Shown: positions 1 to 40,040 of the stretch, piece after piece
How positions within the stretch are numbered: position 1 is the first letter of the stretch
Layout: the number at the start of each line of letters is the position of its first letter
UHGV virus genome: UHGV-1362910
Strand: one strand, 5' to 3'
DNA: 40,040 nucleotides
From: a virus
Position numbers and translations under genes: made by a program
The notes under the pieces: generated by a model
What the model was told of the DNA's origin: nothing
Database searches by the model: none
The model's input: only the letters and a program-made list of their open reading frames with translations

Positions 1-129
1 CATAATCTTTCTGGCATTATTAAGGAACCCATCATCATCCGCGCGCATGGCCAGGTGGAAATACAAAGCCTGCGTTGAGAGAGGCATGTCCAAAAAAGAA
101 TCACTGTCTATAATTTTCTTTGAAAACAT
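1..129 (-). CDS. Replication initiator protein, N-terminal 43 codons; the gene continues across the window boundary into 39336..40040
   Basis: ATG at 129..127 gives MFSKKIIDSDSFLDMPLSTQALYFHLAMRADDDGFLNNARKIM. The frame ends exactly at nt 1 on a complete codon. The sequence resembles the N-terminus of phage replication initiators. Confidence 0.5.
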   Translation of the reverse strand, partial: MFSKKIIDSDSFLDMPLSTQALYFHLAMRADDDGFLNNARKIM

Positions 130-145
130 CCTGCGTTCTGCCAAC

Positions 146-667
146 TCATAACCCCCTTGTCTTTTTAAACAGCCAGTCACAGTCTGACGGAACATCTGCA
201 AATACATTTTCACACCCATCTATCCAGCGTGCCAGATGATGATCCCCGTCATATTTCCCGCATACCCTGCATTCATAGCTCCCCGGTTCATTCATGAAGA
301 AATACCTTCCACAGGAAGCGCATTGGCAGAGGACGGATTCTACCTTGGAATAATCTTCTCCATTCTCAAATACGCGGAATCCTCCATCAGGGCCTCCCAG
401 AACAATCAGCCTTTTCAACTTCCCGGACAGCTCCTTACAATTCGTATACCCTCTGCCAGCCCGTCCAAGATCAACAATGAAATACGCATCCTGATCAGGA
501 AGATAAAAGTCTGCCACCATGTCCAGTTCACCACATCTTCCACTTTCCGGACAATATATCCATGCCATATCTATATATTCAAAGAGCTTCGCCCATTGAT
601 AACAGGCCTTGTAATACATTCCGAATGTCTGCATCTGCAATATCTCTTCTATTTTCTTTATTATCAT
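146..667 (-). CDS. Cys-rich hypothetical protein with 2-3 CxxC pairs (zinc-binding candidate), 173 aa
   Basis: Track ORF 146..826; the internal start MIIKKIEEIL at 667 is preceded by AAAGGAGG. CxxC pairs include CQCASCG and CRVCG. A TTAATT-17-TATAAT promoter-like sequence lies upstream near 700-760 (-). Confidence 0.5.
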   Translation of the reverse strand: MIIKKIEEILQMQTFGMYYKACYQWAKLFEYIDMAWIYCPESGRCGELDMVADFYLPDQDAYFIVDLGRAGRGYTNCKELSGKLKRLIVLGGPDGGFRVFENGEDYSKVESVLCQCASCGRYFFMNEPGSYECRVCGKYDGDHHLARWIDGCENVFADVPSDCDWLFKKTRGL

Positions 668-982
668 CAATAGCCTCCTTTCTGGGCGGAGGATGGTAAA
701 AAGCTCCGCCCTGTGAGTCCAACACCTCATGCATTCATACCGTGACATATTATAAGCATGTGTTGGGTTTGAATTAACCAATTGCTGTATGTAAAGGCTT
801 GCGCCGTTACACCAACGAAAACGCACATACGTTCGCTTTCACATATAGATTATAATTGTAATTTTTCAAATTGTTAACCTATTCTGAAACTTTTCTAATT
901 TAATGTAAAATCTCATCCTTTTTACCATCTTATTTCTACATTTTCCTATACTGACCACTATACCGTGATATACTATAAAAAC

Positions 983-1136
983 GGACCCCATAGTTCTTTG
1001 AACGAAAGGGGTGAGGAACATGAGTACATATGAAGCGCTATCTCTAATGCTTTTGTTTGGTCAATTAATTATTCTCATGAATAAGCGTTGAATCCCTCAC
1101 TCGTTTCGTCACTCAGTCAATCAACCTATGGGGTCC
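983..1136 (+). repeat. Inverted repeat cGGACCCCATAGtt (983-993) / aaCCTATGGGGTCCc (1126-1136) bracketing the tiny ORF
   Basis: Read directly from the sequence: 11-13 bp perfect complement, about 130 bp apart, beginning at the predicted transcription start. Confidence 0.5.
1020..1091 (+). CDS. 23-aa hydrophobic peptide MSTYEALSLMLLFGQLIILMNKR (candidate type I toxin-like or membrane peptide)
   Basis: Strong SD AAAGGGGTGAGG lies 6 nt before the ATG. An extended -10 TGATATACT sits at 966-974. A single TM-like stretch is followed by basic residues. The ORF is flanked by a 13-bp inverted repeat. Confidence 0.3.
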   Translation: MSTYEALSLMLLFGQLIILMNKR

Positions 1137-1281
1137 CTTTATTTCTATCGGACCGGACTTATTTCCACTTGCAAGCTTCCGCATTCAGGGCAGTACATAA
1201 TCTTTCCAACCATTTCATATCGTCCGGAATAAAGGTTATTTCAATCCACATTATGAACCCATATATCGTTCATAATGACAC

Positions 1282-1300
1282 GGCAGCATTGCTGCCTTTT
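1282..1300 (+). terminator. Rho-independent terminator candidate GGCAGCattGCTGCC-TTTT
   Basis: 6-bp GC stem, 3-nt loop and U-tract on the plus strand, downstream of the tiny ORF. Confidence 0.3.
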
Positions 1301-1358
1301 ATCCGATGCCGGATAGTCTTGCCTCATGTCAGTGGGGGATATATGCCCGCCACTGCCA

Positions 1359-1562
1359 CTATGCTTGTTTTTGGCGATTCCTCCCTCCACCTGTAGAGGT
1401 GGGGGAATCCTCGTTTATTTTGTTGAAGTCATCCAGGACAACCAACCTTTCACTATATCCATCCGAATTATAGGTAACGGCCCTCATGTCGGCCCCACAA
1501 AATTTACACCTCATTCTGCCGCCCTCGAATCCGGCCCCTTTACAAACACCACAGGCGCCCAA
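1359..1562 (-). CDS. Small zinc-ribbon protein (CGVCKG...CKFCG), TTG start
   Basis: Track ORF with two CxxC pairs. It overlaps the 3' end of ORF 1511..1906 in another frame. The frame is closed by TAA 3 codons upstream of the TTG, so it cannot be a long frameshift extension. Confidence 0.3.
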   Translation of the reverse strand: MGACGVCKGAGFEGGRMRCKFCGADMRAVTYNSDGYSERLVVLDDFNKINEDSPTSTGGGRNRQKQA

Positions 1563-1906
1563 TGGTCCGTCTTATACTGCACCGCACGCTGTACCTTTGG
1601 CAGGGTAAGCCCGGCCCCATCTAAAAGATACCGCAGGGGATGTGCCGGCTCCCGGTGGGCCACTCCCTCATGCAACAGCTCCGTCATCAGGTCAAAAGCT
1701 TCCGCATTCCAGCCACTCCAGAACACCACATGTTCACAGACATCCGAACAGGACAGCAGTTCTCCTTTGTAGTCATAGCCCTTCTCCTCAAACAGCCACT
1801 GCAGTTCCGCATAGCTGGCCGATTCATTCTTGTTTATATAGTCCACCACAATTTTCTTTATCTCTTCTTTATTCGTGTTGTTCTCCCTTCTGTTGCGATA
1901 TCGCAA
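1511..1906 (-). CDS. Hypothetical early protein (start uncertain)
   Basis: Track ORF. The annotated TTG start lies inside the 16-bp palindrome, so the true start is probably the downstream GTG (…IVVDYINK). Confidence 0.4.
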   Translation of the reverse strand: MRYRNRRENNTNKEEIKKIVVDYINKNESASYAELQWLFEEKGYDYKGELLSCSDVCEHVVFWSGWNAEAFDLMTELLHEGVAHREPAHPLRYLLDGAGLTLPKVQRAVQYKTDHWAPVVFVKGPDSRAAE

Positions 1907-2834
1907 CTTTCGCCCTTATTTTATCCAGCAGCTCCATGTGTTTCTCCCGCCTACGTTCCTCTATCTCCATGGACTCAGCCATACTGAGTGCTGCCCTTTC
2001 GGTACTGCTGGTCCACGTCCTGTTAAAGCTATCAATGCCGCCTTCATAGATTCCCACTCCCGGAAGAAATGGGCGCAGCTGCTTGGCGGCTCTGGGTTTC
2101 CGTAATTCCCGCAATGCTTTCGCATGTGTCTGCCTTACTGCCTCTGCAGTGACTCCATATGTTTTTCCGATTTCAGCCAGGGTCATGTCCTGCTGATACC
2201 GTTTCCGTATCACCTCCGGCTGCCGGTCCGGGAGAGCATCCACACATCCCCACAATGTATCCTTAAGCTGCCCGTCCTGGATTTGTTCTACAACCTCTCC
2301 CTCTACATCCGTATCATCTCCAGTCAATTCTCCCACGGTGGCATCCTCACTGCTTTCTATCCCCATAACTGGAGCATCCAGGCTGCCCAGGTGAATCGCC
2401 CGGGCATTCTCCTTGATTTCCCATACCTGCTCCAAAATAAGGTCCAGCCCTGCTGCAATCTCAGTATCCGTGGGTTTCCTGCCATGCTCCATCTTGAACG
2501 ATTGACAAAACCGGTTGTACCTCTGTATCTTCTCCTGGCAATGGACCGGCAGACGCAGGCAGCTCCCATTCACCTGCAGGTAACGCTGCATCCCCTGCCG
2601 GATGTAATACGCTGCATAAGTCAGGAATTTAAACCCCTGGCCAGGGTCATACTTTTCAATGGCTGCATGGAGAGCCAGGTATCCTTCCTGCTCCAGGTCC
2701 TCCACCTCTCCGCTGTTACGGTACTTCATGGCCACAGAATGAATGTAGTCCCTTACCTGCAGATAAAGCTGTTCCATGTTCTTCTGTACATCCTCTCCGG
2801 CCTTAATCTGTGCTACAAGCTGCTCGTTTGTCAT
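1869..2834 (-). CDS. Sigma-70 family RNA polymerase sigma factor with a ~95-aa C-terminal extension
   Basis: Region 2 reads EGYLALHAAIEKYDPGQGFKFLTYAAYYIRQGMQRY. Region 4 HTH reads MTLAEIGKTYGVTAEAVRQTHAKALRELR. The start MTNEQ at 2834 follows GGAAGGGTGGGTG. Confidence 0.8.
   Translation of the reverse strand: MTNEQLVAQIKAGEDVQKNMEQLYLQVRDYIHSVAMKYRNSGEVEDLEQEGYLALHAAIEKYDPGQGFKFLTYAAYYIRQGMQRYLQVNGSCLRLPVHCQEKIQRYNRFCQSFKMEHGRKPTDTEIAAGLDLILEQVWEIKENARAIHLGSLDAPVMGIESSEDATVGELTGDDTDVEGEVVEQIQDGQLKDTLWGCVDALPDRQPEVIRKRYQQDMTLAEIGKTYGVTAEAVRQTHAKALRELRKPRAAKQLRPFLPGVGIYEGGIDSFNRTWTSSTERAALSMAESMEIEERRREKHMELLDKIRAKVAISQQKGEQHE
1892..1907. repeat. 16-bp perfect palindrome GTTGCGATATCGCAAC (copy 1)
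   Basis: Exact palindrome inside the last codons of the sigma gene, upstream of the next gene. Confidence 0.6.
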
Positions 2835-3129
2835 GGCAGTCACCCACCCTTCCATTTTTAGCAACCAATATGCTTATGTAGATTCGCCGCAGGAATTTAA
2901 GGTCATCAACATCCTTTAATGCGCTCATAATGCTTTTCCTGCATTCCCGGGCAACTCCTCTTTTATCTTCTGCTGCCCTATGGCCGGATTGCACCGGTGC
3001 AACTTCATCTACGTCGCCCGGGGTCATCTGCAGCAGCTCTCTAAGCTCCTGTAACTCTTCCATGGCTTTGTCGTAGCTTTCTAGCATCCGGTTGTGCTGC
3101 TCCACTGATATACATATCATTCTCTGCAT
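2803..3129 (-). CDS. Hypothetical early protein (108 aa)
   Basis: Track ORF immediately upstream of the sigma gene; it overlaps the sigma start. Confidence 0.45.
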   Translation of the reverse strand: MQRMICISVEQHNRMLESYDKAMEELQELRELLQMTPGDVDEVAPVQSGHRAAEDKRGVARECRKSIMSALKDVDDLKFLRRIYISILVAKNGRVGDCHDKRAACSTD

Positions 3130-3287
3130 GCCGCTGTCTCCTTCCTGCCCTCTGCAAGGCCTGCATAATATGCCCGGTTGGCCAAACTTACAATCGCCTC
3201 TGCCATCTCACGGTCTGTATCATCATGTTCCCCTATGGTCTTAAGCCACCTGTCAACGAATTCTCCTTTATTGATTGGAAATGTCAT
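3117..3287 (-). CDS. Hypothetical small protein (56 aa), translationally coupled
   Basis: ATG at 3287..3285 overlaps the TGA of the upstream ORF (ATGA). Translation is MTFPINKGEFVDRWLK... Confidence 0.3.
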   Translation of the reverse strand: MTFPINKGEFVDRWLKTIGEHDDTDREMAEAIVSLANRAYYAGLAEGRKETAACRE

Positions 3288-3490
3288 AACGTCACCTCTC
3301 CCCTTCTTCTCTTACGTTCATCCTTGATACCTTGAATACGCCCCAGATTGTAAACCGACGAACAAATGAAAAGGATATTCTCGCATCCGTACTCTTGAAT
3401 CCAATGTTGAAATATCCTTGCCTCGTCCGTTCCGGTCAGCCCTACTACCGGCTGATATTGAGAGATTATCAATTCCTCTTGTATGTTCAT
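3284..3490 (-). CDS. Hypothetical small early protein (68 aa)
   Basis: Track ORF; its ATG overlaps the TGA of the 3487..3687 ORF (ATGA). Confidence 0.4.
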   Translation of the reverse strand: MNIQEELIISQYQPVVGLTGTDEARIFQHWIQEYGCENILFICSSVYNLGRIQGIKDERKRRRGEVTL

Positions 3491-3687
3491 ACCGCCACTC
3501 CCATCCTTTCCTGCTTCACCTGAATCACTACATCAATAATATAGATACAACGGTCTCGTATCTCTTTCGGTATACCCTGTAATTCCAGTTCCGTTGCTTC
3601 ATCTTCCTTAAATTCCAATAACTCAGCCACATCCATCTTATACAGTTCCGTTACCAATTCTCGGACTAAATCTTCATGCAGCATCAT
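3487..3687 (-). CDS. Hypothetical small acidic protein (66 aa)
   Basis: Track ORF, the first in a chain of three coupled small genes. Confidence 0.4.
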   Translation of the reverse strand: MMLHEDLVRELVTELYKMDVAELLEFKEDEATELELQGIPKEIRDRCIYIIDVVIQVKQERMGVAV

Positions 3688-3770
3688 TAATCCTCTTCCC
3701 TTTCCGGCTCAGAGGTGCTATACTTATAAGTGGTTGAACTTTGGTATAGCGCCTCCAGGCCTATGCTTGT

Positions 3771-3805
3771 CCTTAACTAATTGGCGTTAGTTAGGGACTT
3801 TTTTT
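3771..3805 (+). terminator. Hairpin CCTTAACTAA-ttggcg-TTAGTTAGGG followed by T7, an intrinsic terminator in plus orientation
   Basis: 10-bp inverted repeat (1 mismatch) plus TTTTTTT at 3799-3805. On the minus strand the run precedes the stem, so it terminates plus-strand (antisense) transcription. Confidence 0.4.
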
Positions 3806-3954
3806 ATTGTGCGTCTCACGCCGGCGCCGCGGCTCACCAATCTCAGCTCCGTCTTTGTTTCTTCCAACACCAGCCAGTTGTTTACCACCAGGCCTGCCTT
3901 ACTCATCAGCGCCTTCTGGTTCCGGGTCGGCTTCTTTGCCCTGCTTCTCCCCAT
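3787..3954 (-). CDS. 55-aa basic protein MGRSRAKKPTRNQKALMSKAGLVVNNWLVLEETKTELRLVSRGAGVRRTIKKVPN
   Basis: ATG lies 4 nt after the TGA of the 376-aa gene. The stop lies inside the hairpin. It is below the 60-aa track cutoff. Confidence 0.3.
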   Translation of the reverse strand: MGRSRAKKPTRNQKALMSKAGLVVNNWLVLEETKTELRLVSRGAGVRRTIKKVPN

Positions 3955-3958
3955 CCGT

Positions 3959-5089
3959 TCACACCGCCTTTTTCATCCTGTCATGAAGCTCATCCTTTGG
4001 ACCGGACTCATTACAGTAAACATGCAAATCTCCCAAAACGTTCTCCCACTGTAGGAGCAGGAAGGTCAAGTCCCAGTTCTGATAGTCCCACAGGAGAGCG
4101 GCAACATCCTGGGCGTCCCCTATGGGCCTGTCTGCCGGCAGGCGCCTTAATCGGTCCATGGTATAGTAGTAATCCTTTGTCCCCCACTTCTCTCCGTCAT
4201 ATTCCTTCTTGACCGGGAACATCCTCAGCAGCTCCAAAGGTGTCAGCCTGCCGATGGTCTCCATGACCTGCTTTAACTCCTGGTACCTGTTCTCTATCTC
4301 CAGGCAGGACTTATGGGCTTTTGTGTGGTTGAACTCTGCATGATTCTCTTTTCCATAGGCCTTGACTGCCAGGAATATGTATTGTGCCAGGTCAACTCCC
4401 TGCAGTCTTCCTATGCAGCGTGTACCGCCATGGATATCCGTAAAGCGTCTCAGAGCCTTAGTATATTTCCCATTGCTCTCTACATGCGGCACAATTCCTG
4501 CCGTATTCCAGCTCTTCCAGGATTCCTTGATGAATGGTACCAGTATCTGGAGCGGACCGGGGAACATCCTTAACATCTGGATTACAAAGGCAGTCCTCCT
4601 ATTCAGTTTACGCATCCTGCCCAGGAGCTTCCGGTTCTCTAACTCCGCTTTAAACAGCTCCGTGACGTCCTGCTCGTCGTCCTCTCCTACCTTATATACA
4701 AAGCTGTCCATAAGGTCATCCTTAAGGTCTTTACTGCTTATCTTCCGTAAAGAATAGAGCATGTTGTTGACAGATATGGTCCAGTCACGGCATCCCTTGA
4801 TGATTTCATACATTTCATTCAGATATTCAGGCTGCAGGTACGCCTCTAATATCCCGCGGCAGGCCTCCATACCATCGGCATCTACCTGTAATTTCCATGG
4901 GGATGGCTGAATTCGCAGGACATGTACCTTATCCACCAGGCCTGCTGCTTCAATCCGGTCACAGCATGGCTTTGCATATAGCTCCATCCCGGCCTTGGCC
5001 ATCAGTTTCTGTATGTCAAACAGCATGTCCGGAACATAGGTCCCATCCTTAATATGGCTCAATACCACTTCTTTGGTTTCTTTCTCCAT
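3959..5089 (-). CDS. 376-aa protein of unknown function (accessory/moron candidate; Rx4H motif RFTDIH near residue 215)
   Basis: Long track ORF with an AGGAGGA RBS. No family was recognised by eye. It is flanked by an HTH gene, a 40-aa TM peptide and a terminator. Confidence 0.6.
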   Translation of the reverse strand: MEKETKEVVLSHIKDGTYVPDMLFDIQKLMAKAGMELYAKPCCDRIEAAGLVDKVHVLRIQPSPWKLQVDADGMEACRGILEAYLQPEYLNEMYEIIKGCRDWTISVNNMLYSLRKISSKDLKDDLMDSFVYKVGEDDEQDVTELFKAELENRKLLGRMRKLNRRTAFVIQMLRMFPGPLQILVPFIKESWKSWNTAGIVPHVESNGKYTKALRRFTDIHGGTRCIGRLQGVDLAQYIFLAVKAYGKENHAEFNHTKAHKSCLEIENRYQELKQVMETIGRLTPLELLRMFPVKKEYDGEKWGTKDYYYTMDRLRRLPADRPIGDAQDVAALLWDYQNWDLTFLLLQWENVLGDLHVYCNESGPKDELHDRMKKAV

Positions 5090-5104
5090 TGTCGTTTCAT
5101 CCTC

Positions 5105-5227
5105 CTATAACATCCTTACTAACTGGTCCACCTGCCAGCATTTGCACATATATGCCACCGTCATCAGTAGTAGTAGTACGATGATCAGCGCCCAGTCCAA
5201 CCGGCCGGGTTCCCTGTTTCTGTTCAT
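5105..5227 (-). CDS. 40-aa single-TM peptide MNRNREPGRLDWALIIVLLLLMTVAYMCKCWQVDQLVRML
   Basis: ATG at 5227..5225 overlaps the TGA of the HTH gene (ATGA). The hydrophobic core is WALIIVLLLLMTVAYM. It ends 15 nt before the start of the 376-aa gene. Confidence 0.4.
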   Translation of the reverse strand: MNRNREPGRLDWALIIVLLLLMTVAYMCKCWQVDQLVRML

Positions 5228-5448
5228 TCCTGTTTCTCTCCTTCCTCTGGACGCTCCAGTTTCTCTCCGATTATCTTTTCTATTTTTGCCGGGTATATCC
5301 GAAACTCCCACATGGTCTTACCAGTTTTCTCCGGTGGGATTGCCAATCCCAGGTCCAAGATACCCCTGCGCATGTAATTCCGAATCTTTGCCGGTTTCAT
5401 TCCCAGGACAGGGGCCGCTTCCTCAGGACTTAGCCATAGTCTTGTCAC
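5224..5448 (-). CDS. Xis/AlpA-like helix-turn-helix DNA-binding protein (74 aa)
   Basis: LSPEEAAPVLGMKPAKIRNYMRRGIL resembles the excisionase/MerR-type HTH_17 pattern. It has a GTG start with GGAAGGAG upstream. Confidence 0.55.
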   Translation of the reverse strand: MTRLWLSPEEAAPVLGMKPAKIRNYMRRGILDLGLAIPPEKTGKTMWEFRIYPAKIEKIIGEKLERPEEGEKQE

Positions 5449-5570
5449 AGTATCACTCTCCTTCCATTACTTTATATTCCGATACACTCTTTCACAGCGG
5501 ATTCACGTTCTTACCGCTTACAGCCGGATGGCTGCTGTGGATGGATGAAATTGTCAATGTGCGGCACTTA

Positions 5571-6338
5571 TCATTCTTCAAACAATTCCATCTGGGCATT
5601 TACGTCCCGGATTTCTTCCTCTAACACCATAGGTAGCTTATAATCCTTAATAATCTGGATAGCAAGGTCACACTGGCTTCTCTTGATTGCCTTATATGTC
5701 TTGACATCAAATTCCCGGCGGAGCTGTCCTTCAACATCGCGGTAAACCCGGCTACGCAGTCCATTATCCTTATAGGCCGGAGCATCCTTTCCTCCCAGGA
5801 GGGGAACCACTTTCTGGTTCTTTGCCCATGTAATCTTCTGACACTCTAGAGCTAATAGTGGCATGTCCCGCTTAAATTCCTGAAGGTCATTGTTCACGGC
5901 ATCCACTTTCTCGTCAACCTCCAGAATAGCTTGATTTTGAAGCTTCAGTTGTTCAAGAGCGGAAAGCTTCTTATATGATGATTGCGGGTTAAAATACGCT
6001 TCTTCCAGGTTGTCGAACTGCTCCCATGCTTTCTCTGTGTCCAGAATCTTACAGTGTCGGCTTGCACCGCGGTGAGTCCAGAGGTAAAGTAATGGTGCAT
6101 TCTTAGCAACTAACTGACTATCAGTCAGGTAGTCTTTAAATCCCTTCAGCTCCTGCCCCTTCAACAGAAAATAATGAGTTCCTTCCTTGAATCGCTCCTG
6201 ATTCCTTCCAAAATTAGCTTGTACATTATTGGCATCTGTTTCGTATACCTCCGCCAGCTGCGCTGTGGTAATAACCTTCTGGCCCCTCCACTGAATCTCA
6301 ACCACATCGTGGTTTCCTACTTTTACAATTTCATTCAT
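5571..6338 (-). CDS. ORF6N/KilA-type antirepressor-like protein with an ORF6C-like C-terminus
   Basis: ITTAQLAEVYETDANNVQANFGRNQERFKEGTHYFLLKGQELKGF matches the ORF6N pattern. The start MNEIVK at 6338 is preceded by GGGAGAAAGAGG. Confidence 0.7.
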   Translation of the reverse strand: MNEIVKVGNHDVVEIQWRGQKVITTAQLAEVYETDANNVQANFGRNQERFKEGTHYFLLKGQELKGFKDYLTDSQLVAKNAPLLYLWTHRGASRHCKILDTEKAWEQFDNLEEAYFNPQSSYKKLSALEQLKLQNQAILEVDEKVDAVNNDLQEFKRDMPLLALECQKITWAKNQKVVPLLGGKDAPAYKDNGLRSRVYRDVEGQLRREFDVKTYKAIKRSQCDLAIQIIKDYKLPMVLEEEIRDVNAQMELFEE

Positions 6339-6772
6339 CCTCTTTCTCCCTTCGTTTTCGTATCGCGTGGAGCAGTAATAAATACACATCCATCTGAATC
6401 AAACTCCAACTCCGCATACTTTTGAGTAGCTGGGTTGTAGAAGGTCATACTAATGTACTGATCACCTTCTTCAAGATAACCTCCATCAATTTCACATACA
6501 CACCAGTTTTTGAGGCTTTTAATTTTCTCTTTGTCATATCCAATTTCATCTAAACATACTGCTGCTTTATCTGCCGTGTCCCCACCCATACTGCAAAGTT
6601 TTGCGCAATCTTTTGCAATTTTCATGACTCCAACTTCAAACACAGCGTTTTCAAAACTTTCACTCTCCTCTGCCATTACCCTAATATCTTCCGCCACTGA
6701 TTTCCCATCACTTAATACATCACTTCCTAAATCCGTTAATAACTGCTTTGCAATAATCTTTGAATCCTTCAT
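6335..6772 (-). CDS. Acidic hypothetical protein (145 aa)
   Basis: Track ORF with a GGAAGGAG RBS and acidic composition. Confidence 0.5.
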   Translation of the reverse strand: MKDSKIIAKQLLTDLGSDVLSDGKSVAEDIRVMAEESESFENAVFEVGVMKIAKDCAKLCSMGGDTADKAAVCLDEIGYDKEKIKSLKNWCVCEIDGGYLEEGDQYISMTFYNPATQKYAELEFDSDGCVFITAPRDTKTKGERG

Positions 6773-6786
6773 TCTCTTTCTCCTTC

Positions 6787-7332
6787 CTATTTCATAAAAT
6801 CATCAAGCCTCATCTGTTCGTACTCTGGGATCTGTATGAACTGCTTTGGTAGAACCAGCCCACTCTGCCTGAATAGTGAATCAAGCACCTCTGCTGTTTC
6901 ATAAGGTTTCGCTTTTTCATCCTTCATTGTGTTTCGGATGAGGTTCCCTAAACTGGACAGGCCCTTGAGCACAGCGGTATCAAGCTGGCCTGATGAATAA
7001 CTCTGTCCTTCCAGTTCGTAAAACCGTTTCACATATTTAGCTGTAAAAACAATTCCGTTTTCACCCGTAGATTTATTGGCCAGAAAGTCACAGCCCATGC
7101 GGGTTACCTCGTAGCAAGGCATTTCTTTATTCTGCTCTGTTAAATATGTAGATTTAATGAAATAATCGGAGACCACCAAATGGTTGTCACCTAATATCTC
7201 TATGTAACCACGCTCATGCTGACCATCTTTTCCAGTTCTGCCATCAAGTTTTCTTAAAAGTTTCCAGTGCTCTGTCTCCATCATCTCCGCCACCTCCAAG
7301 GTGGTAATTGTTGCTTTACGCAAGTTATTCAT
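6787..7332 (-). CDS. Rha family phage regulatory protein
   Basis: N-terminal TTLEVAEMMETEHWKLLRKL ... PCYEVTRMGCDFLANKSTGE ... FYELE fits the Phage_pRha pattern. Confidence 0.65.
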   Translation of the reverse strand: MNNLRKATITTLEVAEMMETEHWKLLRKLDGRTGKDGQHERGYIEILGDNHLVVSDYFIKSTYLTEQNKEMPCYEVTRMGCDFLANKSTGENGIVFTAKYVKRFYELEGQSYSSGQLDTAVLKGLSSLGNLIRNTMKDEKAKPYETAEVLDSLFRQSGLVLPKQFIQIPEYEQMRLDDFMK

Positions 7333-7349
7333 CCTATTTCTCCTTTGCT

Positions 7350-7793
7350 TCAGTTTCCGAAAAAGTAAGCGCCCACAAACTCTGCGGCTTTTTCAGTTTG
7401 ATCTTTCAATTCTTTTTCCTTATGCTCATAGACTAGTTTTTTTATCTCTTCAACAACATTATTCATTGACATGTTAAACAGTTCCGTTTTTTCTAACCTT
7501 TTATCGACAAATATACTATGTAATTTTTTCTCATTCTCTCTGTAGTTTGTATGTAAGCCGCTTACTACCACATTTCCAATAGACACACCCGCATATCTAG
7601 CTTGTGATTTCAAACTCTTAATTCGCTTATATACATTCTTTGATGATCCAATTTTTACCCGTTCTCCAAATGCGGCTGCATAAATACGCCCCGTATAAGC
7701 ATCCCCTTCACGCGGTAGAGACTCAAACTCTTCAACACTGTAGATGTCTAATTCCATAAATTTCTGCTTCCCTGCTACCTTAATCTCATTCAT
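7350..7793 (-). CDS. T5orf172 (GIY-YIG-like) domain protein
   Basis: GRIYAAAFGERVKIGSSKNVYKRIKSLKS fits the T5orf172 signature IY..g..KIG.t.n...R...L. Confidence 0.6.
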   Translation of the reverse strand: MNEIKVAGKQKFMELDIYSVEEFESLPREGDAYTGRIYAAAFGERVKIGSSKNVYKRIKSLKSQARYAGVSIGNVVVSGLHTNYRENEKKLHSIFVDKRLEKTELFNMSMNNVVEEIKKLVYEHKEKELKDQTEKAAEFVGAYFFGN

Positions 7794-7827
7794 ATTATGT
7801 GTCCTTCTTCTGCTTCGTTGTCATCCT

Positions 7828-8493
7828 CTATGCCGCTAAATACGCAATCCTCTGGAACTGTTGAATCTGCACTTTACATGCCTTATAGATATCTTTGTAA
7901 TGCATTTCCTGTCTAATGCTCTCTTTAATAACCTCACCAATGATATGTTCTATCAATATAAGGTTATTAAGCTGGCTTGTTGTCAGCGCATCCCTGGAAT
8001 CCGCCTGGATGCCTACGGCTTTGTTCGCAAGCTGTGAAAAACTTATGTAATACTTATCTGCATTTCTGCTTCCTTGGGCCTTTGCATATTCCACCAGCAT
8101 CTTGATTTCGTCAGTTTCCATACGTCGGTTCTTCTTACTCTCCAAACATGTCGCCTGCCAGAGAGTGGACTGACGTTCCATAAGTAGGCGGCGCATTTCG
8201 TAGAACTGGCGGACGAGTTCCACTTTGAACTCAACCACTATGTCATTGTTATCCAGGAAAGTAACCAGCAATGTTGCCTGTGGTTCGTTGAGCTGATAAA
8301 TCCTTGTTGGCCTTCCACCTTTGGGGTTTCCCGATTTCAAATCGGTAAACCTAATATTTCCAAATTTCTTTAAACTCTTCTGGTGCGTTTTAATCAAGGA
8401 TACTACTGACTCGTGTTGATTACCTGTTCCCTCTGCTATAACCATGCTGTCTGTAAAAACATCATTGCCGATGAATTTTACTAATGTGTTCAC
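7828..8493 (-). CDS. Rha family phage regulatory / antirepressor-like protein
   Basis: SMVIAEGTGNQHESVVSLIKTHQKSLKKFGNIRFTDLKSGNPKGGRPTRIYQLNEPQATLLVTF is a canonical Rha N-domain. It has a GTG start with AAAGGAGGG upstream. Confidence 0.7.
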   Translation of the reverse strand: MNTLVKFIGNDVFTDSMVIAEGTGNQHESVVSLIKTHQKSLKKFGNIRFTDLKSGNPKGGRPTRIYQLNEPQATLLVTFLDNNDIVVEFKVELVRQFYEMRRLLMERQSTLWQATCLESKKNRRMETDEIKMLVEYAKAQGSRNADKYYISFSQLANKAVGIQADSRDALTTSQLNNLILIEHIIGEVIKESIRQEMHYKDIYKACKVQIQQFQRIAYLAA

Positions 8494-8510
8494 TGTCCCT
8501 CCTTTGTTAG

Positions 8511-8526
8511 GTTTCTATTTTGAAAC
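8511..8526. promoter_or_regulatory. Operator-like palindrome GTTTCtattttGAAAC (O-site copy 1)
   Basis: Perfect 5-bp arms with a 6-nt spacer. Related copies occur at 8768-8787 and 8872-8887 around the repressor/cro divergent region. Confidence 0.4.
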
Positions 8527-8745
8527 TTTTTGAGCAAAAAAATATACTGGTATCTCCTGCGTATCAATATCAAGCAATTCGCACCATTTCATAATTTCTT
8601 CTTGCGACAGTCTTATATCATTGTTTAACTTAAGCGACATTGACCTGTCTGATAACTGATTTTCCATGGCAAATCTACGTTGTGTCCCGTATTTTTCTAC
8701 TATACGTCCTCTCAACTTGCTATAGTCAAAAACTACCTTGCGCAC
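8515..8745 (-). CDS. Cro-like small HTH protein (DUF739-like)
   Basis: VFDYSKLRGRIVEKYGTQRRFA...LSQEEIMKWCELLDIDTQEIPVYFFAQKVSK. The likely start is GTG at 8745 after AAGGAGGGG; the track TTG at 8766 lacks an RBS. Confidence 0.6.
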   Translation of the reverse strand: MRKVVFDYSKLRGRIVEKYGTQRRFAMENQLSDRSMSLKLNNDIRLSQEEIMKWCELLDIDTQEIPVYFFAQKVSK

Positions 8746-8767
8746 TCTTTTCCCCTCCTTTCCCAAC

Positions 8768-8787
8768 TAGTTTCTTTTTTGAAACTA
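8768..8787. promoter_or_regulatory. Operator palindrome TAGTTTCttttttGAAACTA (O-site copy 2) overlapping the PR +1 region
   Basis: Perfect 7-bp inverted repeat immediately downstream of the -10 of the early minus-strand promoter. Confidence 0.45.
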
Positions 8788-8792
8788 TCGTC

Positions 8793-8821
8793 ATTATATC
8801 TTGTGGTTTTCATCTTGTCAA
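8793..8821 (-). promoter_or_regulatory. Early lytic promoter (PR-like): TTGACA-17-TATAAT
   Basis: Perfect consensus hexamers on the minus strand (TTGACA 8821..8816, TATAAT 8798..8793) reading into the cro-like gene. Confidence 0.55.
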
Positions 8822-8861
8822 TATGAGATTTTCATTTTTTAAACTTTTTCATTCATGAGCC

Positions 8862-8890
8862 TTGATTTTTAGTTTCTATTTTGATATTAT
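8862..8890 (+). promoter_or_regulatory. Candidate repressor promoter TTGATT-17-TATTAT with an operator half-site (GTTTCTATTTTGATAT, 8872-8887) in the spacer
   Basis: Hexamers read on the plus strand. The leader would be very short (SD at 8897-8903, ATG at 8911), so the call is uncertain. Confidence 0.3.
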
Positions 8891-8910
8891 ATATCAAGGA
8901 GGGATTAAAA

Positions 8911-9483
8911 ATGAATAACCTAGTAAGTAATTTTAAAGACCGACTTAATCAAGCATTATCCATACGAAACATTAAACCTGTAGAGCTATCCGAAATTACT
9001 TCCATATCTAAATCTACGATTAGTCACTACATGTCCGGTTATACAAAACCTAAATCTGATAAATTATATGTATTGGCAAAGGCCTTAGATGTTACAGAAA
9101 CATGGCTTATGGGTTATGACGAACCTATGGAACGTAGTTCTATAATCATAGGCCACGAATTACAGCACCTTTTATTTCAAATAAGTATGGAATTAAGAAT
9201 ACCTTATGACGATCTTTTGCATGTTTTTCTTTCTCAAAATAAAATAGCCGCCACTGGCATACAACTTAATAAGGAAAATCTACTAGATTTTTTTATAGAT
9301 CATTATAACATCTCAAAAGAAAAGTACGATACTATGCAAAAGCAAGACGATAATGAAGATGATATTCCCGAAGAGATAAAAATCATTAGTAGAGCCGCCA
9401 AAAATATGACACCCGAAAAAAGACAGAAACTATTAAATATGGCAAAGGTAATGTTTGAGGAGGATTTTCCTGAGGATGTATAG
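8911..9483 (+). CDS. XRE-family HTH transcriptional repressor (CI-like)
   Basis: The HTH reads KPVELSEITSISKSTISHYMSG. The start MNNLV follows AAGGAGGG. Confidence 0.8.
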   Translation: MNNLVSNFKDRLNQALSIRNIKPVELSEITSISKSTISHYMSGYTKPKSDKLYVLAKALDVTETWLMGYDEPMERSSIIIGHELQHLLFQISMELRIPYDDLLHVFLSQNKIAATGIQLNKENLLDFFIDHYNISKEKYDTMQKQDDNEDDIPEEIKIISRAAKNMTPEKRQKLLNMAKVMFEEDFPEDV

Positions 9484-10072
9484 ACTTCCCAATTACAAGC
9501 GTGCAACAAATGCTGCCTATGAGGTTTTGCAAAAACAAGCAAATATATCTTTACCTATAGATATTGAGTTCGTTGCAAAACAGTATCCTAATATTCGCTT
9601 AAAAAAATATAGTGAGGTAGCTAGAAAATTCGGATTAACTATGGCTGAATATTTAGAAATAGCTCCCAGTGAGTTTGGATTTGTAAAGAAAAAAGGTATT
9701 AATGCCATTATTTTATATAATGATACAAAAGGAGTTGAGACCAATCGTTTTACCATAAGTCATGAATTGGGACATTGTGTATTAGGGCACGGAAAAGATA
9801 ATGACGTGGCACGTAAAGAAGCTGATTGTTTTGCAAGGAATTTGTTGTGCCCGATTGTGGTTATTAAAGAATTGGGTATAGAAAATAATGTGAGCAAGTA
9901 CATGGAAACCTTTTATATCAGCGAACCCATGGCCTCTACAAGCATACATTTTATTGATTCAGACCTTTATTACATTACCAATACAAATTATTCTGTTGTA
10001 TCCGACATGTTTTTCACCTATATGACAGGTTACACCTTAGCGGAACTTTACGGCTATAATTATGCGTACTAA
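9476..10072 (+). CDS. ImmA/IrrE-family zinc metallopeptidase (partner of the repressor)
   Basis: HEXXH motif within ISHELGHCVLGH. The start MYRLP overlaps the repressor stop by 8 nt and follows GAGGAGG. Confidence 0.8.
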   Translation: MYRLPNYKRATNAAYEVLQKQANISLPIDIEFVAKQYPNIRLKKYSEVARKFGLTMAEYLEIAPSEFGFVKKKGINAIILYNDTKGVETNRFTISHELGHCVLGHGKDNDVARKEADCFARNLLCPIVVIKELGIENNVSKYMETFYISEPMASTSIHFIDSDLYYITNTNYSVVSDMFFTYMTGYTLAELYGYNYAY

Positions 10073-10161
10073 AAGAACACATAATTACACCGTCAATTAG
10101 ATTAATCAGCCTATGGCTTTTTAATAAAAATGGCACAGCCAAAACTAAGGAGGGTTTGTTT

Positions 10162-10794
10162 ATGAGAAAAACAAAATTATTTATCACCACGCTTGCAATG
10201 TCCATGGTTCTGAGCAGCACTGCCCTGGCCGGGACCTGGATGCAGGACTCTGCGGGTTGGTATTATCAAAACGACGATGGAAGTTTTCCTACTAACCAAT
10301 GGTTTCAAGATTTTGACGGAAAATGGTACTATCTAAATGAGTCCGGTTATATGCTTGTAGATGGAACCGCTCCAGATGGACGGGCTGTAGGTGCTGACGG
10401 TGCGTGGATACAGCAAGTAACAGGTGATGTGAACACGGTACTTCGCGAAATCAACAATTGGGTTATAGGCGACATTTGGAATCATGGATATTGCGACTTC
10501 TATCATTATGAATACGATGGAAAAGATAGTATCGGCCAGCCAATTGATATTGATTATGCACTCCAATTGTTCAAAGACTCCTATAAGAAAAAAGCTGGAT
10601 ATGATGCCTATATCAATTCTCTGTCAGATGATTATGCAGCGTTAAAAACCGCCTGGAATAAGCTAAGTGGGGAATCTGACAAATTGTATAGGCACTTTGA
10701 ATCTGGAGTACAACAGACTGGCACTGATACAGATACAGCAATTTTTGTTCAATATAGAGACGCTTTCTCAAAATGTGTAATGGAGAAAAGATAA
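10162..10794 (+). CDS. Secreted protein with cell-wall-binding repeats (lysogeny moron)
   Basis: Signal peptide MRKTKLFITTLAMSMVLSSTALA. Repeats GWYYQNDDGSF / GKWYYLNESGYM are of the same type as the endolysin C-terminus. It follows AAGGAGGG. Confidence 0.65.
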   Translation: MRKTKLFITTLAMSMVLSSTALAGTWMQDSAGWYYQNDDGSFPTNQWFQDFDGKWYYLNESGYMLVDGTAPDGRAVGADGAWIQQVTGDVNTVLREINNWVIGDIWNHGYCDFYHYEYDGKDSIGQPIDIDYALQLFKDSYKKKAGYDAYINSLSDDYAALKTAWNKLSGESDKLYRHFESGVQQTGTDTDTAIFVQYRDAFSKCVMEKR

Positions 10795-10806
10795 CTATAA
10801 CAAAAA

Positions 10807-10840
10807 GCCACTCCTGTTGGCGCAGGAACGGCTTTTCACA
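10807..10840 (+). terminator. Candidate terminator after the moron gene
   Basis: Imperfect stem GCCaCTCCTG...CAGGAAcGGC followed by TTTT. Confidence 0.3.
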
Positions 10841-10951
10841 TAGATTTTCTCTTGCTGGCCGAATCCAGGAAGATATAATCCACTAACACACTTGAATTAT
10901 ATCATTCCTGGGACGTCCTGGCAAGAGGGCGTATTTTTGTACCCAAAATTT

Positions 10952-10967
10952 GTTGCGATGTCGCAAC
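10952..10967. repeat. Palindrome variant GTTGCGATGTCGCAAC (copy 2), 16 nt upstream of the int ATG
   Basis: One central mismatch; followed by GGGAAGGAATAATATT ATG. Confidence 0.6.
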
Positions 10968-10983
10968 GGGAAGGAATAATATT

Positions 10984-12120
10984 ATGCCAAAACGCAAGAA
11001 ACATCCCCGTCTCCCCAATGGCTACGGCTCCATCCGATACCTTGGCAAGAGCCGGAAGAACCCTTACGCAGTCCACCCGCCGGCGGACATTGATGGGAAC
11101 CGTCCCCCGGCCCTCTGCTACGTGGATGACTGGATGAAGGGATTCATTATCCTCACGTCCTACAAGGCCGGTACCTATACCCCCGGCATGGAGGCCGCCC
11201 TGGAGCTGCCCGATAACCCTGGTGCTCTTGATTCCCTGATAGAAAAAATCATGGCTGATTACAACCGTGTCAAAGGAGTAGAGCCGGACGAACCCGAAAA
11301 GACCTTCTCAGAGGTCTACAAGGCCTTCTACACGGATAAATTCTCCGAAGGCAATAAATACTCTAATGCAACCAAATATTCAATCAAGGCCGCATATAAA
11401 AACTGTGCGTCCCTCTATGATAAAATATTTAGCTCCCTCCGCGCAAAAGACCTGCAGGATAACCTGGATGCGTGTAATCTAAAATATGCCAGCCTGGAAC
11501 TTATCAGGAACCTGTACAGGCAAATGTATAAGTACGCTGACAGTCAAGGATGGTGTGATAAGGATTATAGCCAGTATGTCAAAATCAAACGGGATGACGA
11601 TGATGAACATGGTGTGCCATTTTCAGATGCAGACCTGAAAATCCTGTGGGATAACAAAACAAATGAAACCGCTGAGATGCTTCTCATAATGTGCTATTCC
11701 GGATGGCGTATATCAGAATACATTGGCCTCGAAGTGAATTTACAGAAAAAGTATTTTATGGGTGGAATAAAAACGGAAGCTGGTAAAGGACGTATCGTAC
11801 CAATTCATTCCGGTATTCTCCCTTTGGTTGAACGCCGGATAAGCAAGTATGGGAAGCTCCTTCCGTGCAGCGACAAAGATTTCAGAAAACAAATGGATGA
11901 GCTACTAAACCGGCTTGGAATTCCAGGTGACCCCAAACATACACCACATGACTGCCGGCATACATTTTCTATGTTGTGCGAAAAGTATGAGGTAAAAGAA
12001 AACGACCGTAAACGGATGATGGGACACTCATTCAAGGCCGACATTACCAACAAGGTTTACGGTCACCGTGACATAGAGGATCTGCGAAAAGAGCTAGAAA
12101 AGATAATCATTGATTTGTGA
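10984..12120 (+). CDS. int: Tyrosine-type site-specific integrase
   Basis: C-terminal catalytic residues HDCRHTFSML ... MGHS ... VYGH (R-H-R-Y pattern), 378 aa. A 16-bp palindrome lies 16 nt upstream of the ATG. Confidence 0.85.
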   Translation: MPKRKKHPRLPNGYGSIRYLGKSRKNPYAVHPPADIDGNRPPALCYVDDWMKGFIILTSYKAGTYTPGMEAALELPDNPGALDSLIEKIMADYNRVKGVEPDEPEKTFSEVYKAFYTDKFSEGNKYSNATKYSIKAAYKNCASLYDKIFSSLRAKDLQDNLDACNLKYASLELIRNLYRQMYKYADSQGWCDKDYSQYVKIKRDDDDEHGVPFSDADLKILWDNKTNETAEMLLIMCYSGWRISEYIGLEVNLQKKYFMGGIKTEAGKGRIVPIHSGILPLVERRISKYGKLLPCSDKDFRKQMDELLNRLGIPGDPKHTPHDCRHTFSMLCEKYEVKENDRKRMMGHSFKADITNKVYGHRDIEDLRKELEKIIIDL

Positions 12121-12340
12121 CTTTATTGTGACCAATAAACCCTAATAACATGGTAGAAAGCGGTAGGAACCGGAAGTTACAAAAACGGCGCAAACCCGCA
12201 TAAAACCTACCATTTTCGTCCCATTTCTTATGCAAATCATACCATTCTAAATACAGCCTGATATTAAAGTATCGTTAATATTAATGGCGAAAAAAGTACG
12301 TTTTTACGTGGTTTTTTGGTTTGTTTGTGACTTTACTGTG
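12114..12340. repeat. attP-region direct repeats TTTGTGACTTTAYTGTG (12114-12130 and 12324-12340) plus a GGTAG..AAAG..GTAGGAA sub-repeat; candidate integrase arm sites
   Basis: 16/17-bp identical direct repeats 210 bp apart in the noncoding stretch between the int stop and the late-operon terminator. Confidence 0.4.
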
Positions 12341-12383
12341 TCTAATAGGGTAGTATAAGAAAGTAGGAAATGGTATGAAATTA

Positions 12384-12411
12384 GGCGGGCCCGGTCATTC
12401 CGGTACCCGCC
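12384..12411. terminator. GC-rich hairpin GGCGGG...CCCGCC with T-rich flanks; terminator of the late (minus) operon, possibly bidirectional
   Basis: 6-bp GC stem plus an extended imperfect stem. It abuts the stop of ORF 12418..12600. Confidence 0.4.
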
Positions 12412-12417
12412 TTTCAT

Positions 12418-12600
12418 TTACTTCTCTTTCTCCTTCCCTTCCTGTATCCGCTTCCAGATGTTCTCAAACTCATCCGGCTTTGGACCCGGGATGGGTAAGG
12501 GGACGGTCATGCGTTTAACTGCTTCAAACTCCTTCAACAGTTCCTCATCTGAGTACTCTTCCGCCGGTTCTGGCGGCTCATCGTTCCGCTTTCCATCCAT
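12418..12600 (-). CDS. Small acidic Pro/Glu-rich protein (60 aa)
   Basis: Track ORF, the last gene before the terminator, with a GAAAGGAGG RBS. Confidence 0.4.
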   Translation of the reverse strand: MDGKRNDEPPEPAEEYSDEELLKEFEAVKRMTVPLPIPGPKPDEFENIWKRIQEGKEKEK

Positions 12601-12678
12601 CTTTATGCGCCTCCTTTCAAGACCATTGTATGCCTTTTACAAAGAGAGCTGCACTGGTAAATAATGGCATACTTAGGG

Positions 12679-13452
12679 CTACCACGTAAACACGTACCGT
12701 CGATTTACCATGTCGTACTCCTCCGCAATCCGGAGCGCGCCCCTTGCATCCGTAATCATGCATTTGCCCTCGTCGCTGCCCTTGACTGGGCAGAGTAAAA
12801 ATGCCTCGCCGGCAGGGTCCACCTGGTAGCCGGTCAGCATGTAGCCCTCGCTGTCAAACAGATACCAACCACAGGTGCCGTCCGTGGCCTCCTGGAGCCA
12901 GTACCAGCCATTGGCCGCATAGCTGCCGTCTGTAAACTGATACCACCAGCGCTGGCCGTCTGCGGCCGGCTGAAAGCCCTGGGTGTATGTCACTGGGACC
13001 GGGGTATAGTCGATGTCGCAGAGCTTGAGGACCTTCTGCCAGGGTGTGGCCGCCACTCTGGACTTGATAGTCCCGTAGTTGATACCCTTGGCCTCAATAC
13101 ACCAGCCATCACCTATGTACACCCCGATGTGGCCCGGCTTCCAGACCGCCCAACCGACCATAGTCTCATTCAGGTGGTCGATACCCACGCGCTCCACGGC
13201 TGTGTCATGGTAGTTGTAGCTGCCTCGGATGCGCCCGGTGTACCAGCTGATGAGGCCGCTACAGTCCGTGCAGCGCTGGCCTATGTACCTGGCCGCCTTG
13301 GCTTTGTAGGTGGATGTGTATGTGCCTGGGTTCTCCCGGGCGAGGCGGTCAAGGATGGCCTGGGTAAGAACCTCACCCTTAGCGCCGTAAACATATGGGG
13401 TTCTCAGCTTGTCCTTACAGTGATTGATTAATCCTGCTGCTGTTTTACTCAT
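12679..13452 (-). CDS. Endolysin: NlpC/P60 peptidase with C-terminal cell-wall-binding repeats
   Basis: Cys in DCSGLISW and His in GHIGVYIGDG. The C-terminus carries WWYQFTDGSYAANGWYWLQ...GWYLFDSEGYMLTG repeats. Confidence 0.8.
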   Translation of the reverse strand: MSKTAAGLINHCKDKLRTPYVYGAKGEVLTQAILDRLARENPGTYTSTYKAKAARYIGQRCTDCSGLISWYTGRIRGSYNYHDTAVERVGIDHLNETMVGWAVWKPGHIGVYIGDGWCIEAKGINYGTIKSRVAATPWQKVLKLCDIDYTPVPVTYTQGFQPAADGQRWWYQFTDGSYAANGWYWLQEATDGTCGWYLFDSEGYMLTGYQVDPAGEAFLLCPVKGSDEGKCMITDARGALRIAEEYDMVNRRYVFTW

Positions 13453-15425
13453 GTCGTACCTCCATTCCTTATCGCATCAATCTGTGCCTGTAAATCTGCT
13501 ATCACCATCCTGGTATCCTGTACATACTCCAGCTTCATATCCGGCTGCCCATCCGCTGTCACTGTGATGGTTGTCTGGCCTGTGTAAGTGGTAAGGGCAT
13601 TTAAAGCGGACTGGGTAGCGGCTGGGAGGGGTTCCCAGGTGGGGGCATCCAGGACAAACATTACATATACGTCATTATCTGCAACATATTGTTTGATGGC
13701 TGCATTAACTTCGTCCATTGTAGCAGTTGCTGTTACCCCAATTACTGTTATCGGCACTGCAATATAAATACCTCCGAGTCCATTGATTGAATAAACATTG
13801 TCCAGACCGCCACTTACCACGCTCCAATCTTTTACCATACCAGCAGGCGCTATGTTGCAATACCCGGTAGTTTTTTTGCCGTCACTATATAACCCCTTTT
13901 TACTCAATTCAGAATACTGCTTTGAATATATGACCGTATACCTGTTATCTATAATGCAATTGGGATAGGTGCTGTTCATACCCCCAGCCGATGGTCTTAC
14001 CGTATCTTCTGTTAGTATATCCATGGAGATGTTCCGCTCAATCCCCCACACGCCGCCCCGGCACATTATCCTGTCCCTGTAATCCCCGATGCCACGTAAC
14101 GGCTCCGTCAGGGTGATGGCTGCGGTCTTGGACTGGTAGGGTTCCCAGGGGAGAGCGGTGTCTCCAGCATTTAGCATGGGCTTGAATGTTAATGGGCCGG
14201 ATATACTTAATCGCATCACTATCCTTATTGCAATGGGATTGTCATCTGTAACTGTAAATCTTGAACCATTCCCAATATCAGAACCAATGACTTTATATGA
14301 ACCATTATTTACTGCATAAGCCATCAGTTGATATCCATCACCTCCTCCACCATTCGGACAACCAGAAATATAGTAATCCCCTAGTGGTAACGGCTCCTGA
14401 ATACGCAAATCAATATACGATGTCCCTGTACTAGTTCCAGTAGCTATTACTGTTCCATCTGGTTGTGGGCTATAAGTAACCCCAAGATAGTTTTTAGTAC
14501 TTAATGATGGTATGTCCAATAACTGCGCCCCCGTCACCGTCACCGCCGTGACATCCGTACTCACAATCTCCTGCGGATTATCCGGGCTGGGGTCTGCTCC
14601 CTGTTCACTCTTACCGGCTATCTCCAGGCCGGGTATTGGGGCCTCCCATGCATCAGACACTGTGACTTGCGTGGTTCCGGAGGCAGAATCTATAAGGGCA
14701 TTGGCATACTTAAGGTCAGTTTCACGGCGGTTGTAGCCCGCAAATGCCTCCTTCTGGCTCTCCACATATGCCTTATTCTCCTCTAATGCCCGCGCCGATG
14801 CTGTAGCGGATTTGGCAGACTCAGTGGCAGAATCGGCAGCGGCAGTCTTACTGGCCTGGGCATCATTGGCGTATCCCAGGGCTGTGGATACCCTTGATTC
14901 CATCTGCTGCATGAACTGTTCGTACCAAGAATGGTCTGGCTCCAGGATGCCTCCTCCGATTTCCAGTCCATCATGGATAGTATAGGTTGCAGGAAGGGTC
15001 TTCCACACAGTCCTTACTCCTGTACTGCTGGTACTGGTCGCATATATCATCACCTGGATTGTCCCCGGTTCCTGTGTGGCCTGCCCAGGTATCTCCCACA
15101 GCAGTCTGACGTAGTTGTCCGACCAGGACACATTGCAAGGTACGCTGTCACTTCCGCCATGCGCAGTCTGATAATGAATATACAGGTTCTGTACCGTCAG
15201 GTCAATTCCATCATCGTACCGCGGCAGCTGGAAGCCTACAAACTGAACGTTCTGCTCCCCGTACACCGATATCTGGTCATTAAAATCCACAATGCGTTTG
15301 TTGGTGACAGGGACATATTCCGGCTCCACGTATAGCCGATTAGATGGATAACTGTTATCCGCCGTCCATATCTCGTCATCAACCGCATAGGCTCGTGCTG
15401 TCAGTATCTCATCTACGGTTGCCAT
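13449..15425 (-). CDS. Tail-fibre / receptor-binding-like protein (658 aa) located between holin and endolysin
   Basis: Ala/Ser-rich coiled segment (AQASKTAAADSATESAKSATASARALEENKAYVESQKEAF) and Gly/Thr-rich beta-type regions. No enzymatic motif was seen. Confidence 0.5.
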   Translation of the reverse strand: MATVDEILTARAYAVDDEIWTADNSYPSNRLYVEPEYVPVTNKRIVDFNDQISVYGEQNVQFVGFQLPRYDDGIDLTVQNLYIHYQTAHGGSDSVPCNVSWSDNYVRLLWEIPGQATQEPGTIQVMIYATSTSSTGVRTVWKTLPATYTIHDGLEIGGGILEPDHSWYEQFMQQMESRVSTALGYANDAQASKTAAADSATESAKSATASARALEENKAYVESQKEAFAGYNRRETDLKYANALIDSASGTTQVTVSDAWEAPIPGLEIAGKSEQGADPSPDNPQEIVSTDVTAVTVTGAQLLDIPSLSTKNYLGVTYSPQPDGTVIATGTSTGTSYIDLRIQEPLPLGDYYISGCPNGGGGDGYQLMAYAVNNGSYKVIGSDIGNGSRFTVTDDNPIAIRIVMRLSISGPLTFKPMLNAGDTALPWEPYQSKTAAITLTEPLRGIGDYRDRIMCRGGVWGIERNISMDILTEDTVRPSAGGMNSTYPNCIIDNRYTVIYSKQYSELSKKGLYSDGKKTTGYCNIAPAGMVKDWSVVSGGLDNVYSINGLGGIYIAVPITVIGVTATATMDEVNAAIKQYVADNDVYVMFVLDAPTWEPLPAATQSALNALTTYTGQTTITVTADGQPDMKLEYVQDTRMVIADLQAQIDAIRNGGTT

Positions 15426-15757
15426 GCCTGTCCGCTCCCCCTCTCCTGCTTAATTGTAATCAGATTGGTGGTAATCCTCTGGCCGTTCTCACGCTGCCCA
15501 ACCACCCCGATTTTAAAAGTGTCACAGACCGTGATTTCATCCGGCACAATGCAGGCACCGTCTGTTATCAATGCAGCAACCTCCTCAGACTGTGGATAGG
15601 GATAAAATGCGGCCACCCTGACAGTCCCATCCCAGTCTGCCCCAAACTCGAATGCCGCCTGCAGGTAGCCGGATGTACCTGCGATTATGTTACTAAAATC
15701 ACAGCCAGGAGCCCTTATCAGCTCCTGGCCGGATACATTAAATCTTAATGTCCTCAT
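15413..15757 (-). CDS. Hypothetical protein (114 aa) downstream of the holin
   Basis: Track ORF with an AAAGG RBS. A palindrome lies 16 nt upstream of the ATG. Confidence 0.45.
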   Translation of the reverse strand: MRTLRFNVSGQELIRAPGCDFSNIIAGTSGYLQAAFEFGADWDGTVRVAAFYPYPQSEEVAALITDGACIVPDEITVCDTFKIGVVGQRENGQRITTNLITIKQERGSGQAWQP

Positions 15758-15773
15758 GGCATTGCCTTTCTGC

Positions 15774-15791
15774 GGTTGCGATATCGCAACC
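15774..15791. repeat. Palindrome GGTTGCGATATCGCAACC (copy 3), 16 nt upstream of the ATG of ORF 15413..15757
   Basis: Exact 18-bp palindrome abutting the holin stop codon. Confidence 0.6.
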
Positions 15792-16243
15792 TATTTAGTC
15801 GCTGCCTCGTCCTGGCTATCGGGTAACTCGCTGGTATACTGCTTAAGCTTGTCCTGTATAAACTGCCACAGGCGCTTAACCGGCAGGCCGCACATCGTCA
15901 TGTTTTTTAAAATGCTTACCGTCTCATATGCTATGTATAACAGTGCAAAAAATTCAGCTACGCCAATGTGTTTTACAGGTAGGTATGCTCGGACAGCCTC
16001 CGGTATAAATCCAATTAAATTTAGCCCTACAATCCTATCCAGAACAAGAAGAAATGCTATCGATACCAGCATTGATATTTTCCGTATGGCCCCATCAATT
16101 CCGAAGCAGCTATTAAACTGCTTTTCTTTGGCTGCCCGGATGCACCCAAACACGGTATCCATCACTACCGCCACAATCACTACCTTGATAATCTGACTCG
16201 CCCAGGCCATTGCGATTAACTGCTCTATCCTTTCCACTTTCAT
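15791..16243 (-). CDS. Holin (phage_holin_4_1-like)
   Basis: TM helices IIKVVIVAVVMDTVFGCI and ISMLVSIAFLLVLD, plus the motif SSKFGIDGAIRKI-like SCFGIDGAIRKI. ATG at 16243 follows GGAAAGGTGAGG. Confidence 0.65.
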   Translation of the reverse strand: MKVERIEQLIAMAWASQIIKVVIVAVVMDTVFGCIRAAKEKQFNSCFGIDGAIRKISMLVSIAFLLVLDRIVGLNLIGFIPEAVRAYLPVKHIGVAEFFALLYIAYETVSILKNMTMCGLPVKRLWQFIQDKLKQYTSELPDSQDEAATK

Positions 16244-16259
16244 ATACCTCACCTTTCCT

Positions 16260-16406
16260 TTATTCTTTCAATGTTTCCAGTATCTCTGCCTTCTCGTCGT
16301 CTGTCAGGTTCCTGTAACCTTCCAGGATGTCTGCCGGCTCCTCCCCCTGATTCTTCCGAATCTGCAGGGCCCGGATGATGATGTTTTGCTGTATGTTGGA
16401 TAACAT
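16260..16406 (-). CDS. XkdX-like small protein (48 aa)
   Basis: MLSNIQQNIIIRALQIRKNQGEEPADILEGYRNLTDDEKAEILETLKE. The ATG overlaps the upstream TAA (TAATG). Confidence 0.35.
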   Translation of the reverse strand: MLSNIQQNIIIRALQIRKNQGEEPADILEGYRNLTDDEKAEILETLKE

Positions 16407-16708
16407 TACATTGCGCCCCCTATCATGTCTGCCAAGGCAAGTGTAAGCTCCGCATTTTCCCGCTGAAGCTGTTTTACCTGCTGCTCTTGAGTGGGGATAT
16501 ATTCAATAGGTGTTATTCCATCAGCCTTATAAAACACGCCGTCAATATACTTATCCCCTATCTCACAGGGATATTGCGTACAATCCACTGCAAAAGCATC
16601 GTCACCATAGACACACCGTGCCACCCAGTTGGTTTCTTCATGATGCCCTACCACCACATTCTGTATCGTTCTATCATATATCATTGCAAAAACTTCGTGC
16701 GCTATCAT
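16406..16708 (-). CDS. Hypothetical tail-associated protein (100 aa)
   Basis: Track ORF between the Gly-rich fibre and XkdX-like genes. Confidence 0.45.
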   Translation of the reverse strand: MIAHEVFAMIYDRTIQNVVVGHHEETNWVARCVYGDDAFAVDCTQYPCEIGDKYIDGVFYKADGITPIEYIPTQEQQVKQLQRENAELTLALADMIGGAM

Positions 16709-16720
16709 TTAAGTCTCCCC

Positions 16721-17935
16721 TTACTTTAATCGTATAAGAACAACGCCAGAGCCTCCGGGGCCACCAGCAATGGCAGTTCCATAAACGGCTCCGCCACCTC
16801 CGCCTCCGCCTCCGCCAGTGTTGGCAGCACCTGCGTTGCCCGTGCCATTATGTGCCCCGCCTGCACCTCCTCCGCCTGCACCTCCAGCGCCAGGATTGCT
16901 GCGTGAAACTCCACCACCTCCTCCGCCTCCAGCATATAAAGTATTTCCAGCTTCTCCAAAGGCCCTTGTGGTATATCCCTGACTTCCAGTACCAGCACCG
17001 TCTGCATATCCATTGCCGCCAGCATTTATGACTGGTCTTGGTTCCAGGTCATTATATCCTCCGCTCCCTCCCCTGGATCCGCCATATCCTCCACTGGCTC
17101 CGCTGGCCCCATCTCCGCCTTTTCCACCATTGGCCGTGCATAAGACAATGCCTCCTCTTGATACCGATGTTGTCCCACCCGTGCCACCTGGGCCGTTAAT
17201 AGCTGTGTTTTGCCCGCCTCCGTTTCCGATGACGCAATTCATTATCTGGCCGGCAGCCACGCCTATGTTAAGAGCGGTGGCGGTGTACCCACCGCCACCG
17301 CCGCCTCCACCTTGCTCATAGGCAATACTCGTAAACCGGTATCCAGCACCCCCTCCGCCTCCTCCGCCTACACAAAAGATGTCGGCCTGCGTGTAGCCTT
17401 CCGGAATCACATAATTCTGGGTGCCAGTAATGGTAATGACTGCTGGTCCATTTGTCGCACAAACAGCGTATTTAACGGTAGACGGGTCATATACAGGGCT
17501 ATATATTTCACCTAAACTGGTAATTGCATAAGTCAGGGCAGTGAAATAATAGGTTGTATTTAATGCTGGTAAATCCATAAACGCCTGTGACCAGGCTCCC
17601 GGGGCAACATTGTTTCCTGCTCCTGAAAAAATCGCATCCCAAGCCGAAGCATTCCAAGCTGGATATCCGCCTCTACTGGCTTTTATTATTACTCCGCTGT
17701 AAGGTTTCCCTGCCGCCGCATACGGATTCTGCCATTTCAAAAGTACTCTGCGTCCACTGTATGCGGCTACGCTAAAAGACAGTAAACTGTTAACCGTCAT
17801 TCGTCCCGTTCCAGGCTCGTCATTACTGTCGGACGTAACCGCAGTCTCCCCAGCAAGCACATGATCCAGCGTGGCTGTGCACTCGTCACTTCCGGTTCCG
17901 CCTCCGCCCCCGCCTGTCATCAATATTTCTCCCAT
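16721..17935 (-). CDS. Glycine-rich tail fibre-like protein
   Basis: 404 aa with long poly-Gly / GGxGG tracts. It sits in the tail-fibre region after the Tal-like gene. Confidence 0.55.
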   Translation of the reverse strand: MGEILMTGGGGGGTGSDECTATLDHVLAGETAVTSDSNDEPGTGRMTVNSLLSFSVAAYSGRRVLLKWQNPYAAAGKPYSGVIIKASRGGYPAWNASAWDAIFSGAGNNVAPGAWSQAFMDLPALNTTYYFTALTYAITSLGEIYSPVYDPSTVKYAVCATNGPAVITITGTQNYVIPEGYTQADIFCVGGGGGGGAGYRFTSIAYEQGGGGGGGGYTATALNIGVAAGQIMNCVIGNGGGQNTAINGPGGTGGTTSVSRGGIVLCTANGGKGGDGASGASGGYGGSRGGSGGYNDLEPRPVINAGGNGYADGAGTGSQGYTTRAFGEAGNTLYAGGGGGGGVSRSNPGAGGAGGGGAGGAHNGTGNAGAANTGGGGGGGGGAVYGTAIAGGPGGSGVVLIRLK

Positions 17936-17941
17936 CTGTCT

Positions 17942-18385
17942 TTACACTCCTTTCAAGCCCACGGTCATATCAATCGTGGGCTTCTTATTGTAGCATTTAA
18001 ATGTTGCCTGCCCATCTGCCGTGTCCCCATCGTCAATCATCCCAAATGCTTTATTGTACGCTTTCACCATTTCCGGTGTTGCTCCATCTGCAATCACCTT
18101 TACCAGTATGGGGTTATCCTCCGTTGTCAGCCCCTCTACTGGCACAGTCTGGGTATATGGGGCTGCGGCGCTCCATCCAGATGCCTGGAGTGTGACGGGG
18201 ACAACATGGTTCAGGGCATTCACTGCCTTATTCGTGGTGTTAATGTCATTCTGTCCAAACTTATCCCCCTTCTGGGTATATGGAGTGACATCTGCTATCG
18301 TGCAGGTACCATCCTCATTGGTGGCAATCCTCCAAATCCTGGAACCCTCAAAGATGTCGTCCTTATAATCTGTTTTTAAACTCAT
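17942..18385 (-). CDS. Hypothetical tail protein (147 aa)
   Basis: Track ORF in the tail module. Confidence 0.45.
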   Translation of the reverse strand: MSLKTDYKDDIFEGSRIWRIATNEDGTCTIADVTPYTQKGDKFGQNDINTTNKAVNALNHVVPVTLQASGWSAAAPYTQTVPVEGLTTEDNPILVKVIADGATPEMVKAYNKAFGMIDDGDTADGQATFKCYNKKPTIDMTVGLKGV

Positions 18386-18786
18386 TACTCAAATGCACCT
18401 CCATTAAGTGTGAATGCCAGGCGCCTGATTCCTTCGGCCCTTCCTAATATATTCCTGTATATCTTCAGGCAGGCGGATTCAATACGGTTCAGCTCTTGCC
18501 AGTCAATGAATGGGCCGTTGTCATGATAAAACTGCCTCTCTCCTACATTGAAGGGGAATGTCCCTACGCAGACGTGGTCTATATTGGCCTCAAAGTGGTT
18601 AATTTCATCTGCATAGAAGCCGTAATCCTGATATGTCTTATCCGCTCCCATTTCCTCAAATTCAAAGTCTGGCCACAGGGTAAGGGCCTGGGCGCGTATC
18701 TCATTGATATTGCCCTTGATGCGGTTATAATCTCCGATATTAAAATAATCACCGGACTGCCAGTCTGTTTTTGGCTGTTGCCACAT
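18385..18786 (-). CDS. Hypothetical tail protein (133 aa)
   Basis: Track ORF in the tail module. Confidence 0.45.
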   Translation of the reverse strand: MWQQPKTDWQSGDYFNIGDYNRIKGNINEIRAQALTLWPDFEFEEMGADKTYQDYGFYADEINHFEANIDHVCVGTFPFNVGERQFYHDNGPFIDWQELNRIESACLKIYRNILGRAEGIRRLAFTLNGGAFE

Positions 18787-21511
18787 AACTCATGTCCCTC
18801 CTCGCTTTAATGGTCCCGCTCAGTCCACCATTGAATTTCAAAGTATGGTCCGTCACCCGTATCAATAAATTCGGAACATACTTATTTTCCAGAAAGGCAA
18901 TGTCATTGGCATCTATCCTGGGCTCCCCACGATACTGCAGGTCGTATTCCCGGTCTGATTTCATATAGTCCCCAATCCAATCCGCCAAATCCGCAGCCTG
19001 GACCGTGTCGGACACAAGCGGATTGTTCCACGTCTCCAGGCTGCCAGTAGGATTTAACTGTCTGCTTACCTTAGACTGGGTAATAATATATTCCCTACCT
19101 GTCACAGCCACCTCTGTCGCCCCTGTGATTCCTGTAAGCTCCACCATTGCGTAATAGGCACTACTTTTCACAATCTCACACCCATATTTCGGAATACTTG
19201 CAGTTCCAGTGAAATAGTCGATAAACTTATCACACCACTCTGTATCCGGTTCGTTCCCCGTTCCCCAAGCTGCTGTCAAATCCACCAAAAGAAGCGAATC
19301 TACATAAAGTCTTTTATTTCCATAGGTATAAATTCTTAAATCCCATTCACCAGCTGACCCTATCATTTCAATGGCCGATTTGGTATGCCATACTCCATCT
19401 GGAGTGATAGCCTCTGGACGTAGATTAATATTGAACAATTCTCTATCGGCAGTCATCCTGACCATATCGCATTCATCATTTCCAGAGTATGCCCCGGGAG
19501 ATTCCTCCCGCATGAAATTCCCCCTCAGGTAATATTTATGTCCTGATATCATCTGCATAGTTTGCACCACAACGACCGCGTTTCCATCTTCGGATACAAC
19601 GTATGCACATTTCCTGACTGCATCATACTGTGCATTGAGCCATCCAGTCACCCCGGTATCAAAAGAACTGTTCTGAACCATGTTGGTTGCTTCTACATAA
19701 ACCGGAATGAATGCCTTTAAATCATAGGATGGATTAGAAAAATAAAACATGTATCGGTTGTTTAAAGAAGTTTTGTTTATGGTCTCCCTCACAAGTTCCT
19801 TTGCATCCTCTGTATTGAGATTGTATATGGTACGTACCACCTGCAGCTCCCTGACTCTGGTCAGTTGCGTGCCCTTTGGGGTCTTGGTCAGTTCCACTCC
19901 ATACTCAAGGATATAATCCGTACTGTCACCGAAGGTTATGTTATCCAGGACCACGCGATTATTTGGGCATCCCCGGACAAATTCCAGCTCCAGGAAGTCA
20001 AATTCCGGGAACTCATGACTGACTACATAGGTCTGGGTGAGTCCTGAAACCACGTAATCCTCCTGCAATGCACCATTGTTGTAGGCATGGAACACAACCG
20101 TATCCGGACAGTCCTGTCCGAATTCCAGGGTCAGTCCAAAACACTTATATGCCGCCTCCATGGTTATGCTCACTGTGGGGTTATCCGTAAACAGTCCGTT
20201 TCCTTCGGCGACGGCCTCAGACACATAGCCCGTGTTAAGATATGTAATTCCATCGGTCTGCCTGGGAAGGAAATACTGTCCACCGGATGCGCCTGTGTAA
20301 TCCTGACCAGACAGGGCATACGTTTTCTTTTCCGTATGGTCCAGAATGGCAGCAGTGTGGGAAAAGTAGGTCTCGTTATCAGACGCCGCTGACATGTCCG
20401 GTACAAAACTGGATTTAAGAATTATCCTGCCGGCCCGGTCCTGATACAGGATACATCTGCCAGCATTAGCAATCAGCTGCAGGGCTTCCTTATGCATTAC
20501 TACCGGCATCGGGTTGACCACCAGAACATCCTTAAGATATGGATCTATCCAGTAGTTCCGGTAATCCACCTGGGCATCCGTCAGGACGTCCACTGCTATG
20601 TCATACAGGCTCATACCATTCGGATGGTACTGGCCGCGGTAATATGTACTGTCCATCCCATCAAAACAATCCGATGCTTGGAAGTCCATTTCCGTATCAT
20701 CAGCTGACCATGATTTCAGTGCGAGTGATGTCCCCGGAATCCACTCAATCGTCCCATCATCCATGGCTTGACCATAAAGGACCTCAACTTGTTGGCCAAT
20801 CTCCAAAAAGTTTACCGTGCTCTCCTCATTCTCCACGTCATAGGCCCTGTCCTTGTTATCCACGGTCACATCAAAATCAATAGTGGGCAGCTCCTCCGAT
20901 ATCGGACTGATATGCTCTTTCTTAGTTGCAGACAATATTTTCTTGCTGTCAAAATAGACGCCTATGCCCATGGTAATCTGATTGATGCGGAACCGACTCC
21001 GTCCATTGACCATGGCTGCTGGCACAAACCTTAGGAAAGTAGCTCCCTCAAAAATCTCCTCCGTCACATAATGGCCATCCGTATTATTCGTTACATTCAA
21101 GGTCCGGTTGTCTGAAATGATGATAAAATCTACGGGATATGCCTTGCCAAATTCCACGGTCAGCCCCTTAATGTCATATTGAACGGGAAACCGGATTTCA
21201 ATTTCCCCCTGAAGGCCATCCGTCACGATTCCCTGATTGAGCACCACGTCTGCTGCATCTTTGGGAAGGAAATACATGCTGCCATCCACCGTGGTATAGT
21301 CCTGGTCACAGGTTGCATATAGCTCCTGTACCTTGTAGTTATCCATAGGCTTTACTAGGTCGGAATAATAAGTATACACATCCCGCTCAGGTATGTAAGC
21401 GGATGCCTGGGCCTGCTGGTTAATCAGGCCGATGGTGACACGCAGGTAAGACAGTGGGTTCCTCCACTTCCTGCGCATCATGTCCTTATATTCATTACTT
21501 GCCGCCTGCAT
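18749..21511 (-). CDS. Tail-associated large protein (Tal / tail endopeptidase-like, 920 aa)
   Basis: Called from its position after the Dit-like gene and tape measure and from its size. No lysin motif was recognised. Confidence 0.55.
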   Translation of the reverse strand: MQAASNEYKDMMRRKWRNPLSYLRVTIGLINQQAQASAYIPERDVYTYYSDLVKPMDNYKVQELYATCDQDYTTVDGSMYFLPKDAADVVLNQGIVTDGLQGEIEIRFPVQYDIKGLTVEFGKAYPVDFIIISDNRTLNVTNNTDGHYVTEEIFEGATFLRFVPAAMVNGRSRFRINQITMGIGVYFDSKKILSATKKEHISPISEELPTIDFDVTVDNKDRAYDVENEESTVNFLEIGQQVEVLYGQAMDDGTIEWIPGTSLALKSWSADDTEMDFQASDCFDGMDSTYYRGQYHPNGMSLYDIAVDVLTDAQVDYRNYWIDPYLKDVLVVNPMPVVMHKEALQLIANAGRCILYQDRAGRIILKSSFVPDMSAASDNETYFSHTAAILDHTEKKTYALSGQDYTGASGGQYFLPRQTDGITYLNTGYVSEAVAEGNGLFTDNPTVSITMEAAYKCFGLTLEFGQDCPDTVVFHAYNNGALQEDYVVSGLTQTYVVSHEFPEFDFLELEFVRGCPNNRVVLDNITFGDSTDYILEYGVELTKTPKGTQLTRVRELQVVRTIYNLNTEDAKELVRETINKTSLNNRYMFYFSNPSYDLKAFIPVYVEATNMVQNSSFDTGVTGWLNAQYDAVRKCAYVVSEDGNAVVVVQTMQMISGHKYYLRGNFMREESPGAYSGNDECDMVRMTADRELFNINLRPEAITPDGVWHTKSAIEMIGSAGEWDLRIYTYGNKRLYVDSLLLVDLTAAWGTGNEPDTEWCDKFIDYFTGTASIPKYGCEIVKSSAYYAMVELTGITGATEVAVTGREYIITQSKVSRQLNPTGSLETWNNPLVSDTVQAADLADWIGDYMKSDREYDLQYRGEPRIDANDIAFLENKYVPNLLIRVTDHTLKFNGGLSGTIKARRDMSYVATAKNRLAVR

Positions 21512-21885
21512 TACTCCATCACCCCGCAGTCTATCAGGTTCACCTTACAGTCTTTATATATGGTGGGCAGCCCATCCGGACCTATCTCATCTATCTTGGC
21601 CGTCCGGTTCCCCGGATACATCCGCTCTGTTTTCCAGCAGTTGTTTTTCATGTCCGGAAACTTGACCGTCACCACAAACTCCTCAAACTCTTTCAGGATG
21701 CTGCTCCAGGTCGCCGCATCCAGATAGGACCACTGCAGGCCGTCAATCTTATCCTGGTCACGGCCCACGCGCTGCCCTACGAATTCCCCCAGGGCGTTCT
21801 TTCCCTGGTTCACGTTCGTAGCAATGGTTAGGCCTGGACCCCGGTCATAGTTTGGATATTCATGTCCATTGATATAGATTGGCAC
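21511..21885 (-). CDS. Distal tail protein (Dit)-like
   Basis: First ORF after the tape measure (124 aa); the call is positional. Confidence 0.4.
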   Translation of the reverse strand: MPIYINGHEYPNYDRGPGLTIATNVNQGKNALGEFVGQRVGRDQDKIDGLQWSYLDAATWSSILKEFEEFVVTVKFPDMKNNCWKTERMYPGNRTAKIDEIGPDGLPTIYKDCKVNLIDCGVME

Positions 21886-21899
21886 TTAGTCCACCTCCT

Positions 21900-24800
21900 T
21901 TATGTAGTCCGCATAGTGTATCCATTACGCTTATCCAGTTCCACTAATTTCTTCTTTATCTCCCGGATGTCGATATTGACCGTCAAGTCCATCTGCTCTA
22001 TCAGGTCAATGATACGCTGTAGCAGGTCTACCATGATGGACAGATACTGCTCACTCATGCCATTACTGCTTGTTTGGGAAGCTAAAGCTACCGCCCGGTC
22101 CACCATTTCCTGCATCTTATCCTCGGGCGCTACAATCTCGCCATAGTGCCTGTTATCACCTATCATGGCCAGCTGCGGGGTGTTGGCGCGGACAAAACCG
22201 CCCTGGGCCAGACGCGGAAGATGGATGTTTGGTATATTCGGGATAAAATCAGCGCCGATGCCTGGTACCTTATCCGCCACCTCATTTACGGCGTCTATCA
22301 TGGCATTAATTGCATCAATAACCCTGTTGGCCATGCTTTCTACACCATTGATAATCAGGTTGATGATACCCTTTATATCTGCCCAGATACCGTCCCAGGT
22401 TTCTTTTGTCTTTGTTCTCACCGTATCCCAGACCCCGGCAATAGCATCTTTTATGGCCGTGAACTTCTCATCCACTGCTGTCTTGATTGTATCCCACAGA
22501 TTTGATACGAATTCCTTAATGGATTCCCATATTTCTGATGTCTTACTCTTGACATTCTCCCAGGCCGTGCTGATGGATGTCTTGATAGCATTGAATAATG
22601 TATTGGCCAGAGACTTAAGCCAGTTCCAAAGAGTATTCAAAAGTGTCTTGATTCCGTTCCAGATGGTACTGGTTGCTCCAGATATAGCAGTCCACGCCAG
22701 GTTAACAACATTTTGAATGAATGTTACTGCACCAGAAACGAGCTCTTTCAATGCCTCCCAAATACCGGTGAATATTTCCTTGATTCCTTCCCACGCAAGA
22801 CTCCAGTCACCAGTGAACACACCAACAACGAAGTCAATTACACCGCCAAGTGCTGTGAGCAATCCTTCTATGATACCCGAAACGGATTCCCAGAAACCAA
22901 AGAATGTATCAATGGCGGCTTGTAGGCATGAAGCTATGACCGGTGCCACATTGGACATAAACCATTCAATGAATGGCTGTAGAGCTCCGGTCCATAATTT
23001 TGTGACCGCATCTGCTACTTTTCCACCAAATTCCAAGAATTTATCAATCAGCGAGCTGAGATACTGGTCTTTAAATTCCACAAACCGCGTTGACAAATTC
23101 TGTAACACCGGAAGTACATAGGTGTTATACAGGTCAAGCCATAGAGTGGCTATTTCTGTAAATCCTTGCTTAAAGGTTGTAAACATAGGGGCTAGATATG
23201 CATTGTAATAATCCCCAACCTTTTGAAAATATTCACATAGTAAATCTTTTGTAGCTGAAAAAATAGGTTCTATTGCCCCAAATGTATCTTCTAACGAAGT
23301 CTTTATAAGGTCTGCATTATCAATAAACGGTGCCGTTATAACATCCATTAAATCAACTGCAAGCGTTCCGATATACTCCGTGGCCCCCATAAATGCTTCG
23401 GCAAATATTCCGATAATATCTGCTGTAATCTGCTTCGCACTGTTGCTGCGCAGGGAGGAAAACACTGTTGCCAAGGACTTGGAAAAATTACCGCTTATCT
23501 GGGCAACCCGAGAGCCGATATTAAGCATGGATACAATATACTCTTTTATCCGCTCGCTATTCTGTAGCAGAAAAAGACTAATCCCACCCAGCAGGTTATC
23601 CGCTATAGATGCCCCTATGCTGGCGGCAGAGCCAGCAACCTTACCCAGATTAATGGCCAGGATATTGGCAAACCGATTGGCAGCCTGTTGCACCTCCGGA
23701 GATGTGAATATCTCCGTCAGGCTGTCCTTGATGCTCTGGATGGATTCCTTCATGCTGCCCAGGACGCTGGTATCACCAAAACCAACCTTGAACCCTGCCA
23801 TGAACAGATTCTTAAGCTGATTGGCTTTCTCAATCAGCCCGGCATATTTACTATCCATTTCATCTACGGCCGAGGTATCAAGCTCACCCATATCGAACTC
23901 GTCCGCAGAATACCCTCCATCAGCTCCACCTCCGGAACCACTGCCTCCAGAATCGGTATCAGGGTTAATAATATTAAGCTCATCAATGCCTGTGCTGACA
24001 CTTTTCATGTCTTTAGCAGCCTTCTTAGCAGCCCCGCCGGCTCCTCCTGCAGCTGCTCCTGCCTTATCCGCAGATTGGGCCATTGCATCCATACCGGCCG
24101 TGGCAGCGGATGCACCGCCCCCGCCCTTCTTCCCGGTTACCATCTCCGTGAATGCCTTGAAGGCATTGGCCAGGCTCATTAGCTTACTAATGATGCGGTT
24201 GATTACCTGGATGACCGGTGTCAGTACATTAATGAGTCCTTGTCCGATTGTGGCTTTAAGGCTGTCAAACTGCAGCTTTAGGACACGCACTTGGTTTGCC
24301 CAGCCATCCGCCGTCCGAATGAAATCACCGGAAGCCAATGCCAGCTGGTCTTGCACGAACTTATACCGCAGGGCCACCTTCTCAGCCTCAGACATCTTAG
24401 CCGTTACCTTGCCATAGCCGTTCGCCAGGGCATAACTGTCCAGGGCGCTCTGGGTCATGACGATGCCCAGGTCCTTAAGGGTCTCTGTTTCACCCGTGAA
24501 CACGGATTTCAGCTTTGTATAGGCCTCGTCCTGGCTAATGTTGTAGAAGGACGCCACGTCCCCAGCCAGACCAGTCAAGGTCGTGGACATCTCATAGGCT
24601 GCCTGTTCACCAAAACCGAATGCTTTAGCCATTGCGCCGAAGGTGCCAGTAAACCTCTTAGCCATGGTCTCGGACAGGCCGAAGGAGGTTATGGCGTTCT
24701 TGGCAAAGTCGTCCACCTGTTTGGACATACGTGGGAACGTGACATCCACCACATTCTGGACTTCCGCCAGGTCGGACCCCAATTCAATACACTGTGCGCC

Positions 24801-24950
24801 GAAGTCTATGATTTTCTTTACTGCAAACGCCGCCGCGAGAGCAGCTCCCGCCTTTTTAGCCAGCCCCTGTATTCCGGCCATCTGCTGTTTAAATTGATTC
24901 TGGTTGACCACAAGGTCAAGGCCAATCTGGCCTACGCTGTCAGCTGCCAT
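21900..24950 (-). CDS. Tail tape measure protein
   Basis: About 1016 aa with Ala/Gly-rich low complexity and many W/F-x10 periodic repeats (AWTAISGATSTIWNGIKTLLNTLWNWLK...). The ATG at 24950 follows AAAAGGCAGGTGA. Confidence 0.8.
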   Translation of the reverse strand: MAADSVGQIGLDLVVNQNQFKQQMAGIQGLAKKAGAALAAAFAVKKIIDFGAQCIELGSDLAEVQNVVDVTFPRMSKQVDDFAKNAITSFGLSETMAKRFTGTFGAMAKAFGFGEQAAYEMSTTLTGLAGDVASFYNISQDEAYTKLKSVFTGETETLKDLGIVMTQSALDSYALANGYGKVTAKMSEAEKVALRYKFVQDQLALASGDFIRTADGWANQVRVLKLQFDSLKATIGQGLINVLTPVIQVINRIISKLMSLANAFKAFTEMVTGKKGGGGASAATAGMDAMAQSADKAGAAAGGAGGAAKKAAKDMKSVSTGIDELNIINPDTDSGGSGSGGGADGGYSADEFDMGELDTSAVDEMDSKYAGLIEKANQLKNLFMAGFKVGFGDTSVLGSMKESIQSIKDSLTEIFTSPEVQQAANRFANILAINLGKVAGSAASIGASIADNLLGGISLFLLQNSERIKEYIVSMLNIGSRVAQISGNFSKSLATVFSSLRSNSAKQITADIIGIFAEAFMGATEYIGTLAVDLMDVITAPFIDNADLIKTSLEDTFGAIEPIFSATKDLLCEYFQKVGDYYNAYLAPMFTTFKQGFTEIATLWLDLYNTYVLPVLQNLSTRFVEFKDQYLSSLIDKFLEFGGKVADAVTKLWTGALQPFIEWFMSNVAPVIASCLQAAIDTFFGFWESVSGIIEGLLTALGGVIDFVVGVFTGDWSLAWEGIKEIFTGIWEALKELVSGAVTFIQNVVNLAWTAISGATSTIWNGIKTLLNTLWNWLKSLANTLFNAIKTSISTAWENVKSKTSEIWESIKEFVSNLWDTIKTAVDEKFTAIKDAIAGVWDTVRTKTKETWDGIWADIKGIINLIINGVESMANRVIDAINAMIDAVNEVADKVPGIGADFIPNIPNIHLPRLAQGGFVRANTPQLAMIGDNRHYGEIVAPEDKMQEMVDRAVALASQTSSNGMSEQYLSIMVDLLQRIIDLIEQMDLTVNIDIREIKKKLVELDKRNGYTMRTT

Positions 24951-24992
24951 ACATATCACCTGCCTTTTAATTCAAAAGCAGGCTCTGGCTCG

Positions 24993-25208
24993 CTACTCCT
25001 TTGGTGCGGCTCTAGGCTCTGTCATTTTTATATCCAACCTGTTTATGGTTTTACATCTGGGACATTTAATTTCCCCCTTAACGTATTCCGCCAGGAGAAG
25101 GGTCTGTCCACACCTTACACATCTTATTTTCTCAATCTTAACCACCTCCGCACATAGCCGCAAACATCTTCTCCAGGCCGGCCATTTCCTTCTCGAAGGT
25201 TTCCTCAT
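24993..25208 (-). CDS. Zinc-ribbon mini-ORF (CVRCG-x14-CPRCK) between the chaperone T and tape measure genes
   Basis: The frame is open across the intergenic gap with two CxxC pairs. There is no canonical start after the T stop, and the upstream ATG lies inside T, so the call is doubtful. Confidence 0.25.
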   Translation of the reverse strand: MRKPSRRKWPAWRRCLRLCAEVVKIEKIRCVRCGQTLLLAEYVKGEIKCPRCKTINRLDIKMTEPRAAPKE

Positions 25209-25458
25209 CCATTTCTTTCATTTCCCGGTTACGCCAATCGTCATATATACAGCGCTGGTCCTTAGTGTAATGCTTGATGATATCCTTATCCGTTTCGGAC
25301 CGGATGGCTACCACACGGCCTAATGCAGTCTCCGGGGACAGGCCGGCAATCAGCGCCTTGAATTCGTCCCAGGAGACTGTTTCAAATTCCTTCGTCCTGA
25401 TTCTTAACCCGTACTGCGACAAAAAACTGGAGACTATCAGGTCCCAGTCCTCAAACAT
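25138..25458 (-). CDS. Tail assembly chaperone T-segment (gpT-like), in the +1 frame relative to G
   Basis: Its frame is open 25 codons upstream of its ATG and overlaps the 3' end of G (25472..25774). Confidence 0.5.
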   Translation of the reverse strand: MFEDWDLIVSSFLSQYGLRIRTKEFETVSWDEFKALIAGLSPETALGRVVAIRSETDKDIIKHYTKDQRCIYDDWRNREMKEMDEETFEKEMAGLEKMFAAMCGGG

Positions 25459-25471
25459 ATCGTAGTACGGG

Positions 25472-25774
25472 TCACTGCTCTCCCCCGGCAGGTTCCTCCA
25501 TGCCGGAAATGAGCTGGACCGCTTCCTGCACTACAATAATCAAGTCATTGAATCCCAGTTTCATCCTCTCTATCTCTTTCTTGGACTTTTCTGGGAACAT
25601 CATGTCGTAGGCCTCCAGGATTTCCTGTGCACCAGGGTCATTAGCCGACATCAGTCCCATGACCTTAAGCATGGTCGGGGCATCCGCATTCACGTCTATG
25701 GCCTTTCCCTTGATTACCAGGGATGGATTCCCTTCAAAACTCAATTTATCTGTGATATCTACTTTCCTTGCCAT
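25472..25774 (-). CDS. Tail assembly chaperone G
   Basis: 100 aa between the major tail and tape measure genes; it ends ...GGEQ* with GGGGGAG CAG TGA C. Confidence 0.55.
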   Translation of the reverse strand: MARKVDITDKLSFEGNPSLVIKGKAIDVNADAPTMLKVMGLMSANDPGAQEILEAYDMMFPEKSKKEIERMKLGFNDLIIVVQEAVQLISGMEEPAGGEQ

Positions 25775-25787
25775 TCGTTATTCCTCC

Positions 25788-26249
25788 TTATGCTCCTGGT
25801 GTGGGTGCCGGTGTAAATGTCGGGGCGCCATATCCCGTCACTTCAAATTCCAGGGTGTCAATGTTGGTTGTATCACCGCCGCCCGGAGTGGTCACATTCA
25901 CAACCACGTCACAGGCCAGCTTTGCGCCGGATACCATGGTCCACTCAAACTTCGTCATGACGTCCTGTCCGAACTTCCAGGCCAGGCCGGCAATATAGTC
26001 ATTGGCCGGGTCACCTACTGACCTCTTTCCTTTGAAGGAAAATCCCAGCTTTTTTCCTGTCATGGCTGCTTTTGCCCAGCCCTTCGCATCCATGGCATAC
26101 CATTCCTCTACGGTACCGTCAATGGACGGAGCGAAATTCTCCAAATCTAACGGTACAGCCATATTCTCCTCTGTGCTTTCAAGGCCTTTTATGCCAAACT
26201 TAAACACATTGTTATGCACCGGATAAACTTTTCCTGCTGCATCTGCCAT
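25788..26249 (-). CDS. Major tail protein
   Basis: 153 aa immediately upstream of the G/T chaperones, with a TP901/phi13-like composition. Confidence 0.6.
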   Translation of the reverse strand: MADAAGKVYPVHNNVFKFGIKGLESTEENMAVPLDLENFAPSIDGTVEEWYAMDAKGWAKAAMTGKKLGFSFKGKRSVGDPANDYIAGLAWKFGQDVMTKFEWTMVSGAKLACDVVVNVTTPGGGDTTNIDTLEFEVTGYGAPTFTPAPTPGA

Positions 26250-26259
26250 ATCTCATTCC

Positions 26260-26667
26260 TCACTTTCTCTGATACACAAAATCCAGCCATATCACATATT
26301 CATATACACCCTTTTCATCCGTTCCCACGTCAACCGGTTCCGGTACCTGGAGGATGATACAATTAATGGATGTATCCCCTATGGACAGACTGGATACGTT
26401 TTTAATTTTCTCATACAGCTCATAGGCGGCCCGCTCTGATGCCTGTACGTCCCTGTCCCAATGAACCAGCAGGGAGATGCGCCGGACATCGTAGCTGCTG
26501 TAGTCATGGCCGCCCAGGGCCATCACAGGAGGACCGCTGCTCTGCCGGTGATATACACCAATGGAATGGTCCTTCTTGCTGTTCAGCTTCCCGATATAAA
26601 CATTCCTGTCAGCCGTAATTCCCAGGCCTCCTATGTATCCCCGGATGTCATCCAAGGTCAGCATCAT
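26260..26667 (-). CDS. Tail terminator / tail completion protein-like
   Basis: Positional call between the gp10-like and major tail genes. Confidence 0.45.
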   Translation of the reverse strand: MMLTLDDIRGYIGGLGITADRNVYIGKLNSKKDHSIGVYHRQSSGPPVMALGGHDYSSYDVRRISLLVHWDRDVQASERAAYELYEKIKNVSSLSIGDTSINCIILQVPEPVDVGTDEKGVYEYVIWLDFVYQRK

Positions 26668-27065
26668 ACACCACCTACTTTCTTGTAAAACCGCTTAAAT
26701 GCATTCCTGGCAAAATCCTGGCTTACTCCACCAGGTAGCCACGGTTCATACCATTCGCCACCGGCAAACGGGTTCTCATCCGTCTGGAAGTTGTATTCCG
26801 GATGAAAATACAGACGCCGCGCATAAGGCGTGTTTACCACCAGCGTCGCTTTCCCTTGACCACATTCTTTGTAATCCGCAAAAAAGCTGTCCTCCTCCAG
26901 GTGGCCTGTGTCAAAAGGCATCACCTGGGCCTGGACAACCTCCGTGTGTAGTGCCTCCGCTGTCATCTCCAAGGCAGTCACTGCCGCCTGTGTCAGCTGT
27001 TTAATCCGCGGGAAATTCATCTTCACAGTTGATTTAACCTGCATCAGACCACCTCCAACTGGCAA
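26664..27065 (-). CDS. HK97 gp10-family head-tail joining protein
   Basis: The motif VMPFDTGHLEEDS resembles the gp10 family vPvdTGnLr.S. Confidence 0.5.
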   Translation of the reverse strand: MPVGGGLMQVKSTVKMNFPRIKQLTQAAVTALEMTAEALHTEVVQAQVMPFDTGHLEEDSFFADYKECGQGKATLVVNTPYARRLYFHPEYNFQTDENPFAGGEWYEPWLPGGVSQDFARNAFKRFYKKVGGV

Positions 27066-27382
27066 TAGTTAACCGTCCCGTCCGGGTTTCTGGCCTTCAT
27101 CCCCTGCTCTATCCTCCGTTCTTCCCCGAATATGGTAACGGTACCCCCACTTAAGGTTGGGAAGTCTGGGGCAATGTCCCCGGGGAACAAGGCCGTACCT
27201 GTTATCTGCACCAGCTTCTTTTCTGTGGTCAGAATGGTCTTGGCCCGGTCCTGGAAGTTGCATTTCAATTCCAGGTCCAGCGCCTTCTCCGGCTTACCGT
27301 GGTTATCCGTGTCCTCCGACTCCAGATGGACATGTATATCTGTCTTACATAGCCGTTTTGGAACTAAGCATGGATATTTCAT
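27044..27382 (-). CDS. Head closure / head-tail adaptor protein
   Basis: Positional call, SPP1 gp16-like. Confidence 0.45.
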   Translation of the reverse strand: MKYPCLVPKRLCKTDIHVHLESEDTDNHGKPEKALDLELKCNFQDRAKTILTTEKKLVQITGTALFPGDIAPDFPTLSGGTVTIFGEERRIEQGMKARNPDGTVNYCQLEVV

Positions 27383-27385
27383 GGT

Positions 27386-27772
27386 TCACCTCGCTAATCG
27401 GCAGCACAAGCCCGTCTGGGACAGCAGGGCGTACACATCCCGCTTCATAGCCACGCCCTTGTCTGTAAATACGTTCCAGCTGCTGCCAAACTGTGCCGAC
27501 ACCCCGTTGATGCTGTAGCCCTGCAGGATGGTGTTAATCTCGTCTGCGTTCTCCCATTCAAAGTCCGCCTGCTGGCAGACCACTTCTTGGATAACATCCT
27601 GCTGGAAGGCTGTCAGATTAGAAAATCCCCGGCCCACAATACGGTTGTAGGTCAGGGAATCAACGTGGCGGCTGGCCTGCTTAAGGGCCTTGTCCAGCTC
27701 GTTCATGGGGATAACAGCCCCCTTGTATGCGTCACAGTAGTACTCATAGGTGACATAGGGTTCATAGGGCAT
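27386..27772 (-). CDS. gp6-like head-tail connector protein
   Basis: MPYEPYVTYEYY start at 27772 with an AAAAGGCGGGTGA RBS. The upstream basic track extension is probably not translated. Confidence 0.5.
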   Translation of the reverse strand: MPYEPYVTYEYYCDAYKGAVIPMNELDKALKQASRHVDSLTYNRIVGRGFSNLTAFQQDVIQEVVCQQADFEWENADEINTILQGYSINGVSAQFGSSWNVFTDKGVAMKRDVYALLSQTGLCCRLAR

Positions 27773-27773
27773 G

Positions 27774-28067
27774 TCATTCACCCGCCTTTTTACTCTCTGC
27801 TTTCTTTGCCGGTTCCTGCTTTGGGGCCCGGAGGGCTGCAATCTCTGCTTTCAATGCTTCGTTTTCAGTGTATCTTTCAGCCGCTATGTTCTGCAGATGC
27901 TCAATCTCTTTAACCGCCTTCATGTATTCATCATAAGGCACTGTCTTTCCGCGTCCATACGCAGTCACCCGGCCGTCATCACCCACAATATCAAAACCAG
28001 CATCCTGATAGGACTTCTGCTGGCTTTCATCAATGGTGTACTCTTTATTTCCCTTAACTGCTCTCAT
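27774..28067 (-). CDS. Hypothetical head protein (97 aa, Lys/Ala-rich C-terminus)
   Basis: Track ORF directly after the major capsid gene. Confidence 0.4.
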   Translation of the reverse strand: MRAVKGNKEYTIDESQQKSYQDAGFDIVGDDGRVTAYGRGKTVPYDEYMKAVKEIEHLQNIAAERYTENEALKAEIAALRAPKQEPAKKAESKKAGE

Positions 28068-28076
28068 ACTACCTCC

Positions 28077-28970
28077 TTACGCTCCGGCTGGCTCTACGTT
28101 CATGGCACATCCCTCCACCTTCTTTTCCAGAAGGAACAGGTCGCCATAGCAACGGTTCTGATACAAATATCCGTCCGCCGTTCTTGAATCCGTCCCTGGG
28201 GTGAACAGCTTGATATAGCTGTACTTATCCCGGCATACCACGCAGGAAGTATGAATCAGAATCCAGTTAATCTGCTTGGCGTCAGCGGAAGCTACACAGC
28301 CGGTTGTAAAGTCATACTTCGTCTTCATCCTGGCTGCCGGAACCATCTTTATGGTCACATCATCCAAGCTATGTACCTTACGGTTGATTGTGGACGGGGA
28401 TGCGACGGTCATAACCCTCTGGAGTCCTTCTGCCTCCTTCACAATCTTATTCATGGTTGGGGTGACATACAGCATCCTCCCCTCCTCCGGAACACCGGCC
28501 TCGTCCATCCTCGCCATTTCCTCGTCAAATGCTTCCAAGAAATTGGCTGCCGTAATCACATCGGTACTAATACGGCCTGAATAGGTGGTCAGCTCTGCAT
28601 GAAGTTTAGAATAGCGGTAGGAATCTTTTTCCGGGATAGCTTGTTCGGTCTCAAACGTGTTCTGTATGTTTGCCACGGATAAGGTCAGGTTTGTTTCGTC
28701 AATGTCCATGGGGTCAATCCAGAACTCCACATCCCTGTCGTGTTCCAGCTTCTTTGCCTCCCAGTCATTACTCAGGGTGCCTACATTGAATCCCGGTGTC
28801 CTGGTATGGTCCTTATACCCAGTCACTGCCATCCTTGGAAGTTTGATAGTCTGGGCATTGATGAACTTCACCTGCTGGTTACTCTGTGTTAAAGCATCAG
28901 AGCATAATTCCTTTGCGTACTTCTGCTGGAGCAGCTGTGTAAAGGTTGTTGCATAATCATATACTGCCAT
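28077..28970 (-). CDS. Major capsid protein
   Basis: 297 aa directly downstream of the scaffold gene, with SPP1-like gene order. Confidence 0.65.
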   Translation of the reverse strand: MAVYDYATTFTQLLQQKYAKELCSDALTQSNQQVKFINAQTIKLPRMAVTGYKDHTRTPGFNVGTLSNDWEAKKLEHDRDVEFWIDPMDIDETNLTLSVANIQNTFETEQAIPEKDSYRYSKLHAELTTYSGRISTDVITAANFLEAFDEEMARMDEAGVPEEGRMLYVTPTMNKIVKEAEGLQRVMTVASPSTINRKVHSLDDVTIKMVPAARMKTKYDFTTGCVASADAKQINWILIHTSCVVCRDKYSYIKLFTPGTDSRTADGYLYQNRCYGDLFLLEKKVEGCAMNVEPAGA

Positions 28971-28989
28971 TTCTTAATCCTCTCTTTCA

Positions 28990-29610
28990 TTAAAGTCCGA
29001 ACGCCTTTTTAAGGGCGTCGTCTGTCGCCTGCGTCTGCTGTTGCCCACTGGCTGCTCCCACCTGGATGAACCCGGTGGAGCCTGATGCCTGGGGTTTCAG
29101 CGCCGGCACGTCCTCAAGTACCTTGTTCAGGGCTGCCTTAAGCGCCTCATCATTGATTTTCCCATCCTGCCCCATGACCTGGCTTAAGTCGGCCATCTTA
29201 AGGACGTAAGGAATTGTTTTGGCATCAATCCCCAGTGATACCGCCGTCATGGTAGCTGCACTGTCAATCATGGCCTTCTGGGCCACTGCCTGGGCCTGGG
29301 TGAGCTGCTGCTGGATTGCGCCCACATCCGGCTGCTGGGCCGCCTTCTGCTGCTTAAATGTGGCAATTGCCTGTTCCATTTCTTCCTGGCTGAGCCCCTG
29401 CTGCTTGAAGTAGGCTTTCAAGGCCGTGTCCTCCTTAGCGGCCAGAGTCCCGTCCAACATTTGCTGGATTTTAGCATAATCAATTGCAGGGGATGCCTGC
29501 TGTCCTGTTTGGGTCTGTGTCTGCTGGTTCTGACCTCCTGCCGGCGGCTCGGCTCCTCCCGCTCCACCTGCGGGCTCAGCAAATAACTGTAAGTTCATAC
29601 GTTTCATCAT
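28990..29610 (-). CDS. Scaffolding protein
   Basis: N-terminal MNLQLFAE motif typical of Firmicute phage scaffolds, followed by Gln/Ala-rich coiled regions. GGAGGT lies before ATGATG. Confidence 0.65.
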   Translation of the reverse strand: MMKRMNLQLFAEPAGGAGGAEPPAGGQNQQTQTQTGQQASPAIDYAKIQQMLDGTLAAKEDTALKAYFKQQGLSQEEMEQAIATFKQQKAAQQPDVGAIQQQLTQAQAVAQKAMIDSAATMTAVSLGIDAKTIPYVLKMADLSQVMGQDGKINDEALKAALNKVLEDVPALKPQASGSTGFIQVGAASGQQQTQATDDALKKAFGL

Positions 29611-29745
29611 CCATACCTCCATTTTAAGGGTGTCACCCTGTAATTTTTATTGCATCCATTGTCATCAGTGTCGCTGGCCACGCAGCAGTTTTAAGCCATG
29701 CTCGTGTTTGGGCGTAAAAATAACACCCGGGATAGTCCCGCGTGC

Positions 29746-30114
29746 TTATCGCAAATTATAACCTGTCCGTTTCATGTTTTTTGTTACAGCATTAATGATT
29801 TCATCTTCATCCAGATGTGCCGTAACATCCATGGAAACTTTCGTCACAGCCGGCTCGTAAGTTGCAAGGAAGATATCCGGCTTACACGGATATATCTCTC
29901 CTGCTATACCACGGATAATATAATCCCCCACACTGGCCTCATGTACACCTTCCAGAGTCTGAATCATGAATTTCACATCCGGCGTCCCTGCATTTTCAAA
30001 CCACGCCACCTTGCTTTTGATAGCCTCGATAATCCATTCAGGGTCATCCTCCTGCTCTGGTCCTCCTGTCCATTGAAAAGCCTCAATTACCACTGGTTTC
30101 TTTCTGTATTTCAT
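29746..30114 (-). CDS. Hypothetical head-module protein (122 aa, MKYRKKPVVIEAFQW...)
   Basis: ATG at 30114 after GGAAAGAGAGG. A palindrome lies 17 nt upstream. Confidence 0.5.
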   Translation of the reverse strand: MKYRKKPVVIEAFQWTGGPEQEDDPEWIIEAIKSKVAWFENAGTPDVKFMIQTLEGVHEASVGDYIIRGIAGEIYPCKPDIFLATYEPAVTKVSMDVTAHLDEDEIINAVTKNMKRTGYNLR

Positions 30115-30130
30115 TCTTATCCTCTCTTTC

Positions 30131-30146
30131 CGTTGCGATATCGCAA
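30131..30146. repeat. Palindrome GTTGCGATATCGCAAC (copy 4), 17 nt upstream of the ATG of ORF 29746..30114
   Basis: Exact 16-bp palindrome followed by GGAAAGAGAGGATAAGA ATG. Confidence 0.6.
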
Positions 30147-30166
30147 CAAATAAAATACCACCGGCC

Positions 30167-30331
30167 ATTACTGACTGGTGGTATCATGTTTCTTTTTATA
30201 TTCTTCCAGCTCTTCTTTTGTCGGCATCGGAATCACAATATCATCATGATCCTGAGCAAAAAACGTCCCTTTTGGATACTCGCCGATTGGACGATCAACG
30301 TCCCGAAAACTTACTATATGCTTTTCTTTCA
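30167..30331 (-). CDS. Small protein (54 aa) translationally coupled to gp7
   Basis: ATG overlaps the gp7 TGA (ATGA), with GGAGGAAAA upstream. Translation is MKEKHIVSFRDVDRPIGEYPKG... Confidence 0.35.
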
Positions 30332-31924
30332 TTTTTCCTCCATAAAATATGTAAAACCATACTTTGATGTCAGTTTATCTAGGATGCGTCTCTGATATTC
30401 AATTGAGTAGTCATTATCTGTTGTAATCCGACCAGACAATACCTCTTCATACATTTCATTCTGTAACGATGACTGGATCTCAGAATATTCTTTTTCCAAC
30501 TTTTCAAAGGAATTGATTCCTTCCGGCCATTCCGCAGGCTGTCTTATGACATACACCCCATCACGACCAACAGCACGCAACTCTGTGATACCAGTTCTGC
30601 CCATCATATCAATATCATCCACTGAAAAGGTAGCTCCACTTGGATGATTGTGGGTTAACACACCACCTGGCATTAGCGCTGTCTCTTCATCGGTATACAC
30701 AATCCTGTCTTTTTCTCCGCGTTTCTTTAAGATACGGTTTCCTTGGGAATCGTACAATATCCCATATTCATTTTTATGTCCAGCAATGGAAGCCTCGTCA
30801 AGCCTACGTCTTTCAATTGCATCATCCGACCACCCATCTGTTTTAATTATACCAGAGTCCTGATACTTGGCAAGCCTTCGTTTCCAGTCTTTTTCTTTTG
30901 CCATATACATGGTCTTGTTTTCAGGAGATAATGAATGTTCTGCCAGCCTCCCATACTTTTCCGCCTGCCTTGATATATACTGCTGCTCTGCTTCCTTCTT
31001 ATTTTCCAGTCCAATATTTTTCAGTTCCTTCTCAGTCCAGGTATCGTCCGCCGTGGAGATGCCAGGGAAATAGGTTGTATGACTGTCCTTGCATCTGGGG
31101 TGATACAGTCCAGATGCTATGGCCTTACTCATGAGGGGATACGGCCCATCGGATTTCTTTCCGCCGGACCAGACGTCATCAATCAGGACTTTACCGACAA
31201 AGGGCAGACACTTAGGACATGGGTTGCCGCTCTTAGCCATGATGACTGTGGTAATCCCCCATTCCCGCCTTTTCTCCCCCTCGCCCTGTAGGTAAGCCCG
31301 CTTGGATGCAGTCCGGATGGCCATGTCGGCATAATCCGCCAGGGTATGACGGGCACCATTGACATACTCCACACAGTTAAGTCCCCGGGAAAGCATGTCC
31401 TTGGTAGCCATATCAACGGCTTTCTCGTAGGTACCGGCGCCGGAATTGGCGTATACCTGGGCATTAAAGATGGCCTTCCGATACTGGTCGTTGGCCATGC
31501 GAAGGACGGCTGTTTCTGCTTGCTGCATATCATTGGTGGTTGCCTTAATCAAGGCCTCCAATTTTCGGTCATTGAGCCGGAAAAACTCTGCCGTGACGCC
31601 TTGACTGATTTTCTTAGCAGGAAAACCTTTCCGGATGGCATCGAGTATCTTGACTTCCTGCTGCATATTACCGCGCTGCCTGGATATCCGTATCAGTTCC
31701 CCCATTTCTTTGTTGAGGTCCTGGAATCGGCCCTTAAAGCGCTTCTGGTTGTCCCTCTTGTACTTCTCCAGGGCTTTCAACTGCTCAGCCTGCCACATGG
31801 ACCACTCAATGCCTTCTTTGGTCTCTTCGGCTCGGTGCCGGTCCATGTTGCGAATCATGGATTTGATAAGCTCATCCTCTATGGCCTGGAAGGCGGCACC
31901 GATATCATACTCATTATGTTGCAC
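30329..31924 (-). CDS. Head morphogenesis protein (MuF / SPP1 gp7 family) fused to a C-terminal RadC-like JAB domain
   Basis: N-terminal MuF-type region after the portal gene. The C-terminal ~110 aa carry VLTHNHPSGATFSVDD, the RadC/JAMM HNHPSG..S..D signature. Confidence 0.7.
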   Translation of the reverse strand: MQHNEYDIGAAFQAIEDELIKSMIRNMDRHRAEETKEGIEWSMWQAEQLKALEKYKRDNQKRFKGRFQDLNKEMGELIRISRQRGNMQQEVKILDAIRKGFPAKKISQGVTAEFFRLNDRKLEALIKATTNDMQQAETAVLRMANDQYRKAIFNAQVYANSGAGTYEKAVDMATKDMLSRGLNCVEYVNGARHTLADYADMAIRTASKRAYLQGEGEKRREWGITTVIMAKSGNPCPKCLPFVGKVLIDDVWSGGKKSDGPYPLMSKAIASGLYHPRCKDSHTTYFPGISTADDTWTEKELKNIGLENKKEAEQQYISRQAEKYGRLAEHSLSPENKTMYMAKEKDWKRRLAKYQDSGIIKTDGWSDDAIERRRLDEASIAGHKNEYGILYDSQGNRILKKRGEKDRIVYTDEETALMPGGVLTHNHPSGATFSVDDIDMMGRTGITELRAVGRDGVYVIRQPAEWPEGINSFEKLEKEYSEIQSSLQNEMYEEVLSGRITTDNDYSIEYQRRILDKLTSKYGFTYFMEEK

Positions 31925-32192
31925 TCATCAGCGCCCCTTCCGCACCCAGGGCGCCACTTTCCATTAGTTGACCACCTTTGTTGGAATACACTCTGTATCC
32001 CTGGGCCTTAAATTGCCGTGTCAGACTCTTAAGCTGTGTGACGCTGCTACACTTATCACAGCGCAGCTCTGCATATCCCTGTTTCTCAATGGCGTATATC
32101 CCGAACGGCACCTGCTCACTTGCCACCTGCAGCAGCCCCTGATACTCCTTCTGGTTCATCTGGTACAGGTGGTTCATTACCTTGACCTTCAT
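31914..32192 (-). CDS. Hypothetical 92-aa protein overlapping the portal 3' end by 77 nt
   Basis: ATG at 32192 with a strong SD AAGGGAGGGGGA at 4-nt spacing; it is out of frame with the portal tail. Confidence 0.4.
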   Translation of the reverse strand: MKVKVMNHLYQMNQKEYQGLLQVASEQVPFGIYAIEKQGYAELRCDKCSSVTQLKSLTRQFKAQGYRVYSNKGGQLMESGALGAEGALMSAT

Positions 32193-33708
32193 CCGGTCCC
32201 CCTCCCTTCATCTTCAGTTGGAAGCCACCAGCAGACGTACTGATTCCGAGTTCCTCCACTTCCGCAATGCCCTGCTCTGCCTTCAGCCGCGCTATCTCCT
32301 CTTGTTTCCATGCATCGTCCTTGCTATCCCCATACAGTTCTTCCACCTGGGCCTCAATGCTCATCATGGGGACGCCGGGCCGGGCCTTGGCCAAAGTCTC
32401 CACCTGACTCTCAAAGGATGGGTTTGCATACTCACCAAATGGGATGTCCACCTTGACCTCCTCCGCAGCCTTTCCATGCAGGAAGTTATATGCGTTGATG
32501 GTTGCCCCCACCAGCTCAGGCAGGGTTTCCTGCAGCGCCTCCACGATGGCGTTCCGGGTATACAGGGTAGCTTTTTCTTTCTCGCGCTGAGCCTCAGCAT
32601 TATCCAGCTTCTTGACATCAATTCCCAAAGTGCTGGGACTTATGACCCCCTGCAGACAAAGGTCCAGAGCTGTACAGTAAGATGCAAGATAACTGTCATG
32701 GGGTATTGCCGGCTGCACCACGTTGACCTTGTTATCCGCACTTTCTGACATGTCGTTATCAGAGGCAAAATACTGATTATCAAAAGAATTGGGGCGAATA
32801 ATCTGCCCGGTCGCTGGGTCATGCGGTATCAGGCACTCAGGTATATATGTCTTGGCTCGTCCAGCGCGTAGGGCATCCATCCACTGGGACCAGGCTTCGT
32901 CAAAGGCGTCAAAGCTGTCCAGTTTACCATCAAAGATGCTGCCGCCGCGTCCTTCATACTTAGTGGACTCATACACCTGTAAAGGCACAGCCAGGATGAC
33001 TGTCTCATCAAACTTTGTGTCCTTGATGCCCTTGGTAGCATCGATGGCATTAAGGGGCACCGAAGTGTCACCCTTGTACAACTCGTTGTATATGTAACCA
33101 TATCCATAATGCTCATATAGGACATACTGCTGATGGCCAGCCTTATACGGCGTCTTGAACACGACCTCCTTCACCCGGTCCCGGTTCCGGACAATCTCAA
33201 CGCGTTCCCCTGGATACCATTCCAGGATGGGGAACTCGCTGACAGTCGTATCAATCGTGACCTTAAAGGCTCCATCCCCGATGTACAGGACCTCCTTCAA
33301 AGCCTTCTCCATTTTACGAGTGAACTTATTATCTTTTGCAATGCCCTCCCACAGCTGCCGCTGCCGGTCATTATCCGCAAAGTCAAAGTCATTCATATCA
33401 TCCAAGACAATGCCTGAGAGGATGCGGATAATCAGCCCAGGCAGACCGGTATGTATCTTGCGCATCTCCATACCCGGGGTGCATTTGCTGGCCCAGAACT
33501 TATATTTATCCGCATACTCCGGGGCCTGCTGGTACATCTGCTCCAGCTCGTTACCATCGCCACGGTACCATATGCGGTTCCGGATTGCGTTGGCCTCGAA
33601 GTCCAGGACCTCGTTAATCTGGATGCAGTTCCCGCTGGCCGGCACCACATTCAGCCAGGTACAAATGCCCCGCTTGATTGTCTCATTCATGTTGTTCAGC
33701 CACCTCAT
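32116..33708 (-). CDS. Portal protein (SPP1 gp6-like)
   Basis: 530 aa immediately downstream of terL, with a low-complexity acidic/Gly C-terminal tail. Confidence 0.8.
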   Translation of the reverse strand: MRWLNNMNETIKRGICTWLNVVPASGNCIQINEVLDFEANAIRNRIWYRGDGNELEQMYQQAPEYADKYKFWASKCTPGMEMRKIHTGLPGLIIRILSGIVLDDMNDFDFADNDRQRQLWEGIAKDNKFTRKMEKALKEVLYIGDGAFKVTIDTTVSEFPILEWYPGERVEIVRNRDRVKEVVFKTPYKAGHQQYVLYEHYGYGYIYNELYKGDTSVPLNAIDATKGIKDTKFDETVILAVPLQVYESTKYEGRGGSIFDGKLDSFDAFDEAWSQWMDALRAGRAKTYIPECLIPHDPATGQIIRPNSFDNQYFASDNDMSESADNKVNVVQPAIPHDSYLASYCTALDLCLQGVISPSTLGIDVKKLDNAEAQREKEKATLYTRNAIVEALQETLPELVGATINAYNFLHGKAAEEVKVDIPFGEYANPSFESQVETLAKARPGVPMMSIEAQVEELYGDSKDDAWKQEEIARLKAEQGIAEVEELGISTSAGGFQLKMKGGGPDEGQGNEPPVPDEPEGVSGAAAGGK

Positions 33709-35054
33709 TTCTTCTCAGCCTCCTCAAATCCAATCAGGTTCCGGTATGGTATCCACGCATACTGATTGGCATTAATGGTATGGTCGTTCCTGTCCTCTGG
33801 CTTATCCTTCTCGTCATCCCAGGAGTACCGGTCTAACTCGGACAGGTGCTCCGCACAGGTATCCACCACCAGGTAACAGCCCTGTTGTATCCAGCCCAAC
33901 TGCAGGTTGATACGGTCCAGAATCTCCGGTCGCTTGTAGGAATCGTAAAAATTATACAGGCAGCCCTTAAGCCGCTTGTACTTGCGCAGTTCTGTAATGG
34001 TGGCCTGGTCTGCATTGTCTATGTACACATCCTTGACAAATCCCCAATCCTTCCGGCACTGCTCCAGGAAGGCCACAAACTTGACTGCTGTGTCACTGGG
34101 AGCCAGAGGGATGTCAAGCTTGGAATTGTTATAGACTTTTTCGGCCAGGGTGATAAGCTTCCTGTCCTCCGTGATTCCCTGGAATATCATGGCTATGGTA
34201 TCCGGGGACTTGGAAGAGTAGGATGTGTCCAAAGCCGCCGTGAACTTTTTGAATTTCAGTGCCTTGGCCTGCTGGACTGTGATGACATGCTTAGACCGCT
34301 CAAAGTTGGAGAATATCAGTCCGGTTGCCTTACCACGCAGGCCCTGAATCTTATTCTTCCAGATTTTTGTTCCCTTCGGGGTATTGGTCATTATCTGTTC
34401 CAGTTTTTCCTTGCTCAGGCCCAGGTTATGGACAAACGAAAAGAACCAATGCACCCAGCCGGGTTTTGGCTCCTCCTGCAATTCGTCTTTAATTTCTTTC
34501 GGTGTTTCGTCCCCCCATTCTGGCAGTGGCCTGGAGCAGTTGATGTACTCCTTGTACACATCCAGGCCTGGGTCGTCCGGATTGAGCGTAGCCATCAGGT
34601 AATCGCTCCGCATAGCGGCCTCACGCACAAACTCAATGTCAGCCGTGTTAATCTCATCAATGTACAGGCATCCGTACTGGCCGCCCAGGGCATCCTTCCA
34701 CTTGCGTTTGTTACCGTAGCCGACAACAAAGATGATCTTATCACCGCCGGATGTGTGGAAGAGGATGTGGGGCATGTTATAACCACCTCCGCCGTTACCT
34801 TTGTACTCCACCAGTACGCCGAAGTCATCCAGGATACCCAGGTCCTTCTGGATGATGTTCTTCTCGGCGGCGCCTGTATCATCCGCAGCCAGGATATGCA
34901 GCTTCTTTGGGCTTTCGGCTACCTTAAGCATGAACTTGAACAGTCCTACCGTGGTCTTTCCGGCTGCCGTGGTACCCTCCAGGAACTCCACCGGCGCATC
35001 ACAACGCAGGAACGCCTTGTACTTATCCGACAGCAGCAATCTCTCCGCACTCAT
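33705..35054 (-). CDS. terL: Terminase large subunit (PBSX family)
   Basis: Walker A EGTTAAGKTT, 449 aa. ATGA overlap with the portal start. Confidence 0.85.
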   Translation of the reverse strand: MSAERLLLSDKYKAFLRCDAPVEFLEGTTAAGKTTVGLFKFMLKVAESPKKLHILAADDTGAAEKNIIQKDLGILDDFGVLVEYKGNGGGGYNMPHILFHTSGGDKIIFVVGYGNKRKWKDALGGQYGCLYIDEINTADIEFVREAAMRSDYLMATLNPDDPGLDVYKEYINCSRPLPEWGDETPKEIKDELQEEPKPGWVHWFFSFVHNLGLSKEKLEQIMTNTPKGTKIWKNKIQGLRGKATGLIFSNFERSKHVITVQQAKALKFKKFTAALDTSYSSKSPDTIAMIFQGITEDRKLITLAEKVYNNSKLDIPLAPSDTAVKFVAFLEQCRKDWGFVKDVYIDNADQATITELRKYKRLKGCLYNFYDSYKRPEILDRINLQLGWIQQGCYLVVDTCAEHLSELDRYSWDDEKDKPEDRNDHTINANQYAWIPYRNLIGFEEAEKK

Positions 35055-35560
35055 TACCCACCACCACGCATCTGCTCAAGAAGGTCATCCAGTTTGGTCT
35101 TTTCGGCATCCAGGCCACCTGACAGCTCCATCTTATCCTTAAATATCCCCAGATGGCGCCCCAGGAGCTCCAGGGCCTTAAGCTTGTCAGCCATCTTGAT
35201 TTCCCGTTCCAGCCCGTCCTCGCCAAAGGTCTTGACCTTCACGAACTGAATGGCAGCCGTGTCCTCCGGAAGTGCATCCTCTCTGACCATAGCCGTTTTA
35301 GGGTCAATCACCTCTGTTGCATTCACGAAAGCAATCTTCGCCAGTTCCTGGACCACACGGTCCGCATTGACACCGGTACGTTTCGAACGTTCCGCCATAG
35401 CTGTCTTTATCGCATCTGAAACTCTAGTTTTCCCTAGTAACTCAGACCCTATCTTATCCGCATTGTTTGGACTGTATCCTGCGCGGATGGCGGCCTGAGT
35501 GGCATTCAGGTCAATTAAATATTCATCAATAAACAATTTCTGTTTTTGAGTCAACGCCAA
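35054..35560 (-). CDS. terS: Terminase small subunit (P27 / Terminase_2 family)
   Basis: N-terminal LTQKQKLFIDEYLIDLNATQAAIRAGYSPNNA. Confidence 0.75.
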   Translation of the reverse strand: MALTQKQKLFIDEYLIDLNATQAAIRAGYSPNNADKIGSELLGKTRVSDAIKTAMAERSKRTGVNADRVVQELAKIAFVNATEVIDPKTAMVREDALPEDTAAIQFVKVKTFGEDGLEREIKMADKLKALELLGRHLGIFKDKMELSGGLDAEKTKLDDLLEQMRGGG

Positions 35561-35721
35561 TCAAGCTCACCACCTTTTTGTAATATAAAAAATCCCCTTC
35601 GCACAAAGTCCCGGCCGCCCTGAGTTTCAGGCGCCGGGAAATGGGCAATAGAAAAGGCCCCCGTTTCCGGAAGGCCCAATTTGTTTCTTACAATATATCA
35701 CACCTTTATAGTCACATTCCA

Positions 35722-36135
35722 TCACATTGTGAAATTTTTCAATGCCTTGGCGTGTATGCGGTGGATGTGCTGCCAGCTGTGCTTCATTTCGGTGCAAATC
35801 TTTTCCCACTTCATCCCCCGAATATACCGGTATGTAAGCAAATCCTTTTCTCTCTCATCCTCCATAGCCTCAATCCGCTTCTGTACCTCCTGGAATGCGC
35901 ATATCCGGCTGTACCGGGCCGCAACCAGTTCCTGCTCTATCTCATCCACCTTCACTGCATAATCAGACAGGTCCTTCTTATCCGTCCCGTGCGGCATCCC
36001 GTCATTCGTGACCGAAGGAGACATTTTATTCCGCCTCAGTTCTTCCAACTGCTCTTCCAAACGCCGGACCCGCCGCTTCTCCTTCTGATAGGACATCAGG
36101 AACTCCTTCTTCTTTTCATTTTCTGTCAATTCCAA
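35722..36135 (-). CDS. ArpU/RinA-like late transcriptional activator (sigma region-4-like)
   Basis: 137 aa immediately upstream of terS. The C-terminus YRYIRGMKWEKICTEMKHSWQHIHRIHAKALKNF is HTH-like. Confidence 0.6.
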   Translation of the reverse strand: MELTENEKKKEFLMSYQKEKRRVRRLEEQLEELRRNKMSPSVTNDGMPHGTDKKDLSDYAVKVDEIEQELVAARYSRICAFQEVQKRIEAMEDEREKDLLTYRYIRGMKWEKICTEMKHSWQHIHRIHAKALKNFTM

Positions 36136-36140
36136 TTCGA

Positions 36141-36338
36141 TTACCTCCCTAACAAATAATCACATGTAACGTTGAATATTATTGCAATGCTCACTATATG
36201 ACTTGCCATAGGTTCGCACTTGCCTTCACGCCAATTTTTTATCGTAGTCTGGTGAATATCCAACTCCTTAGCCAACCGATATGCTGACATTTGATTTTTC
36301 TTCATCAACTCAGAGAGTCTTTGTCCAAATTCATTCAT
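36141..36338 (-). CDS. XRE-family HTH protein (65 aa)
   Basis: SAYRLAKELDIHQTTIKNWREGK. Confidence 0.55.
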   Translation of the reverse strand: MNEFGQRLSELMKKNQMSAYRLAKELDIHQTTIKNWREGKCEPMASHIVSIAIIFNVTCDYLLGR

Positions 36339-36351
36339 CGTCTTTGCCTCC

Positions 36352-36564
36352 TTACAGCTCCTTGGCCAGCTGGTTCAACTCCGCCCTGGCCTGCACAATC
36401 CGCCTCTTGATGGATTCCTTTGTATTGTACTGTTCGGTGTTGCAATACATAGGCGGATATCCGTTCTTGTTCTCAAAAGTCTCATATTCCTTGATGCTGT
36501 CCACCAGGGTGTTTACCATACTCTGTACCATAACGATTCTATTTATTTTCTTCATGTTACCCAT
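36352..36564 (-). CDS. Hypothetical small protein
   Basis: Track ORF 36352..36645; the likely start is at the internal MGNMKK / MKK after AAAGGAA. Confidence 0.4.
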   Translation of the reverse strand: MGNMKKINRIVMVQSMVNTLVDSIKEYETFENKNGYPPMYCNTEQYNTKESIKRRIVQARAELNQLAKEL

Positions 36565-36611
36565 TCCTTTCTTTAACCCGTAGTCTCTTTTGTTCCCATG
36601 CCGTGTCCAGC

Positions 36612-36851
36612 TCAATGCAGAATCTGAAATCTCACCTTGTCCCATTCAGCCGCCAGATTGCCGGACTTAACATCCCCATAGTCACCTAACCGCTTGAATG
36701 TATATCTGCCCCGGTATGCTTTTCCATCTGCCGCGCAGTGTTCAGGTACCTGCCGGCCGCAATGAAGCATAGTCTGTATATCCATAGTCGCATACGAACC
36801 AACAAGGCGCCCGTAGTCATATACGTTATAATATATCTGCCTCAAAAACAT
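36612..36851 (-). CDS. Hypothetical small protein (79 aa)
   Basis: Track ORF. Confidence 0.4.
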   Translation of the reverse strand: MFLRQIYYNVYDYGRLVGSYATMDIQTMLHCGRQVPEHCAADGKAYRGRYTFKRLGDYGDVKSGNLAAEWDKVRFQILH

Positions 36852-36858
36852 CCCCCTC

Positions 36859-37275
36859 TCAATACATCAACATAATGCCCTTATCCGTGAGCTGCTGCAC
36901 AATCAATTTAATCACTTCTGGTTCGTACTTACCCGGATTCTCCTCAAATTCCCTTATCACATATAACAGGTCAGCTATTCCATAGCCCTTGACCACCTCA
37001 AGTTTTTCTTCCACGGTCAGTTCCGATTCCTTCGATACCTTATACGCTCTCACATTATCCCCTCCATTTCCCCAACTCCGCTCTTCAAGCTCTGTCAGCA
37101 GGGCCAGAATAATCTTCTTGCACATTCGGCAGTCATATTCACACATAACCTCTTTGGCATCCTTTACCACCGCGTCCCATTTGTCTGATTCCCTTGGTAA
37201 CATCTCATCCTTCCACTTATTCCAGAACCAGTTATAACTCTTCCAGAAAATTCCCTTCACCTTCTCGTTATCCAT
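36859..37275 (-). CDS. Hypothetical protein (138 aa, Trp-rich N-terminus, CxxC pair)
   Basis: Track ORF downstream of the primase. Confidence 0.45.
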   Translation of the reverse strand: MDNEKVKGIFWKSYNWFWNKWKDEMLPRESDKWDAVVKDAKEVMCEYDCRMCKKIILALLTELEERSWGNGGDNVRAYKVSKESELTVEEKLEVVKGYGIADLLYVIREFEENPGKYEPEVIKLIVQQLTDKGIMLMY

Positions 37276-37284
37276 GCATCCTCC

Positions 37285-39339
37285 TTAACTAAACGGTAGC
37301 TCCTCGCCTAAAGGTACAGACTCAAACATCCCGGTATCATTTCCAAATAGTTTCGCCATTTCTTCCTTCCATGGGTATATCTTATTCTCCCCCGGGCTGT
37401 TCCTAAGGCGCTTTGTGCAGGCCTCAAAGAATAGCGGGATAAACTCATCCTGTACGCCGCCATCGCGGTCCTTGCATATTTCAATCACATTGGTGGACTG
37501 ATACAGTAGGTTGTCATCCTTCCACTTGAACATGTCTTTTGTCAATCGCTTGAAGTCATTATTGACCCTGTGCAGAATAAAAGCATTATCCACACGGTTC
37601 ACGATATCATTACTGCCGGACACATCGTCCAGCCGAAGGAACCCAACAGACTTCCTGGGATGCGCCACAAACAGGATGTGGACATTTGCTGCCTTTGCAA
37701 AATTCTCCAGACATTCCACAAAATGGCTCTGCTGCTGGTACTTGTCGCTGCCCATCTCCATCAGGTTCAGCGCCATCATGTTATCCAGAATTATAAGGTC
37801 AACTTTATGCTCCACAACACACTTGCGTATCTGCTCCATGATGGAACTGAACTCGTTGCCGTAATAGTTGTTATAGACGTACACTTTTTCATCCAGCCAT
37901 TTGGATATAACCTCGTCATAAGGTTCCGGTACCACGTAATAGTTATCATACTGTGTTTCCTTCACATACATCTTCCCGGCAGCCTGCAGAAGGAGCCATT
38001 TCAGCAAGTTCTTAGGCTTAAGCTCCCCGCTGAATAGTGCCGTCCGGTATCCCTGCTGGGAAGCCTCAACCGTTATCTGAGAGATGATGCTGGACTTCCC
38101 CGCAGCCCTCAGTCCGCTCAGACAGGTGACAAACCCTTTCTTAAGCCCGCGCATCTTCTGATCTATCACATCGACCCCGGTCTTAATGAATTCCTCCGGC
38201 GGCTCCTCCATAAGTCGGATCTGTTCCGTGGTAAAGAATACCGGCTGGCCATCAACCATTTTGATTTCCGTCTTCTTCTCAACCACATAATTGGGGTTCT
38301 GGTAGTTTGGCCGCCTCTCCTCCCTCACATACTGCCGGTCATAGGCGTCCGGTTCAAACATCCTGCGGACATCCTGCCAGGTCCTGTCTGCGCAGGAGTT
38401 GTGGAAACAGTGGAACCCAATGGCGCCGTTAGACATCTTGAATATACAGGCATCCTTCCCTGTATGGTTTTCATCAAAGGGGCAATGCTCCAGTATGTAC
38501 TTGGTTCCGCTGCCATAACTGGCTTTGGTGTAATGCAGGCCATGCTCATCCAGCCACTGGTCCAGGTCAAACTCCCTGGGATTAAACCGGTTGTAGCCCT
38601 GCGGCTTGTCCGGGACCGGCAGGTAGCCTGCCAGTTTCTGCAGCAGTGCCTTGTCATTCTGTTTTGGATTCTCCAGCGCCTGCACGATATAACTCATCCT
38701 GTGCGGCCGTTCCGGTGTATTGGCCCCTTTCTGCGCCAGAGTACCATACAGCTTGCACACCCTGGCCGGATTGAAGTTGGCCGTGTCAATGTCAACCTTG
38801 TCGTCAGAAAAGAATAGGGACAGTACCGCCAGGCAGTCCTTTACCAGCTGCTTGTTCTCGTCATTCATGGCCAGGCCAATGCTGTACAGGAGGTGTGCCC
38901 CATTCCCGCTAAAGGCCACTATCGGGTCATCAAATCCTGTCCGTTTCATAAAGGCATAGACCTCATTACATTTTTCTTTCGCATAGCCAATCTGCTCCTC
39001 GCTGGATGACGTGCCGGCTGCGCGGACCGGATCCATGTCCACCATCAGCCAATCAAAACAATAGATATCTGAATCAGATGTGTTAGGTTTTGCATTGCGC
39101 ACAAAACAATTTCTCTGCTGCCTGGAATGGCATTCATCCTTAATTCCGTTCAGCGTGATATACACATTGCTGTTTCCATCCATACGGATTCCCCGCATTG
39201 CATTAATACAGGTATCCGCATCTCGGAAATAACCGCTTGCATTCCCGCCTCCTGCGGCAATGACCCGGATTTCAAAAAGGCTGTTTTGGGGTTTCATGAT
39301 GGAGATGGCTTTCCGGATTTCATTCTCATCAAATTTCAT
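37285..39339 (-). CDS. Bifunctional primase-polymerase (PrimPol/AEP N-domain) fused to a DnaB/RecA-like helicase ATPase
   Basis: AEP motifs VDMD and SGNGAHLLY. Walker A GLRAAGKSS and Walker B DLIILDNMMA. 684 aa. Confidence 0.8.
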   Translation of the reverse strand: MKFDENEIRKAISIMKPQNSLFEIRVIAAGGGNASGYFRDADTCINAMRGIRMDGNSNVYITLNGIKDECHSRQQRNCFVRNAKPNTSDSDIYCFDWLMVDMDPVRAAGTSSSEEQIGYAKEKCNEVYAFMKRTGFDDPIVAFSGNGAHLLYSIGLAMNDENKQLVKDCLAVLSLFFSDDKVDIDTANFNPARVCKLYGTLAQKGANTPERPHRMSYIVQALENPKQNDKALLQKLAGYLPVPDKPQGYNRFNPREFDLDQWLDEHGLHYTKASYGSGTKYILEHCPFDENHTGKDACIFKMSNGAIGFHCFHNSCADRTWQDVRRMFEPDAYDRQYVREERRPNYQNPNYVVEKKTEIKMVDGQPVFFTTEQIRLMEEPPEEFIKTGVDVIDQKMRGLKKGFVTCLSGLRAAGKSSIISQITVEASQQGYRTALFSGELKPKNLLKWLLLQAAGKMYVKETQYDNYYVVPEPYDEVISKWLDEKVYVYNNYYGNEFSSIMEQIRKCVVEHKVDLIILDNMMALNLMEMGSDKYQQQSHFVECLENFAKAANVHILFVAHPRKSVGFLRLDDVSGSNDIVNRVDNAFILHRVNNDFKRLTKDMFKWKDDNLLYQSTNVIEICKDRDGGVQDEFIPLFFEACTKRLRNSPGENKIYPWKEEMAKLFGNDTGMFESVPLGEELPFS

Positions 39340-40040
39340 TGCAGGATCCTCCCGTCTTTGGTCTTTGTCAATGTTCTGTTTTCCTCGATGAAATGGCCAG
39401 TCCCACCATTATCCTGCGTTCTGGAAAGCCAGCCATTGATAAAGCGGTTGATTCCCCGTGCAGTTTTCTGCTTTTTAGGATTACTGTCCAGCCATGTCAG
39501 CATCTTCCGCAGCTCATGCTCCACATCCACAGCCGGAAATGCTTTTGACCAATTATTAATCCTATCCCATGGTACACTGTAAAAAGTGCCATCAACAAGA
39601 GGAAGAAAAATATCGCTACAGTCTGGAGCGGGCTTGCCCGGCTCCGGACATATATATTTTTTTATACTTTCCTTACCTATCCTATCCTTACCTATCCTAT
39701 CCTGCGTCAACCAGGTAGACATTTGGTTGTCATTTGTGTAACCAGCGGTATCCATTTGGTTGTCATCTGGTATACCAACGGTATCCATATGCGTGTCAAG
39801 TGGTTTACCATTGGTTGACAGACTGGCAACCGCTTTATCTTTATTAAGGGTATACGCACCATTTTCTTTCAGGTACAGCTTCGACTTTTCCTCCGTGTAC
39901 TGCGTTTCCTTGTACCGGTCGGCCCGGAGGTAATTATGTATCCTCCAATGCTTGATGACACATATCCCATCATCAAACTGAAGGACAAGCCGATCCTCGA
40001 CCAGCCGGTCATAGTCAGCCTGGGACGCCCCTACGATTTT
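39336..40040 (-). CDS. Replication initiator, C-terminal 234 codons (5' part lies at 129..1)
   Basis: The frame is open from nt 40040 to the stop at 39336 (the track shows only the ATG-started part, 39336..39788). It contains tandem DNA repeats encoding MDTVGIPDDNQ/MDTAGYTNDNQ and DRIGKDRIGK. Confidence 0.5.
   Translation of the reverse strand, partial: KIVGASQADYDRLVEDRLVLQFDDGICVIKHWRIHNYLRADRYKETQYTEEKSKLYLKENGAYTLNKDKAVASLSTNGKPLDTHMDTVGIPDDNQMDTAGYTNDNQMSTWLTQDRIGKDRIGKESIKKYICPEPGKPAPDCSDIFLPLVDGTFYSVPWDRINNWSKAFPAVDVEHELRKMLTWLDSNPKKQKTARGINRFINGWLSRTQDNGGTGHFIEENRTLTKTKDGRILQ
39671..39813. repeat. Iteron-like tandem repeats: 15-bp CCTTACCTATCCTAT x2.2 (39671-39703) and three degenerate ~33-bp units (39715-39813); putative origin of replication
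   Basis: Read directly from the sequence. The repeats lie inside the replication initiator gene, upstream of the primase-helicase. Confidence 0.5.

What the first reader, a model, noticed from the sequence alone, without database searches (positions are those of the whole stretch)
1892..30146. Recurrent 16-bp perfect palindrome GTTGCGATATCGCAAC at fixed spacing upstream of start codons
Four copies lie at 1892-1907, 10952-10967 (G variant), 15774-15791 and 30131-30146. In three copies the palindrome ends 16-17 nt before an ATG, directly abutting the purine-rich SD: int (plus strand), the gene after the holin, and the MKYRKK head-module gene. The fourth sits in the last codons of the sigma-factor gene just upstream of the next ORF. 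As RNA it forms a 6-7 bp GC-containing hairpin with no U-tract, so it is not a terminator. As DNA it is an ideal dimeric-HTH operator. The copies are scattered across lysogeny, early, head and lysis modules on both strands. That distribution suggests a genome-wide control element, such as a regulator-binding site, an RNase/translation-control hairpin, or a phage-specific site for a DNA-binding, modifying or nicking protein.
Basis: seen in the sequence. Interest (0 to 1): 0.6.

Follow-up and report, generated by a model that had tools for sequence, protein, structure and literature searches.

The report
Start-linked 16-bp palindrome in gut prophages
A perfectly symmetrical 16-letter DNA word sits directly against the ribosome-binding site of four genes in this gut-bacterium phage and of dozens of unrelated genes in related phages; it marks the joints where gene modules are swapped, and what reads it is not known.

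Summary
GTTGCGATATCGCAAC occurs three times exactly and once with one mismatch; no shuffle of 100 reached 4 matches. All four copies lie 15-17 nt before a start codon. The fourth start is ACG here but ATG in 99%-identical relatives.

The element is not a terminator, a sigma-A promoter, the cI/Cro operator, an Rfam RNA or a host REP element. It belongs to a family of perfect 16-bp palindromes (inner CGATATCG, CGACGTCG, CACCGGTG, TGAYRTCA) found in more than 100 uncultivated Lachnospiraceae (Enterocloster/Hungatella/Lacrimispora) phage contigs and prophages.

Each copy is wedged between the upstream stop codon or terminator and the downstream Shine-Dalgarno sequence. At least 46 gene families follow it, including integrases, Xis-like proteins, endolysins, ArpU-like proteins, terS, antirepressors and morons. 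One genome mostly uses one variant, and flanks on the two sides recombine freely.

Symmetry runs through the centre, which favours a dimeric double-stranded-DNA reader acting as a stoperator-like gate (about 0.38). An RNA hairpin coupled to the ribosome-binding site is nearly as likely (about 0.32). No reader was identified.

The closest analogues are mycobacteriophage SAS/ESAS, Cluster O palindromes and Cluster A stoperators. I rate it a new variant of a known kind, interest about 0.6.

The parts
1892..1907 (-). PAL copy 1 (GTTGCGATATCGCAAC). It lies inside the last codons of the sigma-factor ORF (1869-2831), 15 nt upstream of the start of ORF 1511-1876.
1874..1891 (-). Shine-Dalgarno region AGAAGGGAGAACAAC plus the start position. 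It reads ACG in the window and ATG in relatives L040 and L052.
10952..10967 (+). PAL copy 2 (GTTGCGATGTCGCAAC). It is a hybrid of a CGAT left half and a GTCG right half, 16 nt upstream of the integrase ATG.
10968..10986 (+). Shine-Dalgarno region GGGAAGGAATAATATT and ATG of the tyrosine integrase gene (10984-12120).
10913..10942 (+). Hairpin plus T-run (terminator-like) that closes gene 10162-10794, 9 nt before PAL copy 2. The opposite strand carries a strong sigma-70-type promoter match.
15774..15791 (-). PAL copy 3, an 18-bp perfect palindrome (GGTTGCGATATCGCAACC). It abuts the holin stop codon TAG (15793-15791).
15755..15773 (-). Shine-Dalgarno region (GCAGAAAGGCAATGCC) and ATG of ORF 15413-15757 (phrog_19695, function unknown).
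30132..30147 (-). PAL copy 4, 17 nt upstream of the ATG of the MKYRKK gene.
30154..30185 (-). Intrinsic terminator (ATACCACCAGTCAGTAATGGCCGGTGGTAT plus a U-run) that overlaps the end of ORF 30168-30332. Together with PAL and the Shine-Dalgarno sequence it forms a conserved roughly 70-nt cassette found upstream of at least 8 different downstream flank families (genes) in other phages.
30112..30131 (-). Shine-Dalgarno region GGAAAGAGAGGATAAGA and ATG of ORF 29746-30114 (phrog_419). The gene is followed by another terminator-like hairpin at 29740-29728, which gives it a moron-like layout.
2988..3003 (-). Related palindrome ATTGCACCGGTGCAAC (the CACCGGTG variant). It lies inside ORF 2803-3129 and encodes VAPVQ. 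It is conserved in that protein family and has no Shine-Dalgarno sequence or start behind it.

Best explanation
PAL is a lineage-specific cis-regulatory site carried by temperate phages of the Enterocloster/Hungatella/Lacrimispora group. It is a discrete 16-bp unit. It sits between the end of one expression unit (a stop codon or intrinsic terminator) and the Shine-Dalgarno sequence of the next separately controlled gene, such as int, xis, endolysin, arpU, terS, antirepressors and morons.

My preferred mechanism is that it is read as double-stranded DNA by a sequence-specific homodimer that is not the cI/Cro switch protein. The bound protein would act as a gate or roadblock at the head of that gene, in the manner of mycobacteriophage stoperators. 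It would keep read-through transcription out of genes that must stay silent or be timed. Each phage population would carry its own site variant matched to its reader.

Because the same 16-mer recurs at functionally neutral joints, it also serves as the crossover point for module exchange.

Shown here: the sites, their spacing, the palindrome family, symmetry through the centre, one variant per genome, restriction to phage or prophage DNA, and position at mosaic junctions.

For: - Non-random and start-linked. In related phages 37 of 99 distinct sites are followed by a Shine-Dalgarno sequence and a start, with spacing peaking at 14-18 nt.
- Perfect dyad symmetry over all 16 bp in every abundant variant. 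In scans that left the inner 8 nt free, the three dominant forms were CGACGTCG (24 contexts), CGATATCG (18) and CACCGGTG (18). One-step asymmetric variants were each rarer. With the inner part fixed, the outer arms also change on both sides (TGTG/CACA, CTTG/CAAG).
- The count of structure pairs shows changes on both sides at positions 7/10 and 8/9. These positions cannot pair in a 16-nt hairpin, so the constraint acts on the duplex.
- Sites within a locus mostly share one variant. The same gene family carries different variants in different phages. This is the pattern expected of operator and regulator specificity pairs.
- Many sites are not next to a ribosome-binding site. They lie between a stop codon and a terminator, often stacked with a second palindrome, or inside coding sequence.
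- The genes behind PAL are the ones a lysogen must gate: three integrase families, Xis-like HTH proteins, three endolysin families, ArpU-like proteins, terS and antirepressors.
- The palindrome is deletion-prone (remnants GTT..AAC and TTGC..AAC in L497, L501 and L509), yet most lineages retain it.
Against: - No reader was found. PAL is absent from the cI/cro switch regions examined. The window has its own AGTTTC-N7-GAAACT operators, and L208 has CAAAAGCAAATGTTTTTG repeats.
- The exact CGATATCG variant is shared by phages with unrelated early regions. No regulator co-occurs with it in the fragments available.
- A roadblock does not need to be flush with the Shine-Dalgarno sequence. Yet in 20 of 38 sites the base that would pair with the 3'-terminal nucleotide of 16S rRNA is the first base after PAL.
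- No conserved promoter lies at a fixed distance upstream.
- Tolerated one-sided changes are mostly G.U-compatible in the mRNA sense. The arm nearest the Shine-Dalgarno sequence is usually the better conserved.
- Stacked palindromes are 15-18 bp apart with no fixed helical phase.
- The number of independent variant switches is small, so the covariation evidence rests on few events. The set used was also pre-filtered for at least 3 of 4 inner pairs.
Confidence: 0.38

Rival explanations
1. RNA-level start-associated hairpin. Once transcribed, PAL forms a 6-bp stem-loop that ends exactly where the Shine-Dalgarno:anti-Shine-Dalgarno helix begins. Two sub-models are possible. It could insulate the initiation region and stabilise the downstream cistron, acting as a 5' stem-loop plus strong Shine-Dalgarno block to 5'-3' decay, possibly after cleavage in the AU-rich tract just upstream. 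Or it could be the operator of a sequence-specific RNA-binding translational regulator. In 3' positions the same hairpins would protect the upstream message.
For: - PAL always lies inside co-directional transcription units and never in the two immunity switch regions examined (window; L208).
- Predicted folds leave the Shine-Dalgarno sequence and start codon single-stranded in copies 1 and 4. Copy 3 is partly paired.
- In 20 of 38 sites the Shine-Dalgarno register starts at the first base after PAL, and in 28 of 38 within -1 to +2.
- Only the four PAL genes in the window have a compact hairpin directly before the Shine-Dalgarno sequence.
- Stem positions covary (5/12 CG to UA, 6/11 GC to AU, and the outer arms). 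Intermediates are U.G or G.U in the mRNA sense (C5U, C11U) more often than A.C.
- The 10 nt upstream are AU-rich and G-poor.
- The window encodes a sub-threshold Com-like zinc ribbon (PF10122, 21.0 bits against a cut-off of 22.9). From my own knowledge, Mu Com binds an mRNA hairpin just 5' of a ribosome-binding site.
Against: - The central four bases, which would form the loop, are self-complementary in all abundant variants and covary. A hairpin does not require this.
- Sequence conservation far exceeds structural need, and only a handful of variants exist.
- More than half of the sites are not next to a Shine-Dalgarno sequence.
- PAL is equally flush with the upstream stop codon or terminator, so tight packing could explain the register.
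- Several lineages keep the gene with a damaged left arm or with the palindrome deleted.
- The Com-like ORF is present in only 8 of 34 loci that hold the neighbouring gene.
- There is no Rfam match.
Confidence: 0.32
2. PAL is primarily a recombination linker. It would be a short identical sequence at functionally neutral joints that lets co-infecting phages and prophages of one gene pool exchange modules, like the PeSL cassettes of T4-type phages or lambdoid boundary sequences. It would have little or no regulatory role. Variant uniformity would arise because only like variants recombine.
For: - Flanks on the two sides assort independently. The ACCACC-terminator flank joins 8 different partner families, the TTGTGACGTCACAA+terminator flank joins 9, and the MRTLRFN gene joins 4 upstream partners.
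- In 25 homologous junctions the downstream gene is 85-91% identical, while at least 5 unrelated upstream genes end at or inside the left arm.
- Genes flanked by PAL on both sides exist: MKYRKK in L005/L237, and the ArpU-like gene in about nine loci.
- Stacks of different variants look like joints between pools (L150).
Against: - Sixteen bp is very short for homologous exchange.
- A palindrome is not needed for a linker and is costly because it is deletion-prone.
- Nothing in this model explains the perfect symmetry, or why only a few junctions per genome carry the element.
- Selection for evolvability alone is weak. Junction location is equally expected for any conserved functional element.
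Confidence: 0.15
3. PAL is a promoter or promoter element for the phage sigma factor or another alternative holoenzyme, or a sigma-A promoter embedded in the terminator-PAL cassette with PAL as the +1 operator.
For: - The window encodes a full sigma-70-family factor with regions r2, r3 and r4.
- PAL precedes genes that follow terminators and therefore need a restart.
- TGGTATTTT in the terminator's 3' arm resembles an extended -10 element. That motif is 10-fold enriched upstream of PAL.
Against: - There is no conserved sequence at a fixed distance upstream.
- The extended -10-like motif is just the terminator. It lies 2-17 nt from PAL, a variable distance.
- Only 13-18 nt separate PAL from the start codon and they contain the Shine-Dalgarno sequence. 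A -35-like role would therefore place the transcription start inside the gene.
- Promoters are not palindromes.
- Sigma homologues are found in only 3 PAL loci.
Confidence: 0.05
4. PAL is a host REP-like repeat, a chance repeat or an intrinsic terminator.
For: - It is a short GC-containing palindrome in intergenic positions, sometimes stacked, as REP/BIME elements are.
- The terminator scan flags copy 3 on the non-coding strand.
Against: - None of 100 shuffles reach 4 copies.
- Large host chromosomes hold 1-4 copies, all in prophage contexts. 24 of 44 Lachnospiraceae-type loci, and none of 76 others, carry homologues of the window's phage proteins. The roughly 76 hits in unrelated phyla match the roughly 140 expected by chance in 596 Gb.
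- There is no U-tract on the coding strand.
Confidence: 0.03

Closest known systems
Start-Associated Sequences and extended SAS (SAS/ESAS) of Cluster K mycobacteriophages (Pope et al. 2011, PMC3203893)
   Same: Both are multi-copy phage-specific repeats tied to translation starts. An inverted repeat lies immediately upstream of a conserved Shine-Dalgarno-containing sequence. They are found in front of genes of many different families. The consensus differs between phage sublineages. They are absent from the host genome. Function is unknown.
   Different: SAS is a 13-bp asymmetric motif that contains the Shine-Dalgarno sequence itself. ESAS consists of imperfect 17-bp repeats with a 4-13 bp spacer, and the authors found little support for RNA pairing. 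PAL is a perfect, unspaced 16-bp palindrome that abuts an ordinary Shine-Dalgarno sequence. PAL occurs in all modules (SAS only in the non-structural half), also occurs away from starts, and infects Firmicutes rather than Actinobacteria.
Stoperators of Cluster A mycobacteriophages (L5 gp71 repressor sites)
   Same: Both comprise many copies of one short site dispersed through the genome in short intergenic gaps near stop and start codons. The consensus is specific to each immunity group. The proposed role is to block elongation through the prophage (as summarised in PMC4351075 and PMC3203893, and from my own knowledge).
   Different: Stoperators are 13 bp, asymmetric, oriented with transcription, present in 20-30 or more copies, and identical to the operator at the early promoter bound by the immunity repressor. 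PAL is symmetric, present in about 4 copies, and absent from the immunity switch.
17-bp dyad repeat TGTTCGGNNNCCGAACA of Cluster O mycobacteriophages (PMC4351075)
   Same: Both are palindromic repeats of similar size scattered through a phage genome, partly intergenic and partly in coding sequence. One gene is flanked by the repeat, suggesting recombination at it. Function is unknown.
   Different: The Cluster O repeat has more than 30 copies, a non-conserved 3-bp centre, and is reported as not closely linked to start codons. Those phages are not temperate.
PeSL (promoter-early stem-loop) cassettes of T4-type phages (own knowledge; not read here)
   Same: Both are repeated stem-loop-containing regulatory units at gene boundaries that coincide with points of modular shuffling.
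   Different: PeSLs contain a recognisable early promoter and flank small hyperplastic-region ORFs in lytic phages. No promoter could be shown for PAL.
REP/BIME elements of enterobacteria
   Same: Both are short palindromes after stop codons and between cistrons. Both come in several sequence types, sometimes stacked, and are transcribed.
   Different: REPs are imperfect, 20-40 nt long, present in hundreds of copies on the host chromosome, and linked to RAYT transposases. PAL is perfect, 16 bp, confined to phage or prophage DNA, and no transposase is associated with it.
Lambda-type nut boxB hairpins; RNase III sites of T7 and SP82 (own knowledge)
   Same: Both kinds are phage-specific short hairpins inside transcription units, near terminators or between cistrons. 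boxB sequence is specific to each phage.
   Different: boxB has a non-palindromic GNRA-like loop, is accompanied by boxA, and occurs once per operon near the promoter. RNase III sites need stems of about 20 bp. PAL meets neither description.

Membership tests
Intrinsic (rho-independent) terminator | A GC-rich hairpin followed directly by a U-tract on the transcribed strand. | tested here: not met
   On the coding strand PAL is followed by a purine-rich Shine-Dalgarno sequence, not by U residues. Only the non-coding strand of copy 3 is flagged.
cI/Cro-type immunity operator | Copies lie in the divergent promoter region between the repressor and cro genes and overlap the -35/-10 elements. | tested here: not met
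   There is no PAL within 3 mismatches in 8480-8920. That region holds four AGTTTC-N7-GAAACT repeats instead. L208 shows the same situation.
Cluster A stoperators | The site is asymmetric and oriented with transcription. | tested here: not met
   PAL is a perfect palindrome.
Cluster A stoperators | The site is bound by the phage immunity repressor. | not testable with these tools
   No binding assay was possible. The site is absent from the switch region.
Cluster A stoperators | Sites are dispersed in short intergenic gaps next to stop and start codons, and the consensus is specific to a phage group. | tested here: met
Cluster K SAS/ESAS | A repeat lies immediately upstream of start codons of many unrelated gene families, with an inverted repeat 5' of the Shine-Dalgarno-containing part. 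| tested here: met
   At least 46 downstream protein families follow PAL. PAL-to-start spacing peaks at 14-18 nt.
Cluster K SAS/ESAS | The sequence motif itself: GGGATAGGAGCCC, with imperfect 17-bp inverted repeats separated by a spacer. | tested here: not met
   PAL is an unrelated, unspaced perfect 16-mer.
REP/BIME | High copy number on the host chromosome outside mobile elements. | tested here: not met
   Large host chromosomes (3.8-6.9 Mb) hold 1-4 copies, all in prophage-type contexts.
Any Rfam RNA family | A match at or above the family's gathering score. | tested here: not met
   No family matched over the whole window.
Sigma-70-type promoter | -35 and -10 hexamers at proper spacing upstream of a transcript that contains the Shine-Dalgarno sequence. 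| tested here: not met
   The only match (TTGCGA-16-AATAAT at copy 2) would start transcription inside the gene. No conserved upstream positions were found.
Structured RNA hairpin (generic) | Compensatory changes confined to stem positions, with the loop free to vary. | tested here: inconclusive
   Stem pairs 1/16, 2/15, 5/12 and 6/11 covary. The 'loop' positions 7/10 and 8/9 covary as well. Few independent events underlie these counts.
ParB/parS-type centromere (16-bp perfect palindromes) | A ParB-family protein is encoded by the element. | tested here: not met
   No ParB-like domain was found among the window proteins scanned against Pfam or PHROGs. Not every ORF was scanned.

The most novel reading that the evidence does not exclude
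PAL is the cis element of an undescribed gene-gating system of Firmicutes temperate phages that comes in several specificities. An unidentified phage-encoded reader would recognise a perfectly symmetric 16-mer placed flush against the ribosome-binding site of module-leading genes (int, xis, lysin, arpU, terS, morons). The same sites would act as compatibility tags that define where, and between which phages, modules can be exchanged. That would be a concrete molecular form of the 'linker' postulated by the modular theory of phage evolution.
Probability: 0.2. Interest if true: 0.8.

Novelty: new variant of a known kind. Interest (0 to 1): 0.6.

Why it matters
Short repeats tied to gene starts or stops are known in mycobacteriophages. 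Only the stoperators have an assigned function; SAS/ESAS and the Cluster O palindromes have had none for more than a decade.

A structurally cleaner counterpart in gut Lachnospiraceae prophages offers a second, independent system in which to ask what such elements do. It has perfect symmetry, a few discrete variants, one variant per genome, and a location exactly at mosaic joints.

It also gives testable predictions. Centre-asymmetric mutants can be compared with compensatory stem mutants to separate a DNA reader from an RNA hairpin.

If a reader exists, it would control integration, excision, lysis and late-gene entry in prophages of abundant human gut bacteria. The sites would also help explain, and predict, where these phages recombine. 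In practice the motif family is a sharp marker for this prophage group and for gene-unit boundaries in poorly annotated gut viromes.

Tried and rejected
- Rfam scan of the whole window: no hit. tRNA/tmRNA scan: none.
- Full-text literature search for the 12-14-mers: only unrelated PCR primers.
- GenBank isolate phages (INPHARED): the terminator-PAL-Shine-Dalgarno cassettes are absent. The nearest isolates, Enterocloster phages, share only 3% of the window.
- PAL as the cI operator: rejected, because the switch has different repeats (L208).
- PAL as a promoter: no conserved upstream positions. The enriched extended -10-like TGGTATTTT is only the terminator's 3' arm, at variable distance.
- Host REP element: rejected.
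- Isolated half-sites: none.
- Search for a co-occurring reader by tblastn of all window proteins against PAL loci: uninformative, because the loci are fragments of 15 kb or less dominated by head genes.
- Com-like zinc-ribbon ORF as an RNA-hairpin binder: below the Pfam cut-off and present in a minority of relatives.
In relatives its gene is preceded by, contains, or is followed by PAL-type sites. It has no Pfam, NCBIfam or PDB match. The AlphaFold model is of low confidence (pLDDT 59) and shows helices only. This remains an untested lead.
- Long-range pairing that would sequester the Shine-Dalgarno sequence: predicted only for copy 2.

Full report
**1. The observation**

GTTGCGATATCGCAAC ('PAL') occurs exactly at 1892-1907, 15775-15790 and 30132-30147. 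A one-mismatch copy (GTTGCGATGTCGCAAC) lies at 10952-10967. Allowing up to 3 mismatches finds nothing else. The 100 dinucleotide-preserving shuffles gave a mean of 0.13 matches and never 4.

These are the only 16-bp perfect palindromes in the window, and copy 3 extends to 18 bp. The half-site ATCGCAAC occurs nowhere outside the four copies.

**2. The setting**

The window is a temperate siphophage-type genome, read mostly on the minus strand.
- It has a cI-like XRE repressor with an ImmA-type peptidase, and a divergent DUF739 cro-like gene.
- It has two Rha proteins and an ORF6N/C protein.
- It has a DnaB-like helicase and a full sigma-70-family factor.
- It has an ArpU/DUF1492-like protein.
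- It has a terminase, portal, minor capsid protein, capsid and tail module.
- It has a holin, an NlpC/P60 lysin and a tyrosine integrase.

The nearest GenBank phages are Enterocloster phages, which cover only 3% of the window.

int and the lysis genes are adjacent here. In Enterocloster aldenensis the corresponding two PAL junctions lie about 36 kb apart (L217 and L222). That distance is expected if the window is the circular form of a phage that is integrated there (inference).

**3. Anatomy of the four copies**

Read in the direction of the flanking genes, every copy is followed at once by a purine-rich Shine-Dalgarno sequence and then a start codon:
- Copy 2: 16 nt, then the int ATG.
- Copy 3: 17 nt, then the ATG of a phrog_19695 gene.
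- Copy 4: 17 nt, then the ATG of the MKYRKK gene (phrog_419).
- Copy 1: 15 nt, then ACG. Two 99%-identical relatives have ATG at that position, so the window carries a start-codon substitution and the architecture is the same.

On the upstream side PAL is equally tight:
- The holin TAG abuts copy 3.
- A strong intrinsic terminator ends 3-4 nt before copy 4.
- A hairpin plus T-run ends 9 nt before copy 2.
- Copy 1 lies in the last codons of the sigma ORF.

Among about 55 genes, only these four have a compact hairpin directly before the Shine-Dalgarno sequence. As RNA each copy folds as an autonomous 6-bp hairpin of -5 to -7 kcal/mol. The Shine-Dalgarno sequence and start are left unpaired in copies 1 and 4 and partly so in copy 3. 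Only the int copy is predicted to sit in a larger fold that pairs its Shine-Dalgarno sequence.

**4. What it is not**

- It is not a terminator, because there is no U-tract on the coding strand.
- It matches no Rfam family.
- It is not the immunity operator. The cI/cro gap holds four AGTTTC-N7-GAAACT repeats and no PAL. A second PAL phage (L208) likewise has its own switch repeats, with PAL between cro and the next gene.
- It is not a sigma-A promoter. No position upstream of 102 non-redundant sites carries information. The enriched TGNTANNNT motif is merely the 3' arm and U-run of one terminator family, 2-17 nt away.
- It is not a host REP-like repeat.
  - About 76 hits lie in unrelated phyla, in keeping with roughly 140 chance matches expected in 596 Gb.
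  - About 44 hits lie in Enterocloster, Hungatella, Lacrimispora and other Lachnospiraceae or Clostridia.
  - Of those 44 loci, 24 contain homologues of the window's phage proteins. None of the 76 others do.
  - Large chromosomes hold few copies (E. aldenensis 4, H. hathewayi 2). All are in the same phage-type contexts.

**5. It is widespread in related phages and belongs to a family**

Contexts recur:
- (a) terminator, PAL, Shine-Dalgarno sequence, then the ATG of different genes.
- (b) stop codon, PAL, Shine-Dalgarno sequence, ATG.
- (c) stop codon, PAL, often a second palindrome such as TTGTGACGTCACAA or GTTGTGATATTACAAC, then a terminator. In L022, for example, this arrangement precedes the endolysin gene.
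- (d) a few sites inside coding sequence.

Of 99 distinct sites, 37 are followed by a Shine-Dalgarno sequence and a start codon. Spacing peaks at 14-18 nt.

Scans that left the inner eight bases free gave three dominant perfect palindromes:
- Anchored on the terminator, CGATATCG (39 contexts) dominated.
- Anchored on GTTG-N8-CAAC plus AGRAAGGAG, the dominant inner sequences were CGACGTCG (24 contexts), CGATATCG (18) and CACCGGTG (18).
- One-step variants were rarer, and TGATATCA and TGACGTCA forms also occur.

With the inner part fixed, the outer arms are GTTG/CAAC in 29 of 44 contexts. Arms changed on both sides also occur (TGTG/CACA, CTTG/CAAG, GTG/CAC).

No GenBank isolate phage carries the cassette, and the sequences do not appear in the searchable literature.

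**6. Properties that constrain the mechanism**

(i) Symmetry. On 68 non-redundant PAL+Shine-Dalgarno sequences, all four inner 'pairs' change on both sides. This includes positions 7/10 (AU 43, CG 17, GU 7) and 8/9 (CG 37, UA 18, UG 4). Those positions cannot pair in a 16-nt hairpin.
- Caveat: the outer four pairs were fixed by the search.
- Caveat: the set was filtered for at least 3 of 4 inner pairs.
- Caveat: only three or four independent switches underlie the counts.

(ii) One variant per genome. Loci with several non-adjacent sites almost always carry one variant class; for example there are 2-4 CACCGGTG sites in each of L406, L408, L422, L466 and L469. The main exceptions are the stacked units, L442, and a CACCGGTG-type site inside one conserved ORF. 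Conversely, the same downstream gene family carries different variants in different phages (MKYRKK, a 42-aa membrane protein, integrases).

(iii) The genes behind PAL fall into at least 46 families:
- three integrase families;
- Xis-like HTH proteins;
- three endolysin types;
- ArpU-like activators and terS (L438);
- antirepressors, a prohead protease and a portal protein;
- many small unknown or moron-like genes.

(iv) Junctions. Flanks on the two sides assort independently. The ACCACC-terminator flank has 8 partner families, and the second-palindrome-plus-terminator flank has 9. The MRTLRFN gene has 4 upstream partners.
- In 25 homologous junctions the downstream gene is 85-91% identical, while at least five unrelated upstream genes end at or inside the left arm.
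- Three lineages carry internal deletions of the palindrome (GTT..AAC, TTGC..AAC).
- So the element is deletion-prone, yet most lineages keep it.

(v) Register. In 20 of 38 sites not selected for a Shine-Dalgarno sequence, the base that would pair with the last nucleotide of 16S rRNA is the first base after PAL. In 28 of 38 it lies within -1 to +2. This takes the usual Firmicutes 3' end ...CCUCCUUUCU, which is an assumption from general knowledge.

(vi) One-sided changes are mostly in the arm distal to the Shine-Dalgarno sequence. They are C-to-T or A-to-G on the sense strand, which keeps G.U pairing in the mRNA. A sense-strand mutation bias, or crossovers inside PAL, would give the same picture. 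Relatives with changes in the proximal arm also exist.

**7. Weighing the mechanisms**

Three features are what a homodimeric, sequence-specific double-stranded-DNA reader with co-evolving sites produces:
- perfect dyad symmetry through the centre;
- a few discrete variants;
- uniformity within a genome.

A plain structural hairpin does not require any of them. Sites away from start codons also fit a DNA site. I therefore favour a stoperator-like gate or roadblock at the head of separately controlled genes (0.38).

Several points count against it:
- I found no reader.
- PAL avoids the switch regions.
- The same variant is shared by phages with unrelated early regions.
- A roadblock has no need to be flush with the Shine-Dalgarno sequence.

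These points, together with the register and the sense-compatible wobble changes, keep an RNA-level role almost as likely (0.32). In that role PAL would insulate or stabilise the initiation region, or serve as a translational operator.

A pure recombination-linker role explains the junction data and the variant uniformity, but not the symmetry (0.15). Promoter (0.05) and REP, chance or terminator (0.03) explanations are largely excluded.

Two weak leads on a reader were followed and not confirmed:
- A Com-like zinc-ribbon ORF at 24993-25145 scores 21.0 bits on PF10122, against a cut-off of 22.9. It is present in 8 of 34 loci that hold the neighbouring gene.
- The small MQRMICIS... protein (2803-3129) is preceded by, contains, or is followed by PAL-type sites in relatives. 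It has no family or PDB match, and only a low-confidence helical model.

**8. Comparison with known systems**

The closest described elements are the following:
- Cluster K mycobacteriophage SAS/ESAS: start-linked, with an inverted repeat 5' of a Shine-Dalgarno-containing motif, a sublineage-specific consensus, and unknown function.
- The Cluster O 17-bp dyad repeats: function unknown.
- Cluster A stoperators: bound by the repressor.

PAL shares the logic of these elements. It fails their defining sequence and symmetry features, occurs in Firmicutes phages, and combines start linkage with perfect symmetry and junction position. It also resembles T4-type PeSL cassettes in marking shuffling points, and REP elements in form, but it lacks a promoter and host-wide distribution respectively. 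I file it as a new variant of a known kind.

**9. Verdict**

The mechanism is unresolved between a DNA reader and an RNA hairpin, and decisive experiments are specified. Interest is 0.6.

Noticed in passing
window 1874-1876 (minus strand): The gene behind PAL copy 1 (phrog_7134 family) has ACG where two 99%-identical relatives have ATG. This could be a start-codon loss, non-canonical initiation or a sequencing error.
   Followed up: yes
window 24993-25145 (minus strand): A small ORF encodes a Com-like zinc ribbon (IRCVRCGQTLLLAEYVKGEIKCPRCK; PF10122 21.0 bits, cut-off 22.9). It overlaps the end of the Gp15-like tail chaperone gene and has no canonical start codon behind the GGAGG. It may be a frameshift extension of the chaperone or a separate tiny gene. 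It is conserved in 8 related loci.
   Followed up: partly
window 10896-10924 (minus strand); also L025, L040, L041, L075, L076, L089, L421: A near-consensus sigma-70-type promoter (TTGCCA-17-TATAAT with an upstream TG) points away from int. Its -35 element lies in the loop of the 'terminator' upstream of PAL copy 2. The ATTATATCAT motif is conserved in other int-type PAL contexts. It would make an antisense or leftward transcript of unknown role, and PAL would be centred near -70 of it.
   Followed up: partly
window 8509-8890: Four copies of a 21-nt repeat with an AGTTTC-N7-GAAACT core lie in and beside the cI/cro intergenic region, next to a perfect TTGACA-17-TATAAT promoter (8821-8793, minus strand). 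These are presumably the immunity operators.
   Followed up: partly
window 2988-3003; L040:3995, L052:7925, L072:648, L546-L551:8130: A CACCGGTG-type palindrome is embedded in the coding sequence (VAPVQ) of a small conserved protein (MQRMICIS...ESYDKAMEELQEL). In relatives that gene is itself preceded by, or followed by, PAL-type sites.
   Followed up: partly
L150:7580-7642 (Clostridiaceae MAG): Three different palindromes of the family are stacked head to tail (GTTGTAACGTTACAAC, ATTGCACCGGTGCAAC, GTTGCGATATCGCAAC) between a terminator and a gene end.
   Followed up: no
L497, L501, L509 (about 2470-2500): These junctions carry internal deletions of the palindrome. They leave GTT..AAC or TTGC..AAC remnants in front of an otherwise conserved Shine-Dalgarno sequence and gene.
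   Followed up: yes
window 15702-15731 (minus strand): A 12-bp GC-rich hairpin followed by a T-run lies inside the first 60 nt of the coding sequence of ORF 15413-15757, just downstream of PAL copy 3.
   Followed up: no
window 29728-30185: The MKYRKK gene is bracketed by terminator-like hairpins on both sides, in the middle of the head-gene block. This is a moron-like layout. In L005/L237 the same gene is bracketed by two PAL copies.
   Followed up: partly
window 1869-2831 (minus strand): The phage encodes a full-length sigma-70-family factor (regions 2, 3 and 4; phrog_351). Its reading frame runs through PAL copy 1 and the next gene's Shine-Dalgarno sequence.
   Followed up: partly
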